From contig JBNASD010000001.1 in the NCBI GenBank assembly GCA_049720225.1, positions 228,733 through 292,732 of the forward strand: a stretch of 64,000 bases of DNA, in the 5' to 3' direction. Position 1 is the first letter of the stretch. Each line of letters starts with the position of its first letter. The position numbers were made by a program, and so were the translations under genes. This DNA is from Microgenomates group bacterium (GTDB taxonomy: Bacteria > Patescibacteriota > Microgenomatia > PFEM01 > JBNASD01). The notes beneath the pieces are model-generated. The model saw only the letters and a program-made list of their open reading frames with translations. It was not told the origin of the DNA and made no database searches. This document shows, piece after piece, positions 1 to 64,000 of the stretch.

Positions 1-387
1 AACAATTATCTTTTTTCTTGCCCATTTTTCTGCTTTTTTTAAAATTTCGTAACCCACCTTTTTAGGTAGATGTTCTAAAACCTCTATCATTATCACCGCA
101 TCAAAACTTTTTTCCGGAAAATCTACATCTTCAATTTTTTTATTTAAATATTTAGTGTGAATTTTTCTTTTTTTAGATTCTTCCAAATAAGGTTTAAATA
201 TTTCTACCCCAACGGAGTATTTAATCCATTTACAATATTGAAGAGGCGAGGATGGACCGCAACCCAAATCTAAAACACTTTCGCAATCTTTAAGTTCTTT
301 TTTAAGACAATAATTTAAGGTATGAAAAATTCTTCCCAAGAAATCAGAATTATGAAGATTGTTTATTATTTTATCGACTAAACTCAT
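1..387 (-). CDS. Class I SAM-dependent methyltransferase, 3'-truncated by the window edge. The N-terminus is at 387; the ORF track does not list this ORF.
   Basis: The reverse-strand translation begins MSLVDKIINNLHNSDF. It contains a glycine-rich motif I VLDLGCGPSSP, a post-I motif VGVEI, and FDAVIMIEVLEHLP typical of Methyltransf_11/25-type enzymes. Its ATG overlaps the stop of the downstream GT2 gene in an ATGA arrangement. Confidence 0.6.
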   Translation of the reverse strand, partial: MSLVDKIINNLHNSDFLGRIFHTLNYCLKKELKDCESVLDLGCGPSSPLQYCKWIKYSVGVEIFKPYLEESKKRKIHTKYLNKKIEDVDFPEKSFDAVIMIEVLEHLPKKVGYEILKKAEKWARKKIIV

Positions 388-1418
388 TTTAACTTATATT
401 GAAAATTAATTTTTTTAATAGCTTTTGCATAAATATTATTTTTATACCAATCAACTAAGCGAATTAAAATAAAGGGAGGAGTAATTACTGCCAAAATTGC
501 GCATCCCCAAAAAATGGGAGAAAAAATATTTTCCGGTCGGTATTTTAAAAGATAATAAATTTCCCTTAGGGTATACAAATAATTATGCCGGGAATAGTTT
601 TTAATCTGAAATAACCCCACATAATTAGTGGCTACAAAATCTTTAATCATTTTTTTTCTAAAATCATTATATTTTTTTTCTTTATAAACATTGTTAAACA
701 TATCTATCCAACTTTTTATTGGCGATTTATCATAAATCCAGGATACTTTTCTTGCTTGGCTACTGGTAATTCTTACTGCTACTAAATAATCTCTTAAAAA
801 AACCACGGGGTGTTTTTTAAAAATTGAAGCAAATGGATAAACATGACAAGGAAAAATATCTTCATGAAAGGGAATATCCATATATTTCCTTCTGAAAGCC
901 AAACCAGAAAGTTGATCTAAAGTACTAAACATAGTAATAATTTCTTCAATTGGAGAATCAATTGTTAAAATTATATCTTCTTTTTCGCTCAATCTTTTTT
1001 TAATTCTTACTGGTTTTTCTGGCTTTTCATAAAACCAAAAGTAAGGTCTAGTAACTGCTCCAATTTCTTCGGATATTTGAAAAGCCTGATATGTTTTTAA
1101 TAAAGCATCTTTTGCCAAAATATCATCTTGTCCCATAAGATAAATAATATCACCCTTTGCTTTCTTTCTTAATTTTTCTAAATTTTTTGAATATCCTAAA
1201 TTTTTTTTATTTAAAAAAAGCTTAATTCTTCTGTCTTTTTTTTGAAATTCCTTTATCACTTTTATTGTATTGTCAGTGGAACAATCATTACTAATAATAA
1301 GTTCAAAATTATCAAAACTTTGAGAAAGAATGCTTTTTAAAGTAGGAGAAATTACTTTTTCTCCATTATAAACTGGCATTAAAATGCTAAATTTTAAATT
1401 AAACTTTTTTTTACCCAT
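384..1418 (-). CDS. Family 2 glycosyltransferase (GT-A fold).
   Basis: The N-terminus FSILMPVYNGEKVISPTLKSILSQSF...ELIISNDCSTDNT is a classic GT2 Rossmann-like nucleotide-sugar-binding region, with the DxD region at GQDD. Confidence 0.85.
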   Translation of the reverse strand: MGKKKFNLKFSILMPVYNGEKVISPTLKSILSQSFDNFELIISNDCSTDNTIKVIKEFQKKDRRIKLFLNKKNLGYSKNLEKLRKKAKGDIIYLMGQDDILAKDALLKTYQAFQISEEIGAVTRPYFWFYEKPEKPVRIKKRLSEKEDIILTIDSPIEEIITMFSTLDQLSGLAFRRKYMDIPFHEDIFPCHVYPFASIFKKHPVVFLRDYLVAVRITSSQARKVSWIYDKSPIKSWIDMFNNVYKEKKYNDFRKKMIKDFVATNYVGLFQIKNYSRHNYLYTLREIYYLLKYRPENIFSPIFWGCAILAVITPPFILIRLVDWYKNNIYAKAIKKINFQYKLK

Positions 1419-2295
1419 TTTTTTTAAAAATTTTAATAAAATAATAACTTCCCCCCACTAATCCTCTCAAAAACCACATTCCTAAAGCTAAAATTGGATG
1501 TTTTATTAAATTTTTCCATTTTCCATTTTCCATAAACACCCCAAAATAACGATACCAAAAACCAAATTGTTTACGAATATCTAAATCTTTTTCTCCCCAT
1601 TTTTTAATATAATTTTTCGCTGTAATTGCATATTTTCTTTTTTTACTTAGGTATTTTTTAAGAGTTAAGTTTTCTTCATGATGATATATTTTATTTTTAG
1701 TAATTGTAATTTTCGCTTCCAGGGATTTAATCTTTTTATTAAAATCCCAATCATCAAATCCAAAGGCAATATTTTTTTCATCAAATCCTCCTACTTTTAG
1801 AAATATACTTTTTTTAATAGCTCTTACCGCATCAATGCAAGTTTGATTATAAAAGCTTCTTTCAAAATCTCTAATTTTACCAAATATTCCTCTCCCAATA
1901 ACTCTTTCTGGAATAAATAAAGCATCAAATTTTTTTTCTCTAATTAATTCAACTATTTCTTCTATTAATTTTTTATCAAAAGTCATATCGGCATCAGGAA
2001 AAAATATTATTTCTCCTCTACTTTTCTTCACACCAAAATTTAATTGAGCCCCCCGGAAATTAATTATTTTTTTCTTTTTAACATCACTCTCAGAAGGATA
2101 ATTATAGACTTTCAAAGTATATTTTTTTGCAACTTCCTTAGTTTTATCCTCAGAATTATTATCTACTACAATAATTTCTATTTTTTGAGAAGGATAACTT
2201 TGGGCTTTAATACTTTCCAAGCAATTACCAATATTTTTTTCTTCGTTTTTGGTAGTAATTACTACAGAAACTAATGGTAAGTTTTTATTTTTCAT
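1411..2295 (-). CDS. Family 2 glycosyltransferase.
   Basis: VSVVITTKNEEKNIGNCLESIKAQSYP...EIIVVDNNSEDKTKEV and FFPDADM (DxD) match the GT2 family. Confidence 0.8.
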   Translation of the reverse strand: MKNKNLPLVSVVITTKNEEKNIGNCLESIKAQSYPSQKIEIIVVDNNSEDKTKEVAKKYTLKVYNYPSESDVKKKKIINFRGAQLNFGVKKSRGEIIFFPDADMTFDKKLIEEIVELIREKKFDALFIPERVIGRGIFGKIRDFERSFYNQTCIDAVRAIKKSIFLKVGGFDEKNIAFGFDDWDFNKKIKSLEAKITITKNKIYHHEENLTLKKYLSKKRKYAITAKNYIKKWGEKDLDIRKQFGFWYRYFGVFMENGKWKNLIKHPILALGMWFLRGLVGGSYYFIKIFKKNG

Positions 2296-3821
2296 TTAAA
2301 ATCTCTTCTTTTACTTAACCATTTCCATCCTAACCAAGCATAATATTTTGTTTTTTCCCAATCGGTTAGCGCTTCTTTGGTTTTTCGCCATAAAAATTGA
2401 GGGGTTAAAAAGGAGCTATAAATTTTTCTTACCAACTCCATCAATTCTTCATCTTTCATTGGAGTTTTCATTACTGGTTCTTTCATATCATATCTATCCC
2501 AATCCAAAGTTTTTAACCAACCATTTTTTTTACATTCTTCAAAAAGAGGTGTTCCTGGATAAGGAATCACCAACGTAGCTTGAAGAGTATCTACCAATCC
2601 TTTTTTAAAAAACTCCCGCGCCATATTTAAAGTTCGCAGGGCATCTTTCTTGGTCTCCCAAGGATAACCAACCATTACCGTAATATGAGGCCATAAACCG
2701 GCTTTTTTGGCCATTTTTAAATTTTCTTCAATTTGCTCAACTTTTAAATTTTTATTTATTTTATCAAGCGTTTTCTGGTTGGCGGATTCTAACCCATAAA
2801 GCAAAAAACGAAATCCTGCTTTTGCCATTAAATTATAATCTTTTTGTGTCAAACCGCTATTAAATCGCATATTACAATCAATTTTTATTTTTTTATTATA
2901 TCCTCGCTTAATCATTCCTTCACAAAATTCTTTTAACCAATCACCAACCGGAAAACTCCCACTATCATCCATAATTTCTTTAATTGGCCAGTTTTCTAAA
3001 ATATAGCCAATTTCATCCAAAGCTCTTTTGGGTGACATTACTCGATAACAACTACCGGGATATAAAGTAGTCCAACTACAAAAAGAGCATCTCCCCCACC
3101 AACAATCTCTTCCAAACATCGTATAAGTACCTGGAGTTCGGGAATAATTACTGTTTTTGTAAGCATAAAGTTGCCAACCAGTTAATTCTCGATCAACAAA
3201 CGGTAAAGTATCTAAGTTATGGTTAAGTTTAAAATTTCCTGTAGATTGCCAACTTTGAGATTTAAGTTGGAGTTTTGCGTTTTGCGCTTTACACTTTAAC
3301 TTTTTTCTATACCAAATTCCCGGTTCTAATTTTTCTCCTTCGGTTAGATGTTTAACTAAATTAAGCATCAAAAAATCATAATCCCCTCCCGTCAAAACAA
3401 AATCCACCGGCGAATTTTGTAAACTTTCTTCCGGCAAAGCGGTTACGTGATCTCCAACCAACGCAATCTTTAATTTTGAGTTTTTAGCTTTAAGTTTTGA
3501 AATAATCTTCCAATGCTTTTTAACAACCGGCGTTTTTGTTTCTATTATTAATAAATCGGGCTTTTCTTTTTTAAAATCTCCAAACCATTCCTTAAAAGTT
3601 TGCCCTTTGGCAATTCCATCTAACCAAACAACTTCAAAACCTGCTTTTTTAAGCATCGTCGCTCCATAAGCAGGAACCACCGGATAAGCGGTCCAAGGAG
3701 CGGTGGCCCACTGAAATTGGCGATTTTGCCCTAAAAACGGAATTCCTTTAGGAGAATCAAGCGGTGGATAACCAATGACTATTTTCATTGAAAATATTGT
3801 ATCATAATAATTAAGAAACAA
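2292..3821 (-). CDS. B12-binding-domain / radical SAM protein (class-B-like) with a non-canonical cysteine spacing.
   Basis: The N-terminal region has flavodoxin-like B12-binding features (LLIIETKTPVV, KIALVGDHVTA). The Cys cluster is DCWWGRCSFCSW, which is Cx4Cx2C rather than CxxxCxxC. The downstream region (SPKRALDEIGYI...IKIDCNMRFN...LYGLESANQKTLDKINKN) is a radical SAM TIM-barrel. Confidence 0.7.
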   Translation of the reverse strand: MFLNYYDTIFSMKIVIGYPPLDSPKGIPFLGQNRQFQWATAPWTAYPVVPAYGATMLKKAGFEVVWLDGIAKGQTFKEWFGDFKKEKPDLLIIETKTPVVKKHWKIISKLKAKNSKLKIALVGDHVTALPEESLQNSPVDFVLTGGDYDFLMLNLVKHLTEGEKLEPGIWYRKKLKCKAQNAKLQLKSQSWQSTGNFKLNHNLDTLPFVDRELTGWQLYAYKNSNYSRTPGTYTMFGRDCWWGRCSFCSWTTLYPGSCYRVMSPKRALDEIGYILENWPIKEIMDDSGSFPVGDWLKEFCEGMIKRGYNKKIKIDCNMRFNSGLTQKDYNLMAKAGFRFLLYGLESANQKTLDKINKNLKVEQIEENLKMAKKAGLWPHITVMVGYPWETKKDALRTLNMAREFFKKGLVDTLQATLVIPYPGTPLFEECKKNGWLKTLDWDRYDMKEPVMKTPMKDEELMELVRKIYSSFLTPQFLWRKTKEALTDWEKTKYYAWLGWKWLSKRRDFK

Positions 3822-3857
3822 TAATTTAGTGAACAGCGAATAGTCAAAAATAGTAAA

Positions 3858-5696
3858 ATGGCACTAACCAGAAAACAAAAAAAAGAATTAAAAAAACTAG
3901 TTAAAACAAAAACACTAAAAGAGACGGTAGAAATTCTTAATATTGACGAAAAAGAGGCTAAAAATTATCTTTTGGATATCTGGGGAAAGGAAAAATATCA
4001 GAAAAGAGTAAAGGAAAATTTAGTTGTTCACTCTTTATCAAAATCAAAATTAATCCTTCCTGAAAGTTTTAAATTTAAAGAGTGGTTAAAGATTAATAAG
4101 AAAATTTTATTTTTTCTTTTTTTTCTGGTTTTAGCGACCTACGCTGTAGCTCTACCTAATGAATTTATTTCTGATGATCTTCCTGCTATTGTCGAAAATC
4201 CTAAAATTTCTAATTTTAGTTACTTTTTTAGTTCTCAGTTTCCTTTATATTTTAATCTTCGTAATTTTTTATATTTTTTAATTAATAAAATTTTTGGTCT
4301 TAATCCAATTCCCTTCCGGTTAATAAACATTTTTTTTCATTTAGGAACAGTTTTTTTAATTTATCTTCTCCTTCATTTCTTCTTTCCCTCTCCTCTTCCT
4401 TTCTTTACCGCCAGTCTTTTTGCGGTTCATCCTATTTTAATAGAGGCAGTTACTTGGATTTCCGGCGGTCCTTATTCCCAAGCAGGCTTTTTTATTCTCC
4501 TTTCTCTGCTTTTTTGGATTTTTTTAACTAAAACTCAACAAAAAAAATTCCTTTTTTATTCACTAATTTCTTTTTTATTGGCCCTCAATACTTCAGAGAG
4601 AGTAATTTGGTTTTTGGCAGTTATTTTTCTTTATGAAATCTTTTTTGGAAAAATCAAAAATCACCTCAAATATCTTTTTCCTTACTTTATCTTAGTGGTT
4701 TTTTGGATAGTTTATATTTTTAAACTCGCCAGTCAACGATTGGTCGCCTTAGAAACAGTTTATTACCAAGAACCAGGATTAGATAATCCCTTAATTAAAA
4801 TTCCTATTGCGATTACCTCTTATCTAGAATTAATCTTTTGGCCGCAAAAACTTACTTTTTATCATTCGGAACTTAATTTTAGTCTTCAAGAGTTTTATTT
4901 TCGTTGTTTTATTTTTCTACTATTATTATCCCTTATTGGTTGGTTTTTAAAAAGGGATCGCCGAATCGCTTTTTGGTTTATATTTTTTATCCTTACTCTT
5001 TCTCCCACTCTCACTCCCTTACGAATCTCTTGGGTGGTAGCAGAAAGATATGTATACCTAGGAACAGTAGGAGTTTTGATTTTTATCGCCTTTTTAATTC
5101 AAAAAATTGGAGAAAAACTTAAAAACCAAAAGATCTCTTGGGGAATACTAGTCATTATTCTAATTACCTTAAGTATTCGCACTGTCTTTCGCAATTTAGA
5201 TTGGCGTAATCAAGACATTTTATGGTTTGCAACTGCCAAATATTCTCCTTCCTCTCACCAAAATCACAATAATTTAGGAAATACATATGCCCGTCGCGGT
5301 GATTATCAAAAAGCACTTGAAGAGTTTCAAACCGCTATTAAACTTAAACCAAACTACGCCGATGCTTACCACAATTTAGCCAACACTTACCATCAAATTG
5401 GTAAAGATGACTTAGCAGAAGAAAATTACAAAAAAGCTTTAGAAATTAATCCTAACCTTTGGCAAACTCATCAAAACTTAGCAGCATTGTATTTTTTAAA
5501 AAAAGATTATTTATCGGCAGAAAATCATCTTCAACAAGCCATAAAAATTAATCCCAAAAATCCGGAACTTTACATTAACTTAGGAATTCTTTACTCCCAA
5601 ATGGGTGATAAACAAAAAGCCCATGAAGCTTTCCAAAAAGCTCTGACCTTAGATCCCCAAAATCAAACAATCAAACAATTTTTATTAAATCTATAA
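3858..5696 (+). CDS. TMTC-like multi-pass membrane protein with C-terminal TPR repeats; putative GT-C fold O-glycosyltransferase.
   Basis: A K-rich cytoplasmic N-terminus of about 90 aa contains an HTH-like stretch TLKETVEILNIDEKEAKNYL. It is followed by about 10 predicted TM helices. The C-terminus has at least five TPR-like repeats (NLGNTYARRGDYQKALEEFQTAIKLKPNYADAYHNLANTYHQIG...). This is the membrane-domain-plus-TPR architecture of TMTC/DUF1736 proteins. Confidence 0.65.
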   Translation: MALTRKQKKELKKLVKTKTLKETVEILNIDEKEAKNYLLDIWGKEKYQKRVKENLVVHSLSKSKLILPESFKFKEWLKINKKILFFLFFLVLATYAVALPNEFISDDLPAIVENPKISNFSYFFSSQFPLYFNLRNFLYFLINKIFGLNPIPFRLINIFFHLGTVFLIYLLLHFFFPSPLPFFTASLFAVHPILIEAVTWISGGPYSQAGFFILLSLLFWIFLTKTQQKKFLFYSLISFLLALNTSERVIWFLAVIFLYEIFFGKIKNHLKYLFPYFILVVFWIVYIFKLASQRLVALETVYYQEPGLDNPLIKIPIAITSYLELIFWPQKLTFYHSELNFSLQEFYFRCFIFLLLLSLIGWFLKRDRRIAFWFIFFILTLSPTLTPLRISWVVAERYVYLGTVGVLIFIAFLIQKIGEKLKNQKISWGILVIILITLSIRTVFRNLDWRNQDILWFATAKYSPSSHQNHNNLGNTYARRGDYQKALEEFQTAIKLKPNYADAYHNLANTYHQIGKDDLAEENYKKALEINPNLWQTHQNLAALYFLKKDYLSAENHLQQAIKINPKNPELYINLGILYSQMGDKQKAHEAFQKALTLDPQNQTIKQFLLNL

Positions 5697-5704
5697 CCCT
5701 CGAA

Positions 5705-6790
5705 TCATTTTCTACTTCTTAAAATAAAAAATTTACCCTTTTTAGTAGTTCTTTCTCCAATCACTTCACAAAAACCAAAAGCTTCTTTTAAAATCTCTAA
5801 AAAAATATTTTTATATCCTTCTCCCACTACTAAAAAAATTTCTCCTCCCTTTTTAATCTTTTTTTTAACATCTCTAAATAAAAATGAAAGATCTTCTCTT
5901 TTTTTATGAAAGGGGGGATTAGATAGAACTAGATCAAATTCTTCAGAGGGAACACTTTCAATTCCCAAATAAAGCTTTGTTCTATTAAGAAGTCCAAAGT
6001 TTCTAACATTTTCTTCTGAAATTAAAATTGCACTTCTACTAACATCAACCATCGATATTTCTGCTTCTTCATTAATAAAACCAGCTACTACCCCAATTAC
6101 TCCCCATCCACATCCTAAATCAAGGATTTTTTCCGCCCTGCGAATTTTTCCTTCTGTTTCTTCCAATAAAAATCTCGTCCCTTCATCTAATTCCTGCCAA
6201 GAGAAAAGCCCTGGTAAACTCCTCATCTCAAAACTTCTGCCAAATAAATTAAATCTAACTAAAGTAGGTTGTTTTTCTTGAACTTCATTATTTCTTTTTA
6301 TTGCCCTCAAAATTCTGTATCCTCCCCTTCCTTTAGCTATAATTTCCATTTCTCCTAAAACTTTTTTTATTACCTCTCCTTGCCCCTCAAGACCCCAATT
6401 TTTATGAGTAATCACATAAATAACTCCTCCTTCTCTTAAATAATTAGCTAATCTTCTTAACCAATAATCAAAAGTTTCTTGAGACATAAAATTACTTAAA
6501 GAAAGAAGCGCTCCATCAAACTTTTCGGATGCAGGCAGTTTAGTTAATAAATCTACATTTCCAATTGGAATATCACTATCCATTACGCTATCGATTTCTT
6601 TTTCTTCCTCTAAATTATCTTGATAAACACAAAAAGCAACATTAGGTATTGCTCCTAAAAAATTTAAAAAAGCCTTTTTATTCGGATTTAAAATTAAAAC
6701 ACGACTTCCTTTCTCAAACTCAATATCAGCGAGAAGCGGAAAATATTTCAGCTCATCTTTTCGTGATAATCGTAAAGGAGAATTAATCAT
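5705..6790 (-). CDS. rsmC: RsmC/RlmG-like rRNA (guanine-N2-) methyltransferase, with a two-lobed methyltransferase architecture.
   Basis: The C-terminal catalytic lobe has ILDLGCGWGVIGV (motif I) and DLVLSNPPFH (the NPPF/H N-methyltransferase motif). A non-catalytic methyltransferase-like lobe sits at the N-terminus. The 361-aa length fits RsmC. Confidence 0.6.
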   Translation of the reverse strand: MINSPLRLSRKDELKYFPLLADIEFEKGSRVLILNPNKKAFLNFLGAIPNVAFCVYQDNLEEEKEIDSVMDSDIPIGNVDLLTKLPASEKFDGALLSLSNFMSQETFDYWLRRLANYLREGGVIYVITHKNWGLEGQGEVIKKVLGEMEIIAKGRGGYRILRAIKRNNEVQEKQPTLVRFNLFGRSFEMRSLPGLFSWQELDEGTRFLLEETEGKIRRAEKILDLGCGWGVIGVVAGFINEEAEISMVDVSRSAILISEENVRNFGLLNRTKLYLGIESVPSEEFDLVLSNPPFHKKREDLSFLFRDVKKKIKKGGEIFLVVGEGYKNIFLEILKEAFGFCEVIGERTTKKGKFFILRSRK

Positions 6791-6892
6791 TTCTTTTTCC
6801 TTTTTTTTGTCCCAAAATTATCATATTAGGATTAGTTATTAAAAACTTAAGGGTGTTTAATAATATTTTTTTTCTATCTAGTAAAAAATTCT

Positions 6893-7240
6893 TTAAACAA
6901 TAAAAAATCTTTCTTTATTTTTTTTATTTTTATTAAATTTATTAAAAATAACTCTTTCATCAAAAATATCTAAAACTTTAAACCTCGCTTTTTCTAGAAG
7001 AAAAATTATTGATTTCTTCGCAAAAAAGGTAATATGTCCTTCATTTTTAAGAAATGGGTTATAATTCCGACAAGTTATTGAGGCTAATCCCCCAACATCT
7101 CCAGTATCAATCAAAATAATTCCCTCCGGCAAAAGCTTTTCAAAGGTAACAAATCATCACTTATCAAATTTAGCGCTTTAAAAATGTTCTCTTTTCTTGT
7201 TTTTTCTTTAACTAAAGCAACCTTACCTGCCATATTTTGA
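6893..7240 (-). pseudogene. Apparent frameshifted gene remnant, made of two short ORFs in different frames.
   Basis: The 5' piece MAGKVALVKEKTRKENIFKALNLISDDLLPLKSF ends at a stop near 7139. It is followed in another frame by LPEGIILIDTGDVGGLASITCRNYNPFLKNEGH... (track ORF 6893..7132). The two pieces would be contiguous without the frame shift and loosely resemble the N-terminus of a DUF362-type protein. Non-coding AT-rich sequence flanks them. Confidence 0.3.
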
Positions 7241-8263
7241 TTTTAAATTAGGGGTAAAAAATCCTTTAAGAAATAAAATTCCGTAAACTAAATGGGTAAT
7301 AAAAATTGCGGGAATCACCAAGAAAGCTACTTTCCAATTTCTTTCTTGACGATAAACATCCCAAGCAGTAAAAAGTAAAGCAAGTAAATAAAAACTAATT
7401 ACTCCCCAATAAAACCAATTTAATAAATTACTTAAAAAATAAAATTCTAATTTTTTCGCGAAAAAGATTATAATTGGTCCACCTATTAATCCTAAAACAA
7501 AAAAGGTAGGCAATAAATATCCCAACCGAAATGAAGTTTTAGGAATGACTCGAGCAAAATATCCTCGATGGAGAGCATAACGAGAAATTTGCCGTAAATG
7601 AGGCCTAAAAATTTCTCGCCGATGATGATAGACCAAAACAGTGGGGTCGTAAATTATTTTTTTTCCTAATTTATATACTAAATCATGACACAATTTCGTA
7701 TCTTCTCCTGGCCAAAAAGAAGAATTAAATCCTCCTACTTGAAAGAAGTCTTTTTTTCTTACCAATAAATTGACGCTCGGATAATCATCAACTTCTCGAC
7801 GTGATTTAATTGCACACCGATAATTTCCTGCTCCCCCACTTCCTAAAAAAGTTGACCAAACATAGCCTGAAGTTTTTTGGAGAATATTATCTTGAGGAGG
7901 AGTAATTGCCGGACCACAAACGCCAACAATTAGTGATGGATTAAATTTTTTAAGATTAAAAATTTTTAAGGCATTTTTTAACCAATCTTTAACTGGATAA
8001 GAATCATCATCTAAAAAGGCTAAAATCTCTCCTTTTGCCTTTTTAGCTCCTAAATCTCGCTTATCTGCTGGTCCTATTTTTGGCCAAGAGGGAATAATTT
8101 TAATCCTTTTATCAGAAAATTTTTCTTTTGTTTTTTTGTCAGGAAGAATAATTACCTCAAATTTTTTTTCACTTTGAGATAAAATTGCCGGAATTGTTTC
8201 TTTTCTTAAATAATCATTAATCTCTTTTACCGGAATAATAATGGAAAACAAAACTTTTTTCAT
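7223..8263 (-). CDS. Family 2 glycosyltransferase with a C-terminal multi-TM domain.
   Basis: FSIIIPVKEINDYLRKETIPAILSQ...EVIILPD and AFLDDDSYP (DxD) match GT2. The last roughly 110 aa are hydrophobic (three or four helices). Confidence 0.8.
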   Translation of the reverse strand: MKKVLFSIIIPVKEINDYLRKETIPAILSQSEKKFEVIILPDKKTKEKFSDKRIKIIPSWPKIGPADKRDLGAKKAKGEILAFLDDDSYPVKDWLKNALKIFNLKKFNPSLIVGVCGPAITPPQDNILQKTSGYVWSTFLGSGGAGNYRCAIKSRREVDDYPSVNLLVRKKDFFQVGGFNSSFWPGEDTKLCHDLVYKLGKKIIYDPTVLVYHHRREIFRPHLRQISRYALHRGYFARVIPKTSFRLGYLLPTFFVLGLIGGPIIIFFAKKLEFYFLSNLLNWFYWGVISFYLLALLFTAWDVYRQERNWKVAFLVIPAIFITHLVYGILFLKGFFTPNLKSKYGR

Positions 8264-9192
8264 AAAATTCTGGCAAAATAATTAATAGTTCTTTTTAAAC
8301 CTTCTTCTAATTTAATTTTTGGTTCCCAACCTAATTTTTCTTTAGCTAAACTAATGTCTGGCCGTCTTTGTTTTGGATCATCTTTTGGTAACGGTAAAAA
8401 TACAATTTTTGATTTACTTTTAGTAATTTTTAAAACTAATTTTGCTAACTGCAAAACCGTAAATTCTCCTGGATTTCCTAAATTAATCGGCCCATTTTCA
8501 TTACTTATCATCATTTTTATCAAACCATCAATTAAATCATCAATATAACAAAAAGAGCGAGTTTGACTCCCATCACCATAAACTGTTAAAGGCTCCCCTT
8601 TTAAGGCCTGAACAATAAAATTAGAAACTACCCGACCATCATCCGGTCGCATTCTTGGTCCGTAGGTATTAAAAATTCTGACAATTTTTGTCTCTAAGCC
8701 AAATTTTTTCCGGTAATTTTCTATTAAGCTTTCGGCAAATCTTTTTCCTTCATCATAACAACTCCGCGGACCAATAGGATTGACATTTCCCCAATAAGAT
8801 TCTTTTTGAGGATGAACTAGAGGATCACCATAAACCTCGGAAGTAGAAGTATGTAAAAATTTAGCTTTTTTTTCTCTCGCTAAATCAAGCATATTTTTCA
8901 CTCCATAAGAACTTACTAACAAAGTTTCAATGGGAAATTGAGAATAATCAGGAGGAGAGGCAGGACAAGCTAAATTCCAAATTTCTTCAATTTTCTCTTT
9001 GATTTTTAAAGGCTTAATGATATCGTGATAAATAAAATCAAAATTTTTATATTTTTTAAGTTCTTCTATATTCTTTTTCTGTCCGCTAATAAAATTATCT
9101 ACCCCAATTACTTTAATTTTTAACTTAAGTAATTTTAAACATAAATTAGAACCGATAAAACCGGCGGCGCCGGTAACTAAAGCAGTTTTCAT
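8260..9192 (-). CDS. uxs: UDP-glucuronate decarboxylase (UDP-xylose synthase, UXS-type SDR).
   Basis: ALVTGAAGFIGSNLC is the Rossmann GxxGxxG region. LACPASPPDYSQFPIETL, TSTSEVYGDPLVHPQKESYWGNVNPIGPRSCYDEGKR and IFNTYGPRMRPDDGRVVSNFIVQALKGEPLTVYGDGSQTRSF are near-diagnostic UXS/ArnA-C-domain motifs. Confidence 0.85.
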   Translation of the reverse strand: MKTALVTGAAGFIGSNLCLKLLKLKIKVIGVDNFISGQKKNIEELKKYKNFDFIYHDIIKPLKIKEKIEEIWNLACPASPPDYSQFPIETLLVSSYGVKNMLDLAREKKAKFLHTSTSEVYGDPLVHPQKESYWGNVNPIGPRSCYDEGKRFAESLIENYRKKFGLETKIVRIFNTYGPRMRPDDGRVVSNFIVQALKGEPLTVYGDGSQTRSFCYIDDLIDGLIKMMISNENGPINLGNPGEFTVLQLAKLVLKITKSKSKIVFLPLPKDDPKQRRPDISLAKEKLGWEPKIKLEEGLKRTINYFARIL

Positions 9193-9989
9193 CCGATATT
9201 AACTTTAAAATTTAACTCGGGGTCCCAACGCCATTTTCTTTTGTTTTTATCATCATAATAATGCAAAATATGAAGGCGATAAAAAACTGCTAAAGTGTCT
9301 ATCAGCATTTCCCAAACGGTTTTAAATTTAATCGTGCTGGTAAATTTAAATTGCTCTGGATTTATCTTTATTGGCGCCTCATAAATTTTTTTAAAACCTA
9401 ATCGGCGAGCTACTGCTAATAGTTCCACATCAAAAGCAAATTTTTTTACTAATAATCGCGGCAACACCTTTTCCAAAACCTCTCTTTTAAAAATTTTTAA
9501 ACCAGTTTGGGTATCTTTCACTTTTAATCCAAAAAGAAACCAAATTAACATCTGATAACCAAAACTATAAATTTTTCTTAAAAAGGGATATTCCACTTGA
9601 GAAGCAGGATGACGCTTAGAACCAACAATAATATCTGCTCCATACCATTCCATATGTTCCAAAATCATCGCTAAACCATTAGGGTCAATATCCATTCCCG
9701 CGTCAATAAAAGCAATTAAATCTCCTTTCGTTCTTGCCATTCCATATCGAACTGCATACCCTTTTCCTCTATTAGTTTTGTAACCAACTACCTTAATTTT
9801 TTTTCCTTGAAGTTTTTTTGCTTTTTGATAAGTTTTATCAATCATCCCATCAACAACAATAATCAGTTCATAATCATAACGCATTTTTTCTAATACCCTC
9901 TTAATTTGTTTAATATCCTCCACAATCGTTTTCTCTTGTTTATAAGCAGGAACAACCACCGAAAGAAAATGAGAATTATCTTTTCTCAT
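9189..9989 (-). CDS. GT2 polyprenyl-phosphate glycosyltransferase (Dpm1/ArnC-like).
   Basis: LSVVVPAYKQEKTI...ELIIVVDGMIDKT, AFIDAGMD, and the KVKDTQTGLKIFKREVLEKV (..DTQ.G.K) loop are typical of Dpm1/ArnC/GtrB enzymes. There is a 4-nt overlap with uxs downstream. Confidence 0.8.
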   Translation of the reverse strand: MRKDNSHFLSVVVPAYKQEKTIVEDIKQIKRVLEKMRYDYELIIVVDGMIDKTYQKAKKLQGKKIKVVGYKTNRGKGYAVRYGMARTKGDLIAFIDAGMDIDPNGLAMILEHMEWYGADIIVGSKRHPASQVEYPFLRKIYSFGYQMLIWFLFGLKVKDTQTGLKIFKREVLEKVLPRLLVKKFAFDVELLAVARRLGFKKIYEAPIKINPEQFKFTSTIKFKTVWEMLIDTLAVFYRLHILHYYDDKNKRKWRWDPELNFKVNIG

Positions 9990-11217
9990 TTTTAAATAAA
10001 AATATCATTAAAATTAAAAAAAGTAAAACAGAAATTAAAAGAGAAATTCTTATTACCTCCATTAAAGAAGAATGAAATAAATTAATTAAAATTATTTGAA
10101 GAATTGCTCCTCCCAAACACCACAAAACTACTTTTGTTTTTCCTACAGAAAGAAAAAAATTAATTAATAAATTATTTAAAGAATAAAAACTAATAAAAAC
10201 TGCAAAGGCTCCTAAGTAAGGTACTGCTGAAAGATAAGAATTTCCATACAAAAGACGAACCATTAAAGTGGGAAAAAGGAAATAAACCAAAGTAATAAAA
10301 ATTGACTCTCCACCGACAATTAATAATGACTGATTCAATAAATGCCGATAACTTTTACCATTTTCAAATCTTTCCGAAACTAAAGGAAACATTACTGCGG
10401 GAATTACTCCTGAGGCAAAAAAAACAATTTTTCCCAAAACAGATACCGCGGAATATATTCCTGCCTCCATCGCCGAAAAAAAATGTTTTACCAATATCAC
10501 GTCTGACGAATAAAAACTGGTTAAAGAAAGCATCGCTATTAACACCGGAAAACTAAATCCAAAAAATTCTTTCTTGTTAATTTTTTCTATTTTATCTTGA
10601 TATCGCCATAAAAATTTCAAAGGAAAGAAAGAAATTAAAAAATAAACTAAAGAAGCAATTACTATCCCTCCCAATGCCCCATTAATACCAAAACCTCTTT
10701 TAACTAAAAAAACTACCAAGATGAGTTTTAAAATCGTCGTTAAAACACTATTAAAAGATAAAAATCCAAATTTTAAAAAAGCACGCAAAATCCCATCGTT
10801 TATAAAAGAAACTAAACTAATCATCAACCAAAAACTTAAAATTATTAAAGGAAAGGAATCTTCTAAGTTTAAAAAATAAGAAATTTTTTCTTTTAAAATA
10901 ATAATTAAAATCATTAAAAAGATTCCAATAAAACCAAAAATTTTAAAAAGGTTTAAAAATAATCCTAAAATTTTTCCAAAATCTTTTTTAACTTTATATT
11001 TAGTAACAAACTTTACGGTTGTGGTTAAAAAAGTTCCGGCAATAATGGAAAAAAAGTAAGTTAAAGAAATTAAGGCGGTTAAACTTCCATAATCTTTTGG
11101 TCCTAACATCCTTCCCATTAAAAGATGATATAAATAATTTCCAAAATTAGTGACCATCGTTCCTAAAAACAAAACAGCACTTCCGCTAATTAAGGGGTTT
11201 TGGAAAATTTTTTTCAT
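9976..11217 (-). CDS. Wzx/MurJ-superfamily (MOP) lipid-linked oligosaccharide flippase, polysaccharide biosynthesis protein family.
   Basis: It has about 12 TM helices, and the N-terminus reads LISGSAVLFLGTMVTNFGNYLYHLLMGRMLGPKDYGSLTAL. Topology and motifs match Polysacc_synt/Wzx proteins. Confidence 0.6.
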   Translation of the reverse strand: MKKIFQNPLISGSAVLFLGTMVTNFGNYLYHLLMGRMLGPKDYGSLTALISLTYFFSIIAGTFLTTTVKFVTKYKVKKDFGKILGLFLNLFKIFGFIGIFLMILIIILKEKISYFLNLEDSFPLIILSFWLMISLVSFINDGILRAFLKFGFLSFNSVLTTILKLILVVFLVKRGFGINGALGGIVIASLVYFLISFFPLKFLWRYQDKIEKINKKEFFGFSFPVLIAMLSLTSFYSSDVILVKHFFSAMEAGIYSAVSVLGKIVFFASGVIPAVMFPLVSERFENGKSYRHLLNQSLLIVGGESIFITLVYFLFPTLMVRLLYGNSYLSAVPYLGAFAVFISFYSLNNLLINFFLSVGKTKVVLWCLGGAILQIILINLFHSSLMEVIRISLLISVLLFLILMIFLFKNEKR

Positions 11218-11218
11218 T

Positions 11219-12343
11219 TTAAGCTAACCAATAACCTCGGGAAAAGAAAATTAAACTGATAACCAGTAAAATCAAGCTAAAAATTAAATAAAAAATTTTA
11301 AATCTTTGATACTTTTCCAAAATAAATCCCAAAGACAAGAAAGCAGGAAAAACTACCAAAACATACCTAGGTAAGGAAGAAAAAGTACCAGTTAAGGTTG
11401 GCAAAATATAAGCCAAAAATCCAAAAACCAGATAAGACAACCTAATTTTTTTAAGATATCCATAAACCAAAAGACCCAAAAAGCTAATTGCTACCAATAA
11501 TTCCAACCAAACAACAAAATATAGAGGATCAATTTTTGTCGTTAAAATCATCTTAAAATAGCGCCAAAAAACTTGATATAAAAGAATTATTTTCCCTCCG
11601 CTTCTTTGGGCTCCAAAATGAGGCTGAACATGGATAAAAAGCAAAGGGTCTCCATAATGAACTAATAAATATCGCATATAAAAAATTAACCCTAAAGGAA
11701 TTAAAAAAAGAAAAATTAAATTTAAAATCTTAAATTTAAAATTTAAAATCTTTTTGTCCTCCCACCATTCAATTAATAAAGCAGGCAGAAGAAATATTCC
11801 TACTATCCGTGTGGCGCTGGCAAAAGCTCCAAAAACTCCTCCCAACCACCATTTTTTAATTCTTATAAAATAAAAGGCGCCTAAAACAAAAAATAAAAAT
11901 AATGATTCCGTATAGACGGAAACAAAATAAAAGGAAGCGGGAAAGAGCAAAAGACCAATAATTACCAATTTTATAAATTTCGGGGAGTAATCTAAGGTAA
12001 GCAATTTATAAAGAAAAACCAAAGCGCCTAAAAAAGCCAAATGAGAAATTAAAAGACCAGAAACTAAATAATTATGAATAAAGTTACTTAACCACCGAAT
12101 TAAAAAAGGATAAAAAGGAAAAAATGCTTGTTGATATAATCCATAGCCATTTTGAGCAATGTTTAAATAATAAACTCCATCAAAATTAGCCCAAACTGAA
12201 GGTCCCAAATAATCTAATTTTTCAGGAAGAATTTTTTTACCTAGAAAAACTACCAATTCCAACCCAATCCGCCAAATAACAAAAATTTTAAACATCCAGC
12301 GAAAAATTTGCTGATTATTTTCTTTGAAGGTAGACTTTTTCAT
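11219..12343 (-). CDS. PIG-V/DUF2029-like GT-C membrane glycosyltransferase (putative mannosyltransferase).
   Basis: WANFDGVYYLNIAQNGYGLYQQAFFPFYPFLIRWL resembles the conserved first loop of the PIG-V/GT76 and bacterial GT87-like families. The protein is polytopic. It is a paralogue of 47221..48303 (shared KKWWLGGVFGAFA / KKWWLAGLFGALA). Confidence 0.5.
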   Translation of the reverse strand: MKKSTFKENNQQIFRWMFKIFVIWRIGLELVVFLGKKILPEKLDYLGPSVWANFDGVYYLNIAQNGYGLYQQAFFPFYPFLIRWLSNFIHNYLVSGLLISHLAFLGALVFLYKLLTLDYSPKFIKLVIIGLLLFPASFYFVSVYTESLFLFFVLGAFYFIRIKKWWLGGVFGAFASATRIVGIFLLPALLIEWWEDKKILNFKFKILNLIFLFLIPLGLIFYMRYLLVHYGDPLLFIHVQPHFGAQRSGGKIILLYQVFWRYFKMILTTKIDPLYFVVWLELLVAISFLGLLVYGYLKKIRLSYLVFGFLAYILPTLTGTFSSLPRYVLVVFPAFLSLGFILEKYQRFKIFYLIFSLILLVISLIFFSRGYWLA

Positions 12344-13382
12344 AAACTTCTACTGTTTTTAAAGCAGTTTTTTCCCAACTAAAATTCTTAACCCATTCTA
12401 ATCCATTTTTTATCAAATTATTTCTCTTTTTTTCATCTTTAATTATCCTTACTAAAGCCTGAGTTATATTTTTTATGTTATAAGGATCAAATAAAATAGC
12501 AGATTTTCCACAAATTTCTGGTAAACTTGAGGTATTGGCGCTTATTACCGGACATCCACAAGCCATCGCCTCTAAAACCGGTAAACCAAATCCTTCGGAA
12601 AAAGATGGTTGGCAATAAACACTTGCTAAATTATAAATCACTACCAAATCTTCTGTTGGTACATAGCCTAAAATTTTAATTTTATTAATTAAATTAAGTT
12701 CTTTAATTAATTGGATTATCTCTTTTGTTTCTTTTAATTCTTTATCTTCAAACGCCTTTCCTACCAAAACTAAATTGTAAATTGAAAATTGGGAATTGAA
12801 AATTTTAAAAGCTTTTATTAAACCAATTACATTCTTATTCCAATTTACATCGCCAACATAAAGAATAAATTTATCTGGCAATTGATACTTTTGTTTAATT
12901 TTTAATTTTTCGCTTTTACCTTTCACTAACTTAAATTCTTCTCCTGCGGCTAAAGGAACTACATAAATTTTTTCTTTAGGATATCCTGTTAACTTTGGAA
13001 TTTCTTCTTGCCAATAATAACTATCAGTAATCACCCCATCAATCTTTTTAAGCCGCCATTTTTGAACTTCCCAACGAATTCTTCCTTTAACTCCTGGAGT
13101 AAAATTTTCCATAAATTTCACAGGAATTAAATCATGAATGGTTACTATACTTTTAGTTAATTTTTTTGTTGGTAAAGTAAGAAAAAAGGGAGAAAAATAA
13201 GGGTAATGAATAATATCTGCCTCGACAAAAACTAATTTATCAGCTGATTTTAAAAATTCTAATTCTATTCCTTTCTTAGGAGCTATTTTTTTCAAAGCCT
13301 CTATTAAACGTTTTGTATAAAAACCAATTCCCCGAAATTGATGGGCAGAATAAAGAGGGGTCAAATCAATCACTACTTTCAT
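12315..13382 (-). CDS. Family 4 glycosyltransferase (GT-B, retaining).
   Basis: The C-terminal domain has SFSEGFGLPVLEAMACGCPVISANTSSLPEI, the EX7E-type GT4 motif. Confidence 0.85.
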   Translation of the reverse strand: MKVVIDLTPLYSAHQFRGIGFYTKRLIEALKKIAPKKGIELEFLKSADKLVFVEADIIHYPYFSPFFLTLPTKKLTKSIVTIHDLIPVKFMENFTPGVKGRIRWEVQKWRLKKIDGVITDSYYWQEEIPKLTGYPKEKIYVVPLAAGEEFKLVKGKSEKLKIKQKYQLPDKFILYVGDVNWNKNVIGLIKAFKIFNSQFSIYNLVLVGKAFEDKELKETKEIIQLIKELNLINKIKILGYVPTEDLVVIYNLASVYCQPSFSEGFGLPVLEAMACGCPVISANTSSLPEICGKSAILFDPYNIKNITQALVRIIKDEKKRNNLIKNGLEWVKNFSWEKTALKTVEVYEKVYLQRK

Positions 13383-13387
13383 TTTTT

Positions 13388-14152
13388 TTATTCTATCAGT
13401 TTTTTTACTGCTTTAAAAATACCGGTTGAATACTGAAACGCTTTTTTAGGTCGAAAAGTAATTTCTTCTGGTAACCCTAAAAATTCTCCATATTTTCTTA
13501 AAATATACTTCTCTTTTCCGTTCTTAATTTTTAAATTAGCAGGAATTTTAAGACAAAAGTCAATAAAATTCTTCTCTATAAAAGGATAAATAATTTTAAT
13601 TCCCTCCTTTTCTGATAATATCTTTTCTCTTTTTACATCTTTTTTTAACAACGTTAACTCATTTTTAATAGTCTGATTTAGCTCTCCTAACTTTATTTTT
13701 TTATAACGATGGTAACCCCCCAACAAAATATCTGGACCTTGTCCAGAAAATAAAATTTCTACTCTTCTTTTTTTAGTTTCCTCCAGACATAATAAAAAAC
13801 AAACTCCTAAAGATAAATGAGTTAAATCTATAGAAAAATTCCTCTTTTTATAAATTTTTATTACTTTAAAGATAGCTTTCTTAATTTTTTTTGAATCATA
13901 ATTAACTCTAATAATTTTCTTTTTTAAAAATTTCTCTAAAATATCCAAAAAAATCCAATCTTTACTCGTCTTACAAGCGACACTCAAAAAAACACAATTG
14001 GGAAAAGTTTTTCTTACCCACCAAGCAATTATCGAAGAATCAATGCCTCCAGAAACTAAAACTCCAACAACTTTTTTGTGATATTTTTTTTTATATTTTT
14101 CAAAACTTTCTTTAAGAATAAAATCAATTTTCTCCAAAATTTTTTTATTCAT
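13388..14152 (-). CDS. Standalone asparagine-synthetase-type PP-loop ATP-pyrophosphatase (amidotransferase synthetase domain only).
   Basis: VGVLVSGGIDSSIIA is the SGGxDS PP-loop. SGQGPDILLGGYHRY corresponds to AsnB GEGADELFGGY, and LRKYGEFLGLPEEITFRPKKAFQ is AsnB-C-like. No glutaminase domain is present, so the enzyme is presumably ammonia-dependent. Confidence 0.6.
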   Translation of the reverse strand: MNKKILEKIDFILKESFEKYKKKYHKKVVGVLVSGGIDSSIIAWWVRKTFPNCVFLSVACKTSKDWIFLDILEKFLKKKIIRVNYDSKKIKKAIFKVIKIYKKRNFSIDLTHLSLGVCFLLCLEETKKRRVEILFSGQGPDILLGGYHRYKKIKLGELNQTIKNELTLLKKDVKREKILSEKEGIKIIYPFIEKNFIDFCLKIPANLKIKNGKEKYILRKYGEFLGLPEEITFRPKKAFQYSTGIFKAVKKLIE

Positions 14153-14178
14153 TATCTCATTAATTATATAATATCTTT

Positions 14179-15849
14179 ATGTTTTATCCGGAAAATTTTC
14201 CTAAAGAAAAAGAAAATGAATTAATAAATTTTTTAAAAGAAACAGAGAAATATTGGCTTAAGAAAAAACCAATTACATATTCTGAGTTTAAAAAATATTT
14301 TTTTCAAATTTTAAAGAATGGTAGATTTTCTTTTTCTAATCCTCCACCTTTTTGGTGGTTAAATTTTATTCTTCTTCGCCACCAAAATATATTTTCTGAA
14401 GATTTTGTTAATTTTTTAAAAAAATATCTTATAAAAACCAAAACTCGTTCTATATCAGGAATCATCCCTGTAGCTATCTTTACAAAACCAGTTGGCTGTC
14501 CTTTCCATTGCGTATATTGTCCAGAAAATAAAACTCTCCCCAAAAGTTATTTAAAAGATGAGCCAGCTTTAAGAAGAGCTATAAGAGAAAAGTTTGATCC
14601 CTATTTTCAAACTCGCAATCGTTTAATTACTCTCCTTTTATCGGGTCATAAAATTGATAAGGTAGAAATTATTATCAAAGGAGGAACTTTTTCCTTCTAT
14701 TCTAAAAAATACCGTCAAAAATTTATAAAAGAAATTTTTGACGCAGCTAATACCGATATTCTGCAACTTATTAAGACAGGAGAGGAAAAAATTTTTAAAA
14801 GTAAGACACTTTCTCAAGCCCAAAAAATTAACGAAAAAGGGTTTTGTCGCATTATAGGAATAAATATTGAAACCCGAACAGATTTTATCAATCCTCAAGA
14901 AATTAAATTTTTAAGAAAATTAGGAGTAACTCATGTAGAATTAGGAATCCAAATCCTTAATGATAAAATTTTAGAGAAAATTAATCGCCAACAAAATATT
15001 AACCAAATAATCAAGGCAACTTTTCTTTTAAAAGAATCAGGATTTAAAATTTCTTATCATTTAATGCCAAATTTGCCTTTTTCTTCTCCTCAAAAAGACT
15101 TAGAAACATTCAAAAAAGTTTTTACTCCTAAATTTTCTCCCGATCATTTAAAAATTTATCCAACAGTAGTCCTTAAAAATTCCCAAATTTATCAATGGTT
15201 AAGAAAAAAATTTTATCGACCTTATTCTCTTGATCAATTAATTAACTTATTAATAAAAGTTAAAACAGAAATTATTCCTCCTTGGGTAAGAATTAGTCGA
15301 TTAGGAAGAGATATTAGTGAAAAAGAAATTATTGCCCCAAAAATTCCTTCAAATTTAAGAGAAATTGTTTTGAGAAAAATAAAATTATTAGGAAAGTTTT
15401 GTCAATGTATCCGTTGTCGAGAAATAAAAAACCAACCATGGAAAGGAAAACCTAAATTAAGAATTTTTCAATATCAAGCTTCTGAGGGAAAAGAATTTTT
15501 TTTGGAGTTTGTAGATCAAGAAAATCATTGTTTAGGATTTTTAAGATTAAGAATTCCCGCCTATCTTATTTATCCCGATAGTTATCTACCATTATTTTCA
15601 TCTTTAAAAAATGCCGCTCTTATTCGTGAACTTCATGTCTACGGGCCAGCTCTTTCTTTAAAAGAGAAAGATTCTATCGCTACTCAACATAAAAATTTAG
15701 GAAAAAAATTACTTAATAAAGCGGAAAAAATTACTCAAAAATTAAAAATAAAAAAAATTGCTATTATCGCAGGAATTGGCGTTCGTGATTATTACCGAAA
15801 ATTAGGATATTGTCTTAAAGAAACCTATATGATAAAAAATCTTAATTAA
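14179..15849 (+). CDS. elp3: Elp3-family radical SAM / GNAT protein (tRNA uridine-34 carboxymethylation enzyme homologue).
   Basis: SGIIPVAIFTKPVGCPFHCVYCP...SYLKDEPALRRAI...FDPYFQTRNRLITLLLSGHKIDKVEIIIKGGTFS matches the Elp3 radical SAM core. The C-terminus IRELHVYGPAL...QHKNLGKKLL...IIAGIGVRDYYRKLGY is the Elp3 KAT/GNAT domain. Confidence 0.85.
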   Translation: MFYPENFPKEKENELINFLKETEKYWLKKKPITYSEFKKYFFQILKNGRFSFSNPPPFWWLNFILLRHQNIFSEDFVNFLKKYLIKTKTRSISGIIPVAIFTKPVGCPFHCVYCPENKTLPKSYLKDEPALRRAIREKFDPYFQTRNRLITLLLSGHKIDKVEIIIKGGTFSFYSKKYRQKFIKEIFDAANTDILQLIKTGEEKIFKSKTLSQAQKINEKGFCRIIGINIETRTDFINPQEIKFLRKLGVTHVELGIQILNDKILEKINRQQNINQIIKATFLLKESGFKISYHLMPNLPFSSPQKDLETFKKVFTPKFSPDHLKIYPTVVLKNSQIYQWLRKKFYRPYSLDQLINLLIKVKTEIIPPWVRISRLGRDISEKEIIAPKIPSNLREIVLRKIKLLGKFCQCIRCREIKNQPWKGKPKLRIFQYQASEGKEFFLEFVDQENHCLGFLRLRIPAYLIYPDSYLPLFSSLKNAALIRELHVYGPALSLKEKDSIATQHKNLGKKLLNKAEKITQKLKIKKIAIIAGIGVRDYYRKLGYCLKETYMIKNLN

Positions 15850-17414
15850 TTACATAATTTTTCTATTTTTATTTTTCCTATTTTCCAGCTTACTTTTTCC
15901 TTTTCAAAATTTCCTCTCCATTCTTTAAACCAATTTTCTTGAGACTCTTGAGGTTCAATAATTAGGTAGATACACTCAGCCCTTTTCGAAGGAGTAATAG
16001 CGTCTATTTTTTTCTTTCCAGGAACATAATCTACTTGATTAGGTAAATAACTATAATCTTCAGGTAAATATTTATATTTTGTTTTTGCCCGCCACCAAAT
16101 GAGATATTGATAAGGGTAGTCATAAACATAAGGAGTAAAACTATAAATTTTCATCCCTTTATTATTAGCATCAGTATAAATTGAATCTATTGCCATTAGA
16201 CGGGTTCTTAAGTTACCTGGGTCTTCAATAAAAGCTTTTTCTAATTTAGTTGGTAAATATTTTTTAATATCCCACCAAAGATAAAAAATAAATATCATTG
16301 CTAATAAAACTTTAAAAATAAGTGATTTCTTCTCCCAAAAAATAAAACCAATAGTTAATCCCAATAAAGTAATAAATATCGCATCAAGAGTTCCAAAATA
16401 CCATACCCAAAGGTTATAGGGATAAATTACAAAAAAACAAAAATTGGCAAACAAAGCAATCAAAAGAATCAAAAATAAGTTTTTTTCCTTTTTCCTTTCT
16501 TTAATTAAGAAAATAACAAAAAACAAAATTAAAAAAACAAAGAAAAAAAGATGGTTGGGAAAGTGAGTTAGAAAATAATTTTTAAAAATTGAAAATCTTT
16601 CTATTAATCTTCTTAACAAATCCATATTGGCAGAAGATAAAGAATTTGCTTTACCACTCAAAAGAAACAAAATTGCTTTAGTTTGAATAAAATTATGACG
16701 AAGATCAAATAATAACTGAGGTAAAAAGGGAATTAAGAAAAAAAACCAAGATTTTATATTTTTAAACAAAAATCTCAATTTTCTAAAAATTAAAAAAACT
16801 AAAAACATCGTCAATAACCAGATTACTCCATCTACGGGTTCAAAGTGAAAAGATAATGCTATTAAAAAAAGAGCAATTTTTAAATAAATTATTTTTTCGT
16901 TATTTATTGTTTTAAATAAAAATAACAAAAATAAAGGAAATAAAAACACAATAGGATTAACATTTAAAGCATAAACAGATTTTTGGAGATAAGGAAAAGA
17001 AAAAAAATAAAGAACCAATAAAAATATTGAAGTTTTTTTATCTTCAAATAAAAGAAAAAATAAAAAGGGTAATAAAAAAGAAACAAAAAGATTCATAATT
17101 AAAAAACTTAATGGGTGTCCTTTAGTTAAAATAAAAAAAGGAATAGCTATCCAATACCAAGTAGGACCATAGAAAACTCCCTGAAGAGAAGTAGTTGGTC
17201 CAATTAGTCTAGGCTTACGAAGAAAAACTATCTCTCTTATATCCAATAAATCTCTTGCTTGATCATAAGTGAAAGCTGTCGAATTTACATACAAAAATAA
17301 AATTTTTGTCCCTAAACTTAAAATTCCTAAAAATAAAACTAAGAAAATCAAAAATTTTGAATCAATTTTTACTTTATTCCCAATCTTTTTTAATGTCAAT
17401 TCTTCTTTTTTCAT
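15846..17414 (-). CDS. Polytopic membrane protein, GT-C-like (ArnT/PMT-related). Paralogue of 45696..47186.
   Basis: The first loop reads YDQARDLLDIREIVFLRKPRLIGPTTSLQGVFYGPTWYWIAIPFF. The paralogue has the corresponding GDEGRDVLIVKRMIVDHKFTLLGPIASVAPFHLGPIYYYLMLPFL. There are more than 10 TM helices and a soluble C-terminal domain. Confidence 0.5.
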   Translation of the reverse strand: MKKEELTLKKIGNKVKIDSKFLIFLVLFLGILSLGTKILFLYVNSTAFTYDQARDLLDIREIVFLRKPRLIGPTTSLQGVFYGPTWYWIAIPFFILTKGHPLSFLIMNLFVSFLLPFLFFLLFEDKKTSIFLLVLYFFSFPYLQKSVYALNVNPIVFLFPLFLLFLFKTINNEKIIYLKIALFLIALSFHFEPVDGVIWLLTMFLVFLIFRKLRFLFKNIKSWFFFLIPFLPQLLFDLRHNFIQTKAILFLLSGKANSLSSANMDLLRRLIERFSIFKNYFLTHFPNHLFFFVFLILFFVIFLIKERKKEKNLFLILLIALFANFCFFVIYPYNLWVWYFGTLDAIFITLLGLTIGFIFWEKKSLIFKVLLAMIFIFYLWWDIKKYLPTKLEKAFIEDPGNLRTRLMAIDSIYTDANNKGMKIYSFTPYVYDYPYQYLIWWRAKTKYKYLPEDYSYLPNQVDYVPGKKKIDAITPSKRAECIYLIIEPQESQENWFKEWRGNFEKEKVSWKIGKIKIEKLCN

Positions 17415-18177
17415 TATATAACTCCCAAAATTTCACATAAGCAGTAATATGATGGAAACCAGAATAAAGCGAAAACACAAAGCCAGGAAAACCATCTAAA
17501 AAACCTTTATGGCGAATAAACAAAAGTAAAAAGGTTTTAATTGCTTGCCATTCTGCTTTTAAATATCCAAAAATACTTGGTTTTTCTCCATTCTTTAGAA
17601 GTTCTTGAGCGGTTAAACTAGTGTAACGATTCGATTTTTTAAGATATTCAGAAAAAGAAGAATAAGGATAGTGAAGTAAATGACTTTTTAGCCAATCAAC
17701 TTTCCCTTTTACCTCCATTTGTTCATGCACAGATTTACAAGGTAGATAAGCTTTTCCTTTTTTAAAAAACCTAATTACTCCATCTGGATATTGGCCGGTT
17801 TTTCTTAACCATCGTCCTAAAAAAAAGTTTTTTCGGGGAATAAAATAAGCTACCACATCATGGGGAGAATTTTTAATTATTCTTTTAATTTCCTTTTTTA
17901 ATTCCAGTGTCACTCTTTCATCCGCATCTAATTGTAAAATCCATTCTCCCCTGCAAACATTAATTGCTTTTTGTTTATTAATATGAAAAATAGGGGGATT
18001 ATCAGTTATTATTAGTTTAGCCCTAAATTTTTTAGCAATTTCTACCGTTTTGTCAGTAGAACCTCCATCAACAATTACAATTTCATCAGCTAAATCTTTA
18101 ATTGAATTAAGACAATCCGTCAGATTGTTTTCCTCATTAAAGGTTGCCAAAGCAACTGAGAGTTTTATTTTTTTCAT
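17374..18177 (-). CDS. Family 2 glycosyltransferase.
   Basis: LSVALATFNEENNLTDCLNSI...IVIVDGGSTDKTVEIA and LQLDADERVT match GT2. It belongs to the same subfamily as 32213..32986 and 34968..35837 (W.K.GQYPD... / GWYPDWQ). Confidence 0.8.
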   Translation of the reverse strand: MKKIKLSVALATFNEENNLTDCLNSIKDLADEIVIVDGGSTDKTVEIAKKFRAKLIITDNPPIFHINKQKAINVCRGEWILQLDADERVTLELKKEIKRIIKNSPHDVVAYFIPRKNFFLGRWLRKTGQYPDGVIRFFKKGKAYLPCKSVHEQMEVKGKVDWLKSHLLHYPYSSFSEYLKKSNRYTSLTAQELLKNGEKPSIFGYLKAEWQAIKTFLLLFIRHKGFLDGFPGFVFSLYSGFHHITAYVKFWELYNEKRRIDIKKDWE

Positions 18178-18192
18178 TTTTTTAATTATAAA

Positions 18193-19872
18193 TTAAATTT
18201 CAGCGATTTTAAAAGCGGGCTTTCCGTTAGGAAAGTAAATTATTTTAATTATTTTTGCCTCGGGAGGAATTTCTTCTTCTGTTCCTACTATTAAAACATT
18301 TTTTTGTTTTTCCAGTTTTTTCCAATCAATATTTTCAAAATGAAAATTGGCAAAGTGACGTACGGTGGAAAAACCAAATTTATCGCGAGGAGTTAATATC
18401 ACTTCTTTTTGAAATATCTCTGGCGGGTATTGTAAATAAAACAAAAATAAAATATACGGCTGATCATATTTCTCCGTCACATAAATTTTAGAATAATTAT
18501 CTTTAATAGGTTTAAGATATTCTACTAATTCTCTAAACCCATATTCCCATGCTTGAGGAGAAGTTTTAGGATAATGAACAAAATATTGATGAAGAAAGTA
18601 AAAAAAATTCCAAAAAAGTAAAGCGGAAAGAAATAAACAAATAAAGGAATTTAGAAATTTAGATTTAAATAAATTTAATAAATTAAAAAATCCATAAGCA
18701 GAGATTATTATTAAAGGAAAAACCATATTATGAGCTCTTAAAGCGCTCGGTACTTGAAAAGTTAACGCTCCCGCAATTGGTGCAATTAATAACCAAACAA
18801 AAGGAAGAAACCAATTTTTGGGTTTTTTTCTAAAAAAGAAATATATCCCGGCAAATATAAAAATTAAATCCAAAAAATACATTTCTCCTACTGCTGACGA
18901 GTTATTTCTTTCCACCCTATCTCCAATTAGAAAAAGAAAATTTCCATCAAAAAAAGATAAATAATTCTTTAAAAATTGAATTCCATAAATAAATGGTCGA
19001 TTATGAAGAATTCGTGCTAAAAATTCATTGGAGTTTTGATGTTCTCCTCGCAAACTTAAAATCAAACTATAAGGCCCAATATCCGAAAAAAGACTTAATC
19101 CAGAAAATCTTGCGGTTCCTGCAGGACCAAAAAAATCAACTAAAAGAGGAATCGAAATTAAACCCGCAATTATTCCTCCTATTAAAAAATGTTTAAAATT
19201 CTTTTTTAAAAAAATGTGTCTTTTAAAAAAGACAATCAAATTCAAACCTAAAAGGGGAATAATTATTCGAGGGCTATGATAGGTATATAAAGAAAATACC
19301 CAAAACAAAAAGGAAAAAATAAAAAATTTAGGTTCTTTTAAGGCTCTTAAAAAGAAGTAAACTCCAAAAAGAATAAAAGTGCTCGCTATATTTGTCTCCC
19401 ATCCTCCCCTTGAAAAATGAATATGCCAAGGAGAAATTGCTAAAAATAAAGCAGAAATTAAAGCTAATTTTTGATTGCCAAATATTTCTTTTACTAATAA
19501 AAATATTCCTAATATCCCTCCTATTCCTATTAAAGCTGAAGGTAATCTTACTGCCCATTCATTAAGACCTAATATTTTTACAAAAGGTAATACTAAATAA
19601 AAATATCCGCCTGGTTTATAATCGGCAAAAGATTTAAAATGAATTGGCCAAAAATTTCCATGTTCATCTTTACCAGTTAAAATCAAACTATAAGCATTGT
19701 AGCCAATTGCGGCCTCATCGGCATTTAAACCTATAGGAAATTTATCTAATTCCCACAAACGCAGAAATCCCGCTAAAAGAATAATTAAAGTTAAAAAGAT
19801 TTTTTGAAAATCGAAAATTATCCGTCTACTGCGGATCCGACTTTGGCGGAAAAATCGAAAATTTTTCTTCAT
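18193..19872 (-). CDS. GT39/GT83-like (PMT_2/ArnT-like) GT-C membrane glycosyltransferase; tandem copy 1 of 4.
   Basis: The first periplasmic loop is LNADEAAIGYNAYSLILTGKDEHGNFWPIHFKSF (acidic DE motif plus TGKDE). It also has AVRLPSALIG...AISPWHIHFSRGGWETN, more than 10 TM helices and a C-terminal soluble domain. Confidence 0.8.
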   Translation of the reverse strand: MKKNFRFFRQSRIRSRRIIFDFQKIFLTLIILLAGFLRLWELDKFPIGLNADEAAIGYNAYSLILTGKDEHGNFWPIHFKSFADYKPGGYFYLVLPFVKILGLNEWAVRLPSALIGIGGILGIFLLVKEIFGNQKLALISALFLAISPWHIHFSRGGWETNIASTFILFGVYFFLRALKEPKFFIFSFLFWVFSLYTYHSPRIIIPLLGLNLIVFFKRHIFLKKNFKHFLIGGIIAGLISIPLLVDFFGPAGTARFSGLSLFSDIGPYSLILSLRGEHQNSNEFLARILHNRPFIYGIQFLKNYLSFFDGNFLFLIGDRVERNNSSAVGEMYFLDLIFIFAGIYFFFRKKPKNWFLPFVWLLIAPIAGALTFQVPSALRAHNMVFPLIIISAYGFFNLLNLFKSKFLNSFICLFLSALLFWNFFYFLHQYFVHYPKTSPQAWEYGFRELVEYLKPIKDNYSKIYVTEKYDQPYILFLFYLQYPPEIFQKEVILTPRDKFGFSTVRHFANFHFENIDWKKLEKQKNVLIVGTEEEIPPEAKIIKIIYFPNGKPAFKIAEI

Positions 19873-21509
19873 AAAGTTTCTACGATTCTAAAAGCTAATT
19901 TACCATTAAAAAAATTTATTTCTTTTAAAATTCTTGCCTCTTCTTCTCTAATATCTTCTAAAGGAATTTCATAGGTAGCCCCAATATAGAGTCTTTTTTT
20001 TACAAACCTATCTTTAGGCCAATAAATCTCCCTAAAAACAATATTATCAATTCTTTCTACTCTTCCCACATCACCTTCTGGATGTTCAATCAATTTTGCT
20101 TGTTTTTGATAATTTTCCGGTGGGTATTGAGAATAAAAAAGCCAAAAAATATAAGGTTGACCATATTTAGAAGTAAAAACAACTTCTTCATAATCATCTG
20201 TTTTATCCTTAATAAATTCCACTACTTGTTTGTATCCGTAAAGCCAATCTTCAGAATAAGTAAAGGGGAGATGAATAAAAAATTGATCTAAATAAAAAAT
20301 GAAAGAAAAAAACCAACCAAAAATTAAAATTCCTAAAATCCCAACTTTAAAAAAATGAGGAATTTTCTTGACAATTTGAAAAACAAAATAAATTCCTAAA
20401 GCTATCAACAAAGAAAGAGGAATCACTATAAAGTAGGAACGAGTTGCTTGAATAATATCGCGACTTAAAGCGGCGGGTAAAGGAGCAATTGCCAACCAGT
20501 ACCACCAAAATCCTTGTTTTTTAGAATTTTGACTAATCAAATAATAAACTCCCAATGGTAAAAATAAAATTCCCATATGATTTAAAACTCCTACGTAAGG
20601 AACGCTATGACGGTGATTACTCCAATCCCCTTCAAAAAATAAAAATCGTGGAGAAAAATGATTTAAATAACGTTCTAAAATTCCTCGCCCAAAATAAACT
20701 AAATTATTATGAAATAAATTCCAGGATAAATTTTTAAAATTATTTTCTTGCTCTAAAATGAATCTCTTTTCTTCAGGCGGTCGAGGATAAGAAAAAATAC
20801 TCATTACTTTTAGTCTTCCCCCTGCCTTACCAAAAAAGGTAAAATAAAAAACCGGCAAAACTAAAATCCCCATTATTAAAACCCCTAAAGTTATTTTTTT
20901 CCACTCTTTTTTCTTCAGTTTTTCAGGAAAAAATAATATTAACCCTAAAATTAAAAGAGGAGTAATTAATTTAGCGGAATTATAAACATGAAAACACAAA
21001 CCAAAAAACAAACCACTAACCAACCATTTTCTTTTAAGAAAAAAGTAAATTCCTAAAAGCAAAAAAACTAATAAAACGTTAACCTCCCAAGCCCCATGGG
21101 AATAATGATAGTGCCATGGCGAAAAAGCCAAAACTATACTAGTCAAAAGAGAAATCATTTCATTGTTAAAAATCTCTTTTACCACCAAAAAGGCCAGTAA
21201 AATACTTAAAGTGCCAAAAAACGCCGCGGGAAATCTTACCGCAAATTCATTTAAACCAAAAACTGCCTCGGAAATAGCGGTTAAATAAACATAAACTGGT
21301 GTTTTATAATCGCCAAAAGCTTTAAAAATTAGAGGTAAAAAATTTCCATATTCATCTTTTCCTGTTTTTAAAATTGACCAAGCATTATAGCCCCACGAAG
21401 GTTCATCCCAGTGCATTGAAGGAGGTGCACTACCTAATTTAAATATCCTAATTCCCAAGGCAAAAATAATAACTAAAAAAAGAAAAATTTTAATATTTTT
21501 TTCTTTCAC
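19869..21509 (-). CDS. GT39-like GT-C membrane glycosyltransferase; tandem copy 2 of 4.
   Basis: MHWDEPSWGYNAWSILKTGKDEYGNFLPLIFKAF...AVRFPAAFFG...AFSPWHYHYSHGAWEVN is collinear with copy 1. Confidence 0.8.
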   Translation of the reverse strand: MKEKNIKIFLFLVIIFALGIRIFKLGSAPPSMHWDEPSWGYNAWSILKTGKDEYGNFLPLIFKAFGDYKTPVYVYLTAISEAVFGLNEFAVRFPAAFFGTLSILLAFLVVKEIFNNEMISLLTSIVLAFSPWHYHYSHGAWEVNVLLVFLLLGIYFFLKRKWLVSGLFFGLCFHVYNSAKLITPLLILGLILFFPEKLKKKEWKKITLGVLIMGILVLPVFYFTFFGKAGGRLKVMSIFSYPRPPEEKRFILEQENNFKNLSWNLFHNNLVYFGRGILERYLNHFSPRFLFFEGDWSNHRHSVPYVGVLNHMGILFLPLGVYYLISQNSKKQGFWWYWLAIAPLPAALSRDIIQATRSYFIVIPLSLLIALGIYFVFQIVKKIPHFFKVGILGILIFGWFFSFIFYLDQFFIHLPFTYSEDWLYGYKQVVEFIKDKTDDYEEVVFTSKYGQPYIFWLFYSQYPPENYQKQAKLIEHPEGDVGRVERIDNIVFREIYWPKDRFVKKRLYIGATYEIPLEDIREEEARILKEINFFNGKLAFRIVETL

Positions 21510-23134
21510 TTTATTTTTCCAATTAAAAAAGCAGTTTTCCCATCTTGATATTTTATCTCTTCTAAAAGTTCTATTTCAAAATTAATTTCTTGTGGAGAAA
21601 TTGTTATTAACTCACCTGTTTTTAGTTTAATTTTCCTCCAATCATCAATAAACCAATATTTTCCGATTCTATCAACATTTACCCATTTGTCTTCCCTATC
21701 ATAACGAATAACCTCCTTTTCTTCTTGATATAATTTAGGATCATATTTTTGATAAAAAAGATAAAAAATATGAGGTTCACCGTAAAATTTGGTTACCAAA
21801 ATTCGTTCGTAATCTTTTTCCAATAAACTTAATTTTTGATAAAGAGGCTTATATCCTGCTTGCCATGTGGAAGTATGAACTTTCGGGTAAGAAAAAAAAT
21901 AATCAAATAAGAAATTTTTCCAACTAATAAAGGAAAAAAACAATATTCCTCCTAAAAAAACCGTTTTTATTTTTTTATTCCTAATATTTTCCCAAATCAT
22001 TGTTGCTCCTCCCGCATTTAAAAAAGGAATTAGTAATAAAAGAAAAATTGCCCTTACTGGATGGGCAGTTCCAGTAAAGCTATTGGCAATTGGAGAAACT
22101 AAAAGCCACCAAACTAAGAATAAAAATATTTTCCTTTCTTTTTTTAAAAACCAAAAAATTCCTAAAATTATTAACGGTAATTGCCATAAATATGCCATTC
22201 CCCTTTGGGGAACGGTATATTGTGCTAAATTAGGTCCTTTTAAAAATAAAAAATCCAAAGAAAAATGACTAAAATAATTCTTAAAGAAGATTAAAGAATA
22301 AAATACAGGGCGATTATAAAAAAGCCGGCAAAAAAATTCTGGATTCTTTTCTAAACAAATTCCTCTTTTTTCATTAATCTGGGCTAAAATTCCTTGATTG
22401 GTAAAAATTCCTACTTTCGCCAATCTTTCTGGTGTCCCTCTAAATCCGCTTAAAACTAAAGGAAAAGAAAATAAAATCATCAATAATAAAGGGGGGATTA
22501 TTTTTTGCCATTGTCGTGAAATAAAAAAGAAAATCATCCCTCCCAATAATAGAGGGGTAAAAATTCGACAAGCATTATAAGTATATAAAGAAAGAGCAAA
22601 AATCAAGAAAGAAAAATAAAAAAATTTATTATTTTTAATTCCTTTGAAAAAAAATAAGGTTCCCAAAATTAATAAGAAAAAAGCTAAATTAGCTTCAAGC
22701 GCCATCCGACTTGTCTGAATATGCCAAGGTAAAATCGCCAGAAAAAAACCGGTTAAAAAGGGAAAAATTGATGTTTCTTTTATAATTTCTTTTGCCAGAA
22801 AAATTACAATTAATACGCTTAAAACACCAAAAATTACACTCGGCAATCTCACCGCTGTTTCATTTAATCCAAAAATCCCTAGGAATGGAGTAGCGGTATA
22901 AATATAAACCGGCAATTTATACTCCCCAAAAGCTTTAAAGTTTAAAGGCAAAAATATTCCCCATTCATCTTTACCAGTTTTTAAAATTGACCAAGCGTTA
23001 TAACCAATGGAGGCTTCATCGGAAATAAAAGTTGGATGATTGCCTATATCCCAAATTCTTACCCCGAAAGCCAAAATAAAAATTAAAATTAAAAAAATTT
23101 TTTCTTTTTTACTCATTTTCTTTAATATCCGCAC
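21506..23134 (-). CDS. GT39-like GT-C membrane glycosyltransferase; tandem copy 3 of 4. An alternative start is MSKKEK at 23116.
   Basis: FISDEASIGYNAWSILKTGKDEWGIFLPLNFKAF...AVRLPSVIFG...AILPWHIQTSRMALEAN. Confidence 0.8.
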   Translation of the reverse strand: MRILKKMSKKEKIFLILIFILAFGVRIWDIGNHPTFISDEASIGYNAWSILKTGKDEWGIFLPLNFKAFGEYKLPVYIYTATPFLGIFGLNETAVRLPSVIFGVLSVLIVIFLAKEIIKETSIFPFLTGFFLAILPWHIQTSRMALEANLAFFLLILGTLFFFKGIKNNKFFYFSFLIFALSLYTYNACRIFTPLLLGGMIFFFISRQWQKIIPPLLLMILFSFPLVLSGFRGTPERLAKVGIFTNQGILAQINEKRGICLEKNPEFFCRLFYNRPVFYSLIFFKNYFSHFSLDFLFLKGPNLAQYTVPQRGMAYLWQLPLIILGIFWFLKKERKIFLFLVWWLLVSPIANSFTGTAHPVRAIFLLLLIPFLNAGGATMIWENIRNKKIKTVFLGGILFFSFISWKNFLFDYFFSYPKVHTSTWQAGYKPLYQKLSLLEKDYERILVTKFYGEPHIFYLFYQKYDPKLYQEEKEVIRYDREDKWVNVDRIGKYWFIDDWRKIKLKTGELITISPQEINFEIELLEEIKYQDGKTAFLIGKIK

Positions 23135-24836
23135 TGGAAAATATCACGAACGAAATTAACCCATCAGGCGTCTTAATCTCTTTAACAAATCTCACATAAG
23201 GAGATTTTTTGATATCCAAATCAGGAATGGCGAGTTCTGCGGGATTAACAATATATAAAGTTTTTAAATCTCCTTCTCCCCTTTTTACTCTTCCTAAATC
23301 AGGTGAATAAAAATGATACTTTCCCAAAGCATTTACCGTAAGAGTAATTTCTTTTTGGACTTCATAAGGAGAAAATTTTCCATAAAATAAACTATAAACC
23401 GTCGAAGGCTCCCAACTTGGAGAAATATAAATTCTTTCATATTTATTTTCCACCTTATTTACATATTCGAACACTTTTTTATACCCATAATTCCACCACC
23501 GTCCGGAAATTTTTGGATAGTGAACAAAATAATGATGAAAATAATTGAAGCACGAAAGTATAATTACCAAACTTAAAGCTACCCCAAAAATTATTTTGAA
23601 TTTTTTATTTTTTAAATAGTTAAAAAACTCACCAATTCCTAAGGCAGTAAAAATCTGTAACCACGGCAAAAATAAAAACAATCTTAAAGCATGTGTACCT
23701 CCATTTAAAGTCAAAGAAGCAGGAATGGGAGCTAAAACTAACCACCACAAACTAAATTGGAAAAATTTATTTTTTTCTTTTATTGCCTGCCAAAAAGCAA
23801 AAATTAAACCTAATATTAAAAACGGCAATTCCCATAAATACATTTCTCCTCTTCCCCCAATTGAATGGCGAGGATTAGGGTCACCGCTTCCGAATAAAAA
23901 TGAAGGAGAAATTGCTGAAAGATAATTTTTTACAAAATCGTCAAACCAAAAAACCACTTTATTATGTAAAACCCGCTCAAAAATTCCCTGATAATCACAT
24001 TTTTCCCTTGCTAATCTCACTTTTTCTGCTGTTTGGGGATTATTAAATATACTGATTCCTAAAAAGCGCGCTTGACTAGTACCTTTTAAAAAATCTTTTC
24101 CTAATGGTAAAAGAACAATAAATAAAACTATCAAAAAAATCATCAAATTTTTTCTTTCGCTTAAAACTTCTTTTCGCCATAAATAAAATAGGACAACTAA
24201 AATTAACGGTAAAAAAAGTTTAGAAGTATTATAAGCATAAGGAGTTAATCCTAAAAAAATAGCTGAAAGAATAAACAAAAATCTTTTTTTATTTTCTAAA
24301 CCCTTCCAAAAACACAAAATTCCCAAAGGAAATAAAACTGGTAAAAAATTTACCTCCAGTCCTATCCGACTGATATGAAAATGCCAAGGAGAGATTGCTA
24401 ACAAAAATGCACTTAATAAAGCAATATTTTTATTTTTTGTAAATTTTTGAACTAAAAAGAAAACAGCTAAAACACTTAACATTCCTAAAATCACTGCTGG
24501 TAATCTTACTGCCATTTCAGTCAATCCAAAAATTGCTACAAACAAGGTATCCAAATAAATATACAAAGGCACTCGCCAATCCCCTAAAGATTGAAAATGA
24601 ACTGGTAGAAAATTACCAAAATAATCTTTTCCTGTTTTTAAAATCGAATAAGCTTGATAACCAGTATCCACTTCGTCTCCAAATAACCCTGGTGGTATCC
24701 GTGTTACTTCCCAAAAACGCAAAAATCCTGCCACTAAAAAAATTAAAATCAAAAAAAGAAGCTTCACTTCATTTTTATTTTTTTTAAAATTTTTCTCCAT
24801 TTTTGCCCACTCCAGATAATAAAGGTTAAAAGCCAA
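23109..24836 (-). CDS. GT39-like GT-C membrane glycosyltransferase; tandem copy 4 of 4. The start is probably the internal MEKNFKK near 24800.
   Basis: LFGDEVDTGYQAYSILKTGKDYFGNFLPVHFQSL...AVRLPAVILG...AISPWHFHISRIGLEVN. Confidence 0.8.
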   Translation of the reverse strand: MAFNLYYLEWAKMEKNFKKNKNEVKLLFLILIFLVAGFLRFWEVTRIPPGLFGDEVDTGYQAYSILKTGKDYFGNFLPVHFQSLGDWRVPLYIYLDTLFVAIFGLTEMAVRLPAVILGMLSVLAVFFLVQKFTKNKNIALLSAFLLAISPWHFHISRIGLEVNFLPVLFPLGILCFWKGLENKKRFLFILSAIFLGLTPYAYNTSKLFLPLILVVLFYLWRKEVLSERKNLMIFLIVLFIVLLPLGKDFLKGTSQARFLGISIFNNPQTAEKVRLAREKCDYQGIFERVLHNKVVFWFDDFVKNYLSAISPSFLFGSGDPNPRHSIGGRGEMYLWELPFLILGLIFAFWQAIKEKNKFFQFSLWWLVLAPIPASLTLNGGTHALRLFLFLPWLQIFTALGIGEFFNYLKNKKFKIIFGVALSLVIILSCFNYFHHYFVHYPKISGRWWNYGYKKVFEYVNKVENKYERIYISPSWEPSTVYSLFYGKFSPYEVQKEITLTVNALGKYHFYSPDLGRVKRGEGDLKTLYIVNPAELAIPDLDIKKSPYVRFVKEIKTPDGLISFVIFSSADIKENE

Positions 24837-25579
24837 TATTTAATTATTCCATTGTAAATTTTACTACTTTTTACTAACCATTTTCTCGCTTGATCTCCAA
24901 CTTTTTTAGCACTTTGACCATGATGATGTAAAATTTTTACCGTAGGAAGATAATAAATTTTCAATCCTGCCTTTTTAACTCGCCGGCAATAATCTAAATC
25001 TTCAAAATACATAAAATACCTCTCGTCAAATAAACCTATTTTTTTAATTGTTTTTCTAGAAATCAACATCACTGCTCCGGTTACTGCATCCACTTCTAGC
25101 GGTTTTTCCCCTAAAGGCGTATATTTTTCATATGCTCCTTTTTCTCCTAACCAAAATTCTTTAAACGCTCTCCATAAAGAAGGAAAATGATAAACAGAAG
25201 ATTGAATTGAACCATCAGGATTAATTAATTTCGCTCCAATTACTCCAACATCAGGATGAGATTTTGCAAAGCTTAAAAGATTTTTTAAAGAACCGGGTTT
25301 AACTTTAGTATCAGGATTTAAAAGGAGAATATAATCTCCCCTTGCCTTCTTAATTCCTTGATTTACCGCTTTCGCAAATCCTAAATTTTTTTTATTTTCA
25401 ATAACCCTTAACTCTTTAACGCCTAACTTTTTAACTATCTTAACCGAATTATCAGTTGAAGCATTATCAACAATAATAATTTCGTAACTCAATTCATTTT
25501 TATTTTTTAAAATTGATTCAATACATTCTTTAAGCAGTTTTCCAACATTGAAACTAACAATAATTATTGATAAATCCAT
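24764..25579 (-). CDS. Family 2 glycosyltransferase.
   Basis: LSIIIVSFNVGKLLKECIESI...EIIIVDNASTDNSV, LLLNPDT and a DxD-like FEDLDY. Confidence 0.85.
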   Translation of the reverse strand: MDLSIIIVSFNVGKLLKECIESILKNKNELSYEIIIVDNASTDNSVKIVKKLGVKELRVIENKKNLGFAKAVNQGIKKARGDYILLLNPDTKVKPGSLKNLLSFAKSHPDVGVIGAKLINPDGSIQSSVYHFPSLWRAFKEFWLGEKGAYEKYTPLGEKPLEVDAVTGAVMLISRKTIKKIGLFDERYFMYFEDLDYCRRVKKAGLKIYYLPTVKILHHHGQSAKKVGDQARKWLVKSSKIYNGIIKYWLLTFIIWSGQKWRKILKKIKMK

Positions 25580-25586
25580 GGTTTAA

Positions 25587-26456
25587 TTAATTAAAATAAT
25601 TAAAAATTTCTTCATCGCTAACTTTTTTTTCTTTTAACTCCTTAATTCGGCGAGAAAAAATTAAATAAGATTTTTTAACTGCCATTAAAAATGGACACCA
25701 ATATCCTGGTTTAGTTAATAACTTCATTCCCAACCAAAACTTATGCTCAAAAATCATTTTGGGTGAAGTAATATTTTTCCAAATAAATAAGAGACGATTT
25801 CTTTCGGCAATTAAAGAAACATACTTTTTAGAAAATCGACTAATTGTTCCTTCATGTTTATGATAAACCACTGACCGAGGGTCCCAAATAACTTTATACC
25901 CCCTTTTCCATGCCCGATAGGATAAGTCAACATCTTCCCAATAAAAAGGATGATATAGGTTATCCATTCCTCCTAATTTTTCCCAAATATCTTTCCTAAA
26001 AGCGCCACTTCCTCCTGAAGCCCAAAAAGAAATATGAGGTTTTTGAGTTTTTCCTCCCGGTTGATGTTCTATAAATCCTTTCTGCCAAATACCTCTTACC
26101 CAACTCCATTGAGGTTCTCCTAAAGAAACCGCAAAAACTTTTGAATCAGCAAAATCTTCTTCAAGGGGTTTTAAAAAATCTTTTTCTGGAATTACATCGT
26201 TATTTAACAAAATTACAATCTCTCCCCTTGCTTCTTTTACTCCTCGATTAACTGAATAAACAAATCCCAAATTTTTTTCATTTTTAATAATCTTTAATTT
26301 TTTAATTTTTAAATTTTCAATTATCTTAAGCGAATTATCAGTAGATCCATCATCTACAATAATTATTTCATCTGAATTCGCTTTTAGTACATAGGATAGA
26401 TTTTCCCTTAATAGCTTTTCTCCATTCCAATTAGGAATTACAATTGAAAATTTCAT
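25587..26456 (-). CDS. Family 2 glycosyltransferase.
   Basis: FSIVIPNWNGEKLLRENL...IIIVDDGSTDNS and ILLNNDV. Confidence 0.85.
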   Translation of the reverse strand: MKFSIVIPNWNGEKLLRENLSYVLKANSDEIIIVDDGSTDNSLKIIENLKIKKLKIIKNEKNLGFVYSVNRGVKEARGEIVILLNNDVIPEKDFLKPLEEDFADSKVFAVSLGEPQWSWVRGIWQKGFIEHQPGGKTQKPHISFWASGGSGAFRKDIWEKLGGMDNLYHPFYWEDVDLSYRAWKRGYKVIWDPRSVVYHKHEGTISRFSKKYVSLIAERNRLLFIWKNITSPKMIFEHKFWLGMKLLTKPGYWCPFLMAVKKSYLIFSRRIKELKEKKVSDEEIFNYFN

Positions 26457-26510
26457 ATTTTATTAAATTTTACTCAAAAAATAATAATAAATAAAGAAAA
26501 TCTCAAAAAA

Positions 26511-26529
26511 ATTAGATATAATTAAAAAG
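26511..26529 (+). promoter_or_regulatory. -10-like TATAAT hexamer immediately upstream of the start codon of 26530..28524. Candidate leaderless promoter.
   Basis: attagatataattaaaaag ATG, with no GGAGG-like Shine-Dalgarno sequence. It lies in the divergent intergenic region 26457..26529 shared with the minus-strand GT2 operon. Confidence 0.3.
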
Positions 26530-28524
26530 ATGGCTATCTTTTTATCTTTTTTTATTTGTTTAAGTTCGGTTTTCATTTATCTTTTCTCTTATTTTTGGAA
26601 ATTTAATCATTTTTCTATCATTGGTGGATTTTTGTTTGCTTTTTTAATTTCTCTTTTTTATCTTCATTTTTTTAAAAAAAATAAAGAAAAAGAGCCCTTT
26701 ATAATCAAAATTATTTCTTTAAGTCTCTTTTTAATTTTCCTTATGGCAATAGCATTTATATTATCTCCTTTAATCATTCCTGTTAAAGCAGAGGGTTTTA
26801 CCTTCTTAAGATTTCCGGGTATTGGCGACTATAATAAACATCTTTATGTCACTGGAGCAATTTATAATTCAGGAATTCCCCCTCGACACCCTTATTATCC
26901 TTCAGATTATCTTTCTTATTATTTTGGTTACTATATCATCCCTGCAAGTCTAAGTCTTCTATTCAAAATTTCTCCTCAACTGTTTTTATTTTTCTTTATT
27001 ATTTTAACTTCTTTTCTTTCTTTTTCATTAATTAAAAATGTCATCTATATTTGGGTTAAAAACTCATTTTTTAGAATTCTCAGTCTGAGTTTAATAATAA
27101 TTGGTACAGGATTAGATATTATCCCCACTATTATTTTAGAGAAAATCAAATTTGGAAATACTACTCATATTGAATACTGGGCACATCTATTGGGAAACAA
27201 ATTAATGATTACCAATACTTCTACAGCTATCTTGTGGACTCCTCAACATTTTTTTGTAAGTGCATTGACAGTCTATCTAATTAATTATCTTCTAATTAAT
27301 AAAAAAATCCCTTTATTTATTTTTTCCATTTTTATTTCTTTTATTCTTTTTTCTAGCTCTTTTGTCGCTTTTACTTTCTTTTTCTGGATATTTTTAATTT
27401 TAATTTTTGAAAGAAAAGCCAGAAAGGATATTATTTACAGCGGGCTATTTTCTTTCTTTTTGTCTTTTCCTTTTATTCTCTTTATCTTTAAAAATAGAAC
27501 ATATGATATTTTTAATTTTGAATTTCTTGCAAATAATAAGTTACCACTTCCTAAATTTCTTCAAATTTTAAGTTTTTTTATAATTAATTTTCCAATTGAA
27601 TTCGGAATTGTAGGTATTTTAACTTTATTTCTTGGTCTCAAAAAAATTAAAGTTAGTAATAAAAACTATCAAGTGATATTTTTAGGGGTAATTATTCCTT
27701 TAATAATAATAACTTTTATTGTCTCTTCAAACTGGAATGATTTCGGAATGAGAACAATTCTTCCTATACAGTTAGTTATTCCAATTATTTTGTTTTTACT
27801 TTTAGAAAAAATAAAATCTTTAAAAACTAAAAAATTTGCAATTATTTTGATTTTTATTAATATTATAGTTTCTTCAATTGGAACTCTGTGGGAATTTTAT
27901 TGGCGTTGGAAAGAAAGAAAGCTTTTTACTATTGAAGAATCATTATTATATTTAAAACTCCGTCAAGAGGAAAAATCAAAAATTATTTCTACTTTAGATA
28001 ATTCATTTTGGACATCTTACATTCCTGTAATTTCTTTTCATTCTTTATATTCACCTTCTGTCTATGACTCTCGAGTTTATCTAAATAAAAAATTACAAGA
28101 AGAAATTGATGAATTTAATAATTTTTTAGAAAAAACTTTTATTAACCCTTCATTTGGAAAAAGTCCGAATGAAATAATTAACGAAAAAAATAAACTTTTT
28201 CAAGATTTTCCAAATTACATTAAAAAAATTCCTCCATCTTTATTTATTTTAAGAAAACATAATTCATATGTAATAAGAGGATGGCTGAGTACTTATCATG
28301 CTATTTTTGAACAGATATCAACACCCCAGGAATATAGTTTAGATTTCTCTACTTTTAATATTGAACAAGTTAAAGAAAAAATTAATAAATACCAAATTTT
28401 TATCGAACAAAAACCAGTAAAAGAAATTAACCCACAAAAAAATAATAAAATTTTCCTTAAAAGAGAATTATATTTTTTAATTGGCTGCAAAAAAAAGAAG
28501 AAACTCAAAATATTGAAATTTTAA
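26530..28524 (+). CDS. Large polytopic membrane protein of an unassigned family (family X, member 1). Possibly a GT-C glycosyltransferase or polymerase.
   Basis: There are about 14 TM helices. A conserved extracytoplasmic loop reads FPGIGDYNKHLYVTGAIYNSGIPPRHPYYPSDYLSYYFGYY, related to the DG.WH...FPP.NP...AGE.L.NYH loop of 35843..37819 and 37882..39903. It ends in a C-terminal soluble region of about 200 aa. Confidence 0.45.
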   Translation: MAIFLSFFICLSSVFIYLFSYFWKFNHFSIIGGFLFAFLISLFYLHFFKKNKEKEPFIIKIISLSLFLIFLMAIAFILSPLIIPVKAEGFTFLRFPGIGDYNKHLYVTGAIYNSGIPPRHPYYPSDYLSYYFGYYIIPASLSLLFKISPQLFLFFFIILTSFLSFSLIKNVIYIWVKNSFFRILSLSLIIIGTGLDIIPTIILEKIKFGNTTHIEYWAHLLGNKLMITNTSTAILWTPQHFFVSALTVYLINYLLINKKIPLFIFSIFISFILFSSSFVAFTFFFWIFLILIFERKARKDIIYSGLFSFFLSFPFILFIFKNRTYDIFNFEFLANNKLPLPKFLQILSFFIINFPIEFGIVGILTLFLGLKKIKVSNKNYQVIFLGVIIPLIIITFIVSSNWNDFGMRTILPIQLVIPIILFLLLEKIKSLKTKKFAIILIFINIIVSSIGTLWEFYWRWKERKLFTIEESLLYLKLRQEEKSKIISTLDNSFWTSYIPVISFHSLYSPSVYDSRVYLNKKLQEEIDEFNNFLEKTFINPSFGKSPNEIINEKNKLFQDFPNYIKKIPPSLFILRKHNSYVIRGWLSTYHAIFEQISTPQEYSLDFSTFNIEQVKEKINKYQIFIEQKPVKEINPQKNNKIFLKRELYFLIGCKKKKKLKILKF

Positions 28525-28653
28525 ATCGCCCCCTATTTTCTATTCCCCCAAAGGAAAATTGCGCTGGACAATTTTTTTATCCAGAAGAAGATGGAATATA
28601 TGAAATTACAAAAAATCAAATTTTAACAAGTTTTTACGTATTTCCATTAATAA

Positions 28654-29934
28654 TCAAAATTTAGGTAAATAAAGAAAGCTCCACAAATTTAAAATAATCG
28701 AACCAGTTATTATCGCAATAGTTAAATTTTTTTGAATATTTTTATCTTTAACTAAGTTAAATATCCCCATATTTGCTAAAACCATAATTGGAATTAAAAC
28801 TGGAAATAAATACCTTCCCTGATTTTGAAAATCAAAATATAAAGAGTTCCATAAAGAAAAGGCAATATTTAAAGGAATCAAAATTGTAAATAATAAATAA
28901 AATAAATTATTTCCTTCCCAAATAATAATTTTCTTTTTTTCAGTTAGTTTTTCAATCAATCCTACTAATCCTAGAAATAAAAATCCCCTAAAAATCCATT
29001 GCATTACCGGATCTATCTCTATGGTCATATATCCAAAACGTCCATAAAAACTACTTAGAGTTTCTTCAATCCATTTACTTTTAAATAACACATCATAAAC
29101 TGTCCATCCTGCTTGATTAAAAGTTCGACTAACAAAATTAGCTTTAGTAATTTCTTGATAGGTTTTTATTCCTAAAAAGTCTTTATAAATCAACCAATTT
29201 CTCATAAAAAACCAACCACTTAAAAATAACGGTATTAGTGAAATAATTAATAAGTTTTGAAAATATAATTTTCTAACCTGCCAAAACCTTACTCCTAAAA
29301 ACAACAAGGGAATTAAAAATAACAACCAAAAATTCGTTTTAGAGAAAAAATGAAGAGCTAAACTTAATCCTAAAAGTACCCAGTATTTTTTCTCTTTTAT
29401 TTTTTCTTTGGATAATTGATAAAAAATTAAACTAATCAATATCAAAAATACGCTACTAGCCAGCGAATAAGCTTCTTGGTTAATATAGGCAAAAATATAA
29501 GTTACCTGGGGAATAAAAATTGTAGAAACTAATGTAGAATACACTATAAATGTGTTTTTTAAAAAAAACTTTTTTAAAAATAAATAATAAAGAACAACAA
29601 AAATTATTCCAAAAAAAACTGAGGACATTCTCCCTGCTAAATAATCTCTTTCTATTTTAACTAAACCTTTAAAATTAATAAAAATCGCCGTGATTATATA
29701 ATTTAAAAATGGAGTCTCAATATAAGTTGTCCCTTGACAATCTTTTTCTCTTATTACTGTAATTTTTTCTTTTCCTGCCACTGGTAATCTTTTTTCTTCC
29801 TGAAAAAATTTGGCTGTTTTAAAATGTAAACACTCATCAGGAGCCATATTATAAGGTAAAACCCAAGCCCAATGAGTTACCCACAAAGTCCAAATTATTA
29901 AAATTAAAATAAAAAATTTATTATTCTTCAGCAT
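28654..29934 (-). CDS. Polytopic membrane protein with a PMT/ArnT-like acidic loop motif (GT-C candidate).
   Basis: The first loop LPYNMAPDECLHFKTAKFFQEEKRLPVAG has a DE motif following TM1, as in the GT-C families. There are about 10 TM helices. Confidence 0.4.
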   Translation of the reverse strand: MLKNNKFFILILIIWTLWVTHWAWVLPYNMAPDECLHFKTAKFFQEEKRLPVAGKEKITVIREKDCQGTTYIETPFLNYIITAIFINFKGLVKIERDYLAGRMSSVFFGIIFVVLYYLFLKKFFLKNTFIVYSTLVSTIFIPQVTYIFAYINQEAYSLASSVFLILISLIFYQLSKEKIKEKKYWVLLGLSLALHFFSKTNFWLLFLIPLLFLGVRFWQVRKLYFQNLLIISLIPLFLSGWFFMRNWLIYKDFLGIKTYQEITKANFVSRTFNQAGWTVYDVLFKSKWIEETLSSFYGRFGYMTIEIDPVMQWIFRGFLFLGLVGLIEKLTEKKKIIIWEGNNLFYLLFTILIPLNIAFSLWNSLYFDFQNQGRYLFPVLIPIMVLANMGIFNLVKDKNIQKNLTIAIITGSIILNLWSFLYLPKF

Positions 29935-31186
29935 TTTTTTCTTTTAAAATAACCCAACTATAAAACAACGCAGTCCCTGCAAAAACACTGCGAACCAAAC
30001 TTTTTAATTGAAAAACATTAAACCAACGACTTAAAAAATCAGCCAATGAAGAGGCATTTTTTAAATGAGGAAAAATTGGTACAAATAATCCATATGATAA
30101 AGATGCCTCAAAAGTTAAAGTAATAAATAACCAACAACTAAATAAAGTTAAAACTAACCAAATATGTTTAAAATTATTTTCCACCAATTCTAAAATTAAA
30201 AAGGGGGTAATCCATAAAAACCATTGAGGATGATAGTGAGTAACGGAAAATATTAAAAGTAAAATAGATATATAATAACCAATAAGCCTCCCACTATTCT
30301 TGTAATAAAAGGCATAAAAATAAAGAAAAATTAAAATAAAAATAAATGGATAAATTGATTCTGCACCAGAAAGCGCCCAATTCATAAAAAGCATCTTTTG
30401 GCTCTTGGGAGAAAATAGAACCATCGACCTGAAGCCTTTAGAAAAGAGGTAGGGAAAAATAGAAAGAATAAACGGAAAAAACCCAATTAAAATAAGTTTA
30501 ATCCTCTTTTTTATCCCCTCTTCCAGCTTAAATGCAGTAGGAAAAATTAATAAAAGTGGAAATAATTTATAACTCCCACCTACACCTAAAGAAAACATAG
30601 CCCAATTTATTTTTTTATTTTTTATTAAAAAAAGAGATAAAACTACAAAAAATACAGGCAATATATCTATTTGTCCTATCATAAAAGTAGTATATAAAGC
30701 GATAGGATTAAACATCCAAAACAAAAAAGTTAGTTTTTTTTGACTCTCTTTTTCTAAAAGAGAACTTAGCAAAAACGCAAGAAGTATATCAAGAAAAATA
30801 TACGGAAATTTAAAGAAAAATATATGAGAATAAATTTTGGGATAGAAGTATGCTTGATTAATATTTTCCATCAGCCAGGGAATAAAATTAGAGTCAGTAA
30901 AAGGTTTTACTAAAAACCTAAAAATTCCCAAGGTAAAATAAGTTAAAGGTGGATAAATAAATATATCTCCTACTCCGAAATTACGCACTAAAGGATGAGA
31001 CTGAGGTAAATTAATTAAATAATCATAAATATTAAATTTACCTTCGTACGCAAAAAAATAAGCGGTAAACGAATGACCCCATAAATCAGAATGAGCGGTA
31101 ATTGGAGAGAGTATTAACCTTAAAAAAAGTCCAAAAATTAGCCAAGGAAAATACCAGCAATTAGTTATTTTCTTTAATAATCTCAT
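29921..31186 (-). CDS. Polytopic membrane protein (GT-C/DUF2029-like candidate).
   Basis: There are about 11 TM helices. The N-terminal loop is ITAHSDLWGHSFTAYFFAYEGKFNIYDY. No soluble catalytic domain is present. Confidence 0.35.
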   Translation of the reverse strand: MRLLKKITNCWYFPWLIFGLFLRLILSPITAHSDLWGHSFTAYFFAYEGKFNIYDYLINLPQSHPLVRNFGVGDIFIYPPLTYFTLGIFRFLVKPFTDSNFIPWLMENINQAYFYPKIYSHIFFFKFPYIFLDILLAFLLSSLLEKESQKKLTFLFWMFNPIALYTTFMIGQIDILPVFFVVLSLFLIKNKKINWAMFSLGVGGSYKLFPLLLIFPTAFKLEEGIKKRIKLILIGFFPFILSIFPYLFSKGFRSMVLFSPKSQKMLFMNWALSGAESIYPFIFILIFLYFYAFYYKNSGRLIGYYISILLLIFSVTHYHPQWFLWITPFLILELVENNFKHIWLVLTLFSCWLFITLTFEASLSYGLFVPIFPHLKNASSLADFLSRWFNVFQLKSLVRSVFAGTALFYSWVILKEKNAEE

Positions 31187-32240
31187 AAAATTTTTCCCAA
31201 AATTTTGTTTCTGAGTAATTTTTACTTGATTTTACTACTTTTTTAGATAATTTTTGAAGTTTTTGAGGGTTATTAATTAAATCAAATGTAATGGTTATCA
31301 AATCTTGTTCTTTTTCCCATAAAAATCCATTTTCTCCTTCTTTAATTATAACTGGTGCTTCTCCTTTTTTAATTACTATAGGAACTACCCCTGAAGCCAT
31401 TGCTTCAATTGTGGTAATACCAAAATGTTCAACTTTTTCTGGTTCTTTGTTTTCATCAATTCCAAATCCAGAAGCGGACCAAAAAATTTTTGCTCGAGAA
31501 TATAATTTTTTAAGCTCTTCGAAAGAAGGACTTTTAATTAACTTAATAGGAAAACCAATTGTTTCTTTTTCCAAAAACTTAAAATATTCCTCTCCTCCTA
31601 CTTCTACTCCTCCAGCGAGAATCAATTTCCAATTTTTCAATCCCTGTTTTACCATTTCTTTAAAAATCTTTATAAGAATATCTTGCCTTTTTGCCTGTAA
31701 AAGTTGAGAAAATCTTCCTACTGATAAAATAATATTTTCTTTTTTGCCAAGGTTAAATTGATCTACAGCTACTGGAGGATAAATCACTAAAGAATTAATT
31801 CCATATTCTCTATCAATAAATTTTTTAGTGAAAAATGAATTACAAACAACATAATCTATATTTTTTAATTTTAGTTTATTTAACCAATTTTTTCCCCCTA
31901 CATTATGAAAAGGCACTTGAAAATGTAAAATATTTTTTTTAGAAAAAAGCCAGGGAATACTACCATCACTTAACCAAAAAAATAAATCATACTTTCTAGT
32001 TTTTTTAACACGAGAAAGAAAAGAATTAACTAAAGGAGAAAAATTTTCTTTATCAAAATTAAAATCAAATCTTTCTTTAATCTTTAAAGCAATTTCGGGA
32101 TTGTTCCAAAAAATTTTTACTACCCACCCATTTTTTTTAAAAAAATTAGCTAAAGTAAGAGTATATCTTTCCCCTCCTCCTAAAGTATCTAAATAAGGAT
32201 CATAAAATCCAACTATTTTTTTATTTTTTGTTTTTCCCAT
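31161..32240 (-). CDS. Family 4 glycosyltransferase (GT-B). The start is probably the internal MGKTKNKK at 32240 rather than the track start at 32315.
   Basis: The C-terminal domain has EHFGITTIEAMASGVVPIVIKKGEAPVII (the GT4 E-x7-E region). The N-terminus GFYDPYLDTLGGGERYTLTLANFFKKNG is typical of GT4 enzymes. Confidence 0.8.
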   Translation of the reverse strand: MGKTKNKKIVGFYDPYLDTLGGGERYTLTLANFFKKNGWVVKIFWNNPEIALKIKERFDFNFDKENFSPLVNSFLSRVKKTRKYDLFFWLSDGSIPWLFSKKNILHFQVPFHNVGGKNWLNKLKLKNIDYVVCNSFFTKKFIDREYGINSLVIYPPVAVDQFNLGKKENIILSVGRFSQLLQAKRQDILIKIFKEMVKQGLKNWKLILAGGVEVGGEEYFKFLEKETIGFPIKLIKSPSFEELKKLYSRAKIFWSASGFGIDENKEPEKVEHFGITTIEAMASGVVPIVIKKGEAPVIIKEGENGFLWEKEQDLITITFDLINNPQKLQKLSKKVVKSSKNYSETKFWEKFYEIIKENN

Positions 32241-32986
32241 AATTTTGCATAAGTAATAAATCGAGAAAACATTTGATAAATTATTTCTATCCATCCTACT
32301 ACTCCATCTCGCCATCCTTGTTTTTTAATTCCTCTTTCCCAAAATTCAGTTAACATAATTCTTAAAAATCGCCACCAGGTCATTGGTGGATGGCCACTTT
32401 TATAAAGTAATTCTGCTTCAATTTCCGACCATTGATTTGTTTTTTCTACCATCGAAGACAAGTCGCGATGGGTTATATGAAGAATTGGATTTTTTAAATA
32501 TCCTAATTTTCCTTCAAAAACTGGCCTTTCATGAAGTTTTCCTTCCCATTTTCTTAAGTTTTCTCGTTTAAACAATCTTATCTGATAATCTGGCCACCAT
32601 CCACCAAATCTTACCGGACGACCTAACAAAATATTTTGCCGAGGAATGGCATAAGCAGAGAATTCTTTTGAATTTTTACTAATTATTTCCGAAATTTCCT
32701 TTTTAAGTTCCGGAGTCACTCTTTCATCGGTATCTAAATAAAAAATCCATTCTCCTTTACTTTCGCCAATCCCCTGATTATGCCATTCGGCAAAATCCAT
32801 TTTCTTTTCTTTTTGAAAACGAATTTTTACCTTTTTAAATTCTTTTACTATTTCTAAAGTTCCATCGGTTGAACCTCCATCTAAATAAATAATTTCATCA
32901 GCCCATTTTACTGATAAAAGGCAATCTTTAATTAAATCTTTAGCATTTTTTCCGATAATTATTACCGAAATTTTTGGCTTTTTCAT
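32213..32986 (-). CDS. Family 2 glycosyltransferase.
   Basis: ISVIIIGKNAKDLIKDCLLSVKWADEIIYLDGGSTDGT...YLDTDERVT...GGWWPDYQIRLF. It is a paralogue of 17374..18177 and 34968..35837. Confidence 0.8.
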   Translation of the reverse strand: MKKPKISVIIIGKNAKDLIKDCLLSVKWADEIIYLDGGSTDGTLEIVKEFKKVKIRFQKEKKMDFAEWHNQGIGESKGEWIFYLDTDERVTPELKKEISEIISKNSKEFSAYAIPRQNILLGRPVRFGGWWPDYQIRLFKRENLRKWEGKLHERPVFEGKLGYLKNPILHITHRDLSSMVEKTNQWSEIEAELLYKSGHPPMTWWRFLRIMLTEFWERGIKKQGWRDGVVGWIEIIYQMFSRFITYAKLWEKQKIKK

Positions 32987-32987
32987 C

Positions 32988-33683
32988 TTAATAAAGAAAA
33001 TCTATTAAAAAAATTGCCACTGTCAACCAAAATCCTCCTAAAAGAAAACCACCAATTACATCAGTTAAAAAATGAACTCCTAAATAAAGCCGACTAAAGG
33101 CAATTAAAAGTATTAATAAACCAATCATTATAGAAAATCCTACATTCCATTTTTTAGAAAATTTACCAAAACGAAAAATTAAATAAGTAATTAATCCATA
33201 AAAGTAAAAAGAAATGGCGCTGTGACCAGAAGGAAAAGAATAACAATTAAAAATCCCCCCAAATAAAAAATCAGGACATTCCCCTGGACGAATTCGCGAA
33301 AAAAAAGATTTAAAAAAACTTAATAAAATAGCGCTTCCCAATAAAGAAATTAAAACAGTAATTGCCGCTCTTTTCCTTTTGGTCTTAATTAAAAAAATTA
33401 ATAAAAATAAAGATAAACTCATAATAAAAAATTCTGATCCTAAAAGAGTAATTTTTTCTAGAAAATATCTTATTGTCGGTGAAGAATTCTTCTGAAAAAA
33501 TAAAGATAAATTTACATCTAAATCAATTAAGAATGAATTAAATATTTTTTTCCATAAAAGAAAAAAACTGAAAATAGAAAATAAACAAACCATTAAAAAA
33601 AATAAAAACTTACGCTTTGGGTAATTTTTAATTCTTTTAATTAAATCTTCTTTTTGAAATTCTAGCCACTGTTTTAGGGTCAT
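32988..33683 (-). CDS. PAP2-family phosphatase; candidate undecaprenyl-diphosphate phosphatase.
   Basis: All three PAP2 motifs are present: KSFFSRIRPGE (KX6RP), FPSGHSA (PSGH) and SRLYLGVHFLTDVIGG (SRX5HX3D). The protein has six TM helices. Confidence 0.75.
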   Translation of the reverse strand: MTLKQWLEFQKEDLIKRIKNYPKRKFLFFLMVCLFSIFSFFLLWKKIFNSFLIDLDVNLSLFFQKNSSPTIRYFLEKITLLGSEFFIMSLSLFLLIFLIKTKRKRAAITVLISLLGSAILLSFFKSFFSRIRPGECPDFLFGGIFNCYSFPSGHSAISFYFYGLITYLIFRFGKFSKKWNVGFSIMIGLLILLIAFSRLYLGVHFLTDVIGGFLLGGFWLTVAIFLIDFLY

Positions 33684-34048
33684 TTTATTTTTTCAATAAA
33701 TGCAGGAAGAAAAATAAAAAAACCCAAAATTGCCAATCCAAAGGAAAGAACTAGCATCATCCCCGCAGAGATATCTTTTGCAATTTTTATTTTAGGATCG
33801 TACTTTTCACTGATAACATCTAAGGTTTTTTCAAAAGCGGTATTAGTCATTTCGATGGTTAACCCTAGAAAAATAGCTAAAATTAAAAACAAAAGTTTTT
33901 CCCCAGAAATTTTTAACCACCAAGAAAAAAATAAAACTAAAAGAGAGATAATTAAATGAACTTTAAAGTTTCTTTGTGTTTTAAAAGCATACACAATCCC
34001 GTTTAAAGCATTTTTAAATGATTGCCACCAATTTTGATTTTTAGTCAT
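33680..34048 (-). CDS. dgkA: Prokaryotic diacylglycerol-kinase family protein (DgkA-like); possibly undecaprenol kinase.
   Basis: It is 122 aa with three TM helices. IEMTNTAFEKTLDVISEKYDPKIKIAKDISAGMMLV matches the DAGK_prokar signature (E..NTAIE...D.......AKD.aAgAVL). Confidence 0.7.
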   Translation of the reverse strand: MTKNQNWWQSFKNALNGIVYAFKTQRNFKVHLIISLLVLFFSWWLKISGEKLLFLILAIFLGLTIEMTNTAFEKTLDVISEKYDPKIKIAKDISAGMMLVLSFGLAILGFFIFLPAFIEKIK

Positions 34049-34058
34049 ATTTTTTATT

Positions 34059-34967
34059 TTAATCTATCCAACTGCCTTTGCCAAATTTTTGAAAATAAAA
34101 GTCTCTAATAGCAATTTTTTGCCACTTTCGTCCTTTTAAAAAAATTTTAAAGCTTTCTTTAATTAAAGCTATTTTAGTACGCAAAGAAGCATATTTTATC
34201 CCAAAAAGCATCCGATTTCGGGTAATAAAATAGTCATGAAGTGACCCGCCAACCTCACTTGATCCTGCATTATAATGCCAAACTTTTGCCTGAGGAACAT
34301 AAATAATCTTAAATCCTGCTTTTTTTGCTCTAACACAAAAATCAACATCTTCCAAATACAAAAAATAACGAGGATCAAATAAACCCACTTTTTCAAAAAC
34401 TTCTCTTTTAACCAACATTGCACAACCAGAAACAAAATCTGTTTCTTCTACTTTATCATATTGTCCTCTATCAACTTCATCAACTCCTCGATGAGAACAA
34501 TAAATATTTTTCCAATCAATTAATCCTCCCGCATACCAAAAAACTTTTCCTCTTTCTTCTTTTTTATATCTATTTTTGTGGTATTCATAGCAGGGTGCAA
34601 AGTAAATCTTTGGACCAAAAATGCCACTTTTATTAATCAAATCACTTTGTTTAATTAAATAAATTAAAAAATTTTTATCAACAGTAGTATCGTTATTTAA
34701 AATTAAAATATAATCGGCACCATTTTTTAAAGCATACCTTATTCCCACATTATTCCCTTCTGCAAAACCTAAATTTTGGGAATTTTTAATTATTTTTAAA
34801 TCTTTAAATTTTTTCCTCAGATAATCAACCGGTTCGGGAGAACAATTATCAACTAAAATTTTAATAATTTGATAGTTTTTGATATTTATTTCGTTAAGAA
34901 ACTTAAAACATTGGTCTGTTAAATTTTTACCTTTATAATGAAGAACAACAATTCCAACTTTTTTCAT
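34059..34967 (-). CDS. Family 2 glycosyltransferase.
   Basis: VGIVVLHYKGKNLTDQCFKFLNEI...ILVDNCSPEP, ILNNDTT and LEDVDFC. Confidence 0.8.
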   Translation of the reverse strand: MKKVGIVVLHYKGKNLTDQCFKFLNEINIKNYQIIKILVDNCSPEPVDYLRKKFKDLKIIKNSQNLGFAEGNNVGIRYALKNGADYILILNNDTTVDKNFLIYLIKQSDLINKSGIFGPKIYFAPCYEYHKNRYKKEERGKVFWYAGGLIDWKNIYCSHRGVDEVDRGQYDKVEETDFVSGCAMLVKREVFEKVGLFDPRYFLYLEDVDFCVRAKKAGFKIIYVPQAKVWHYNAGSSEVGGSLHDYFITRNRMLFGIKYASLRTKIALIKESFKIFLKGRKWQKIAIRDFYFQKFGKGSWID

Positions 34968-35837
34968 TTAGATTTTACTTTTTATCTTTAACCAAAATTT
35001 TTTAGGAAATTTTTCTACACAAGATCGCCACCAAAAATAATTATTAATTACTTTTTCAAAAGATAACGAATAATCTTTTATTTCAACCTCTCTAAATTTT
35101 TCTTTTTCCCAAATTTTTAAATAAACTACTAACTCTGAAAATGCTTGTAGTAAACAAAGAGCTAATCCATGAATTCCATCTTTCCATCCTTTTTCAACAA
35201 AAAATCGACGAAAAAATTCCTCGGCTGGTTTGATTATTAAATCTTGATATTCAAATTTATAATTCTTTTCTCTCAAAATTTCCGCTGTCAATGTAGTATA
35301 TCGATCCAATTTCTGAAGATATTGAGAAATTGAATGGTAGTTATAATGAACAAGAGGAACATTTATTTCTCCAACCTTTCCTTCTAAAATCAATTGCTCA
35401 TGAACTTTTCCTTGATATTTTCCTTTTTTAGTTTTAAACAAATGAAGTTGCCAATCTGGATACCAACCAGTATGTTTTATCCATTTACCAAAAATAATAT
35501 TCTTCCGAGGAAAACGAAAGCCGTCATATTTATCTTCTTTAATTACTTTTTCTACTTCTTTTCTAAACTCAGGAGTAACTCGCTCGTCCGCATCTATCAT
35601 TAAAACCCATTTTGTTTTCACCTTGTTTAAAGCCCAATTTCTTTGAGAAGAAAAGTTATCAAGCCTCCTCTGATAAACTCGCGCACTAAACTTCTTAGCA
35701 ATTTTAACCGTTTCATCGGTAGAAAAATCATCAACTACAATAATTTCTTTAACCCAAGACAAATTATCAAGACATTCACCAAGATTTTTCTCTTCGTTTT
35801 TGGTAAGAATTACCGCCGTTAAATCTGATTTCTGCAT
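34968..35837 (-). CDS. Family 2 glycosyltransferase.
   Basis: TAVILTKNEEKNLGECLDNLSWVKEIIVVDDFSTDETV, MIDADERVT and GWYPDWQLHLF. Confidence 0.8.
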   Translation of the reverse strand: MQKSDLTAVILTKNEEKNLGECLDNLSWVKEIIVVDDFSTDETVKIAKKFSARVYQRRLDNFSSQRNWALNKVKTKWVLMIDADERVTPEFRKEVEKVIKEDKYDGFRFPRKNIIFGKWIKHTGWYPDWQLHLFKTKKGKYQGKVHEQLILEGKVGEINVPLVHYNYHSISQYLQKLDRYTTLTAEILREKNYKFEYQDLIIKPAEEFFRRFFVEKGWKDGIHGLALCLLQAFSELVVYLKIWEKEKFREVEIKDYSLSFEKVINNYFWWRSCVEKFPKKFWLKIKSKI

Positions 35838-35842
35838 TAACT

Positions 35843-37819
35843 TTATTTTATCCTATTGACTTTAAAAATTCTAACTTTTCCATTATTAAAAATTAAAGGC
35901 AAATCTAAATCTTTTTCGGAGTTAAATTTTTGGTCATCTACTAAATAAATATAATTAATTCTTGCCTCCTTCAAAAATTTTTCCGCTTTTTCTTTTTCTT
36001 TAGTTTGAAAAAATTCTTCAACTTTTTTTAATCTTTCTTTCCAAGGATAACCTAAAATATTTGCCTGGTTTTGGTCTTCTAAATAGACTCTTCTTTCACT
36101 AAAAAATGAGACATAGGAAGAATTATAATAAGTCAAAGGAATTGGTGGTCTTTCAAATTGTTTTCTTTTATTTTCATAATAAGGATAAGTGAGAATAATT
36201 TCCTCTTTAGAAGAATAGCGTTTTAAAAAATTTAATCCCTCCAACTCTTTTTTTTCTAAAATCGTAGTTGGAGTAGGAGCATTATACCACCAAAAGGTTT
36301 TTACTGCCGAAGGTAAAGAACAAACAATTAATAAAATAATAATTAGAATTTTAATTTCATTTTTAGGGATTTTTTTCCATATTTTTCCTATTGCCCATCC
36401 CGCTAAAAATCCAAAAAAGAAGATAAAATAATAAAGAAACTGAATAGTATTCCAAGCTACTCCTTTTTGGATAAAAAATAATGGAGGAAAAAAAGAAATC
36501 GGTAAAGCAATCAAAAAAAGGATATCCAAAAAATTTTTTCTTTTAAATAAATCTTTAAAAGAAAGAAATCCGCAAATTCTACTACCTAAATTACCTACTA
36601 AAAAAATTAAAAAAGCAATAAGTTCTATTATTAAAACTTTATATTTTTCTCCAATTAAAGAATAAAATTGACGTCTCATTTCTAAATTCACCCAATTTAC
36701 TCGATCTGGCGCTTCAATCATGGTTCTAATAAACCACCACGGTTTCCAAATTAAAAATTCTTCGCCAGTAATATTACTTTTCCAGTAAAATAAACCAGAA
36801 ATTAAAAAAGCCAAAAGCACAATTTTTATTAAATCGAAATCTTTTTTATTTATCATCCGCCAACCTCCAATTAAACTTAGAGTTAAAAAAATAACTATGG
36901 CTCCATAAATTTTAACGATAACCAATAATCCCAAAATTAAAGCAATTAAAGGAATTAAAATTTTATTTTTTTCTTTTATGAATAAATTTAGTAAAATTAA
37001 ACCTCCACTAATCAAAATTAATGATAAAGCAAAAGGTGGATTTAAAAAGGCAGAGGGCGTCTGAGCTCCCCAAAAAGCAGTCTCCCAATTGTTACTTCCC
37101 AAACCAAAGATATTTAAAACCCAACCAAAACTACTAGTAAAAGAAAAGAAGAAAACACTAAAAATAGAGGCAACTTTATTTTTAGTCCACTGCAAAGTTA
37201 AAAAATAAACCAAACTGTTTAAAATCAAGCTAAATATTAAAGGAAAAAAACGAAAGTAAATATCTAAAATTGGAATTTTAAAAAAATAATTAATCTGAGC
37301 AATTAGTAAATCAGTTAAAAAATGATAATTCTTTAATAATTCTCCAGCAAAACCAGGATTTTGAGGGGGAAAATTATTGACTAACTCCCTCGTTAATGCC
37401 ATATGCCACACCCCATCATATCCATTTACTCCCCAAAACAAGATCCCTTTATCTGTCATCCATCCGCTTTTAAACATTAAAGAAGACTGGAAAAGTGCTC
37501 CTCCTAAAACTATCAAAAAAGGAAAGAAGTTTATTTTTAACTTTTTAATTTTTAGGTAGTATTCTCGATAAATTTGTTTTTTAAGAAACAAAAATAAAAA
37601 TATGAGGTTAATTGGTAAAATTAAAATCCTTAATTCCAAAAATCCCAACCAAAAGCTCAAAAAAAGAAAAAAACTTAAACCAACAACGACACTTAAAAAA
37701 ATTTTTTGTAGGGGGAAAATTTTGACTTTAACCAAAAGAACAGCTCCAGAAATAAAAAGAAAAAAAAGCAAAAAAAGCAAGAATAAAATAAAATTTCCCA
37801 ATAAGGATAAAATTGTCAT
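35843..37819 (-). CDS. Large polytopic membrane protein, family X member 2 (unassigned; GT-C/polymerase-like).
   Basis: The conserved loop is KSGWMTDKGILFWGVNGYDGVWHMALTRELVNNFPPQNPGFAGELLKNYHFLTDLL. There are about 14 TM helices and a C-terminal soluble domain. Collinear similarity to 37882..39903 runs throughout. Confidence 0.45.
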   Translation of the reverse strand: MTILSLLGNFILFLLFLLFFLFISGAVLLVKVKIFPLQKIFLSVVVGLSFFLFLSFWLGFLELRILILPINLIFLFLFLKKQIYREYYLKIKKLKINFFPFLIVLGGALFQSSLMFKSGWMTDKGILFWGVNGYDGVWHMALTRELVNNFPPQNPGFAGELLKNYHFLTDLLIAQINYFFKIPILDIYFRFFPLIFSLILNSLVYFLTLQWTKNKVASIFSVFFFSFTSSFGWVLNIFGLGSNNWETAFWGAQTPSAFLNPPFALSLILISGGLILLNLFIKEKNKILIPLIALILGLLVIVKIYGAIVIFLTLSLIGGWRMINKKDFDLIKIVLLAFLISGLFYWKSNITGEEFLIWKPWWFIRTMIEAPDRVNWVNLEMRRQFYSLIGEKYKVLIIELIAFLIFLVGNLGSRICGFLSFKDLFKRKNFLDILFLIALPISFFPPLFFIQKGVAWNTIQFLYYFIFFFGFLAGWAIGKIWKKIPKNEIKILIIILLIVCSLPSAVKTFWWYNAPTPTTILEKKELEGLNFLKRYSSKEEIILTYPYYENKRKQFERPPIPLTYYNSSYVSFFSERRVYLEDQNQANILGYPWKERLKKVEEFFQTKEKEKAEKFLKEARINYIYLVDDQKFNSEKDLDLPLIFNNGKVRIFKVNRIK

Positions 37820-37861
37820 TATAAATTAATTTTATCATTTAAAATTGATTTTAGAAAACAG

Positions 37862-37881
37862 ATAAAAGTATAATTTAATAA
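37862..37881 (+). promoter_or_regulatory. -10-like TATAAT hexamer about 8 nt upstream of the ATG of 37882..39903, with no Shine-Dalgarno sequence. Suggests a leaderless or very short-leader transcript.
   Basis: ...gataaaagtataatttaataa ATG. The same arrangement occurs at 26517..26522 (tataat, ATG at 26530) and near 14166..14173 (tatataat, ATG at 14179). In an AT-rich genome such hexamers can occur by chance. Confidence 0.3.
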
Positions 37882-39903
37882 ATGAATTCGGTTTTTTTTA
37901 ATTTGATAAAAGTTATTTTTTTTCTACCTTTTTTTCTTTTTCTTTCAACATTAGTTTTCTATATTCCTGGCTTTTTGTTAGTTAAATACACCTTTAACAA
38001 ATTAAGATCAGATGAAATAATTATTCTTTCTTATGCAATTGGAATAATTATTTTTCTTCTAATTAGCATTCTTTTTTTTATTATTAAAATTAATCCTCTT
38101 TTTCTTTTTATTATCTTAACTTTATTTTCATTCATAAAGTTTAAAAAAAGATTATTTATTCCTTTCTCTTTTTTCTTTAAGGAAAAATTTCTTTTATTTC
38201 TTCTTCTTTTAGGCACTCTTACGGAAGGTTTTATTAATTTTCCCAGCGGTTTTCCATATCAAAACGGCCATCTTTATTGGAGCGCCCAAGGTCATGATGG
38301 TCTCTGGCATATAGCAGTAATTGAAGCAATCAAAAAAAATTTCCCTCCCAATAATCCTTTGTATGCCGGCGAGAAACTTTTTAATTATCACTATTTTAGC
38401 GATATTGTAATGGCAGGTTTTAGCAACATTTTTCCTTTTTTTAATGTTTTAGACCTTTATTTTCGCTATTTTTCTTTTTTAATTTCTTTTTTAATTGGTC
38501 TTTCTGCTTATTCTTTTTTAACTACTTGGACTAAAAATAAAAAAATTGGTTTGTGGGGGGTATTTTTTAGTTATTTTGTTGGTAGTTTTGGATATATAGT
38601 ATTAGCTATCCAAAGACGTGGATTTTTTGGTGGAGAAACAATTTTTTGGGCTGCTCAGGGAAATACTATTATTGGCAATCCTCCCCATGCTTTTTGTTAT
38701 GTTCTAGTTCCTGCTTTCTTTTTAGCCTTTTTTTATTATCTTAAGCAGCCAACTATTCAAAGTTTTATTCCTCTTTTTTTACTAGGAAGCTTTTTAGCTG
38801 GTTTTAAAGTTTCTGCGGGAGTAGTTTTAGGAGGGGCGCTGGCAGGGGTCTTCTTTTTTAATTTGTTATTTAAAAAAGAAAAAAAACTTTTTCCAATAAT
38901 TATCATTCCCATTTTAAATTTCTTTATCTTCAAAATTTTAACTAGAAAGGGAGAATCATTTTTGATTTTTGAACCATGGTGGTTTATTAGAACAATGGTG
39001 GTGGCTCCTGATCGATTAAACTGGGTTGATTTAGAATTAAAAAGACAGTTTTATCTTGCTAAAGGAGGCTTCCGTTCTTGGCTTCGAATTTTTCAGTTTG
39101 AGGCAACTGCTTTTTTAATTTTTCTTTTAGGAAATTTAGGAACAAGATTTGTAGGATTTTGGGAAATTTTTAAAAACTTTATAAACAAAAAAGTGTTTAA
39201 AGATCCACTTATAATGAATCTTTTTGTTTCTTTAATTATTAGTTTTTTAATTCCTCTTTTTTTTGTCCAAAGGGGAGTAGCTTATAATCTTATTCAATTT
39301 ATGCAATATTTCTTGCTTATTTTTGGCTTTTTTGCGGCAATTGCTACTTATAACATTATTGAAAACATTAAATCTCGCTTTAAAAAAATAATTTTTGTTA
39401 TTCTCTTTGTTTTTCTTTCAATCCCTACGGTAATAGGCAATTTGTATGAATTTTATGGAAAAAATGCTCTTGCTATTGTTAGTAATCAAGAAATTGAAGC
39501 TTTAAATTTTTTAAAAAAAATTTCAAAACCTACCGATATTGTTTTAACCAAACCCTTTGATCGGTGGGCCCATTTAGCTTACCCCCATCAACCATGGCCA
39601 ATTTCTGTATGGGAATCGACTGCCCATGTAAGTGCTTATACATCTTTACAAACCTATCTTACTGACGAAGGACAAGTTAAAATCTTAGGAATCGATCCAG
39701 AAGAAAGATTGGCAAAATCTGGTGCTTTTTTTGACTCTAAAACTCCTCTTTCTCAAAAAAAATCATTTTTGGATTCAGAAAAAATTAGCTTTATTTATCT
39801 TCGTAAGGAAGAAAATGATAGAATTAATTTCGAAATATTTCCGAAATTGAATTTAGAAAAGATATTTGAAAATCAGGAAGTAGTAATTTATAAGAAAAAA
39901 TAA
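37882..39903 (+). CDS. Large polytopic membrane protein, family X member 3, divergently transcribed from member 2.
   Basis: Its loop PSGFPYQNGHLYWSAQGHDGLWHIAVIEAIKKNFPPNNPLYAGEKLFNYHYFSDIV matches member 2. The shared downstream blocks are WWFIRTM..APDR.NWV.LE..RQFY and FIQ.GVA.N.IQF.QYF. Confidence 0.45.
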   Translation: MNSVFFNLIKVIFFLPFFLFLSTLVFYIPGFLLVKYTFNKLRSDEIIILSYAIGIIIFLLISILFFIIKINPLFLFIILTLFSFIKFKKRLFIPFSFFFKEKFLLFLLLLGTLTEGFINFPSGFPYQNGHLYWSAQGHDGLWHIAVIEAIKKNFPPNNPLYAGEKLFNYHYFSDIVMAGFSNIFPFFNVLDLYFRYFSFLISFLIGLSAYSFLTTWTKNKKIGLWGVFFSYFVGSFGYIVLAIQRRGFFGGETIFWAAQGNTIIGNPPHAFCYVLVPAFFLAFFYYLKQPTIQSFIPLFLLGSFLAGFKVSAGVVLGGALAGVFFFNLLFKKEKKLFPIIIIPILNFFIFKILTRKGESFLIFEPWWFIRTMVVAPDRLNWVDLELKRQFYLAKGGFRSWLRIFQFEATAFLIFLLGNLGTRFVGFWEIFKNFINKKVFKDPLIMNLFVSLIISFLIPLFFVQRGVAYNLIQFMQYFLLIFGFFAAIATYNIIENIKSRFKKIIFVILFVFLSIPTVIGNLYEFYGKNALAIVSNQEIEALNFLKKISKPTDIVLTKPFDRWAHLAYPHQPWPISVWESTAHVSAYTSLQTYLTDEGQVKILGIDPEERLAKSGAFFDSKTPLSQKKSFLDSEKISFIYLRKEENDRINFEIFPKLNLEKIFENQEVVIYKKK

Positions 39904-39906
39904 AAA

Positions 39907-41394
39907 TTATTTTCTAAATATCGAATAAATATTTTTAATCTCTTTTAAGAAAGTCTCTCTTAATGTTAAAAAAATCAATCCGAAATAAAATAAACATCCA
40001 ATTATAGTTAAAATTAATATTCCCCATATTGTTTTTCCTACATAAAAACTTAAAAGATAAACTAATATTCCCATTAATAATGAAGCAAAAAATGGTTTAT
40101 TAATACTTTTCCAAAAACTAAACTCTATTTCTTTTTTAACTATCAAAATCGCTATTAAAGAACTAAAAGATACTAAAGCGGAAGCCAATGCTATTCCATT
40201 ATATCCAAATTTAATTCCCAGGGCAGGATAAAAAATCCAGGTGAGAACTGTCCACATAACCATTAAATTAAATACCTTTTTGATTTTCCCTACCGCTGCT
40301 AAAAAATTAGTTAATGGTGTAGTTACAGAAGCCCATGCGCTGTTTAAAGAAAAAAATCCTAATGCAAACAAACCTATTTCCCATTTTTGATAACGAGGAA
40401 TTAAATAAACTAAAGGCTTAGATAAAATTACCAATCCAGTTAAAACGGGAAAAACTAATAAAGAAACATAAAATAGAGTTTTTTCTATCATTTTTTTTAG
40501 TTCTGCTTTATTTTCCTGAACACGGGAATACGCAGGAAAAGTCACCCTCATTACCGGCTCCATAAAAAATCGTAGGGGAACTTGCGACCATTTTTGTGCC
40601 CACCCTAAAATTCCTACTCCCTCGGTACCGATTATTTTCCATAAAAATACATTCATTAATCTATCTTTAATTAATGCTAATAAACTGTTCCCTTGATAAG
40701 GGATTCCAAATTTTAAAAGCCTACCTAATGACTCCCAATCAAAAGCAATTCCAATTTTCCAAGGAAAAAGAATATAAATTAAAATCACTCCGAAAATCCC
40801 CCTCAATAAAACTGCCCACACATAACTTAAAACACCAAATCCTTTCCATGCCAAAAATCCTGAAACTAAATAAAAAGTTAAAGTCTCCACAATTTCTACT
40901 AAAACCAAAAATTCGAATTTTAATTGCCTTTCTAATAAAACTGAAGGAATTGTCTTTAATGAAGCAAGAAAAAATCCTATTGTCAAAGCCCACAAAAGCC
41001 AAACGCCTTGTGGGGAAATATGATAAAAATTTTTTAGCCACGGAGTAAAAATAAATATTAAACTTACTAAAGTAATGACTAATATTTGTTGAAGAGTAAA
41101 CGTGCTTCTGATTTCTTTTAAGGTTGGTTTTTCTTTCTTTTGAATTAAAGAAGCCGCTAAACCAATATCAGAAAAATAACCTAAAATCCCTACTAACTCA
41201 GAAATAGCAAAAAACAAGCCAATTTCTGATTGATTTAAAAAAACAGTTAAAATAAAAAAACCAAGAAAAGAAACTAATTGAAGAATACCTGCTCTTCCTA
41301 CTAAAGTTACTATCCCTTTAATTGTTCTTTCTTTAAGAGTATCTAAATCGATTTCTGGAGTATAGCTTAATTCTTCAGGGTTGATTTCTTTCAT
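39907..41394 (-). CDS. Wzx/MOP-superfamily lipid-linked oligosaccharide flippase.
   Basis: It is 495 aa with about 14 TM helices. The N-terminal region TIKGIVTLVGRAGILQLVSFLGFFILTVFLNQSEIGLFFAISELVG and its topology are typical of Polysacc_synt/Wzx proteins. Confidence 0.6.
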   Translation of the reverse strand: MKEINPEELSYTPEIDLDTLKERTIKGIVTLVGRAGILQLVSFLGFFILTVFLNQSEIGLFFAISELVGILGYFSDIGLAASLIQKKEKPTLKEIRSTFTLQQILVITLVSLIFIFTPWLKNFYHISPQGVWLLWALTIGFFLASLKTIPSVLLERQLKFEFLVLVEIVETLTFYLVSGFLAWKGFGVLSYVWAVLLRGIFGVILIYILFPWKIGIAFDWESLGRLLKFGIPYQGNSLLALIKDRLMNVFLWKIIGTEGVGILGWAQKWSQVPLRFFMEPVMRVTFPAYSRVQENKAELKKMIEKTLFYVSLLVFPVLTGLVILSKPLVYLIPRYQKWEIGLFALGFFSLNSAWASVTTPLTNFLAAVGKIKKVFNLMVMWTVLTWIFYPALGIKFGYNGIALASALVSFSSLIAILIVKKEIEFSFWKSINKPFFASLLMGILVYLLSFYVGKTIWGILILTIIGCLFYFGLIFLTLRETFLKEIKNIYSIFRK

Positions 41395-43073
41395 TTTCTT
41401 TTTAAAAATTTTAAACTACTTCCTGTTAATAAAGTAAAACCAAATAAAGAAAGAAGATTTCCTATTTTTCTGATTAAAGTATCATTTAGTCTTACTTTTA
41501 TTTTGTGATCTCCTTTAGTAACTTTAAAAGTAATTAACCCCAAAAAATTATTATGGTCAGTTATTATCTTTTGGTTATTAATATAGACTTCCCATCCCGG
41601 AAAATCATATAAAGAAAGTTGGATTTTTGCCTCAGAAGAATTTACTACCAATTCAAACTCTTGCCAATTAGTTCCTTTGCGAAAATTTTTAATTTCTCCC
41701 TCCCCTTCAATAAATTGAGAAATTTCCGGAGCTTTTTCTCCAGGGGGATAAGAAGCATAAATAGGTAAATAATCAAAAATAGCATTTTTTAATGATTCCT
41801 CCCACTTTTCTCCTTTAAGACGGTCGCTATCTTTTTCCTCAAAGAAAAATTTTTCTGGTCGAAAATAACTACTATAAAGATAAATCGCTCCCAAAACTAG
41901 AACAAAATTAAAAACAATTTTAATTTTTTTATTTTTAAAAAAATCTATTATTCCCCCGGCTAAAAAGGAAGAAAAGAAAATCACTAAGGCTAAAAATCGC
42001 CAAGGAAATTGAAGATATTCCAAAATTTTAACTAACTGCCAAATTGGAGTAGAGCGATAATGGGTCATAAAAGCGGTAAATAAAAAGGCAGTAAATAAAA
42101 ATACTACTAAAAAGAATTTTTTATTCTCTTTTTTAAACCAAAAAATTAGGCTAAAAAGAAAAACTATCCCTCCTAAAATCCAATGAAGATAGCCAATCAT
42201 AAAAGGCATTCCATCATCCGGCCCCCAAACAGAAGCTCCCCACCCCCATTTATTGCTTAAAAAAAGTTGTTTTAGGTCAACAAAGTGAGCTAAATAATTA
42301 AAATAACCCATTAACATTGTTTCTGTATGAACAAATTTCTTTTCAAATAAAGCGGGCAAAAGAAAAAAACTAGCAATCATAAATGCCCAAATTCCACCCA
42401 AAAAAAGAGGAATTATTTTTTTAAAGTTTTTAAATATTAAAAGCCAAAAAGACATCCAAACTATAACAAAAGGGGTAAAAATCATACTCATAATATTATG
42501 AGAAAGCCAGAGGAATCCTAAAGAAAGTGCTAAAAGCCAAATCCAAAAAAAATTTTTTTCTTCTTTTATAATTTTATAAATTGATAAAAAAATCAAAGGA
42601 AACCAAACTAATCCCCAACTTTCTGCTAATGCGCCTCGCACATAAACATCAACTGCATGATAGGGAGCATAAATATATAAAATTGCCGATAAAAATCCTC
42701 CCCACTCTCCCCAAAATTCTTTAGCTAAAAGAAACATAAAAAATCCTGATAATATTAATCCTAAACCAAAGATAATTTCTACTGAATCAATAATGGAAAA
42801 TCCCAAAAGATGAAAAATTTCTCCTAAATAATAAGGAAGAGGCGGGTAATAATTGAATAAAGGATAACCATATCCATATCCCAAATCAGGAACCCACCGA
42901 CAAGGAATTTGACCATCCTTAATACATTTATCCATTTCATAAATTCTTATAAACTGCATATCGTCATGCATCGAAAAATAACCAGGAAAAGTTAAAGAAC
43001 GCCAAGAAAAAAAGGAAGTTATTAAAATCCCCAAGAGGAAAAATAAATTTTTATATTTTTTTAATTTTTCCAT
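41391..43073 (-). CDS. Polytopic membrane protein resembling PTPS-related/YfhO-like GT-C candidates.
   Basis: The N-terminal loop is MHDDMQFIRIYEMDKCIKDGQIPCRWVPDLGYGYGYPLFNYYPPLPYYLGE. There are more than 12 TM helices and a C-terminal soluble beta-rich domain. The family assignment is tentative. Confidence 0.35.
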   Translation of the reverse strand: MEKLKKYKNLFFLLGILITSFFSWRSLTFPGYFSMHDDMQFIRIYEMDKCIKDGQIPCRWVPDLGYGYGYPLFNYYPPLPYYLGEIFHLLGFSIIDSVEIIFGLGLILSGFFMFLLAKEFWGEWGGFLSAILYIYAPYHAVDVYVRGALAESWGLVWFPLIFLSIYKIIKEEKNFFWIWLLALSLGFLWLSHNIMSMIFTPFVIVWMSFWLLIFKNFKKIIPLFLGGIWAFMIASFFLLPALFEKKFVHTETMLMGYFNYLAHFVDLKQLFLSNKWGWGASVWGPDDGMPFMIGYLHWILGGIVFLFSLIFWFKKENKKFFLVVFLFTAFLFTAFMTHYRSTPIWQLVKILEYLQFPWRFLALVIFFSSFLAGGIIDFFKNKKIKIVFNFVLVLGAIYLYSSYFRPEKFFFEEKDSDRLKGEKWEESLKNAIFDYLPIYASYPPGEKAPEISQFIEGEGEIKNFRKGTNWQEFELVVNSSEAKIQLSLYDFPGWEVYINNQKIITDHNNFLGLITFKVTKGDHKIKVRLNDTLIRKIGNLLSLFGFTLLTGSSLKFLKRK

Positions 43074-44185
43074 CTTAAAATAAACTTTTTTAAATTATAA
43101 CAAAGAAGAATATACAATGGAGGTAGCACTGGCAAAAGATAACGAGGATAAGGAACTCCCATCGAAAACATCACTAATAAAGAAAATGGCCAAAGAATTA
43201 ACAAAAAAAGCTTCAATTTTCTTTTTAAAATTGTTTCAAAAAAAGAAAGTAAACTCAATATAAAACTTAAAGCCCACCAAGGACGCCAGGAAACCACATT
43301 AATTATTTCTCCCTTATCCCACCAAGTTTTCCACTTTCCCAAAAGAAGAATTCTTAAAATCTCTCCCTTTGGATAATTTTCTACTTGAACTCGCGCGAAA
43401 TGACGAATCCAAAAATGAAGATATTTAAAATCCCCAAAATTATGACCCTTTAAAAAATAACCAATGTAAACTCCTAGATAAAAAATAACAAATACTGGCA
43501 AAAATCCTAAAAACCAAAAAATATCTTTTCTTTTTTCAATTACCAAAAGTAAAAAAAGATAAAAAATAAACACTCCAATTAAAGCAAATCCCACTAAATA
43601 CATTTTAGTAGTGCTTACCATTCCTAAAAAAATTACACTTAAAAGATAAAATAATTTATTCTCTTTTCCTTTTAAAAGAGAAAAAAAGGCTAAAGCAATA
43701 AATAAAGAAAATGGTAAATCTAACATGCTGGTTGTTAAGTTTTCTCTAAAAAGAGAATCAAAATTTATAAGAAATACAGGTATTATCGCTAAAAGGTTAT
43801 CTTTAAGGATTTTTTTAGATAAAAGAAAAATTGTTACCAAAAAAAGAAAACCAAAGATTGGAGAAATCATTACAGGATTATTAAAAATTAAAATTGACAA
43901 ACCAATTAAATATTTTCCCAATGGAGGAACTTCAGGATTAATTTTTGTGGGATCATCTCCTTTAATTTGACGCCAACCAGCATAAGCATAAAGTTCAGCA
44001 TCGCCCATTTTTTCTTTTGCTTCCCATCCTTTAACCCATTGAGAATTTAAATAACGTTGCTCCCAATAAAGATAATCATAAGAAGAAAGAAAAACTTCTT
44101 TATGAATTATTATTTCTCTTAAAAAAATAATAATTGTTAACCCTACCAATAAATAAAAAATTACTTTTTTCATTTTATTTTTCAT
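43061..44185 (-). CDS. PMT-like GT-C membrane protein (short form).
   Basis: The first loop GDAELYAYAGWRQIKGDDPTKINPEVPPLGKYLIGLSI has the PMT-family acidic motif followed by an HPPLgK-like motif (VPPLGKYLI). Confidence 0.5.
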   Translation of the reverse strand: MKNKMKKVIFYLLVGLTIIIFLREIIIHKEVFLSSYDYLYWEQRYLNSQWVKGWEAKEKMGDAELYAYAGWRQIKGDDPTKINPEVPPLGKYLIGLSILIFNNPVMISPIFGFLFLVTIFLLSKKILKDNLLAIIPVFLINFDSLFRENLTTSMLDLPFSLFIALAFFSLLKGKENKLFYLLSVIFLGMVSTTKMYLVGFALIGVFIFYLFLLLVIEKRKDIFWFLGFLPVFVIFYLGVYIGYFLKGHNFGDFKYLHFWIRHFARVQVENYPKGEILRILLLGKWKTWWDKGEIINVVSWRPWWALSFILSLLSFFETILKRKLKLFLLILWPFSLLVMFSMGVPYPRYLLPVLPPLYILLCYNLKKFILRWKN

Positions 44186-45699
44186 TTTAGACGATAAAAA
44201 AGAAAGTAATCTTGACTTCCTTCTGGGCTTACTGGTTTAGGGATTTTAAAAATCAATTCTAATTCTTTACCCTCTTTATCATTAACTCCTAATCGAGATT
44301 GATTACCAACCAAAAAAGTAGGAGTTTTGTTTAAAAAAGCCTCTTTTAACGGTTGCGGAATTTCTTTAAAATCTAATCCTACCCCAATAATTTTAATTCT
44401 TGGTTCTTTATCAAAATAAATTTGTAATCCATCAGGTAATGTACCCCAAAAACCTTCGGTTCCTACCACTATTTCTTTTTCTTTTTTTAAAACATCCTTA
44501 AGATAATCTTTTACTTCTTTTATTCCCCATCCCGAAGTCCAATCTGAAAGATAACCCCGCCTCATTTCCGTGGTAAGAGGAGCTTTTGCCGGAGAAGTTA
44601 AAATAAAAAAATCGTATTTTAACGCAGGAAAGAAAATAAGAAGAACCAAAATTATTTTTATAAAACCCAATCTCTTAAAAAAACCTAAAATTCTCTCAAG
44701 AAAAAATCCTCCAAAAATAATTAAAGGAAAAATAGTAAAAAGAAGATAACGAGAGTTAAAAACTTTAGCGATAAATGATTGAATAATTAAAGGCAATAAA
44801 CACCAACTTCCTAAAACTAACGTTTCTTTAGGTTTTTTTATCATTCCCCAAAAAAAACCCAAAATACTTAAAGATAAAATTGGCCAAGTAAATAAATTAG
44901 GAAACCAATCTGTAATATCTTTAAGATGAACTAATAAAGGATCATGAGGATGAAGTAATATTTCTTTAAAACTAAAAATATAATCCTTGTTTCTTAAGTT
45001 AATCATATAAAAACTAGGAGAAAGACGTAAAAGATTGTAAATCCCCACTCCAATTCCCACAAATATCATTAATAAAAATCCCATTCTAAGAAAAATTTTA
45101 AAATTAGCCTTCTCAACCAAAATTCCTACAATAAATAAAAGAAAAACAAAAAAAAGCGCCGGTGATTTAGTCAAAAGAGATAATCCTAAAACAAATCCTC
45201 CTATAATCGCCCATTTTAATTTTAAAGTTTTAACCACTAAAATCCCAAAAATTAAAACCCAAATTCCCAAAGCCATTAGCAAACTATCAACTAATGCCAT
45301 TCGATCGAAAAATAAAGTGTAAGGTAAAACAATATAAATTAAGCTAGCAAAAAAAGCACTTCTTTTAGAATTAAAAATAAGCAAACTAAGAAAAAAAACT
45401 CCTATTAAACTTATTAATCCACTAAAAACAGAAACCATTCTTCCCCCAAATAACGGATCAGGAAATATTTTCAAAAATGGCACCATTAACCACATAAACA
45501 ATGGTTGCTTACCATCAGAAAGAGAAATGAATTTTAGTTCAGGAACTGATTTTATTATTTGTGCCCAACGAATATAAATTGCTTCATCGCAAAAAACAGG
45601 CAGTAAGCTAAGGTTAAAAAGGCGAGTAAATAGAAAAAGTACGATTATTATCAAAAATAATATTTTCTCATTCAAACTTAAAAAATAGTGTTTTTTCAT
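44182..45699 (-). CDS. GT39/ArnT-like GT-C membrane glycosyltransferase.
   Basis: PVFCDEAIYIRWAQII provides the DE motif after TM1. There are about 12 TM helices and a C-terminal periplasmic domain. Confidence 0.7.
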   Translation of the reverse strand: MKKHYFLSLNEKILFLIIIVLFLFTRLFNLSLLPVFCDEAIYIRWAQIIKSVPELKFISLSDGKQPLFMWLMVPFLKIFPDPLFGGRMVSVFSGLISLIGVFFLSLLIFNSKRSAFFASLIYIVLPYTLFFDRMALVDSLLMALGIWVLIFGILVVKTLKLKWAIIGGFVLGLSLLTKSPALFFVFLLFIVGILVEKANFKIFLRMGFLLMIFVGIGVGIYNLLRLSPSFYMINLRNKDYIFSFKEILLHPHDPLLVHLKDITDWFPNLFTWPILSLSILGFFWGMIKKPKETLVLGSWCLLPLIIQSFIAKVFNSRYLLFTIFPLIIFGGFFLERILGFFKRLGFIKIILVLLIFFPALKYDFFILTSPAKAPLTTEMRRGYLSDWTSGWGIKEVKDYLKDVLKKEKEIVVGTEGFWGTLPDGLQIYFDKEPRIKIIGVGLDFKEIPQPLKEAFLNKTPTFLVGNQSRLGVNDKEGKELELIFKIPKPVSPEGSQDYFLFYRLK

Positions 45700-47186
45700 A
45701 AGTGTTCTAGTTTATAAATTTTTATTCCTAAATGTTCCCACTCTTGAGTAATTTTTGCCATTCCAAAACCAGCAATTTCCCAAAGCGGATGACCAACAGG
45801 TTGGCAGTTTTTTTCTTCGCAAATTACAAAAAGTTGATCGGTTACTGTTTTTCTTTCTGGATCAACGTGAGGCGGTTTAATTATCCCTACTGGTTTTTTC
45901 CAGACTTCTAAAAAATAAAAATAAGGAAAATAAGTATTATTTGAAGAAATCAAAGCCAAATTAAACGGTTTCCCTTCGCTTTTCTCTAAAATAAACTTAG
46001 CAATTTCTTGAGTTTGATAAAGTTGACGATTGGGAGTTTGTTTTAAAGGACTAGCTTTTATATTTACCCAAATAAGAGAAAAAAATATTAAACTAGATAA
46101 TATCCACCCTATTTTATTTATCTCTTTTAATTTTTCAAGAATTAAGCCAATAATTAAAAATGGTGCAGGAAACATAAAAACTAAATAATAACTATGAATC
46201 GTCCCTCTGAAAAACCCAAAAAGAAAAACTCCTCCTAAAAACCAAAGAAAAAGAAAGATGTAATTTTTGTTTTTTTGAGTAATTAATTTTAAAAATAAAA
46301 AAATAAATAAAAAAATTAATATTTTAAGCAAGATATCATTTTTTGCTACCACTAAATCATTAAAACTTCTTATAAACACATCTTTTACTATTATCCAAAA
46401 ATTTTTTTCCATTCCTACTTTTTCTCCGGAAGTTAAAAACCAATAAAGATTTTTTAAATTAACAAAATTATGACGAAATTCAAAAGCTAAAAAGGGTGAC
46501 CACCCCAAAACAAATCCTCCCAAAAGATAAAAATAAGAAATAATTTTTTTTCTTTGGGGCATAAAAAACAAAAAATAACTAACCACAATTGCAATTAAAA
46601 ATACGCAAATATAATGAAGTTGAAGGCAAATCCCTAATAAAAACCCTACTATTCCTAAACAGTAAATTTTTTTCTTTTCTTCTTCTAATTTAAGAAGATA
46701 AATACTTAACAAAGCAAAAAATGGTACAACGTTAGGATTCCAAGAAGAGCGAGAATGAATAATTACTAAGGGAGAAATAGCATATAAAAAGCTAGCGATT
46801 AATCCAACAAAGGAACTAAAAAATTTTTTTCCCGTTAAATAAACTAAAAAAACGGTAGCTACCCCAAACAACGCCACCATTATTGCTGGTCCTACTGGAT
46901 TTAAATTAAAAATCCATAAAAATGGTAACATCAGATAGTAATAAATTGGTCCTAAATGAAAGGGAGCAACACTGGCTATTGGTCCTAATAAGGTAAATTT
47001 ATGATCAACGATCATTCTTTTTACAATCAGAACATCTCTTCCTTCATCACCTAAAAAAATCATATAATCAGAAATTCGATAAAATCTCAAAAAAGAGGCT
47101 AAAAGAAGAATTAAAATCAAAAAAATCGTTTCAATTTTATTTTTTTTTAAAGAAGAAAACCACTTCATTAGTTCAAAGTATAGCAT
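45696..47186 (-). CDS. GT-C-like membrane protein, paralogue of 15846..17414. The track start at 47198 is TTG; ATG candidates lie at 47186 and 47168.
   Basis: MIFLGDEGRDVLIVKRMIVDHKFTLLGPIASVAPFHLGPIYYYLMLPFL is collinear with the first loop of 15846..17414. Confidence 0.5.
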   Translation of the reverse strand: MLYFELMKWFSSLKKNKIETIFLILILLLASFLRFYRISDYMIFLGDEGRDVLIVKRMIVDHKFTLLGPIASVAPFHLGPIYYYLMLPFLWIFNLNPVGPAIMVALFGVATVFLVYLTGKKFFSSFVGLIASFLYAISPLVIIHSRSSWNPNVVPFFALLSIYLLKLEEEKKKIYCLGIVGFLLGICLQLHYICVFLIAIVVSYFLFFMPQRKKIISYFYLLGGFVLGWSPFLAFEFRHNFVNLKNLYWFLTSGEKVGMEKNFWIIVKDVFIRSFNDLVVAKNDILLKILIFLFIFLFLKLITQKNKNYIFLFLWFLGGVFLFGFFRGTIHSYYLVFMFPAPFLIIGLILEKLKEINKIGWILSSLIFFSLIWVNIKASPLKQTPNRQLYQTQEIAKFILEKSEGKPFNLALISSNNTYFPYFYFLEVWKKPVGIIKPPHVDPERKTVTDQLFVICEEKNCQPVGHPLWEIAGFGMAKITQEWEHLGIKIYKLEHL

Positions 47187-47206
47187 AAATAAATTCAATT
47201 ATGCTA
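47181..47206. promoter_or_regulatory. Perfect 8-bp inverted repeat TAGCATAA-N10-TTATGCTA in the divergent control region between the GT-C gene (minus) and the PIG-V-like gene (plus). Candidate operator.
   Basis: tagcataaataaattcaattatgcta reads directly. It lies 15 nt upstream of the 47221 ATG and overlaps the possible 5' end of the minus-strand gene. Confidence 0.35.
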
Positions 47207-47220
47207 ATATATAAATTAAA

Positions 47221-48303
47221 ATGAAAAATTTTTTGATTATCGCCTTTTTGGTGGTTTTTTCTTCTTTATTGGTTTGGCTTCCTTTTTCTTTAAAAAACGA
47301 AATGCTTAAAGTTTTTGCTAACTACGATGGCCCAAATTATCTTATTGTCGCGAAAACTTGGTATCAAAAAAACTTAATAAGAGAAAAGTTTGAATTTCCT
47401 CTTCCTTTAGAATATTATCCTGCTCATTTTCCTGGATATCCCGCAATAATTAGAGTTTTTAATTTTTTTCTTCCTGGCCCCTGGGCAATGCTAATTGCTA
47501 CTGTTTTTTCTACCATTTTAATGGCAGAAATTTTTTATCTTTTTCTTAAAAAAAACAGTTTTTCTAAATTCCCTTTATGGTTAACTTTTGTTTTCCTTTT
47601 TTTTCCTGCGCGATTTTTAGTAGTAAGAACGATTGGAGCTCCTGAGTCACTTTTTATTTTTGCTATTTTGACTTCTTTTTATTTTTTCCGCCTTAAAAAA
47701 TGGTGGCTTGCCGGACTTTTTGGAGCACTAGCGCAAATTACCAAATCTCCTGGAATTCTTTTGTTTATTGCTTACATAATTATTATTCTGAAAGAGGGGT
47801 TAAAAACAAAAAAGTTTAATTTTAAAACTTATCCCCTTCTTTTGATTCCTTTTTCTTTATTGGGAGTTTTTCTTTTTTATTATCAAAAAACAGGTAATTT
47901 TTGGGCTTACTTTCATTCGGGAGACAACTTTCATTTGTTCTTTCCTCCTTTTCAAATTTTTAAAACTGGTCGCTCGTGGATAGGAGATTTTTGGTTAGAA
48001 GATGTAATTTATATTTATCTTTTAGGAATTTTAACAATTATTTTTTTGATCAAAAAAAGGTATTTTGATTTAGCTACGTTCGCGGGCATTTTTTATTTAA
48101 CTACTCTATTTATCGCTCACCGTGACTTATCGCGATATTCTCTTCCTCTTGTTCCTTTTAGTTTAATCGCCTTTAGTGATTTTTTGGAAAAAAAGGAGTT
48201 TAAAATTGCTTTCTTTTTTATTCTTATTCCTATTTATCTTTATACTCTCAATTTTATTTCTTATAATGTTGCTCCTATTGGAGAGTGGCAACCTTTTCTT
48301 TAA
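47221..48303 (+). CDS. PIG-V/DUF2029-like GT-C membrane glycosyltransferase, paralogue of 11219..12343.
   Basis: NYDGPNYLIVAKTWYQ...YYPAHFPGYPAIIRVF and KKWWLAGLFGALAQITKSPGILLFIAYIII are collinear with 11219..12343. Confidence 0.5.
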   Translation: MKNFLIIAFLVVFSSLLVWLPFSLKNEMLKVFANYDGPNYLIVAKTWYQKNLIREKFEFPLPLEYYPAHFPGYPAIIRVFNFFLPGPWAMLIATVFSTILMAEIFYLFLKKNSFSKFPLWLTFVFLFFPARFLVVRTIGAPESLFIFAILTSFYFFRLKKWWLAGLFGALAQITKSPGILLFIAYIIIILKEGLKTKKFNFKTYPLLLIPFSLLGVFLFYYQKTGNFWAYFHSGDNFHLFFPPFQIFKTGRSWIGDFWLEDVIYIYLLGILTIIFLIKKRYFDLATFAGIFYLTTLFIAHRDLSRYSLPLVPFSLIAFSDFLEKKEFKIAFFFILIPIYLYTLNFISYNVAPIGEWQPFL

Positions 48304-49055
48304 TCATAAAAACCGCGCCAATCATTAAATTTTACCCGCAAAATTTCTTTAAACATTTCCTTTGATTCCTTAAAAAAATTTCTTTTCTTTCCTACTGCAA
48401 TGTCTTTGTCTATCCATTCAACAGGGACTTCGGCAATTTTATATCCTCTTTTTTGAGCAATAAATAAAAGTTCGACATCAAAAGCCCCTACTCGCCAACC
48501 TTTTACTTGGGTAGGATTTTTAAAAATTAGAAGTTGAGAAAACAAATCTTTAGCTACCTTATTTTTAAAAGCTTTAAAACCACATTGGGTATCTTTAATT
48601 TCTCGCAATAATAAAATTTGTCTAAAACTACGAAAAACTATTGAGGCAACTTTTCTTAAAATTGAAAAACCCTTTCTTTCTAATCCTCGACTCCCTATCA
48701 CCACGTCATAATTCTTTTCAAAAAAAGGAAAAAATTTTTCAATTTCTTTTAAGGGGGTTGATTGATCCATATCGGTAAAAAGAACAATTTTTCCTTTTGC
48801 TTTTTGAATTCCTGCCTTAACCGCAAATGGCTTACCTCCGTGAGGATTTTTTAAAAGAAGAAAAGAAGGATTTTTTTGACAATATTTTTCTAAAAAATTT
48901 AGGCTTCCATCAGTAGAACCATCATCGGAAATAATCACTTCCCAATCATATTTTTGTTTTTTAAGGTAATTTTTTACTTCGTCTAAAACTCCTCTTTTTA
49001 AATTCTTTTCTTCATTGTAACAGGGAATTACTACCGATAAAAATGGTTTTTTCAT
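48300..49055 (-). CDS. GT2 polyprenyl-phosphate glycosyltransferase (Dpm1/GtrB-like).
   Basis: LSVVIPCYNEEKNL...EVIISDDGSTDGS, LFTDMDQSTP and IKDTQCGFKAF. Confidence 0.8.
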   Translation of the reverse strand: MKKPFLSVVIPCYNEEKNLKRGVLDEVKNYLKKQKYDWEVIISDDGSTDGSLNFLEKYCQKNPSFLLLKNPHGGKPFAVKAGIQKAKGKIVLFTDMDQSTPLKEIEKFFPFFEKNYDVVIGSRGLERKGFSILRKVASIVFRSFRQILLLREIKDTQCGFKAFKNKVAKDLFSQLLIFKNPTQVKGWRVGAFDVELLFIAQKRGYKIAEVPVEWIDKDIAVGKKRNFFKESKEMFKEILRVKFNDWRGFYD

Positions 49056-49777
49056 GAAATTCGCGAAAGTTTTCTTTTAAGTCTAATTAGGTCTTTCAAC
49101 CCACTCCAAATGACCTTTAAACTCGCCCCTGTGGCTTTTCCTGCTTTTCGCGGATAGTGATGTACCCCAATTTGAACAATTTTAAAGCCTTCTTTTTTTG
49201 CTTTAATTAAAAGCTCTGAGGAAATAAACGGTCCTCTTTCTACTTCTAAAGGAGGAATTTTTTCAATTACTTCTTTTTTAATTAATTTAAAACCACAATC
49301 AATGTCTTTCACTTTTAAACCGAAAAGCAAAAATACCGCCAATTCCCATAACTTTGATCCCCAAATTCGATAAAAAGGCACTGCGCGCTTTAAATAGTAA
49401 CCAATAACTAAATCCGCTCCTGTTTCTTTTTGTTTTTCAAAAAATTTTGTAATTTCAGAAAAATCAAATTGCCCATCCGCGTCAGTAAAAGCAATCCACT
49501 TATATTGAGAATTATAAAAACCTGATTTTAAAGCCGCCCCATAACCTCTGTTAGGAGTATGAGTAATCATTCTTATTCGCGGTTCTTTTTTCATTAATTT
49601 TTTGACAATTTCTCCTGTTTTATCTTTTGAACCATCATCAACTACAATTATCTCCCATTTTTCAGCGACTTCATTTAAAACCGCAATTGCTTTTTCTACC
49701 GTTTCTTTAATGTTTGCTTCTTCATTATAAGCAGGAAAAAAGACTGAAAGTTCTTTTATTTTTTGTTTTTTAGTCAT
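49052..49777 (-). CDS. GT2 polyprenyl-phosphate glycosyltransferase (Dpm1/GtrB-like).
   Basis: LSVFFPAYNEEANI...EIIVVDDGSKDKTGEI, AFTDADGQFD and VKDIDCGFKLIKKEV. Confidence 0.8.
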   Translation of the reverse strand: MTKKQKIKELSVFFPAYNEEANIKETVEKAIAVLNEVAEKWEIIVVDDGSKDKTGEIVKKLMKKEPRIRMITHTPNRGYGAALKSGFYNSQYKWIAFTDADGQFDFSEITKFFEKQKETGADLVIGYYLKRAVPFYRIWGSKLWELAVFLLFGLKVKDIDCGFKLIKKEVIEKIPPLEVERGPFISSELLIKAKKEGFKIVQIGVHHYPRKAGKATGASLKVIWSGLKDLIRLKRKLSRIS

Positions 49778-49778
49778 T

Positions 49779-50966
49779 TTAACCTATCCTTTCTTGAATC
49801 CTTTTTAAAAAGGGAACTTTCCATGTTTTCCAGATAAAAATATTATACATTGAATAATTATAAGGAATAACAAAGAATCCGATCGCAATTACTAAATAAA
49901 TCTGCCGCCATTGATCGCCAAAAATTTTCGCTAAAATTCCCACTACTAACCATTGTAATATTACTGCCCCTAATGAAGTCAAGTTGAATTGAAAAAATTT
50001 CCAAATAATTCGCTTAAAACCAGTAATTCTTTTTTCTGAAAATGTCCACAAATTATTTAAGGTAAAATTAGAAATAATTGCTAATTCTGCACCTAATCCC
50101 GCCGCTGGTCCGGGAGATAAACCCAATCGATAAAAAAGTTCCAAACCTAAAGCATTAATTATATACCCAATAAAACCCACTACCGCAAATTTTAAAAAAC
50201 GAATTGTTGTCGGATCATTTAAGCGTAATTTTATTACTCCCAAAAATGTATTTATCACCTCTTTAAAAGTAATCTTGCTTTCTCCTTTTTCTCGTAATTT
50301 AAACTTTAAAGGAATTTCTATTATTTTAGCTCCGTTTTTAACAATCTGATAAAGAATTTGCGTCTTATAAAAGAATCCATTTCCAACCTGACTAAAATCA
50401 ACTTTATCTAAAACCCCTTTCACGCGCGTTAATTTTAACCCTGTGGAAACATCTTTTACTTTATTTATTTGAGGAAAAAATAAGACAAAACGACTAAATA
50501 ATCCCCCTCCAATAGTTAAAAGTTTTCGATACCAACTCCATTCTTTGGGAATTGAACCGCCCTTTACAAAGCGAGAACCAATTACATAATCATATCCTTG
50601 ATCAAATTTTTCTACTAAATCAATAATATAGCGTGGATCATGTTGAAAATCTGCGTCAAATTCAATTACCGCCGCCGCCCCCATTTTTTCCATGGCATAT
50701 TTCATTCCTCTTTTATAAGCCGCTCCTAATCCTTGTTTTTTCCCTAAAGAAAGGTGAATATTGGAATATTTTTTCATTTTTTCTTTCACTACATCGGCAG
50801 TCCCATCTGGAGAATTATCATCAACTACTAAAATTTCCATCTGGTGATTTTTAATCTGAGGAAAAATTTCTTCTTCTAAAACATCAATCATTTTTTGAAT
50901 ATTTTCTTTCTCGTTGTAAGTGGGAATAATTACAATAATCTTCATTTTTGTACCCTTTCTCGCCAA
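49779..50966 (-). CDS. GT2 polyprenyl-phosphate mannosyl/glycosyl-transferase with a C-terminal GtrA-like 4-TM domain (Ppm1/Dpm1-like).
   Basis: IIVIIPTYNEKENI...EILVVDDNSPDGTADVV, EFDADFQHDP, VKDVSTGLKL, and a C-terminal FLKFAVVGFIGYIINALGLELFYRL... (GtrA-like). Confidence 0.8.
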   Translation of the reverse strand: MARKGTKMKIIVIIPTYNEKENIQKMIDVLEEEIFPQIKNHQMEILVVDDNSPDGTADVVKEKMKKYSNIHLSLGKKQGLGAAYKRGMKYAMEKMGAAAVIEFDADFQHDPRYIIDLVEKFDQGYDYVIGSRFVKGGSIPKEWSWYRKLLTIGGGLFSRFVLFFPQINKVKDVSTGLKLTRVKGVLDKVDFSQVGNGFFYKTQILYQIVKNGAKIIEIPLKFKLREKGESKITFKEVINTFLGVIKLRLNDPTTIRFLKFAVVGFIGYIINALGLELFYRLGLSPGPAAGLGAELAIISNFTLNNLWTFSEKRITGFKRIIWKFFQFNLTSLGAVILQWLVVGILAKIFGDQWRQIYLVIAIGFFVIPYNYSMYNIFIWKTWKVPFLKRIQERIG

Positions 50967-51907
50967 TAGTTTAACAAATCTTTTAAAGTTTTTCTAAGGG
51001 GAATTTTTGGCTTCCAGCCTGTTTTTTGCCGAAATTTCGAATTATCTCCCTGTAAAATCGGTACATCCGAAGGTCGCATTCTTGCCGGATCTTGAACTAT
51101 TTTTACTTTTATTTTGCTCATTTCTAAAAGCATCTCCAAAACTTGAGAAATTTTTACTGCTTTTCCTGAGCAAATATTATAAACTTCCCCTGGTTCTCCT
51201 TTTAAAACCGCCAGTAAGTAACCGTTAACCATATCCCTAACATCAGTATAATCCCTTTTGGCTTCTAAATTACCAACGTAAATTACCGGTTCTCTTTTAC
51301 CTTTTTCTGCCTCCGCAATTTGTTTGGCAAAAGTTGATTCGGCAAAAACTTCTCCCCGCCGAGGTCCGGTATGATTAAAACCCCGAGTTCTAACAATCTT
51401 CATTCCGTAACTTTTAAAGTACTGATATCCTAAATAATCCATTGCCAGTTTAGAAACCGCATAAGGACTGAGAGGTCTTAAAGGATTGGTTTCTTTAATG
51501 GGAACTTCTTCTGGTTTTACTAAGCCATATTCTTCCGAAGAACAAGCAATTTGAATCACTGGATCGATTTTAACTGCTCTTATCGCTTCAAATAAATTAC
51601 ATGAACCAATAACATTAATTTCTAAAGTTGCTGCTGGTGAAGTCCAAGAAGCAGGAACAAAACTTTGGGCTGCCAAGTGAAAAACAAAATCCGGTCTTGC
51701 ATCTATCAATGACTTTTGTAATGAATTAAGATCAAGAAGGTCTCCTTCAATTAAATGAATTTTATTTTTAATATGTTCAATATTTTCTGTTCGCGATCGC
51801 CATCGACAAAGACCATAAACCTCCCAACCTTTTTTCAAAAGTAAATCTGCCAAATGAGAGCCAGCAAAACCGGTAATTCCGGTGATAAAAGCAACGGGTT
51901 TTTTCAT
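50942..51907 (-). CDS. rmd: Gmd/Rmd-family NDP-4-keto-6-deoxyhexose reductase (Rmd-like).
   Basis: AFITGITGFAGSHLADLLLKKGWEVYG, HLAAQSFVPASWTSPAATLEINVIGSCNLFEAI, SPYAVSKLAMDYL, TRGFNHTGPRR and VYNICSGKAVKISQVLEMLLEMSKIKVKIVQDPARMRPSDVPILQGDNSKFRQKTGWKPKI align block-for-block with GDP-4-keto-6-deoxy-D-mannose reductase (Rmd), not with RmlD. Confidence 0.7.
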   Translation of the reverse strand: MKKPVAFITGITGFAGSHLADLLLKKGWEVYGLCRWRSRTENIEHIKNKIHLIEGDLLDLNSLQKSLIDARPDFVFHLAAQSFVPASWTSPAATLEINVIGSCNLFEAIRAVKIDPVIQIACSSEEYGLVKPEEVPIKETNPLRPLSPYAVSKLAMDYLGYQYFKSYGMKIVRTRGFNHTGPRRGEVFAESTFAKQIAEAEKGKREPVIYVGNLEAKRDYTDVRDMVNGYLLAVLKGEPGEVYNICSGKAVKISQVLEMLLEMSKIKVKIVQDPARMRPSDVPILQGDNSKFRQKTGWKPKIPLRKTLKDLLNYWRERVQK

Positions 51908-53196
51908 CTCCCTACTCCTAAATAACGAAAACCTAATTTTTCCATTTTTTCTTTATCTAAAATATTTCGGCTATCAAAAATAAAACTACCCTTCATTATT
52001 TTTTTTATTTTAGCAAAATTTAAATTTCCAAACTCAGGCCAATCAGTTAAAATTAACAAACCATCAACATCTTTTGCTACTTCATAAGCATCCCGAGAAA
52101 ATTCAACATTTTCTAAAACTTTTTTCGCATTTTCCGTTGCCAAAGGATCATAAGCTTTTACTTTTGCTTTCTTTTTCAAAAGCAAGTTTATTACTTTAAT
52201 TGCGGGTGATTCCCGAATATCATCAGTTCCCTGTTTACAGGCTAAACCTAAAACTCCTATTTTTTTATTTTTAAAAGAACCAAAGGTATCCTCTACTCGT
52301 TTTAAAGTCCGAGGGATTCTTTCTTTATTTAAAGAATGGATCTTGGCAAATAAAGAGCGAGAAATTCTTTTTTTTCTAGCAAAATTAGCCAAAGCAGAAA
52401 CATCTTTAGGAAAACAACTTCCTCCATAACCTAATCCCGGATACCAATAATGAAGACCAATTCTTTTATCCATTCCCATTCCTTTAATCACCTCTTCAAT
52501 ATCTGCCCCACATTTCTCGCACAAATCAGCAATTTGGTTAATAAAAACAATTCTTAAGGCTAAATAAGAATTAGCGGCATATTTTATTAGTTCGGCACTT
52601 TCAATTTTAGTAATTAAAATCGGTGCTTTAAAACTTTCATGAAGTTTTTTTAAGATTTCTGCTACCTTTTTATTTTCTGTTCCAATGACCACTCTATCGG
52701 GATGTTTAGTATCCTCCACCGCGCTTCCTTCTTTCAAAAATTCTGGACAAAAAGCTAACCCAAATTTTGCTTTTTTTGGTTTATATTTTTCAATTATTTC
52801 TCCAATTTTTCGCGTGGTTCCCGGAGGAGAAGTGCTTTTATTGACAATAATTGTAAAATTTGAAGAAAGATTTTTGCCTATTTCCTTACTCGCTTCAAAC
52901 ACTTGCCTTAAATCAACCGCTCCGTTTTTCAAAGAAGGCGTACCAACCGCAATAAAAACAACTTCAGAAAAAGGAATTGCTTGGGAATATTCGGTAGTAG
53001 GAATAAATCGATTAACGGATAAATTTTTCTTCACTAGCTCTTCCAATCCTAGTTCGAAAAAATGAATTTTTCCCTTTTTAAGGGCTTCGTTTTTTTCTTT
53101 ATCTTTTCTGACTACCCAAACCTTATGTCCCAAATCCGCCAAAACTGCTGCCAACGTCAAACCTACATAACCAGCGCCGACTACGCTAATATTCAT
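51904..53196 (-). CDS. ugd: UDP-glucose 6-dehydrogenase.
   Basis: MNISVVGAGYVGLTLAAVLADLGHKV is the N-terminal Rossmann fold. GLGYGGSCFPKDV contains the catalytic Cys. The C-terminal UDP-binding domain reads KKIGVLGLACKQGTDDIRESPA. Confidence 0.9.
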   Translation of the reverse strand: MNISVVGAGYVGLTLAAVLADLGHKVWVVRKDKEKNEALKKGKIHFFELGLEELVKKNLSVNRFIPTTEYSQAIPFSEVVFIAVGTPSLKNGAVDLRQVFEASKEIGKNLSSNFTIIVNKSTSPPGTTRKIGEIIEKYKPKKAKFGLAFCPEFLKEGSAVEDTKHPDRVVIGTENKKVAEILKKLHESFKAPILITKIESAELIKYAANSYLALRIVFINQIADLCEKCGADIEEVIKGMGMDKRIGLHYWYPGLGYGGSCFPKDVSALANFARKKRISRSLFAKIHSLNKERIPRTLKRVEDTFGSFKNKKIGVLGLACKQGTDDIRESPAIKVINLLLKKKAKVKAYDPLATENAKKVLENVEFSRDAYEVAKDVDGLLILTDWPEFGNLNFAKIKKIMKGSFIFDSRNILDKEKMEKLGFRYLGVGR

Positions 53197-53236
53197 ATGT
53201 TTCTAATTTTATCCATTGTGTTAAAATAAATCAATA

Positions 53237-53947
53237 ATGAAGATAGATATCCTCACCATTTTTCCTTCAATGTTTAAGGGCCCATTTGAAGAGTCAATTA
53301 TTAAAAAAGCTCAAGAAAAAGGTTTAGTCAAAATAGAAATTCATAATTTAAGAAAATGGGCTAAAGACAAAAGAGGAACAGTTGACGACCGTCCTTATGG
53401 TGGCGGAGTAGGAATGATAATGATGGTGGAACCAATTTATAAAGCTTTAAAAGAGCTTAAAATTAAACCAAAAACAAAAGGCGAAAAAATTGTTTTGCTT
53501 AGTCCCCGTGGAAAACTTTGGACTCAAAATTTAGCCAGAAAATACGCTAAATTAAATCATTTAATTTTAATTTGCGGCCATTATGAAGGTGTAGACGAAA
53601 GGATAAGAAATTTTATTGATGAAGAAATTTCTATTGGTGATTACGTTCTAACTGGGGGAGAAATTCCGGCAATGGTTTTAGTTGACTCTATTGTTCGTTT
53701 AATTCCCGGTGTTTTAGAAAAACCAGAAGCTACCCAATTTGAGTCTTTTTCAAGTTTGAAAATTGGAAAATTGAAAATTGAAAATTTACTGGAGTATCCT
53801 CAATATACCCGGCCAGAAAATTTTATGGGTCTAAAAGTGCCCAAAATCCTTCTTTCTGGTAACCATCAAGAAATCGAAAAATGGCGAGTGGAGCAGGCTT
53901 TAAAAATCACTAAAAAACGTCGGCCGGATTTATTATTAAAAAAGTAA
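53237..53947 (+). CDS. trmD: tRNA (guanine37-N1)-methyltransferase.
   Basis: [67 protein letters not shown]...LLSPRGK...[13 protein letters not shown]...[28 protein letters not shown] is the SPOUT trefoil-knot TrmD signature. Confidence 0.9.
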
Positions 53948-53950
53948 TTT

Positions 53951-54964
53951 TTATTTTTTTCCATATTGTTTTTGAAAATATTTTTTTTGTTTTTCTTTTA
54001 ATGGTTTCCACCACCATTCGTTTTTTTGATACCACCGAACCGTTTTTTCAAGCCAAATATCAAAATCAAACTTTGGCTGCCACCCTAATTCCTGTTTGAT
54101 TTTTCTCCAGTCAACAGCATATCGTCGATCATGTCCTGGCCGATCTTTAACAAATTCAATTGATTCTTCGAAATTTTTACCTAAAATTCGGCAAATTTTT
54201 TTAACTACTTCCAAATTAGAAATATCCTTAGTCATTCCACCCACGCAATAAGTTTCCCCTACTTTTCCTTTTTTTAAAACTAAATCAATTGCCCGACAAT
54301 GATCTTCTACATAAAGCCAATCGCGAACATATAATCCGTCTCCATAAATCGGTACTTTTTTCCCTTCCAAAAGATTAGTAATTGCTAAAGGAATTAATTT
54401 TTCTGGAAATTGATAAGGACCGTAATTATTAGAAGTATTAGTAATGGTTATCGGTAATCCATAGGTTTTAAAATAAGCTCTCACTAATAAGTCAGAACCA
54501 GCCTTTGAAGCAGCATAAGGAGAATTAGGAGCAAAACGAGTAGATTCATTAAATTTTTTCTTACTTTTAAGGGGTAAAGCCCCAAAAACTTCATCAGTAG
54601 AAACATGATGAAATCGTTTAATGTTATAACGTAAAGCGGCATCTAAAAGAACTTGGGTTCCGACAATATTAGTTTTTATGAAAACTTGTGGTCCTAAAAT
54701 TGAACGATCAACGTGACTTTCGGCGGCAAAATGGACAATAACATCAATATCTTTAACAATTTTATCAACTAATTTTCCGTTACAAATGTCACCCTTAACA
54801 AATTTATAACGGGGATTATTCTCGATATCTTTAAGATTTTGCAGATTACCAGCATAAGTTAGTTTATCTAAATTAATAATTTTGTCGTTAGGGTATCTTT
54901 TTAACCAATATCTAATAAAATTAGAACCGATAAAACCAGCACCGCCGGTAACTAAAATTTTCAT
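53951..54964 (-). CDS. rmlB: dTDP-glucose 4,6-dehydratase. The start is probably MKILVTGG at 54964, which gives an ATGA overlap with rmlA; the track start at 54988 adds MGKKKRNK.
   Basis: MKILVTGGAGFIGSNFIRYWL, FAAESHVDRSI, STDEVFG, SPYAASKAGSDLLVRAY and TNTSNNYGPYQFPEKLIPL. Confidence 0.9.
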   Translation of the reverse strand: MKILVTGGAGFIGSNFIRYWLKRYPNDKIINLDKLTYAGNLQNLKDIENNPRYKFVKGDICNGKLVDKIVKDIDVIVHFAAESHVDRSILGPQVFIKTNIVGTQVLLDAALRYNIKRFHHVSTDEVFGALPLKSKKKFNESTRFAPNSPYAASKAGSDLLVRAYFKTYGLPITITNTSNNYGPYQFPEKLIPLAITNLLEGKKVPIYGDGLYVRDWLYVEDHCRAIDLVLKKGKVGETYCVGGMTKDISNLEVVKKICRILGKNFEESIEFVKDRPGHDRRYAVDWRKIKQELGWQPKFDFDIWLEKTVRWYQKNEWWWKPLKEKQKKYFQKQYGKK

Positions 54965-55686
54965 TTTATTCCTTTTTTTCTTGCCCAATATTGATTAGAG
55001 CGAAATAACGACTCAAAAGTTCCCGCATCAGACCAAAAACCTTTTAATTCCTCCCATCTTAATTTCCCCGCTTTTATATAAAAATTATTTACATCGGTAA
55101 TTTCTAACTCTCCTCGAGTAGAAGGTTTACATTTTTTAATAAATTCAAAAACTTGATTATCGTAAATATAAAGACCAGTAACGGCGTAGTTACTTTTTGG
55201 CTTTTTTGGTTTTTCTTCAATTTTAATAACCTTTTTTGGATTTTTTTTATCAAAAACTGGTACTCCAAATCGCCAAGGGTCAGATACTTTTTTAATAAAA
55301 ATTACTGCCCCTTCTTTAAATTTTTTAACTACCGGTCCAATATCAGCATCGGTAGTATTATCTCCTAAAATAACGGTAATTGGTCCTCCATCAGCAAAAT
55401 CTTCCGCCAGCGATAAAGCGTCAGCAATTCCTCCTTCTCCTTCTTGATAAGCATATTCAAGATGTTTCACTCCTAATTCTTTTCCATTTTTTAAAACGCG
55501 CAAAAAATGACCAGCATGAGGACCGCCAGTCACTACTAAAATTTCTTTTATTCCCGCCTTCACTAACGTTTCAATTGGATAAAAAACCATCGGTTTATCG
55601 TAGATAGGAAGAAGGTGTTTATTAGTGGCAAAAGTAAGGGGATAAAGCCGAGTTCCTAAACCACCGGCAAGAACCACACCCTTCAT
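54961..55686 (-). CDS. rmlA: Sugar-phosphate nucleotidyltransferase, short-form glucose-1-phosphate thymidylyltransferase-like.
   Basis: MKGVVLAGGLGTRLYPLTFATNKHLLPIYDKPMVFYPIETL...ILGDN is the canonical GXGTRL nucleotidyltransferase core. The 241-aa length fits the short-form enzymes. Confidence 0.65.
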   Translation of the reverse strand: MKGVVLAGGLGTRLYPLTFATNKHLLPIYDKPMVFYPIETLVKAGIKEILVVTGGPHAGHFLRVLKNGKELGVKHLEYAYQEGEGGIADALSLAEDFADGGPITVILGDNTTDADIGPVVKKFKEGAVIFIKKVSDPWRFGVPVFDKKNPKKVIKIEEKPKKPKSNYAVTGLYIYDNQVFEFIKKCKPSTRGELEITDVNNFYIKAGKLRWEELKGFWSDAGTFESLFRSNQYWARKKGIK

Positions 55687-55688
55687 TG

Positions 55689-55723
55689 TAATTTTAAATT
55701 TTAAATTTTAAATTTTAAATTTT
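55689..55723. repeat. Tandem 7-bp repeat (ATTTTAA)n with about 5 copies, immediately upstream of the rmlA start codon and overlapping the stop of the YkuK-like gene.
   Basis: The sequence reads directly as ...gta attttaa attttaa attttaa attttaa atttt caag. Coordinates are approximate to within a few nt. Confidence 0.7.
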
Positions 55724-56214
55724 CAAGTGTGTTTGTCAGCCACAGAAAAAGCACCGTAAGATTCAGGTTTTGTTTTAGCGATAAAACCATTTCCTACTAC
55801 CATTCCTACCACCTCTTTAATCATCTCTCGTGTTGGCCCAACATCCCCTACATCAATATGAATTTCTAATTTATATCTTTCTCCGTTTAATCTTTTAGTT
55901 AAATCAGGAACTAATTTCTCTGCCAATTGAATTGATAAAAGAGTTTCGGTATAAATTTTATCCCGTAAACTGGCGATTTTTTCAATTTTATTTTTCTGCC
56001 AGAAATATCGTCCCCCTTTATTTTTTCGGTGAATCACCACTGCGGTTACAAAATCAACCGGTTTATTAAAGCTTAGTTTTCCTGATTTAGAATCAGTACC
56101 AATGATTAATTTATAAAAATAATCAGGTTCTTCCCGCATAAAAGCCACTAAATCATCTACCATTTCCTCAATGGTCATTTTTCCCTTGGAAGGACTGATA
56201 AAAAATTTTTTCAT
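55723..56214 (-). CDS. YkuK/DUF458-like predicted RNase-H-fold protein. The start is probably MKKFFISPSKGK at 56214; the track start at 56289 would overlap rtcB head-to-head.
   Basis: KLIIGTDSKSGK...VDFVTAVVIHRKNKGGRYFW...IHIDVGDVGPTREMIKEVVGMVVGNGFIAKTKPESYGAFSVADKHT matches the conserved blocks of the YkuK family (GTDS...vtvvviH.k.kGG...e.h.D.g....S........G......G......KP.a.aa..AD+h). Confidence 0.5.
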   Translation of the reverse strand: MKKFFISPSKGKMTIEEMVDDLVAFMREEPDYFYKLIIGTDSKSGKLSFNKPVDFVTAVVIHRKNKGGRYFWQKNKIEKIASLRDKIYTETLLSIQLAEKLVPDLTKRLNGERYKLEIHIDVGDVGPTREMIKEVVGMVVGNGFIAKTKPESYGAFSVADKHT

Positions 56215-56260
56215 CTTAAGCTTATATTTTAGCACAATTTTGCTAAAATATTTATTAATT

Positions 56261-57670
56261 ATGGAAATAAAACTCAAAAAAGTAGGCATTCATTGCTGGG
56301 AAATTCCCCAACAAAAGGGAATGAAGGTAAAAGCGGTTATTTATGCCAAAAAAGAGCTTTTATCACAAATTTATCGCGATCAATCTCTAAATCAACTAAT
56401 TGATGCCGCTTCTTTGCCTAAAGTAATTTCTCCCGTTATTGCTATGCCTGACGTTCATGAAGGATTTGGTCTTCCTATTGGAGGAGTAATGGCTACTGAT
56501 GGACTAGTTTCTGCTGGAGCAGTAGGAATGGATATTAATTGCGGGGTAAGACTTCTTTTTAGCCAATTAATCTATGATCCTCAAGTTTTTTCTCCAGCAT
56601 TTTTAAATCTTTTAATCAAAAAAATTGAAAAAAAAGTTCCTTTGGGATTAGGAGGAAAACACCGTTCTCCTTTAACCATTTCTTTTAAAGAAGTGGTAGA
56701 AAAAGGAGTAAAAGCACTCTTAAAAGACAAAATTGCCAACGAAGACGATCTTCAGGCTATTGAGGAAAATGGTTGTTTAGAAGGAGCGCTTTTAGAAAAT
56801 CTTTCCCCTCAAGCAATTAAAAGAGCAGAAAAAGAATTAGGAACATTAGGTTCAGGAAATCATTTTATTGAAATTCAAAGAATTACCCAGATTTACGATG
56901 AAAACTTAGCCAAAAAATGGGGGCTTTTTGAAAATCAAATTTGTGTAATGGTTCACACCGGTTCTCGTGCTTTAGGTCATCAAACCTGTATTGATTATAC
57001 TAACAAATTTTTTAAAGAACAAAAAAATTATGGAATTACTTCTCCTAATAAAAATTTTTCTTCTTTACCCGCAGATTCTCCTTTAGGAAAGGCTTATTTA
57101 TCGGCAATGGCAGGGTGTGTTAATTTTGCTTTTGCTAATCGCCAATTAATTACTTTTTTTATTCGTCAGGTTTTTCAAGAAGTATTTTTAAAGCCAGAGG
57201 CTAAGCTCTCTCTTCTTTATGACGTTGCTCACAATATCGCCAAATGGGAAATCCACCAAGGAAAACGAGTTTTAGTTCACCGTAAAGGTGCTACCCGAGC
57301 TTTGCCCACCAATCACCCTCAAAATCCTCCAAAATATCTTTCTACTGGTCATCCGGCAATTGTTCCCGGAAGTATGGGAACTTCTTCTTATATTATGGTT
57401 GGTCTTCCTCCTGCTGAAAAAACTTTTTATTCCATCAATCATGGAGCGGGAAGAGTAATGAGCCGAACAGAAGCAATTAATACTATTAAAAAACAAGATT
57501 TTGAAGAAAAAATGGGAAAAATTGTTTATAATCTACCTTTTTTCAAAATTGCCGATGAAGCTCCTCAAGCTTATAAAGACATTGATTTGGTCGTAGAAAC
57601 TTTAGTTGAGGCAGGATTAACCAAAAAAGTTGCTCAACTTAAACCACTGGCAGTCATTAAAGGAGTCTAA
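56261..57670 (+). CDS. rtcB: RtcB RNA 3'-phosphate ligase (tRNA-splicing ligase family). The start is at the internal MEIKLKK at 56261.
   Basis: MPDVHEGFGLPIGGVMA, MDINCGVRL, GSGNHFIEIQ, HTGSRALGHQ, AIVPGSMGTSSYIM and NHGAGRVMSR are the metal-binding and GMP-His motifs of RtcB. Confidence 0.9.
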   Translation: MEIKLKKVGIHCWEIPQQKGMKVKAVIYAKKELLSQIYRDQSLNQLIDAASLPKVISPVIAMPDVHEGFGLPIGGVMATDGLVSAGAVGMDINCGVRLLFSQLIYDPQVFSPAFLNLLIKKIEKKVPLGLGGKHRSPLTISFKEVVEKGVKALLKDKIANEDDLQAIEENGCLEGALLENLSPQAIKRAEKELGTLGSGNHFIEIQRITQIYDENLAKKWGLFENQICVMVHTGSRALGHQTCIDYTNKFFKEQKNYGITSPNKNFSSLPADSPLGKAYLSAMAGCVNFAFANRQLITFFIRQVFQEVFLKPEAKLSLLYDVAHNIAKWEIHQGKRVLVHRKGATRALPTNHPQNPPKYLSTGHPAIVPGSMGTSSYIMVGLPPAEKTFYSINHGAGRVMSRTEAINTIKKQDFEEKMGKIVYNLPFFKIADEAPQAYKDIDLVVETLVEAGLTKKVAQLKPLAVIKGV

Positions 57671-57924
57671 CGAAGTAAAAGAAAAATTACCAGACTACAA
57701 GATAAACCCGCCACTAATAAATATTCCAATATCACCCTAAAATAAAGTTCTTTTTTTAAGGCATGATAAATTATTCCCCATAAAACATAAATACTTCCTA
57801 AAATAATGGTAATCCATACTTGAACTTGACGATTAAAATTAAAAAGCCAATAAAACCAAAAACCAATTGCCAAAATTGTAATTAAGATTAAATAAGGTTT
57901 TATTTCTTTTATTTCAAATTTCAT
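57667..57924 (-). CDS. Small membrane protein of 85 aa with two or three TM helices; hypothetical.
   Basis: ILITILAIGFWFYWLF and IILGSIYVLWGIIYHAL are hydrophobic helices. It overlaps its neighbours by 4 nt at each end, which suggests it is a real, translationally coupled gene. Confidence 0.4.
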   Translation of the reverse strand: MKFEIKEIKPYLILITILAIGFWFYWLFNFNRQVQVWITIILGSIYVLWGIIYHALKKELYFRVILEYLLVAGLSCSLVIFLLLR

Positions 57925-58913
57925 AATATTGCTCCTGGTGTGGTAAAAATAATTGCTAATAATAAAGTAGCAATGAAAAGCAAATGAGCTAAATTTTTTC
58001 CTGAAAGTCTTACCACTTTATTTTGGGCAACTAAAATGCCATCGATAATTAAGGCACCTAAAATTATTCCTAATAAAAATAAAGCAATTGTTTTAGTAAA
58101 CAAAAAGGGAGAAAAAAGAGGGGGAGAAGGAACTTCATTTCCTCCTCGGGCTAAAACTACTGATTGATAAGGAACTTTTTCCTCTAATGGTTTAGTTTCT
58201 TCTGGGGGTAACTGTTCGGAAGGAAGTGTTTCTTCTGGCGATTTCACTTCTGGTTTAGTCTCTTGTTTAATTTCTGTTTTAGTTTTCTGCTCTTGTGTTT
58301 GATTTTTTACTACTAATGAAGGTTTCTTCTCTACCACTGGAGCAGGTGGAGGTGTTCCAAACACTTGAACCACTAAGGTGGTCTCTATCCCGTTTAGAGT
58401 ACCATTTACTACCGCTACTCCTATCTCTTTGAAATTAGGGTTAACAATATTATCCCGATGAGTGGGTGAATTCATCCATGCTTCCACAACTGAGGAACTA
58501 TCCATGAAATCCCGGGCCAAATTTTCTCCGGCATAAATATAACGATAACCGACCTCTTTAAAAAAAGACCAAGGATCTCTTCCCGAAGGAGAAACATGCG
58601 CCCAATAATTGAAAGCAAACATATCGGCTGCTTTTCGTTGAGCCACTTCATTTAATAAAGGATTGTTTACCAGGGGATTAAGTCCTAATTCTGCTCTTTT
58701 TTGATTTGTAAGCTGAATAATTTGTTCGGGAGTAATATTGGATGCATAGCCTAAAACAGAAGGAGAAGTTAAACTAAAAAAATTTAAAAAAAATTGCCCG
58801 GTTAAAAAGAGGGCAACAATTATTGATAAAGAAGCGGGGTGAAGAATTTTTGCTTTATGATTATTACCAGAATGGGGAATAAATAAGTCTTTCAACCACT
58901 CCAAAAGTTTCAT
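57921..58913 (-). CDS. CAP / SCP / PR-1-like domain protein with an N-terminal TM anchor, a Pro/Glu/Lys/Thr-rich linker and a C-terminal TM helix.
   Basis: NEVAQRKAADMFAFNYWAHVSPSGRDPWSFFKEVGYRYIYAGENLARDF...SSSVVEAWMNSPTHRDNIVNPNFKEIGVAVV carries the CAP-domain signature (GENLA, HxxN). The linker reads PPPAPVVEKKPSLVVKNQTQEQKTKTEIKQETKPEVKSPEETLPSEQLPPEETKPLEEK. Confidence 0.65.
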   Translation of the reverse strand: MKLLEWLKDLFIPHSGNNHKAKILHPASLSIIVALFLTGQFFLNFFSLTSPSVLGYASNITPEQIIQLTNQKRAELGLNPLVNNPLLNEVAQRKAADMFAFNYWAHVSPSGRDPWSFFKEVGYRYIYAGENLARDFMDSSSVVEAWMNSPTHRDNIVNPNFKEIGVAVVNGTLNGIETTLVVQVFGTPPPAPVVEKKPSLVVKNQTQEQKTKTEIKQETKPEVKSPEETLPSEQLPPEETKPLEEKVPYQSVVLARGGNEVPSPPLFSPFLFTKTIALFLLGIILGALIIDGILVAQNKVVRLSGKNLAHLLFIATLLLAIIFTTPGAIL

Positions 58914-58958
58914 ATTTTAAATATAACACTTTATTTTTTAGTCAACAAGATCAAAAAT

Positions 58959-61900
58959 TTATGAAGAACGACGACGAGAAAGAAGAAAGAATGTCCCTCC
59001 TAAAATTATTAAAATTATCCCTCCGCCTAAAAGCAAAATTTTCTTATTTTTAGTTACTTTATTAATAATTGATTCTTCCGTTGTTTTCTCTTCTAAAGAA
59101 GCTTTCTCTTCTCCTGGAGAAGTAGCTTCTTCTCCTAAAATTTCTCCCTTTTTCTCCTCTTTAGGTAAAATTTTTACTTCTTCTACTTTTGAAGTTTCCG
59201 AAGGAGTAGGAGTTACTTCTATATAATAGGTTGATCCCCCATCTCCTACTAAACTTGAAGCATTTCCCGCTTTATCAATAGCTCTTAAGGCATAATAATA
59301 TTCTTTATTGGGAATTAAACAACAATCAACAAAATCCATTTCTTGATCAGGCGAACCCCCTCGTTGACCAACCAAAGTTGAAGAATCGGCCGTAAAATTT
59401 CTCACTTCCGAACGATAAACTAAAACCTTTTCAAAATCGCTATTGGAAGGATTTCTCCAATAAAGTTTATATTCGGTTGAGCTTAATCTTTCTTTACGAT
59501 AATCCCGTGGGGCATCAGGAGAAGAAAAATCAATTATTACTTCTTCAATATTGCTCTCCACTCCATTTCCAATTACTTTAAAATAATATTTTCCTTCTCC
59601 GCTAAAATATTCACTTTTGGTTTGAAAGTAACCTGATGGTTCATTTTTGGTAATATCAAACTGCTTCCATCCCTCTCCCTCTTTACGCATCCATCCCTGA
59701 ACGTTGTAGCTGGGAGTTTCGCTGATGTCTAAAACGGTGTAATAAACTTTAAATTCATATTTATTAATTCTTTCTGGTAAATCAGTAATACTTACTTTAA
59801 CTGCCGTCTGAGCATTTTGAGTAACCGTAAATAATATACCCAATCCCAAAATTAAAACTTTAATTATCTTTCCAAATTTAATAAACTTCCTTGTCTTCTC
59901 CCAATTCCTAATTATTAAACCAGTAATAATCATCAATAAAGCCAAAATTAAATGAGAGGTGGGTGAACCAGTTGCCGCTCCCAAAACTTGTCCTTCTGTA
60001 GCCGCTCCCAAAACTGTCCCCCCAAAAATCGGTGAAACTGTTGCGCTATAAGTTGTTCCTGTTCCTATTTTTACCAAAGAAGTGGCAATATTGCTTTCTG
60101 TTCTTATCCCTCCGGTAGGTCGATTATAACCATAAGCATAAGCCTGATTTTCAAAACTTCCTGTTTCCAATCCGCTATCTGTTTTTACCTGGTAAGTAAT
60201 TTCTATACTGGTATTCCCCGCTAAATTTCCTATTGTCCAAGTCAAAACTTGTCCAGAAATACTTGGCTCAACACTAACTCCTCCTACCTTTCCACTCCCC
60301 ACCACATAACTAAATCCATAAGGCAAAACATCCACTACTTTTACTCCATAAGCGGTGTTAGGAGCGGTATTGGTAACGGTAATTTTATAATTTACTGTGG
60401 TTCCTGGTCCAATACTTCCACTGGTATCATTTGTTTTACTAATTCCTAAAATAACTGGCTGAAGTTTATTAAGAAAATTAACAGTTAAAGACGCTCCCGA
60501 AGCGATTGTAAGTCCTCCAGAAACCCGATGTGAATCCTCATTAAGATAACTATCAGTTGGTGTATAACCAGCTAAATCCGTATCTATCAAATCTTCAACT
60601 GCTCGATAAGTACCCGGCCCTAAATTGTCAAAAAGATAACAACCAGTTTCGTCTGTCTCTACCCAATCACCAACATCTTCCCAATTAGTTATTTCTTCTG
60701 AAGATTGCTTTTGTAATTTTATATTTACCCCGGCAATTCCTGGTTCATTTTCATCTTTTACTCCATCCCCATTTAAATCGTCATATTTACAAACCTTAAT
60801 CTCTCCTAATTTGAAATTAGCTATATTAACAGCGGTTATTTCTCCGGGAACAACACTAACATTTTGACAAACACTGGTTGTTGTTTGCCAACCTGGTTTT
60901 AAAATTTCTTTAACTGAATAATTACCAGGTACCAAATTGTTAAATTCAAGATCTCCTTTACTATCAGTTAAACCACTGGAAATCGACGCTTCTTCTAAAC
61001 AATCAAAACCACTAAAAAGTTTTATTTCCCAATTTTCCAAACCTGTTTCTTGTCCATCAATTACTCCATTACCATTAACATCTTCAAATTTATGAACTAA
61101 AATTCCTCCATAACGAATATTTCCAAAACTTTCACCCGTTCGACTTTGTCCTGATCGAGTAATACTTACAATCCGACATCTTGGTCCTTCTTTATTTTTA
61201 TTAGGCGAATAGTTATTAGGATTCCCCACGGGTCCTGTTTGTTTCCAACCAGCTTGAAGAACTTCACACACGCGATAAGTACCTAAGGAAAGATTTTCAA
61301 ATCGATATTGACCAACATTACCAGTATGACCGGTAGTTTTTTCTCCTAAAATATTCCACCCATTATCATAAAGCCTAATTGTCCAACCATTTAAATAAGG
61401 TTCATTGGCGTCTCTTCCTCCATCTTGATTTAAATCCTCATATTTTCTTCCAGAAATTTTTCCTAATTGAAAATTACCAAAATTAACATTTTCAACAACA
61501 GTTCCTGATTGAATTGTAATATCTGGAGGATTGGCGCTTGTCTGGATCCAACCTACTTCTTGTTCTTCCAAAATTCGATAAATTCCTGCGGTAAGTCCAC
61601 TAAATTCATAATTTCCATTTAAATCAGTTGTAGTGATATTATCTACTACTCCATCCGCTCCTTTATCAAGTTTAATTATCCACCCACTTAATCCAGGTTC
61701 ATTATCATCTTTTATTCCGTCTCCATCCAAATCTTCAAATTTCTGTCCAGAAATTTTTCCTAATTGAAAATTAAGAATTTTAAGACTAAAGCCTGAGCCG
61801 GAAACCATAGGAACTGATATAGGATACCACCCGGGACGGGTATGAGAAGTTCTTATCCACCCTACCCTCTCTTCTTCGGAAAGAAGATAGTTTCCGGGCG

Positions 61901-64000
61901 CAAGATCTCCAAAAGTATAACAACCATTATCTCCTGTCACTCCAGAAAGTACTTGTCCTGTCGGTGTTTGCAAATACATTGTCCAACCAGGAATAAATGG
62001 TTCTCCTCCATAACTACCATTTCCATTTAAATCATTAACTTTGCAAATTTCAATATAACCCTCTAAATAATTACCAAAAACTACATTTACCTGTTGACCG
62101 GCATTAAGATTAACATTTTGACAGATTCCTCCAGTAGTATTAATCCAGTCTCGACCATCTGGCCATTTGGTAATAACCTCCAAAACAGAATATTGACCGG
62201 CAAGCAAATTAGAAAAAAGTTTATTTCCGCTACTATTAGTCAATCCTTGATCTATAGGATTACCCTGACAATTAGAACCGGAAAATAACTTCATTTCCCA
62301 CCCCGGTATAGCAAGATCACCTGAATCTTTTACTCCATTTCCATTATTATCATTAAATTTATGAACTAAAATTGAACCATATTTACTATTAGTAAAGGTA
62401 CAACTAACTGTTTCTCCGGGATCAATATCTATAAAAACTTGATTATTTGGTAAATCATAAGTTGTTTGGTTATCAGGATCGACACAGGTAATATCTGTCA
62501 ACTTCCAACCACTAACTTCTTTTTCCACAATTTGCCAAACATCAGCAAAAATTGTCTTTATTTCATAAGGAGTGTTTTGATCGGTTAAGTCTTCAACAGT
62601 TTTAACATAGTTTCCTCCCCGATAAAATTCAAAATCAAAGGTTTGGGAGTCACCAGAAGGATTAGTCGTTTTATCGATAATTAATTTTCCGTATTTTATA
62701 TTTTGAAAATAGCAAGTCACTTCATCATTACTATTTAGCGGTAAAGTAATTTGATGGGTTTTACTATTAAAGGAGCCTACTGGATTTTGATTTTTATCAA
62801 GACAATAAGGCGGATTAGTACTCTCAGGTGAATACCAGCCCTCTAAAAACATTTCTTTGATTTTATAGGTATCAGGCGGTAAGTTAATAAATCCAGTATC
62901 CCCTACACCTCCACTAGTAGTAGCTGAAGGAGTAGCTACTGTTATATCTTGGCTATTTTTAATTTGAAAGTTAAAAGTTTCGTCGCCTCCAAAGGCATTT
63001 TTTACAATCTTAATTTTGCCTTGCTTGGTGTTAGTAAAGGTGCAAGCTATATTTTCATTTTTATCTAACTCAAATGTTACTGTCCGTTTATTGAGATCAA
63101 TAAATACAGGTTGATTGCAAACTAAATTAGTTAAATCCCACCCTGTCGGCAAATTTTTTTCTTCAATAATATATACTCCAGTCTCATAGGCTTTACTAAA
63201 TGGGACGTCTTGATCTTTTAATGAAATATCTTCATTTACCCCTGTCTCACTACTGGAAATATTAAAAATAAATTCAGTCGTATCGCCGGGAGGATTAGTA
63301 ACTTTATCTATTGCAATTGTCCCTTTATCTCGAATTAAAGTACAATTTTGAGAACAAGTATAACCAGATGGTACTCCATCGGTTCCATCACACTCTTCAT
63401 AACCAATATCCTTTTTTCCATCACCACAATAACCGTCAGTTAAAGTAATAATTTGGCAGTTATCACTACAATAAGTACAAGAGGCTGGCTGACCCCCAGT
63501 TCCATAAGGAGGCGTACAAACTATTCCGTTTTTATCGCCATAATCACATTGTTCGCCTAAATCTTGATCAAGATTACCGTCTCCACAATACCCGCAATTT
63601 TCTACAGTAATATAATTTAATTTTTTTTCCGTATCTGAATTACCAGAACTATCTGTAACGGTTAAGGAAACATCAAAAGTACCAATAGTATTATATTGAT
63701 GGGTTGGATTTTTTAAAGTTGAACTTCCTCCGTCTCCAAAATTCCAATTATAAGAATAAGGGCTATTACCCCCTGTTGTTAAATCTGTAAATTGAACAGT
63801 ATCGCCTTTACAAATAGTTAAGGGGTTAGCGGAAAAATTAGCTATCAGCGGAGTAGTAACGATATAATCCAAACCAAAGTTACACCAAGATTGACCGGGC
63901 GGATTACACTTTTCATTTGATCCGAAAGAAGCACAATTATTGGTATTTGTATCCCAAGAAACTTTTATATTTTTTATTGCTAGACTTGTTCCACAGGACC
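58959..64000 (-). CDS. Giant multi-domain cell-surface adhesin-like protein, 5'-truncated by the window edge (at least 1,680 aa).
   Basis: The frame stays open upstream of the track's TTG start at 63872 to position 64000. The domains run in order as follows. A PKD domain is recognised by NWNFGDGGSSTLKNPTHQYNTIGTFDVSLTVTD. Two Myxococcus-type Cys-rich repeats follow (CGYCGDGNLDQDLGEQCDYGD and YCGDGKKDIGYEECDGTDG). Three Ig/prealbumin-like repeats each end in CTFTN..G. Six SdrD-B/Cna-B-like repeats carry K[FY][EN]DLNG[DN]G..D..EPG..GW.I.L. A DUF11-like domain reads GTTVNYKITVTNTAPNTAYGVKVVDVLPYGF. A TM hairpin (HLILALLMIITGLII then RNWEKTRKFIKFGK then IIKVLILGLGILF) lies mid-protein. An FN3-like domain follows (YRKERLSSTEYKLYWRNPS...EYYYALRAIDKAGNAS). 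The C-terminal TM reads ILLLGGGIILIILGGTFFLL with an RRR tail. Confidence 0.8.
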   Translation of the reverse strand, partial: SCGTSLAIKNIKVSWDTNTNNCASFGSNEKCNPPGQSWCNFGLDYIVTTPLIANFSANPLTICKGDTVQFTDLTTGGNSPYSYNWNFGDGGSSTLKNPTHQYNTIGTFDVSLTVTDSSGNSDTEKKLNYITVENCGYCGDGNLDQDLGEQCDYGDKNGIVCTPPYGTGGQPASCTYCSDNCQIITLTDGYCGDGKKDIGYEECDGTDGVPSGYTCSQNCTLIRDKGTIAIDKVTNPPGDTTEFIFNISSSETGVNEDISLKDQDVPFSKAYETGVYIIEEKNLPTGWDLTNLVCNQPVFIDLNKRTVTFELDKNENIACTFTNTKQGKIKIVKNAFGGDETFNFQIKNSQDITVATPSATTSGGVGDTGFINLPPDTYKIKEMFLEGWYSPESTNPPYCLDKNQNPVGSFNSKTHQITLPLNSNDEVTCYFQNIKYGKLIIDKTTNPSGDSQTFDFEFYRGGNYVKTVEDLTDQNTPYEIKTIFADVWQIVEKEVSGWKLTDITCVDPDNQTTYDLPNNQVFIDIDPGETVSCTFTNSKYGSILVHKFNDNNGNGVKDSGDLAIPGWEMKLFSGSNCQGNPIDQGLTNSSGNKLFSNLLAGQYSVLEVITKWPDGRDWINTTGGICQNVNLNAGQQVNVVFGNYLEGYIEICKVNDLNGNGSYGGEPFIPGWTMYLQTPTGQVLSGVTGDNGCYTFGDLAPGNYLLSEEERVGWIRTSHTRPGWYPISVPMVSGSGFSLKILNFQLGKISGQKFEDLDGDGIKDDNEPGLSGWIIKLDKGADGVVDNITTTDLNGNYEFSGLTAGIYRILEEQEVGWIQTSANPPDITIQSGTVVENVNFGNFQLGKISGRKYEDLNQDGGRDANEPYLNGWTIRLYDNGWNILGEKTTGHTGNVGQYRFENLSLGTYRVCEVLQAGWKQTGPVGNPNNYSPNKNKEGPRCRIVSITRSGQSRTGESFGNIRYGGILVHKFEDVNGNGVIDGQETGLENWEIKLFSGFDCLEEASISSGLTDSKGDLEFNNLVPGNYSVKEILKPGWQTTTSVCQNVSVVPGEITAVNIANFKLGEIKVCKYDDLNGDGVKDENEPGIAGVNIKLQKQSSEEITNWEDVGDWVETDETGCYLFDNLGPGTYRAVEDLIDTDLAGYTPTDSYLNEDSHRVSGGLTIASGASLTVNFLNKLQPVILGISKTNDTSGSIGPGTTVNYKITVTNTAPNTAYGVKVVDVLPYGFSYVVGSGKVGGVSVEPSISGQVLTWTIGNLAGNTSIEITYQVKTDSGLETGSFENQAYAYGYNRPTGGIRTESNIATSLVKIGTGTTYSATVSPIFGGTVLGAATEGQVLGAATGSPTSHLILALLMIITGLIIRNWEKTRKFIKFGKIIKVLILGLGILFTVTQNAQTAVKVSITDLPERINKYEFKVYYTVLDISETPSYNVQGWMRKEGEGWKQFDITKNEPSGYFQTKSEYFSGEGKYYFKVIGNGVESNIEEVIIDFSSPDAPRDYRKERLSSTEYKLYWRNPSNSDFEKVLVYRSEVRNFTADSSTLVGQRGGSPDQEMDFVDCCLIPNKEYYYALRAIDKAGNASSLVGDGGSTYYIEVTPTPSETSKVEEVKILPKEEKKGEILGEEATSPGEEKASLEEKTTEESIINKVTKNKKILLLGGGIILIILGGTFFLLSRRRSS

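Follow-up and report, generated by a model that had tools for sequence, protein, structure and literature searches.

What is built by a glycosylation island that takes more than 50 kb from the tiny genome of an uncultured Microgenomates bacterium, represented by a MAG? Pfam was run on all 50 ORFs of the window (the whole 64,000-nt stretch analyzed here). The island, at 384 to 53196, holds 43 genes, of which 39 are glycan related and 32 encode glycosyltransferases: 17 GT-C, 13 GT2, and 2 GT4. A preliminary description had given the same GT-C and GT2 numbers, but of its three GT4 enzymes only two (g11 and g25) were found by Pfam. No published description of such an island was found in the open-access literature searched.

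Extent of the island and its relatives

The cluster probably extends to the left past the window edge, because a methyltransferase gene runs off at position 1. This gene and the candidate tailoring genes are as follows.

1..385, minus: class I SAM methyltransferase, N-terminal part (VLDLGCGPSSP and EVLEHLP motifs), running off the left window edge
2292..3821, minus: g03, B12-binding radical SAM enzyme (Radical_SAM and B12-binding domains)
5705..6790, minus: g05, MTS-type methyltransferase, RsmC/RlmG-like (PF05175, 123.9 bits)
13388..14152, minus: g12, asparagine synthase C-terminal (PP-loop) domain only (PF00733, 108 bits)
14179..15849, plus: g13, ELP3-like radical SAM protein (Radical_SAM and Radical_SAM_C)

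g03, whose HpnJ-like match (171 bits) is below cutoff, and g12 are possible tailoring enzymes, the former perhaps a sugar C-methylase and the latter amidating; g05 may be a housekeeping protein outside the glycan system.

The island was compared with 56 loci of ∼22 kb each from other Microgenomates, centered on homologues of the membrane protein g31. This type of island is kept across Daviesbacteria, Woesebacteria, and Shapirobacteria; the order of a core of ∼10 genes is conserved across distant Microgenomates, and relatives differ in individual GT-C or GT2 genes that were gained or lost. No characterised organism with the same gene order was found, the relatives all being uncultured Microgenomates. 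The GT-C density, which the preliminary description called exceptional, is so compared to bacteria in general; within the lineage it is typical, the ∼22-kb loci (n = 56) having a median of 8 GT-C genes. Since similar islands occur across relatives, a complex surface sugar coat is probably built.

Membrane glycosyltransferases of the GT-C type

The 17 GT-C proteins are listed below.

3858..5696, plus: g04, GT-C domain with C-terminal TPR repeats (TPR_1, 120 bits; PMT_2 weak, 17 bits)
11219..12343, minus: g10, short GT-C, g38 paralogue (32% identity, E 1e-16; FDG in loop 1)
15846..17414, minus: g14, ArnT/PMT_2-like GT-C (blastp to g37, 1e-9; 9 TM segments)
18193..19872, minus: g16, first of four tandem PMT_2 GT-C (33 to 54 bits, all above cutoff)
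19869..21509, minus: g17, tandem PMT_2 GT-C
21506..23134, minus: g18, tandem PMT_2 GT-C
23109..24836, minus: g19, tandem PMT_2 GT-C
26530..28524, plus: g22, rare GT-C-like protein, distant g31/g32 relative (hhalign to g31 family)
28654..29934, minus: g23, PMT_2/DUF2142-like GT-C (hhalign 93.7%)
29921..31186, minus: g24, GT87-like GT-C (PF09594, 32.2 bits against a cutoff of 25)
35843..37819, minus: g31, GT-C without Pfam match, oligosaccharyltransferase-like fold (predicted structure)
37882..39903, plus: g32, g31 paralogue, divergently transcribed (37% identity, E 8e-100)
41391..43073, minus: g34, PTPS_related/YfhO-like GT-C (PF10131 weak, 17 bits; hhalign 97.6%, E 3e-12)
43061..44185, minus: g35, short PMT_2-like GT-C (blastp to g19, 2e-6; hhalign 94.2%)
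44182..45699, minus: g36, PMT_2 GT-C (44.1 bits, above cutoff)
45696..47198, minus: g37, PMT_2 GT-C (39.3 bits, above cutoff)
47221..48303, plus: g38, short GT-C (homologues match PMT/PMT_2; predicted GT-C fold)

All of them are polytopic, with 6 to 12 hydrophobic segments each, and in every one of the 17 the first outside loop contains an Asp, mostly within DE or DD. Pfam cutoffs were passed by seven (PMT_2 for g16 to g19, g36, and g37; GT87 for g24), whereas eight had no single-sequence Pfam match and two had sub-threshold matches only. Such numbers would be compatible with proteins that are mostly transporters or Wzy/WaaL-type polymerases or ligases, their count inflated by weak resemblance. 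However, profile, homologue-family, and fold evidence puts all 17 in the GT-C group, each with independent support. For instance, g14, g35, g04, g34, and g23 were tied to Pfam-positive GT-C proteins by blastp or by hhalign at ∼94 to 97% probability, compared to at most 6% hhalign probability for five non-GT-C membrane or GT2 controls (Wzx, PAP2, DgkA, and GT2). GT-C enzymes also preceded any transporter among the matches of both predicted structures, g31 and g38. A non-GT-C identity is thus largely refuted and, in our judgment, has almost no chance of being correct: the 17 membrane proteins are GT-C enzymes, not transporters.

Individual members differ in their relationships. The tandem g16 to g19 proteins share 33 to 37% identity and a DE in loop 1, and the closest relatives found in other genomes are different for each of them, so the copies are old and probably non-redundant. 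In g04, 10 TM segments with a DD in loop 1 (hhalign to PMT_2 paralogues, 94.9%) are followed by the TPR repeats, an architecture like that of the TMTC protein O-mannosyltransferases. PMT_2 was matched in 23 of 40 g23 homologues, in which P-D-E is invariant; g23 itself matches the NCBIfam LA_3751 family (40 bits). g34 is present in 54 of the 56 related loci, and its orthologue in one of them (L004) has PF10131. Highly conserved in Patescibacteria (>2,800 homologues, 54 to 81% identity), g38 has homologues matching PMT (17 of 45) and PMT_2 (12 of 45), and the top 43 Foldseek matches of its AF2 model (pLDDT 87.8) are all GT-C. The g31/g32 model (pLDDT 92) matches STT3, AglB, PglB, ALG12, AftA, Pmt, and ArnT, that of g31 being closest to STT3, AglB, and PglB, C-terminal domain included. 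Two families without Pfam matches are therefore predicted to carry the GT-C fold. g32 is kept in 35 of the 56 loci. The 12-TM protein g22, for which only seven homologues were found, aligned with the g31 family at 92 to 94% hhalign probability (E 5e-7 over 467 columns at 92.5%).

Donors, flippases, and carrier recycling

Exactly 13 proteins passed the PF00535 cutoff (GT2), and two matched PF00534 (GT4).

384..1418, minus: g01, GT2 (102.7 bits)
1411..2295, minus: g02, GT2 (93.5 bits)
7223..8263, minus: g06, GT2 with three C-terminal TM segments (Glyco_tranf_2_2 and PF00535)
9189..9989, minus: g08, Dpm1/ArnC-like GT2 (33% identity to g40, E 1e-30)
12315..13382, minus: g11, GT4 (138 bits)
17374..18177, minus: g15, GT2 (78.7 bits)
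24764..25579, minus: g20, GT2 (113.6 bits)
25587..26456, minus: g21, GT2 (93 bits)
31161..32315, minus: g25, GT4 (79.9 bits; kept in 48 of 56 loci)
32213..32986, minus: g26, GT2 (68 bits; kept in 50 of 56 loci)
34059..34967, minus: g29, GT2 (PF00535 and PF13641)
34968..35837, minus: g30, GT2 (PF00535 and PF13641; kept in 49 of 56 loci)
48300..49055, minus: g39, polyprenyl-phosphate-sugar synthase (PF00535)
49052..49777, minus: g40, polyprenyl-phosphate-sugar synthase (PF00535; ArnC 3e-17, also DPMS and GtrB)
49779..50966, minus: g41, polyprenyl-phosphate-sugar synthase fused to a GtrA/DPMS TM domain (PF00535 and PF04138)

The three consecutive polyprenyl-phosphate-sugar synthases described earlier (g39 to g41, 48300 to 50966) were recovered and joined by a fourth, g08, so that 4 of the 13 GT2 are Dpm1/ArnC/DPMS-like. 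They match solved DPMS, ArnC, and GtrB structures; g41 aligns along its entire length with Pyrococcus furiosus DPMS (5mlz; 2e-47). In NCBIfam, g08 and g41 both match PgfS best, g08 having ArnC and PpgS among its best matches as well. Because there are four such synthases, one GtrA fused, the GT-C donors are plausibly polyprenyl-phosphate sugars.

The other supply and carrier genes also bear out the preliminary list, except that RmlA and RmlB lie just outside the island, past TrmD; they probably supply it.

8260..9192, minus: g07, UDP-glucuronate decarboxylase, UXS (2e-111 to human UXS1 structures)
9976..11217, minus: g09, Wzx-type flippase (Polysacc_synt_3 and Polysacc_synt above cutoff; 11 TM segments)
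32988..33683, minus: g27, PAP2 phosphatase (PF01569, 75.8 bits)
33680..34048, minus: g28, DgkA-family lipid kinase (PF01219, 107 bits)
39907..41394, minus: g33, Wzx-type flippase (Polysacc_synt_3, 169.7 bits)
50942..51907, minus: g42, Rmd-like GDP-4-keto-6-deoxy-mannose reductase (2e-85 to 2pk3)
51904..53196, minus: g43, UDP-glucose 6-dehydrogenase, Ugd (NDP-sugar dehydrogenase, 456.8 bits, above cutoff)
53951..55686, minus: g45, RmlB (TIGR01181, 492.9 bits, above cutoff), and g46, RmlA-like (rmlA, 247 bits, below cutoff)

g33 is conserved beside the g31/g32 pair, a Wzx lying within 10 kb of the g31 homologue in 51 of 56 genomes. PAP2 adjoins DgkA here and in a relative (L001); g27 would be an undecaprenyl-diphosphate phosphatase and g28 an undecaprenol kinase. 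As first described, Wzy, Wzz, WaaL, and LCP families are absent: none of the 50 ORFs matched them in Pfam at E < 0.01. The undecaprenyl-diphosphate branch is incomplete here because the window has no priming phosphoglycosyltransferase.

Proposed pathway and alternatives

We favor, with moderate confidence, the reading that the island is a lineage-conserved two-stage machine assembling complex envelope glycans. The enzyme families with their folds and motifs, and the arrangement and conservation of the genes, are observations; which donors are used, how the steps follow one another, what g31/g32 do, and what accepts the glycan, we infer. Nucleotide sugars would come from Ugd, UXS, the Rmd-like reductase, and RmlA/RmlB. 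In the cytoplasm, soluble GT2 and GT4 enzymes would lengthen an undecaprenyl-diphosphate-linked oligosaccharide, primed by an enzyme encoded outside the window, and methyltransferase, radical SAM, and amidotransferase-like enzymes may tailor its sugars. The two Wzx flippases would carry lipid-linked intermediates to the membrane's outer face, and the four Dpm1/ArnC/DPMS-like GT2 would charge undecaprenyl phosphate with single sugars. Outside, the 17 GT-C enzymes would use these lipid-phosphate sugars, most of them probably extending or branching the growing glycan. g31/g32 (and g22), beside Wzx, may hand the glycan, once flipped, to the protein or polymer that finally carries it, in place of the absent Wzy, WaaL, or LCP, and PAP2 and DgkA would regenerate the lipid carrier. 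The main product, we think, is a surface glycopolymer or lipoglycan, besides which some envelope proteins are possibly glycosylated; the oligosaccharyltransferase-like fold of g31/g32/g22 and the g04 TPR domain hint at some protein acceptors.

General protein O-glycosylation, in which glycans on Ser/Thr residues of surface or secreted proteins would be started and elongated by the GT-C enzymes, is in our view a serious but unlikely alternative. It would resemble Pmt of actinobacteria and GtrB plus PgtC2 and Pgf of streptococci, and it draws on the PMT/PMT_2 matches, the TMTC-like TPR domain of g04, the PgfS matches, and a g31/g32 fold closest to the peptide-modifying STT3, AglB, PglB, and DPY19. 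There is also precedent in streptococci, where Ser/Thr-rich regions are glycosylated by systems combining GT2 with GT-C (PMC12041528, PMC5856776). However, the known systems use just one or two GT-C enzymes, PMT_2 spans ArnT and polymer-acting enzymes, and the PMT_2 paralogues here, which lack MIR domains, match ArnT and STT3 about equally weakly. The giant surface protein and the CAP protein with a Pro/Thr/Lys-rich linker near the island (g49 and g50), once named as obvious candidate substrates, are cut off from it by the housekeeping genes TrmD, an RNaseH-like gene, and RtcB, and their Ser/Thr content is modest (12% and 16%). In the 56 loci no homologue of either lay within 10 kb of a g31 homologue, a range that would miss them here too. 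The O-mannosylation first proposed is partly supported: the GT-C enzymes and plausible polyprenyl-phosphate donors stand, and proteins as acceptors and mannose as the sugar are conjectural.

The genes may also belong to a number of small, mutually independent systems and not to one pathway. An explicit version, which we consider quite improbable, has several three-component modules (GtrB-like GT2, GtrA, and GT-C) alongside an ordinary Wzx-dependent polymer or two; instead of serving one serial pathway, each GT-C would decorate a wall polymer, teichoic-acid-like or other, with a single side-chain sugar. Four separate synthases with a GtrA domain, two flippases, and the gain and loss of single genes among relatives are consistent with it, as is the PTPS_related/YfhO-like gene content; YfhO is an LTA-glycosylating GT-C in Bacillus and Listeria. 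Yet no teichoic acid genes (TagB/F, LtaS, TarI/J) are in the window, the conserved order of the core fits one coordinated pathway better, and 17 GT-C for 4 donors imply many distinct acceptors.

Under the favored two-stage reading, the comparison with known systems is twofold. The g31/g32 family shares its predicted fold and C-terminal domain with STT3, AglB, and PglB and differs from them in lacking the WWDYG motif, which also counts against protein O-glycosylation. Serial GT-C action, as proposed here, builds the ER-lumen N-glycan precursor and mycobacterial arabinogalactan and LAM.

Organization and gene content of the island

At a minimum length of 90 aa, the window has 50 non-nested ORFs, named g01 to g50 in coordinate order, and all 50 proteins were searched against Pfam. 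The island comprises g01 to g43 (384..53196), most of them encoded on the minus strand, with gene ends that overlap or abut. Glycosyltransferases account for 32 of these 43 genes, and 17 of the 32 are GT-C membrane proteins, i.e., ~40% of the island genes. The gene counts in the preliminary description were largely borne out. Exactly 13 GT2 proteins scored above the Pfam cutoff, as had been claimed (g01, g02, g06, g08, g15, g20, g21, g26, g29, g30, and g39 to g41), and Pfam also recovered the two Wzx-type flippases (g09 and g33), the PAP2 phosphatase (g27), and the DgkA-like kinase (g28). The nucleotide-sugar genes listed there, ugd, uxs, rmlA, rmlB, and an rmd-like gene, are all present as g43, g07, g46 (RmlA-like), g45, and g42, respectively. 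For instance, the UXS protein g07 matches human UXS1 at 2e-111, and the Rmd-like reductase g42 matches 2pk3 at 2e-85. The exception was GT4, for which three members had been counted and Pfam gives two (g11 and g25).

The GC content of the window is ~29%. It is 25 to 31% in the island versus 33 to 37% in the housekeeping right flank (TrmD, RNaseH-like, and RtcB), with the contrast drawn between window positions 1-50000 (island) and 50000-64000 (flank). Scans of the window for tRNAs and Rfam families were empty and yielded no island boundary element of either kind; therefore, there is no sign of a mobile element integrated at a tRNA. The following additional genes were annotated.

1-385, minus strand: N-terminal part of a class-I SAM methyltransferase with a DLGCG motif, running off the left edge
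2292-3821, minus strand: B12-binding radical SAM enzyme, HpnJ-like
13388-14152, minus strand: asparagine-synthase PP-loop domain, with no glutaminase domain
14179-15849, plus strand: ELP3-like radical SAM protein

Because the methyltransferase runs off the left edge, the glycan-related cluster probably extends past the window. The B12 radical SAM, PP-loop, and ELP3-like proteins may carry out unusual sugar tailoring (C-methylation, amidation). The ~430-bp gap between g05 and g06 contains two small ORFs (40 and 79 aa; 6893-7233, minus strand), which look like the frameshifted remnant of a methyltransferase-like gene.

GT-C membrane proteins and their donor synthases

The claim of about 17 GT-C-like membrane proteins held for every candidate: g04, g10, g14, g16 to g19, g22 to g24, g31, g32, and g34 to g38 are all polytopic and have profile, homologue-family, or fold support. 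Each has 6 to 12 hydrophobic segments by a Kyte-Doolittle scan, which tends to undercount, and in the AF2 models, both g31 and g38 fold into membrane bundles composed entirely of helices. The first extracytoplasmic loop contains an Asp in 17/17 proteins, mostly as DE (g16 to g19, g23, g36, and g37) or DD (g04 and g34), and otherwise as D (g10, g14, g22, g24, g31, g32, g35, and g38). This acid is invariant in the family alignments (D135 in A1, the g31/g32 alignment; D36 in A4; D33-E34 in A5; D100 in A2), and it lies where solved GT-C enzymes carry their catalytic acid or base. Seven of the 17 scored above the Pfam cutoff, g16 to g19, g36, and g37 with PMT_2 and g24 with GT87. For g10, g14, g22, g31, g32, and g35, single-sequence searches returned few or no matches in Pfam (E<=10) and NCBIfam. 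Blastp matched g14, g35, and g04 to the Pfam-positive GT-C set, and when single sequences were compared by hhalign with the aligned PMT_2 paralogues of the window, the probabilities were 94.9% for g04, 93.7% for g23, 96.8 to 97.6% for g34, and 94.2% for g35. Five controls (the two Wzx, PAP2, DgkA, and one GT2 with TM segments) all gave <=6%. The family of g23 has 1832 representatives with an invariant loop-1 Pro-Asp-Glu, and among 40 sampled, PMT_2 was found in 23 and DUF2142 in 9; the g34 orthologue of a related contig carries PTPS_related. The 17 membrane proteins have the GT-C fold. The alternative that they are transporters or Wzy/WaaL-type enzymes was rejected on the basis of the profile and fold evidence with its negative controls.

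The tandem paralogues g16 to g19 share 33 to 37% mutual identity. Pfam PMT (PF02366; cutoff, 22.7 bits) scored above its cutoff for g17 (34) and g19 (35) and below it for g16 (21.3) and g18 (20.7), and PMT_2, which also covers ArnT-type enzymes, outscored PMT in all four. MIR domains were found by Pfam in none of the window proteins.

A short Pfam-less type is represented by g38 (47221-48303, plus strand) and g10, which are 32% identical. This family is Patescibacteria-wide, with >2800 matches, the best 120 of which (P0129-P0247), from Patescibacteria metagenomes and MAGs, are 54 to 81% identical to g38. Pfam detected PMT in 17 and PMT_2 in 12 of 45 sampled members and no other family. The g38 family profile had no match among PDB sequences; the AlphaFold model of g38 (pLDDT 87.8) was used for a Foldseek search, and its top 43 PDB matches were all GT-C enzymes. 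The conservation of g38 is unusually high for a membrane glycosyltransferase, which suggests that it acts on a core acceptor that is itself conserved and differs from the one used by the variable paralogues.

The unassigned family of three (g31, g32, and g22) noticed in the first reading was confirmed as a family and has the GT-C fold. The divergently transcribed g31 and g32 are 37% identical, and their family has >369 matches, all unnamed and without Pfam domains. With the g31 model (pLDDT 92.4), Foldseek ranked STT3, AglB, PglB, and the DPY19 C-mannosyltransferase first (1e-8 to 4e-6), followed by AftA, ArnT, and Pmt, and the model combines a TM core with an oligosaccharyltransferase-type globular domain at the C terminus. 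In g31, D135, E246, D372, and E380 are predicted catalytic or loop residues. The g31 family profile matched the window PMT_2 paralogues at 96% (E 3e-9) and no PDB sequence at E<=10. For the third member, g22, the protein database yielded only seven homologues. This protein matches the g31 family at 92.5% (E 5e-7, 467 columns) with the loop-1 Asp aligned, and its link to recognized GT-C families runs only through hhalign to the g31 family (92 to 94%). By their sequences, the three are not canonical oligosaccharyltransferases. Pfam STT3 (PF02516) matches none of them, and WWD[YWF]G is absent from the A1 consensus beyond the last TM helix, the nearest string to WWDYG being a nonconserved AWYDT at which g31 has YYNSS. 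Some g31-family members are 1030 to 1150 aa long (P0046, P0047, P0053, P0064, P0096, P0105, P0116, and the related-contig ORF L002 4147-7581), and no Pfam domain was found in their extension of ~450 aa.

The three consecutive Dpm1/ArnC-like genes reported at 48300..50966, g39 to g41, are indeed polyprenyl-phosphate-sugar synthases. The GtrA/DPMS TM domain (PF04138) is present in g41, which aligns full length with the dolichol-phosphate-mannose synthase of Pyrococcus (2e-47), and the closest solved relatives of g40 are ArnC (3e-17), DPMS, and GtrB. A fourth synthase of this kind, g08, is 33% identical to g40, and its top NCBIfam matches are PgfS, ArnC, and PpgS. The 17 GT-C enzymes presumably use polyprenyl-phosphate sugars as donors, with these four Dpm1/ArnC/DPMS-like synthases in the same island.

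Conservation, proposed pathway, and acceptor

A syntenic block, interrupted by indels, is present in a relative at 80% identity, and the same kind of island occurs in Daviesbacteria and another metagenomic genome. In a scan of one genome per species, the g31 family was encoded in 453 stretches, the titled ones being from Daviesbacteria, Woesebacteria, Shapirobacteria, Microgenomates, and Patescibacteria. Many public bulk-assembly records (loci L006-L080) titled "uncultured Gammaproteobacteria bacterium," "Bathyarchaeia," "Clostridia," and "Nevskiaceae" also carry the Microgenomates-type family, and such non-Microgenomates MAG titles are probably wrong. The 56 loci with ~22 kb of sequence contained 1 to 12 ORFs (median, 8) matching any window GT-C (phmmer, E<1e-5), and the density in the window (17 per 53 kb) is the same. 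The gene order g37-g36-g35-g34-Wzx-g32-g31 is kept in relatives at 41 to 59% identity, and a common set of genes accompanies g31.

Genes within 10 kb of a g31 homologue, as number of loci of 56
g34-like GT-C: 54/56 (118 ORFs in total)
Wzx: 51/56
GT2 like g26: 50/56
GT2 like g30: 49/56
GT4 like g25: 48/56
GT87-like g24: 35/56
g32: 35/56

The closest relatives of each of g16 to g19 are separate sets in other genomes. This means that the duplications are old, and judging from these sequence relationships, the copies are probably nonredundant. In one related island (L004), a small gene at 14549-14905 between a GT2 and a GT4 has 23S_rRNA_IVP/bAvd domains; such proteins are accessory proteins of diversity-generating retroelements.

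The scheme that we favor has two stages, one on each side of the membrane. Inside, the nucleotide-sugar enzymes would supply UDP-GlcA, UDP-Xyl, a GDP-6-deoxyhexose, and a dTDP-6-deoxyhexose intermediate, from which the soluble GT2 and GT4 enzymes would build an undecaprenyl-diphosphate oligosaccharide, the priming enzyme having to be encoded elsewhere. The B12 radical-SAM, ELP3-like radical-SAM, and AsnB-like PP-loop proteins and the methyltransferases may tailor this oligosaccharide, and the two Wzx would then flip it to the outer face of the membrane. In parallel, the four DPMS/ArnC-like enzymes would make undecaprenyl-phosphate monosaccharides, which the 17 GT-C enzymes would consume on the outer face. 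We infer this order of steps. Carrier recycling would fall to PAP2 and DgkA, whose genes are neighbors in the window as well as in one relative. Many-GT-C systems are known from the ER lumen (ALG) and mycobacterial AG/LAM synthesis, and most GT-C enzymes there extend a glycan and do not attach it to its carrier. By analogy, most of the 17 would act on glycan acceptors.

The preliminary description had instead proposed a candidate novel, O-mannosylation-like machinery for protein O-glycosylation, with g49 and g50, which encode a CAP-domain protein and a giant surface protein, as candidate substrates. A protein acceptor is suggested by the TPR domain of the TMTC-like g04 and by the resemblance of the g31 fold to peptide-modifying enzymes. 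There is also a precedent in streptococci, where three-component systems (GtrB with PgtC2, or Pgf) add sugars to envelope proteins in their Ser/Thr-rich regions (PMC12041528, PMC5856776). However, protein systems of the streptococcal type need only one or two GT-C enzymes, and PMT_2 extends to ArnT-type enzymes, its profile matching ArnT and STT3 equally weakly. In addition, g49 and g50 lie beyond three housekeeping genes, and their Ser/Thr content is modest. The giant surface protein is located as follows.

58959-64000, minus strand: giant surface protein with SdrD_B, SpaA, PKD, CarboxypepD_reg, and DUF11 repeats and C-terminal TM anchors

No upstream stop occurs before the window end, and the protein is therefore longer than 1637 aa. 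On balance of this evidence, an acceptor consisting of proteins only appears unlikely, and the scheme of inside assembly, flipping, and outside GT-C action is the probable general mechanism, though by no means a certain one.

Within the two-stage scheme, g31 and g32 are candidates for the final transfer step otherwise performed by Wzy, WaaL, or LCP, given their oligosaccharyltransferase-like fold and conserved adjacency to Wzx. Being divergently transcribed and conserved as a pair, they may form a heterodimer resembling Pmt1-Pmt2. En bloc transfer from a lipid-diphosphate oligosaccharide to Asn in a sequon may be an activity of g31, g32, and g22, for which the Wzx adjacency in 51/56 loci provides genomic context. 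A bolder proposal, which we regard as speculative and rather improbable, is that g31 and g32, with g22 as an outlier, form a new Pfam-less oligosaccharyltransferase class that would move a flipped, externally elaborated glycan en bloc onto envelope proteins, with a recognition unlike that of the WWDYG enzymes and as part of a phylum-wide, ER-like two-stage pathway. If true, this would be a new bacterial oligosaccharyltransferase class inside a glycosylation system richer in GT-C enzymes than any other known from prokaryotes.

Significance and comparison with known systems

The enzyme class and its chemistry are already known. No description of such an island in Microgenomates, Patescibacteria, or CPR was found among open-access papers and preprints, and its scale (17 GT-C and 32 glycosyltransferases in 43 genes), its conservation across a reduced-genome lineage, and the oligosaccharyltransferase-like Pfam-less family appear to be undescribed so far. 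Microgenomates and other Patescibacteria have ~1-Mb genomes that miss many basic biosynthetic pathways. Despite this reduction, an island of >50 kb (roughly 5% of the genome), almost all of it glycosyltransferases, is kept, an investment which suggests that the surface glycan is central to the cell's lifestyle. Possible roles are host attachment, protection, and evasion of phages or predators. Although the organisms are uncultured, the Pfam-less GT-C families, including the oligosaccharyltransferase-like one with its hundreds of members, are concrete targets for expression and biochemistry and would widen the enzyme catalogue for glycoengineering.

Several known systems share parts with the island. 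The Wzx of a Wzx/Wzy-type locus is represented by g09 and g33. In agreement with the first reading, which had seen no Wzy, Wzz, WaaL, or LCP, Pfam found no Wzy_C, O-antigen polymerase, Wzz, LytR_cpsA_psr, Bac_transf, or Glycos_transf_4 at E<0.01 among the 50 window proteins; Wzy, Wzz, ligase, and priming genes could be elsewhere in the genome. With the ArnT pathway (Ugd, ArnA, ArnB, ArnC, ArnD, ArnE/F, and ArnT), the island shares Ugd, the ArnC-like g40, and PMT_2/ArnT-like GT-C proteins, and island proteins match ArnT in both sequence and fold searches. However, the island yielded neither an ArnA formyltransferase nor an ArnB aminotransferase nor ArnD; its decarboxylase is a plain UXS, and lipid A synthesis is not known from Microgenomates-type bacteria. 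All three part types of the Gram-positive three-component systems (a GtrB/CsbB/PgfS GT2, GtrA/GtcA, and a GT-C such as YfhO, PgtC2, or PgfM1/M2), which outside streptococci modify teichoic acids, are present as the synthases g08 and g39 to g41, PF04138 on g41, and the 17 GT-C. These numbers are far above a single module, as such systems have one or two GT-C and one donor, whereas the island has 17 GT-C, four synthases, two Wzx, and 11 further GT2/GT4.

Two of the close parallels involve many GT-C enzymes. In the ER N-glycan pathway, ALG GT2/GT4 enzymes are followed by RFT1, the GT-C enzymes ALG3/9/12/6/8/10, and STT3, with Dol-P-Man and Dol-P-Glc from DPM1 and ALG5. The island has the same part classes, namely, soluble GT2/GT4, MOP-family flippases, DPM1/DPMS-like synthases, multiple GT-C, and an STT3-like GT-C with an AglB-like C-terminal domain. 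This likeness is one of architecture only: unlike STT3, the g31 family lacks the Pfam STT3 domain and WWDYG, and the window lacks an ALG7/WecA-type primer. The mycobacterial and corynebacterial suite for arabinogalactan and LM/LAM (EmbA/B/C, AftA-D, PimE, and GT87) likewise uses GT-C enzymes serially on the outside, with polyprenyl-phosphate monosaccharide donors from GT2-type synthases and genes that in part cluster with those for GT2 enzymes and exporters. The fold matches of the g31 and g38 models include AftA, AftB, AftD, PimE, and Emb, and the island has its own GT87-like protein, g24. Unlike mycobacteria, the window has no decaprenyl-phospho-arabinose genes (UbiA/DprE type), and on a coarse look, the island GT-C lack the large C-terminal carbohydrate-binding domains of the Emb type. 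The island also belongs to another phylum without a mycolate outer membrane, and its density is far higher per genome size, with 17 GT-C in 53 kb of a roughly 1-Mb genome.

Follow-up and report, generated by a model that had tools for sequence, protein, structure and literature searches.

A UDP-glucuronate decarboxylase gene beside an ArnC-fold glycosyltransferase in a putative glycan gene cluster of CPR bacteria

Results

Organisation of the locus

The window analysed here, a stretch of 64,000 nucleotides from a Microgenomates (CPR) genome, carries three tightly packed genes encoding a GT2 glycosyltransferase (GT2-A), an SDR protein (UXS) and a second GT2 (GT2-B) (Table 1). Successive genes share a 4-nt ATGA stop/start overlap, '...ggATGAaaact' at 9189-9192 between GT2-A and UXS and '...tttATGAaaaaa' at 8260-8263 between UXS and GT2-B, and the three overlapping genes of the preliminary description were thereby recovered as ORFs with both junctions intact. 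At least seven further CPR loci show the GT2-A/UXS arrangement too, so it is not a product of chance.

Table 1. Features of the locus and their positions in the window
Feature	Position	Strand	Basis or size
GT2_1411, GT2 with Glyco_transf_7C tail	1411..2295	-	Pfam
B12-binding radical SAM enzyme (B12-rSAM)	2292..3821	-	Pfam Radical_SAM and B12-binding
TPR-tailed GT-C (TPR-GT-C)	3858..5696	+	Pfam TPR families, weak PMT_2
GT2-B	7223..8263	-	346 aa ORF
UXS (SDR)	8260..9192	-	310 aa ORF
GT2-A	9189..9989	-	266 aa ORF
MOP-family (Wzx/Polysacc_synt) flippase-like	9976..11217	-	Pfam Polysacc_synt_3, 68 bits; synteny
PIG-V-like GT-C candidate, polytopic, 374 aa	11219..12343	-	nine TM-like segments; orthologue Pfam matches
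GT4 (GT-B fold) Leloir glycosyltransferase	12315..13382	-	Pfam Glycos_transf_1, 138 bits; synteny
ugd, UDP-glucose 6-dehydrogenase	51904..53196	-	TIGR03026, 457 bits (cutoff 190)

The MOP flippase lies directly upstream of GT2-A, a position kept in one large subclade. Orthologues of the PIG-V-like candidate (49-59% identical) match PF04188 Mannosyl_trans2 and PMT_2; no Pfam family matched the protein of the window. The TPR-GT-C is kept beside the module on the opposite strand, with orthologues 41-52% identical in L003, L007, L023, L054, L057 and others, and the B12-rSAM is a near-universal module member that follows GT2-B in most loci. GT2_1411 is 46-47% identical to GT2s of L139 and L140 that overlap a UXS gene, and its family is also found without UXS.

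The ugd product, earlier named as the source of UDP-GlcA, is TuaD-like (436 bits) with three UDPG_MGDP_dh domains. The many GT-C enzymes noted earlier amount to seven genes of PMT_2 type, one GT87-like, one PIG-V-like and one weakly YfhO-like. Among window ORFs of at least 150 aa neither an ArnB-like aminotransferase nor a formyltransferase domain was found, as had been reported. The window showed no priming phosphoglycosyl transferase, and for this reason a classical Und-PP-oligosaccharide pathway serving the Leloir glycosyltransferases is not evident.

The SDR as a UDP-glucuronate decarboxylase

The SDR aligned over its full length with human UXS1 (4gll, 2b69) at 375 bits and ~57% identity, while the next family reached 142 bits (4zrm, 6zl6), UAXS 91 (6h0p) and ArnA ~70. 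It is nearer to characterised UXS than to ArnA, UAXS, GalE, RmlB or UDP-GlcA 4-epimerase, and its best match is UXS1 and not a non-decarboxylating clade such as GalE, which the preliminary description had raised as the contrary outcome. The motifs GAAGFIGS at residue 8 (NAD-binding GxxGxxG), TSTSEVYG at 115 (T117/E119), YDEGKR at 146 (Y146/K150) and RRPD at 276 (R276/277) form a set (GxxGxxG, T-x-E, YxxxK, Arg) that aligned throughout with the same motifs of hUXS1. The protein holds SDR Pfam domains only, without the N-terminal formyltransferase domain of ArnA, and an identical protein is named 'UDP-glucuronic acid decarboxylase family protein' at NCBI. Judged from its sequence, it is a genuine UXS, predicted to convert UDP-GlcA to UDP-Xyl, in agreement with the earlier assignment, and at that level it does not differ materially from human UXS1 or bacterial UXS. 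Bacterial examples are known from Bacteroides and Sinorhizobium. What is unusual is its placement within a CPR glycan module far from ugd; in the 80 loci carrying more distant UXS genes, ugd is adjacent in about 30 and GT2-A neighbours UXS in none.

GT2-A as a relative of polyprenyl-phosphate glycosyltransferases

GT2-A matches Pfam Glycos_transf_2 at 87 bits, and its best phmmer matches in the PDB are PfDPMS (64 bits), GtrB (40) and ArnC (38). With its AF2 model (pLDDT 84.4) as Foldseek query, the top 17 PDB matches were all ArnC, DPMS or GtrB (E 1e-16 to 1e-11, TMq 0.61-0.73, ~235/266 residues aligned), followed closely by MpgS, GpgS and WrtF (TMq 0.60-0.67). Sequence matches and predicted fold thus concur with the earlier description of this GT2 as Dpm1/ArnC-like.

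[quoted passage not shown] In the motif the second Asp and the Gln bind metal and the first Asp is the proposed base. Hydrophobic helices are predicted in GT2-A at the JM1/JM2 positions (136-153 and 222-242, mean KD 0.94) and strands at 253-256 and 261-264 would form a C-terminal hairpin as in the ArnC topology. Unlike the class, GT2-A contains no TM-like segment, its chain ending 24 residues past the JM2-like helix. The canonical DADLQ metal motif is also absent; the family-invariant D96-(A/S)-G98-M-(E/D)100 keeps the first Asp, with Gly for the second Asp and an acid for the Gln. As D-A-G-M-(E/D) replaces D-A-D-L-Q, both metal ligands have been swapped or lost; Arg residues aligned with those of PPGTs are conserved. 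GT2-A falls below the cutoff of every curated PPGT model (ArnC, PgfS, PpgS, AglJ, Dol-P-hexose transferase), the best being PgfS with 53 bits (cutoff 500), and ArnC giving 43.7 (cutoff 529).

The predicted structure makes GT2-A a monotopic protein without TM helices, related to GtrB, ArnC and DPMS. It shares the GT-A catalytic domain with GtrB (5EKP), ArnC (9BHC, 8VXH) and PfDPMS (5MLZ) at a best structural match of TMq ~0.7, but differs from them in TM helices, metal motif and curated-model scores. Fold and context suggest that it most likely loads a sugar onto polyprenyl phosphate for use by the adjoining GT-Cs.

GT2-B as a small synthase-like enzyme

GT2-B matches Pfam GT2 families and carries three C-terminal TM segments, which bears out its earlier description as membrane-anchored. 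Its invariant columns are DDD(85-87), GED(186-188) and Q225xxR228Y. The best Foldseek matches of its AF2 model (pLDDT 91.9) were Chlorella virus HAS (TMq 0.60-0.62) and BcsA (0.56-0.59). GT2-B thus looks like hyaluronan or cellulose synthases and not like ArnC, no PPGT being among its top 50 fold matches. From its model it is a small synthase-like membrane GT2, sharing with HAS (7SP8) and BcsA (5EJ1) the GT-A domain, DDD, GED and a QxxR(W/Y)-like motif followed by interface/TM helices. It departs from both in its 346 aa, in three TM helices, too few for a translocation channel by itself, and in the final Tyr of the motif where HAS and BcsA have Trp (QxxRW).

Distribution of UXS among related loci

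The comparison covered about 60 related loci, with counts made on 45 species-level loci. Among Microgenomates, Shapirobacteria, WWE3 and other CPR bacteria, GT2-A orthologues share 57-88% identity. In the species-level set GT2-A is followed directly by GT2-B in 37/45 loci, by GT2-B past a small insert in 2/45 and by UXS in 2/45. Where at least 9 kb of downstream sequence was available (20 loci), UXS lay within 9-10 kb of the module once (L023).

Two UXS lineages can be discerned. Lineage A, which includes the window gene, is monophyletic and abuts the 3' end of GT2-A in 8/8 loci, usually with a stop/start overlap; the pairing persists even in two loci without GT2-B, L055/56 and L057. Because all eight adjacent cases belong to this one lineage, one insertion event may lie behind them all, and they do not count as independent evidence. 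Lineage B comprises the UXS of L139, L140, L092 and L128, 73-81% identical among themselves and 56-68% to lineage A, and either overlaps a GT2_1411-family GT2 (L139, L140) or follows the B12-rSAM (L092, L128). With two lineages in two positions, UXS is seen from these sequences to have entered the cluster at least twice.

The GT2-A copies linked to UXS are not monophyletic and are interspersed with unlinked ones, each having an unlinked counterpart no less similar to it than the other linked copies are; the window protein is 82% identical to the unlinked L008 copy vs 71% to the linked L057 copy. No alignment column of GT2-A diagnostic of UXS linkage was found. The closest long-contig relatives by GT2-A, L140 (88%), L141 (83%) and L008 (82%), all carry a small unrelated 23S_rRNA_IVP/bAvd-type ORF where the window has UXS, and in L140 a UXS of the other lineage lies 7 kb away behind a GT2_1411-family GT2. 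No gene family in the locus flanks tracked the presence of UXS. As no dedicated xylosyltransferase that co-varies with UXS was found there, the conserved genes of the module, GT2-A among them, have to be weighed as users of UDP-Xyl. GT2_1411 is an alternative candidate, because its orthologues directly precede the lineage-B UXS in L139 and L140.

Discussion

The three genes lie in a long co-directional array of AsnB-like, GT4, PIG-V-like GT-C, MOP flippase, GT2-A, UXS and GT2-B genes, followed by TPR-GT-C and B12-rSAM. In Microgenomates, Shapirobacteria, WWE3 and allied CPR bacteria this array would represent a conserved module for a cell-surface glycan. UXS, presumably fed with UDP-GlcA by ugd 43 kb away, may serve in it as an accessory supply gene that is no fixed partner of GT2-A; by this account lineage A was recruited to the GT2-A/GT2-B junction and lineage B to a site behind the B12-rSAM or a GT2_1411-family GT2. 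Most parsimoniously, GT2-A would yield one lipid-phosphate sugar, probably a hexose, in every lineage, its donor and acceptor both being putative, and UDP-Xyl would be used directly by a cytoplasmic Leloir glycosyltransferase of the cluster, with GT2-B, GT2_1411 and GT4 as candidate users. That UXS is an optional, movable precursor-supply gene of a conserved surface-glycan cluster, with the same lipid-phosphate sugar from GT2-A across lineages, is an explanation to which we give about even chances. From the recruitment of UXS at least twice and its absence within 9-10 kb in most species, it follows that the glycan probably contains xylose in some lineages and not in others.

Certain observations count against the supply-gene explanation. 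Lineage A always sits at the 3' end of GT2-A, as a specific GT2-A/UXS partnership predicts, and the pairing is kept in L055/56 and L057, which lack GT2-B. The invariant non-canonical metal motif is compatible with varied GT2-A donors, and neither a co-varying xylosyltransferase in the flanks nor a priming phosphoglycosyl transferase in the window was seen.

One rival reading is that GT2-A is a dedicated polyprenyl-phosphate xylosyltransferase, loading xylose from the UDP-Xyl of the translationally coupled UXS onto Und-P to be flipped and moved by a GT-C (11219..12343 or 3858..5696). The predicted PPGT fold with JM-like helices and C-terminal hairpin, the ATGA overlap with UXS, the order kept in eight lineage-A loci (two of them without GT2-B) and GT-C genes directly upstream are all consistent with it; four PPGT-like GT2s against at least ten GT-Cs in the window leave room for several lipid-phosphate sugars, and an unusual donor might explain the odd D-A-G-M-(E/D) motif. 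We nevertheless consider it unlikely, as UXS is missing from the junction in 37/45 species-level orthologues and from 9-10 kb in 19/20 long-flank loci, GT2-A proteins 82-88% identical have no adjacent UXS, no subfamily signature sets the linked copies apart, the eight adjacent cases may be one insertion, and lineage-B UXS adjoins other genes. Our literature search also gave no precedent for lipid-phosphate xylose derived from UDP-Xyl; the only documented form, Und-P-Xylf, arises from PRPP through a UbiA-type enzyme with subsequent epimerisation, not from UDP-Xyl via a GT2 (PMC11127046).

The lipid-phosphate-xylose model of the preliminary description stands in its components, namely UXS, a PPGT-fold GT2-A, ugd, GT-Cs and the recurrent GT2-A/UXS pairing, but not in the step from adjacency to xylose loading, given that orthologues 57-88% identical mostly run straight into GT2-B. 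Which enzyme uses UDP-Xyl cannot be read from gene adjacency. A wider formulation, in our estimate also improbable, is that GT2-A stands for a family widespread in CPR, of GtrB/ArnC fold without TM helices and with its metal site rewired, which in UXS lineages makes polyprenyl-phosphate-xylopyranose, by dedication or promiscuity, for PIG-V-like or TPR GT-Cs. If true, this pathway would give bacteria their first known lipid-phosphate pentopyranose donor made straight from UDP-xylose, and UXS, by being gained, lost or relocated, would be the switch behind surface-glycan variation.

Substrate availability could be such a switch if GT2-A were a relaxed synthase of polyprenyl-phosphate-glucose or similar type which, with co-expressed UXS, also or instead makes polyprenyl-phosphate-xylose. 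Xylose is glucose minus C6, and a UDP-Glc pocket can in principle take it. Gain or loss of UXS would then alter the glycan with no change in GT2-A or GT-C, which would account for both the tight lineage-A coupling and the missing GT2-A signature. By analogy, in Citrobacter youngae one SDR gained or lost switches Und-P-Ribf to Und-P-Xylf, with a promiscuous GT-C (PMC11127046), a precedent for the logic. This proposal is entirely inferential and leaves lineage-B UXS behind other genes unexplained, and we regard it as decidedly doubtful.

Equally doubtful is that GT2-A is no PPGT at all and is instead a peripheral Leloir GT2 extending a lipid-linked or polymer acceptor, its likeness reflecting a shared GT-A core: the lack of TM helices and DADLQ, the scores far under curated cutoffs, the nearness of MpgS, GpgS and WrtF and the adjacent MOP flippase, typical of Und-PP-oligosaccharide pathways, would suit this, but they are set against 17 best fold matches that are exclusively PPGTs, predicted helices and hairpin fitting the JM1/JM2/hairpin layout of ArnC and GtrB, conservation of the proposed base and aligned Arg residues, and no priming enzyme seen in the window.

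Very little is known of the surface chemistry of CPR/Patescibacteria, which are uncultured epibionts, and the window reveals a deeply conserved glycan module of TM-less ArnC-fold GT2, miniature synthase-like GT2, GT-Cs, MOP flippase and B12-radical-SAM enzyme. UXS was recruited at least twice and is gained, lost or moved between close relatives, which suggests that xylose decorates the cell surface in a variable way, perhaps with a bearing on recognition by hosts or phages. Should GT2-A load xylose on a lipid carrier, a new donor type for extracytoplasmic glycosylation would be at hand; should it not, the locus cautions against inferring substrate specificity from operon adjacency alone.

Among known systems, the window shares with Arn the presence in one region of Ugd, a UDP-GlcA decarboxylase, an ArnC-fold GT2 and PMT_2/ArnT-family GT-Cs. 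The Arn analogy drawn earlier is nonetheless loose. The window decarboxylase is UXS-type and reduces its product to UDP-Xyl, whereas Arn uses the ArnA type releasing a UDP-4-keto-pentose, together with ArnB; the formyltransferase domain, ArnB, ArnD and ArnE/F are absent from the window, GT2-A has neither the TM helices nor the DADLQ motif found in ArnC, and next to it stands a MOP-type flippase instead of ArnE/F. Coupling of decarboxylase and lipid-phosphate glycosyltransferase is moreover facultative (UXS after GT2-A in 2/45 species-level loci), where an Arn-like pathway would call for obligate coupling. The logic of lipid-phosphate-sugar synthase, flippase and GT-C is that of GtrA/GtrB/GtrC, CsbB/GtcA/YfhO, S. 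mutans Pgf and C. youngae; in the Pgf and C. youngae clusters an SDR sets sugar identity, and the flippase of three-component systems is GtrA-type as against the MOP type here. Three further Dpm1/ArnC-like GT2s, missed in the preliminary description, lie right beside ugd (48300..50966).

Gene arrangement and setting

The feature is a CPR glycan module, conserved but uncharacterised, in which the gene for UDP-xylose synthase (UXS, a UDP-glucuronate decarboxylase of the SDR type) is facultative and relocatable. In the window, UXS lies between GT2-A, a Dpm1/ArnC-like GT2, and GT2-B, a membrane GT2; the coordinates in the preliminary description are exact for all three ORFs, and both the GT2-A/UXS and the UXS/GT2-B junctions are 4-nt stop/start overlaps (ATGA). 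The G+C content of the window is ~29% and the minus strand holds nearly all genes. Going upstream from GT2-A, the same strand carries genes for a MOP flippase-like protein, for a protein with nine TM segments (its orthologues match the PIG-V (Mannosyl_trans2) GT-C family), for a GT4 and for an AsnB-like protein; a TPR-GT-C, a B12-radical-SAM enzyme (B12-rSAM) and two GT2s follow GT2-B. Promoter and terminator scanning of 6600..14400 gave the same counts as shuffled sequence, so no operon boundaries were obtained.

The claimed abundance of GT-C enzymes is borne out by seven PMT_2-type, one GT87-like and one weak YfhO-like protein, so that transferases dependent on lipid-P-sugars are unusually concentrated here; the tandem PMT_2-type paralogues have overlapping or abutting ORFs. 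When eight large ORFs that lacked annotation were searched against Pfam at relaxed thresholds, no priming PGT came up, the sole match being the weak YfhO/PTPS_related one. Six large ORFs of the island (374-673 aa) remain without Pfam matches at E<=1 and may encode additional polytopic transferases or polymerases.

A second sugar-activation block occupies 48300..53196 (-). The three Dpm1/ArnC-like GT2s beside ugd, together with GT2-A, make four enzymes in the window that resemble polyprenyl-phosphate glycosyltransferases (PPGT; the GtrB/ArnC/DPMS class). The SDR adjoining ugd was considered as a UDP-GlcA epimerase feeding lipid-P-GalA and was ruled out, being of GDP-sugar type (Rmd, GMD).

Coordinates of features in the window and in the comparison loci (L-numbers, from other genomes)
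Sequence	Feature	Position	Strand	Remark
Window	GT2-A	9189..9989	-	266 aa
Window	UXS	8260..9192	-	310 aa
Window	GT2-B	7223..8263	-	346 aa
Window	GT2_1411	1411..2295	-	GT2
Window	B12-rSAM	2292..3821	-	
Window	Second radical SAM	14179..15849	+	Radical_SAM_C domain
Window	PMT_2-type GT-C, four in tandem	18193..24836	-	500-575 aa each
Window	PMT_2-type GT-C, two in tandem	44182..47198	-	500-575 aa each
Window	GT87-like	29921..31186		
Window	YfhO/PTPS_related	41391..43073		weak match, relaxed Pfam
Window	Pfam-less ORFs	15846..17414, 26530..28524, 28654..29934, 35843..37819, 37882..39903, 43061..44185		
Window	ugd	51904..53196	-	NCBIfam cutoff passed
Window	GDP-sugar-type SDR, Rmd/GMD-like	50942..51907	-	290 bits to 2pk3
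Window	Full-length DPMS-like GT2 + GtrA TM domain	49779..50966	-	165 bits to PfDPMS
Window	Short TM-less ArnC/Dol-P-hexose-transferase-like GT2s	49052..49777, 48300..49055	-	canonical DAD..Q and DMDQ motifs
Window	RNaseH-like ORF	55723..56289	-	
Window	RtcB ORF	56171..57670	+	
Window	CAP-domain protein	57921..58913		
Window	Predicted surface protein	58959..63872	-	1637 aa
L008	23S_rRNA_IVP/bAvd-type junction ORF	2191..2562		
L140	23S_rRNA_IVP/bAvd-type junction ORF	8844..9221		125 aa
L141	23S_rRNA_IVP/bAvd-type junction ORF	10856..11125		
L053	23S_rRNA_IVP/bAvd-type ORF elsewhere in cluster	4511..4855		
L140	23S_rRNA_IVP/bAvd-type ORF elsewhere in cluster	14822..15202		
L055	MFS transporter after UXS	3034..4191	opposite	Shapirobacteria lineage
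L056	MFS transporter after UXS	4678..5835	opposite	Shapirobacteria lineage

Identity of UXS and supply of its substrate

NCBIfam holds no UXS-specific model and all its matches to the SDR fall under cutoff; comparison with all PDB sequences was therefore used. Human UXS1 was the best match (375 bits, aligned end to end), followed by UDP-Glc and UDP-GlcA 4-epimerases (142 bits), UAXS (91) and ArnA (~70), and the motifs GAAGFIGS, TSTSEVYG, YDEGKR and RRPD are in place. By sequence the SDR is thus identified as a UXS, as had been claimed, and does not group with the epimerases. The other premises on gene content also hold: ugd passes its curated cutoff, and no ArnB-like aminotransferase or formyltransferase occurs among window ORFs of at least 150 aa.

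A conserved module in which UXS is optional

The GT2-A family is very conserved and of the CPR; among the matches listed there are 120 clusters, none of them below 64% identity. Scanning species-representative genomes turned up 45 GT2-A loci (57-82% identical), in which the next gene is GT2-B in 37 directly and in 2 after a small insert, UXS in 2 (L022, L023), a contig end in 2 and another gene in 2. Within at least 9 kb downstream of GT2-A, UXS was found at one of 20 loci (L023 only). Four further contigs carry the core of flippase, GT2-A and GT2-B, with B12-rSAM next in three and UXS in none. B12-rSAM occurs in nearly all copies of the module (~40 species; 46-71% identity), suggesting that either the glycan or its carrier undergoes a conserved radical modification; the second radical SAM of the island is conserved in L140 and L141.

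GT2-A does not track UXS. The tree built from 54 GT2-A sequences scatters the 8 UXS-linked ones, each with an unlinked sister, and no linked copy is closer in identity to another linked copy than to its nearest unlinked one; the window's GT2-A is 82% identical to the unlinked L008 versus 71% to the linked L057. Alignment of linked and unlinked GT2-A yielded no diagnostic column, the best being conservative I/V/L or R/H exchanges (0.88 vs 0.20) attributable to phylogeny. Likewise, no gene family other than UXS itself co-varied with UXS as a candidate xylosyltransferase: the PIG-V-like GT-C reached p ~0.01, uncorrected and confounded by phylogeny, and the GT2_1411 family was found both with and without UXS.

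Many module-bearing MAGs (L009-L012, L015, L017, L018, L021, L023-L025 and others) come from binchicken and SRP co-assemblies and bear the title 'uncultured Gammaproteobacteria bacterium'; another is labelled 'Clostridia bacterium'. Their gene content and 60-74% identity to Microgenomates/Shapirobacteria proteins suggest that the taxonomy in the titles is a placeholder or an error.

Relocation of UXS

Viewed from UXS, the closest relatives (71-73% identical; L053, L054, L055/56, L057) all directly follow a GT2-A orthologue, and in L055/56 and L057 no GT2-B comes after UXS. In L055 and L056 an MFS transporter stands in place of GT2-B, and the GT4, SDR and GT2 genes beyond it are another set, which indicates that the module's section downstream of UXS can be replaced. 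At 69-70% identity the contexts differ: UXS follows ugd, NTP-transferase and PGM in L138, and a GT2 in L139. Among 80 more distant UXS loci none has GT2-A nearby and ~30 have ugd adjacent; a metagenome scan with UXS gave only distant copies (56-64% identical), none beside GT2-A; these copies served solely as an outgroup.

The closest long-contig relative of the window, L140, is syntenic gene for gene (GT2-A 88%, GT2-B 80%) and has a 23S_rRNA_IVP/bAvd-type ORF at the site of UXS, as do L008 (82%) and L141 (83%). These junction ORFs encode small, four-helix proteins; bAvd-like proteins are companions of diversity-generating retroelements. The UXS of L140 is 64% identical to that of the window and lies 7.4 kb downstream, directly after the GT2_1411 orthologue, a pairing also seen in L139, while in L092 and L128 UXS follows B12-rSAM. 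The UXS tree has two lineages, A with all the after-GT2-A cases and B with L139, L140, L092 and L128; lineage-B proteins are 73-81% identical among themselves and 56-68% to lineage A. Two lineages at two positions imply that UXS joined the module at least twice, and even the close relatives L140 and the window carry different ones.

Interpretation of the UXS association

That UXS was recruited twice is an argument for UDP-xylose having a part in the module's glycan in some lineages. The reading we favour, at roughly even chances, is that UXS is an accessory supply gene, with UDP-Xyl consumed by some GT of the cluster. The preliminary description had proposed that GT2-A, fed by the coupled UXS, loads xylose onto polyprenyl phosphate for GT-C enzymes. 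A real UXS, ugd and an ArnC-type fold of GT2-A speak for this; however, adjacency is optional (2 of the 45 loci), UXS is missing near most GT2-A orthologues with flanks of up to 10 kb compared, and GT2-A shows no accompanying change, so that its donor appears independent of UXS. Moreover, the 8 adjacent cases may stem from one insertion and are then weak independent evidence for a partnership, and we regard the proposal, though partly supported, as unlikely. Promiscuous donor use by GT2-A, which would leave the enzyme alike with and without UXS, seems distinctly improbable.

As for known systems, no direct match was found in the literature searched for polyprenyl-phosphate xylose (Und-P-Xyl, Dol-P-Xyl), for CPR glycosylation with UDP-xylose or for lipid-phosphate-xylose from UDP-Xyl. 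The sole documented lipid-P-xylose found, Und-P-Xylf of Citrobacter youngae O2, originates from PRPP: Und-P-Ribf is formed first, an SDR epimerase converts it, and a promiscuous GT-C uses the product; there, acquiring or losing one SDR can switch the side-chain sugar (PMC11127046). This switch is the closest analogue of what gain and loss of UXS may do in the module. The earlier analogy to the Arn pathway fails: the decarboxylase is of another type, ArnB, ArnD, ArnE and ArnF are wanting, and coupling is not obligate.

Fold and class of the two GT2 enzymes

GT2-A is nearest in sequence to PfDPMS (64 bits), then GtrB and ArnC, and falls far under every cutoff of the curated family models. The 17 best PDB matches of its AlphaFold model (pLDDT 84, pTM 0.83) are ArnC, DPMS and GtrB only (TMq ~0.7 over ~235 columns). 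[quoted passage not shown] GT2-A retains the first Asp (D96, invariant), and its predicted model shows two hydrophobic helices where the JM helices would lie (136-153, 222-242) and a hairpin at the C-terminus (253-264); no TM helix was found, and the metal motif is an invariant D-(A/S)-G-M-(E/D), not DADLQx. The protein thus resembles a GtrB/ArnC-type enzyme that has lost its TM pair and whose metal ligands have been rearranged. The Dpm1/ArnC likeness claimed earlier stands for fold, JM helices and hairpin, and gives way at the TM helices, motif and curated cutoffs. That GT2-A works like a PPGT is reasonably supported; strict membership of the class is not. The changed motif and lack of TM helices would suit a GT2-A that is no PPGT at all, a reading against which the fold matches speak and which we hold to be quite improbable.

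GT2-B is membrane-anchored, as described, with three TM helices. Compared along its full length, its model (pLDDT 92) is closest to Chlorella virus hyaluronan synthase and BcsA, PPGT are absent from its top 50 fold matches, and the motifs DDD, GED and QxxRY are invariant; GT2-B and GT2-A are different kinds of GT2.

Other features of the window

The RNaseH-like and RtcB ORFs overlap by 119 nt on opposite strands; since the RtcB Pfam match begins only at residue 75, the true start is probably downstream of the listed ATG. The predicted surface protein, adjoined by the CAP-domain protein, carries PKD, SpaA/prealbumin-like, SdrD_B, CarboxypepD_reg and DUF11 repeats and is a possible substrate of the glycosylation machinery.

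Follow-up and report, generated by a model that had tools for sequence, protein, structure and literature searches.

A divergent gene pair in a Microgenomates genome

In a Microgenomates (CPR) genome, within the 64,000-nucleotide stretch of DNA that we analysed (the window), a gene for a standalone protein resembling asparagine synthetase (AsnB-like) and a gene for Elp3 lie head to head with 26 bp between them. Both open reading frames, and the intergenic distance, are as the original prediction had placed them:

12315-13382, minus strand: GT4 gene, 5 bp from the AsnB-like gene
13388..14152, minus strand: standalone AsnB-type synthetase-domain (PP-loop ATP pyrophosphatase) protein, 254 aa, with a PF00733 C-domain match, an AF2 model and invariant residues; candidate NH3-dependent cm5U34-tRNA amidoligase
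14153..14178, no strand: divergent spacer of 26 bp, TATCTCATTAATTATATAATATCTTT, with a near-palindromic TATAAT-like box
14179..15849, plus strand: Elp3 (radical SAM plus GNAT/KAT), 556 aa, TIGR01211 469 bits (cutoff 350), aligned to 5L7J

The Elp3 identity of the rightward gene held up well. In a profile search its product exceeded the TIGR01211 cutoff over model positions 47-522 of 522, and it gave a full-length alignment with the Dehalococcoides Elp3 structure (DmcElp3, 5L7J; E=6e-100), from which it differs by an N-terminus longer by ~85 residues. Both motifs are intact: the radical-SAM CxxxCxxC motif reads CPFHCVYC opposite CPGKCIYC of DmcElp3, and the GNAT acetyl-CoA motif QHxxLGxxLL reads QHKNLGKKLL opposite QHRGLGRKLL. 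The window Elp3 is a predicted installer of the carboxymethyl group at C5 of the wobble uridine (cm5U34). No tRNA genes or Rfam families were found in the window.

The 26-bp spacer is likely a compact, putative shared divergent promoter region. Spacers of 17-75 bp separate the divergent pair in 10 paired loci, most of them with a central TATAAT-like box. A promoter and terminator scan of the window, whose DNA is AT-rich, gave no enrichment above shuffles, so the evidence for a shared promoter is the recurrence of short spacers with such boxes, taken by itself.

On its other side the AsnB-like gene lies within a glycosylation island of ~55 kb that includes Ugd, and it is probably co-transcribed with glycosylation genes in this genome. 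The original prediction had made it the last gene of the unit that contains the GT4 gene; the 5-bp gap is correct, but the AsnB-like gene lies upstream of GT4 on the minus strand and is thus the first gene. The island further contains the housekeeping genes TrmD and RtcB.

An AsnB-type synthetase domain with its own signature

The 254-aa protein matched PF00733 (Asn_synthase) at E=1e-30 through the C-terminal synthetase domain only, which agrees with the predicted lack of a glutaminase domain, and both the SGGIDSS and GQGPDILLGGY motifs are present. Foldseek with its AF2 model (pLDDT 96) gave a TMq of 0.85 to 6GQ3 (human ASNS, synthetase domain) and 0.84 to 1CT9. The fold is that of the AsnB and human ASNS synthetase domains generally (TMq 0.83-0.87), with which the protein presumably has acyl-adenylate plus ammonia chemistry in common; it differs from these enzymes in having no N-terminal glutaminase domain and in a synthetase domain ~80 residues shorter than that of AsnB.

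Invariant in the family alignment were the PP-loop (S34-G-G-x-D38-S39, the SGGxDS of AsnB and ASNS), Q138, D141, R175 and K236, along with a C-terminal signature, KKAFQYS in the window protein. By equivalence to ASNS, D141 corresponds to D367, D172/R175 to D400/R403 and K236 to the catalytic K466, all of which are thus kept. The acidic cluster E364/D367/E368 fared differently, with only D141 (D367) retained: the E364 position is Gln (Q138) in 35/35 sequences, and the E368 position is I/V in 32/35. ASNS uses this cluster to bind aspartate at its alpha-amino group, and the variant E364Q is inactive (PMC6748925). Given the invariant Gln and the Ile/Val, we consider the aspartate alpha-amino pocket to be lost in the window family, and since E364Q inactivates the human enzyme, the window protein should not be an asparagine synthetase.

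We defined a family of standalone AsnB_C proteins from archaea and CPR bacteria by a length of ~250-310 aa, Gln/aliphatic at the ASNS E364 position and a C-terminal K-K-A-x-Q-Y-(G/S), the QY signature, with a two-residue QY insertion that sets it apart from AsnB and ASNS. The window protein, with Q138 and RPKKAFQYSTG, is a member. The signature occurred in 30/36 standalone homologues, 5/125 full-length cellular homologues and 0/80 viral homologues; a scan of 80 viral contig loci, 73 of which encoded full-length AsnB, found the signature in none and Elp3 in none. There were at least 1,288 matches to the AsnB-like family in archaea, and the AsnB-like proteins of the loci that we compared had a median identity of 39%. 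Some relatives carry the same QY signature fused to a class-II glutaminase domain, and these fusions show that ammonia is the nucleophile of the family. No RNA-binding domain was recognisable in the 254-aa protein, and its Pfam DUF7411 annotation spans the PP-loop region only and is uninformative on function.

The protein was compared with several known enzymes, and thiolase and QueC-like identities were rejected. Against the model for asparagine synthetase proper (TIGR01536) it scored 98.6 bits (cutoff 267), over model positions 248-384 only, and it has no N-terminal class-II glutaminase domain. The tRNA 2-thiolases MnmA, NcsA and TtuA are likewise PP-loop ATPases, which adenylate a tRNA base, and MnmA is even a neighbour at one locus (L163), but their structural similarity is low (TMq 0.40-0.44) and thiolation is excluded for the window family by its lack of any conserved catalytic or Fe-S Cys. 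QueC (7-cyano-7-deazaguanine synthase, PF06508) is, like the window protein, a standalone PP-loop enzyme, and performs NH3 amidation of a carboxylate in a nucleobase-modification pathway; however, it acts on the free base and goes on to a nitrile, and the match was below threshold (15.9 bits, cutoff 22), covered the PP-loop region only and came with no invariant Cys for a zinc site. Dph6 (PF01902/TIGR03679), which amidates diphthine on EF2, is an ATP-pyrophosphatase that uses NH3 to convert a carboxylate of a translation-apparatus component into an amide and is physically linked to the family in archaea, but it belongs to another PP-loop subfamily with its own substrate; the window protein gave no PF01902 match, and the window holds no Dph6 homologue. 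The beta-lactam and carbapenam synthetases (TMq 0.72-0.78) are derived from AsnB and have kept the adenylating synthetase domain while changing substrate; unlike the window protein, they still have an N-terminal domain, though one without catalytic activity, and the amides that they make in secondary metabolism are intramolecular.

Recurrent linkage to Elp3

The primary reading of the original prediction, a functional pair with Elp3, was to be judged by whether the two genes also keep company beyond the source genome, and they do. The AsnB-like gene lies beside Elp3 in 11 further non-redundant CPR loci, representing ~8 independent genomic contexts, and the divergent adjacency to Elp3 is seen in the window as well as at L001, L002, L004, L081, L082, L161, L163, L168, L251 and L252. 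In a tally built from exact-protein look-ups and contig matching, 23 AsnB-like/Elp3 protein pairs shared a contig where 0.4 were expected by chance; some of these contigs are only 2.2-3.8 kb long, and pairs can have neighbouring locus tags (COY87_02900/02905, A2313_04315/04320). When the look-up was reversed, starting from two Elp3 genes (L251 and L252) picked for having no listed partner, an AsnB-like neighbour was present in 2/2. The Poseidoniales archaea (L011, L253) have Elp3 and the AsnB-like gene in a different arrangement, a co-directional operon with a gap of 3-4 bp.

Clustering the ORFs of 14 loci recovered the AsnB-like gene in 14/14 and Elp3 in 13/14, with no other gene broadly conserved; that is, the flanking genes turn over among loci while the pair persists. 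Downstream of the AsnB-like gene at the other loci are genes for a holin-like protein and patatin, for MnmA, or genes without known function; glycosyltransferase neighbours occur only in the window and are absent from L161, L163, L167, L168, L251 and L252. The MnmA that flanks the pair in L163 is bona fide (365 bits, cutoff 284) and is the U34 2-thiolase; ncm5, unlike cm5, promotes efficient 2-thiolation (PMC3110198).

The linkage is not universal in the family: no Elp3 lies within 6 kb of L167, a CPR member (43% identical), most archaeal members have no Elp3 nearby, and no fusion of Elp3 to an AsnB-like domain appeared among the best 150 representatives of an exhaustive profile search. Nonetheless the conserved partner of the window family is Elp3 rather than the amino-acid metabolism of AsnB and ASNS, and the recurrent adjacency, the reverse look-ups and the Poseidoniales operon together favour a functional pair. 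On this genomic evidence we consider it highly likely that the AsnB-like gene is functionally coupled to Elp3.

Proposed activity and alternatives

As to what the coupling accomplishes, we lean towards the 254-aa protein being an NH3-dependent amidoligase that would act downstream of Elp3, converting cm5U34 to ncm5U34; its substrate, we infer, would be cm5U-tRNA and its product ncm5U. Elp3 would turn U34 of the tRNA into 5-carboxymethyluridine (cm5U), a step established for Elp3 homologues. The AsnB-like enzyme, with ATP held in its PP-loop, would then adenylate the cm5 carboxylate with release of PPi, as the PP-loop, D141 and K236 suggest, and free NH3 would react with the acyl-adenylate to yield 5-carbamoylmethyluridine (ncm5U34). 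Where MnmA is present, 2-thiolation to ncm5s2U may follow. The original prediction had noted that no enzyme was known for the amide form ncm5U; the literature has indeed described it as "unknown" from 2011 at the latest (PMC3110198), and also in PMC10275265. Our literature search found no paper linking Elp3 to an asparagine-synthase-like protein, and no report of ncm5U from CPR bacteria or Poseidoniales.

Ties to Dph6 among the archaeal relatives complicate a single-function story for the family. Fusions of the AsnB_C-Dph6 or GATase-AsnB_C-Dph6 type make up six representative clusters, L169 and L254 have a true archaeal Dph6 (TIGR03679, 259-264 bits) adjacent or close by, and one archaeal family member sits in a GatCAB operon; the family may thus have more than one substrate. 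In the tree, the AsnB_C domains of the Dph6 fusions intermix with standalone and Elp3-linked members, and the CPR clade is monophyletic with Dph6-adjacent L169 as its nearest archaeal outgroup. We know of no bacteria with Dph6 or diphthamide. The GAT-II-AsnB_C-DUF71(Dph6) fusions of Methanohalophilus, Methanosalsum and Nanosalinarum, whose AsnB_C domain is of the same QY-signature family although the window protein differs in being standalone, bacterial and a partner of Elp3, have been taken to provide Dph6 with NH3 (de Crecy-Lagard et al. 2012, PMC3541065). A reviewer of that paper asked what the AsnB-like PP-loop domain does, and its reaction was left open there.

The core role of the family could accordingly be Dph6-linked or protein-carboxylate amidation, either by supplying or channelling NH3 or by acting on a translation-factor carboxylate, such that the archaea-derived CPR copy amidates a macromolecular carboxylate other than cm5U, or the family has no single conserved substrate. 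The fusions, the Dph6 neighbours, the position of L169 and the published view of the fusion all speak for this. However, neither the window nor any of the CPR loci has a Dph6, and the CPR clade combines full catalytic residues with tight Elp3 linkage. Standalone forms, having no glutaminase domain, are no source of NH3, and the adenylation residues conserved in the family argue for a substrate of its own. We regard such a role as clearly unlikely.

Glutaminase-fused relatives, which suggest plain ammonia transfer, also bear on whether an enzyme acting on cm5U might make another product: an amide built from another amine than ammonia, or the nitrile 5-cyanomethyluridine (cnm5U), known from Euryarchaeota, by two ATP-dependent steps as in QueC action for preQ0, where the route from carboxylate through amide to nitrile is established chemistry. 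Both cnm5U and cnm5s2U occur at position 34 of archaeal tRNAs, with no biosynthetic enzyme named in the literature that we found, and the family is widespread in archaea, with two-PP-loop-domain fusions among its relatives. Yet the QueC match was weak, as described above, with no conserved Cys for the zinc site; AsnB-type enzymes are not known to form nitriles; and among the archaeal matches listed with names there were none from Halobacteria, Methanococcales or Thermococcales, the groups in which cnm5U was found. These points make a product other than ncm5U quite improbable.

A housekeeping role, as an NH3-dependent asparagine synthetase or other small-molecule enzyme whose place next to Elp3 reflects nothing more than inherited synteny or a shared bidirectional promoter, would fit the membership in the Asn_synthase family, under which such proteins are annotated in public records, and the archaeal member in the GatCAB (Asn-tRNA) operon; part of the adjacency could indeed be inherited, since the CPR clade is monophyletic. 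It is nonetheless very unlikely in our view, because an invariant Gln stands in for a Glu essential in ASNS and little is left of the acidic pocket for the Asp alpha-amino group, because the pair outlasts the turnover of all flanking genes at the median identity given above, and because the Poseidoniales operon is an independent arrangement.

Tight linkage would equally be expected of an accessory ATPase that serves Elp3, for example in tRNA loading or release like eukaryotic Kti12 or Elp456, instead of a downstream amidase. According to PMC6511879, eukaryotic Elongator needs accessory ATPases; bacterial and archaeal Elp3, in contrast, are thought to work alone (PMC13315578). Conservation in the window family moreover extends beyond the ATP-binding residues to those on the acyl-adenylate/nucleophile side of AsnB (D172/R175, D141), and the glutaminase domains on relatives make sense for an amidotransferase only, which renders an accessory role very improbable.

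Finally, the competing explanation of the original prediction, based on the adjacent GT4 and on Ugd, was that the protein is part of the glycosylation island and, in the manner of WbpS/LpsI-type enzymes, amidates a sugar acid such as a uronic acid. This is extremely unlikely, because among the loci examined glycosyltransferases follow the AsnB-like gene in the source genome only, the Ugd gene proposed to provide GlcA lies at a distance of 38 kb (51904-53196), the island also holds TrmD and RtcB, and the protein is without the glutaminase domain that known AsnB-family sugar amidotransferases carry.

Returning to cm5U34 amidation, we also considered its broadest form, in which the whole QY-signature AsnB_C family would be a general prokaryotic cm5U34 amidoligase (an ncm5U synthetase that in Euryarchaeota possibly takes the first step to cnm5U) and its Dph6 linkage would reflect a coordinated, evolutionarily linked module for the terminal amidations of the tRNA wobble base and of EF2 diphthamide. 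This generalization seems to us rather unlikely.

Implications

In all three domains of life, decoding is tuned by wobble modifications that derive from cm5U, and a defective Elongator pathway leads to human neurological disease. The two-gene CPR module, Elp3 plus a candidate amidoligase of 254 aa, is compact and easily expressed, hence makes the ncm5U question directly testable. Were the linked tRNA and EF2 amidation module real, it would parallel the eukaryotic link of Elongator with diphthamide synthesis through Kti11/Dph3, and the missing eukaryotic ncm5U enzyme could then be an AsnB-like paralogue (of the ASNSD1/YML096W type) or a Dph6-associated protein; in the literature on ASNSD1/YML096W we found no link to tRNA. 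If the proposed amidoligase activity is true, it would answer the 2012 question about the AsnB-like PP-loop domain fused to archaeal Dph6, would give a function to ~900 clusters of proteins annotated "asparagine synthase", and would imply a eukaryote-like xcm5U wobble pathway in some of the CPR bacteria and marine Group II archaea.

The Elp3/AsnB-like gene pair

The window is DNA of a Microgenomates-group (CPR) bacterium with low GC (about 28%), and ORF reading confirmed the head-to-head pair of the original prediction, with 26 bp between the start codons:

13388-14152 (-): AsnB-like protein, 254 aa; PF00733 Asn_synthase match, E = 1e-30, C-terminal synthetase domain only
14179-15849 (+): Elp3, 556 aa; TIGR01211, 469 bits (cutoff 350)

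The plus-strand gene is a bona fide Elp3, aligning from end to end with the Dehalococcoides Elp3 of known structure (5L7J, E = 6e-100), with its radical-SAM cysteines and acetyl-CoA motif both intact. The AsnB-like protein scores far under the cutoffs of every full-length asparagine synthetase model. Elp3 ends in a 4-bp overlap (15846-15849) with the stop of a convergently transcribed gene (15846-17414), whose product is a multi-pass membrane protein of 522 aa without a Pfam match.

Fold and active site

AF2 modelled the AsnB-like protein with very high confidence (pLDDT 96). Human ASNS and E. coli AsnB match the model through their synthetase domains (TMq 0.83-0.87), beta-lactam and carbapenam synthetases fit it less closely, and tRNA thiolases match it poorly (TMq 0.40-0.44); no solved structure of a standalone homologue was found.

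Human ASNS residues and their counterparts in the family (numbering of the 254-aa protein)
PP-loop: S34-G-G-x-D38-S39, conserved
D367: D141, conserved
D400 / R403: D172 / R175, conserved
K466 (catalytic): K236, conserved
E364: Q138, Gln in 35/35 sequences
E368: position 142, Ile/Val in 32/35 sequences

In ASNS, E364, D367 and E368 form the acidic pocket that binds the aspartate alpha-amino group, and putting Gln in place of E364 (E364Q) abolishes activity (PMC6748925). Q138 and Ile/Val142 replace E364 and E368, which takes apart the aspartate-specific pocket, while the adenylation machinery is retained; we therefore reject asparagine synthetase activity. The family alignment has no conserved Cys, which excludes both thiolase chemistry and a zinc site of the QueC type. 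Class-II glutaminase domains occur in relatives bearing the same C-terminal signature (the QY signature, below), and the family nucleophile is therefore ammonia, which standalone forms presumably take up as free NH3.

Conserved linkage to Elp3

Homologue searches returned a family of standalone proteins of ~250 aa, mostly from Microgenomates, Roizmanbacteria and Pacebacteria. Elp3 divergently adjoins the AsnB-like gene in comparison loci L001, L002, L004, L081, L082, L161, L163 and L168, and L167 is the sole exception among close relatives with room upstream; L003 ends at a contig edge. At L082 (1737-3237) the Elp3 match is split into two mutually out-of-frame pieces; this copy is either a pseudogene with a frameshift or misassembled. 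Comparison of hit lists gave 23 same-contig AsnB-like/Elp3 protein pairs vs. 0.4 expected by chance; some of the contigs carrying both are only 2.2-3.8 kb long, and two Roizmanbacteria records give the two genes consecutive locus tags. The reverse look-up started from two Elp3 proteins (L251 and L252) selected for having no partner among the listed matches, and both genes (2/2) lie beside a divergent gene for an Asn_synthase protein of 253 aa.

When the ORFs of 14 loci were clustered, only the AsnB-like gene (14/14) and Elp3 (13/14) were broadly conserved. Additional flanking genes were kept in one lineage (L002, L081, L161, L251, L252) and the remaining loci have nothing but the pair in common, giving about eight independent contexts; median pairwise identity of the AsnB-like proteins is 39%. 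The two genes are very probably functionally coupled, and this neighbourhood test supports, at the comparative-genomic level, the primary reading of the AsnB-like protein as an Elp3 partner that amidates cm5U.

The Elp3/AsnB-like spacers measure 17-75 bp in 10 paired loci, most with a central TATAAT-like box. Start codons lie 17-36 bp apart in many loci (window 14153-14178; L001, L004, L161, L163, L251, L252), and in short-spacer loci the box sits 6-10 nt ahead of the AsnB-like ATG. This layout suggests a compact shared promoter region, for which a promoter scan gave no statistical support; the divergent transcripts would then overlap each other and be leaderless or nearly so.

The glycosylation surroundings

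A competing explanation made the AsnB-like protein a sugar-acid amidase of the surrounding minus-strand glycosylation island, which covers nearly the whole window (about 55 kb, an unusual length in a CPR genome of small size). Features of the island and other genes of the window:

384-55686 (-): island; many GT2, two GT4, two Wzx-like flippases, PAP2, Ugd, NTP-transferase, three NDP-sugar dehydratases/epimerases
18193-24836 and 44182-47198: at least seven tandem PMT_2/GT-C paralogues of the island
2292-3821: B12-binding radical SAM protein, 509 aa, among glycosyltransferases
53237-53947 (+): TrmD (tRNA m1G37 methyltransferase)
56171-57670 (+): RtcB (RNA ligase)
58959-63872: predicted surface protein, 1,637 aa; PKD, SpaA/prealbumin-like, SdrD B-like, CarboxypepD_reg and DUF11 repeats

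The AsnB-like gene, taken to be the last of its minus-strand unit, is actually the first, upstream of a GT4 (12315-13382), and Ugd, the supposed GlcA source, is 38 kb distant. Among the loci compared, glycosyltransferases follow the AsnB-like gene in the window only, which disfavours a glycan substrate; elsewhere a holin-like protein and patatin, unknown genes, or MnmA (L163) lie downstream. Because a few plus-strand housekeeping genes (Elp3, TrmD, RtcB) are embedded in the island, glycosylation surroundings are not informative in this genome. The RtcB ORF overlaps at its 5' end an opposite-strand RNaseH-like (PF04308) gene by about 120 bp (region 55723-57670), and no tRNA gene or Rfam family reached threshold across the 64 kb.

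Archaeal and viral relatives

The C-terminal signature of the CPR proteins, R-(P/K)-K-K-A-x-Q-Y-(G/S), is common to a large archaeal family (at least 1,288 matches, including Methanosarcinales, ANME-2, Thermoplasmata, Poseidoniales and Woesearchaeota). Among cellular homologues it was present in 30 of 36 standalone and 5 of 125 full-length proteins; of 80 viral proteins, 0 had it. Many phage and giant-virus contigs (IMG/VR, L171-L250) encode full-length AsnB-type asparagine synthetases with a canonical FSDG motif, which are unrelated to the standalone family.

Two Poseidoniales loci (L011, L253) carry Elp3 and the AsnB-like gene as a co-directional operon, 3-4 bp apart: the pair recurs here in another arrangement and another domain of life. 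A true archaeal Dph6 is adjacent to a family member in L169 (468-1901) and nearby in L254 (4667-6864). On a Methanosarcinales contig (L170, 6001-10961) the AsnB-like gene is the first of an operon that also holds GatC, GatA and GatB, the tRNA-dependent amidotransferase; a NifB-like radical SAM gene follows GatCAB, and the genes overlap by 4 bp. About 15 archaeal loci had no informative neighbour.

The exhaustive profile search yielded 922 representatives with E <= 1e-30. The best 150 of these included no Elp3 fusion; six representatives were Dph6 fusions (P0387, P0392, P0417, P0423, P0452, P0499), three AsnB_C-Dph6 and three GATase-AsnB_C-Dph6. A rough tree intermingled Elp3-linked, Dph6-linked and glutaminase-fused members, and the closest archaeal relative of the CPR clade adjoins Dph6. 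The three-domain glutaminase-AsnB_C-Dph6 fusion was noted in 2012 and interpreted as supplying Dph6 with NH3; a reviewer's question about the reaction of its asparagine-synthetase-like PP-loop domain was left open (PMC3541065). The Dph6 fusion is already known, and the Elp3 link appears new, our literature search having found no published connection between Elp3 and an asparagine-synthase-like protein.

Proposed reaction

Elp3 would form cm5U34, the AsnB-like enzyme would adenylate the cm5 carboxylate, and NH3 would displace AMP to yield ncm5U34, after which MnmA might add the 2-thio group. Such an order fits yeast, where efficient thiolation is supported by ncm5 and not by cm5 (PMC3110198). 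In the Pacebacteria locus L163 (6001-7858), a true MnmA (tRNA U34 2-thiolase) convergently overlaps the AsnB-like 3' end, making a cluster of the U34-related genes Elp3, AsnB-like and MnmA. We lean towards amidation of cm5U to ncm5U as the AsnB-like reaction.

The archaeal Dph6 association lies beyond what cm5U amidation alone explains. It could mean that the QY-signature family has more than one substrate; we read it as a tie between two analogous final amidation steps in the translation apparatus.

The ncm5U-forming enzyme has been described as unknown or uncharacterised (PMC3110198; PMC10275265), and the literature examined on cnm5U names no enzyme for its biosynthesis. On comparative-genomic grounds, the AsnB-like protein is a fairly plausible candidate for an amidoligase of the AsnB type that acts on a tRNA nucleobase, and two small genes make the long-standing ncm5U enzyme gap directly testable.
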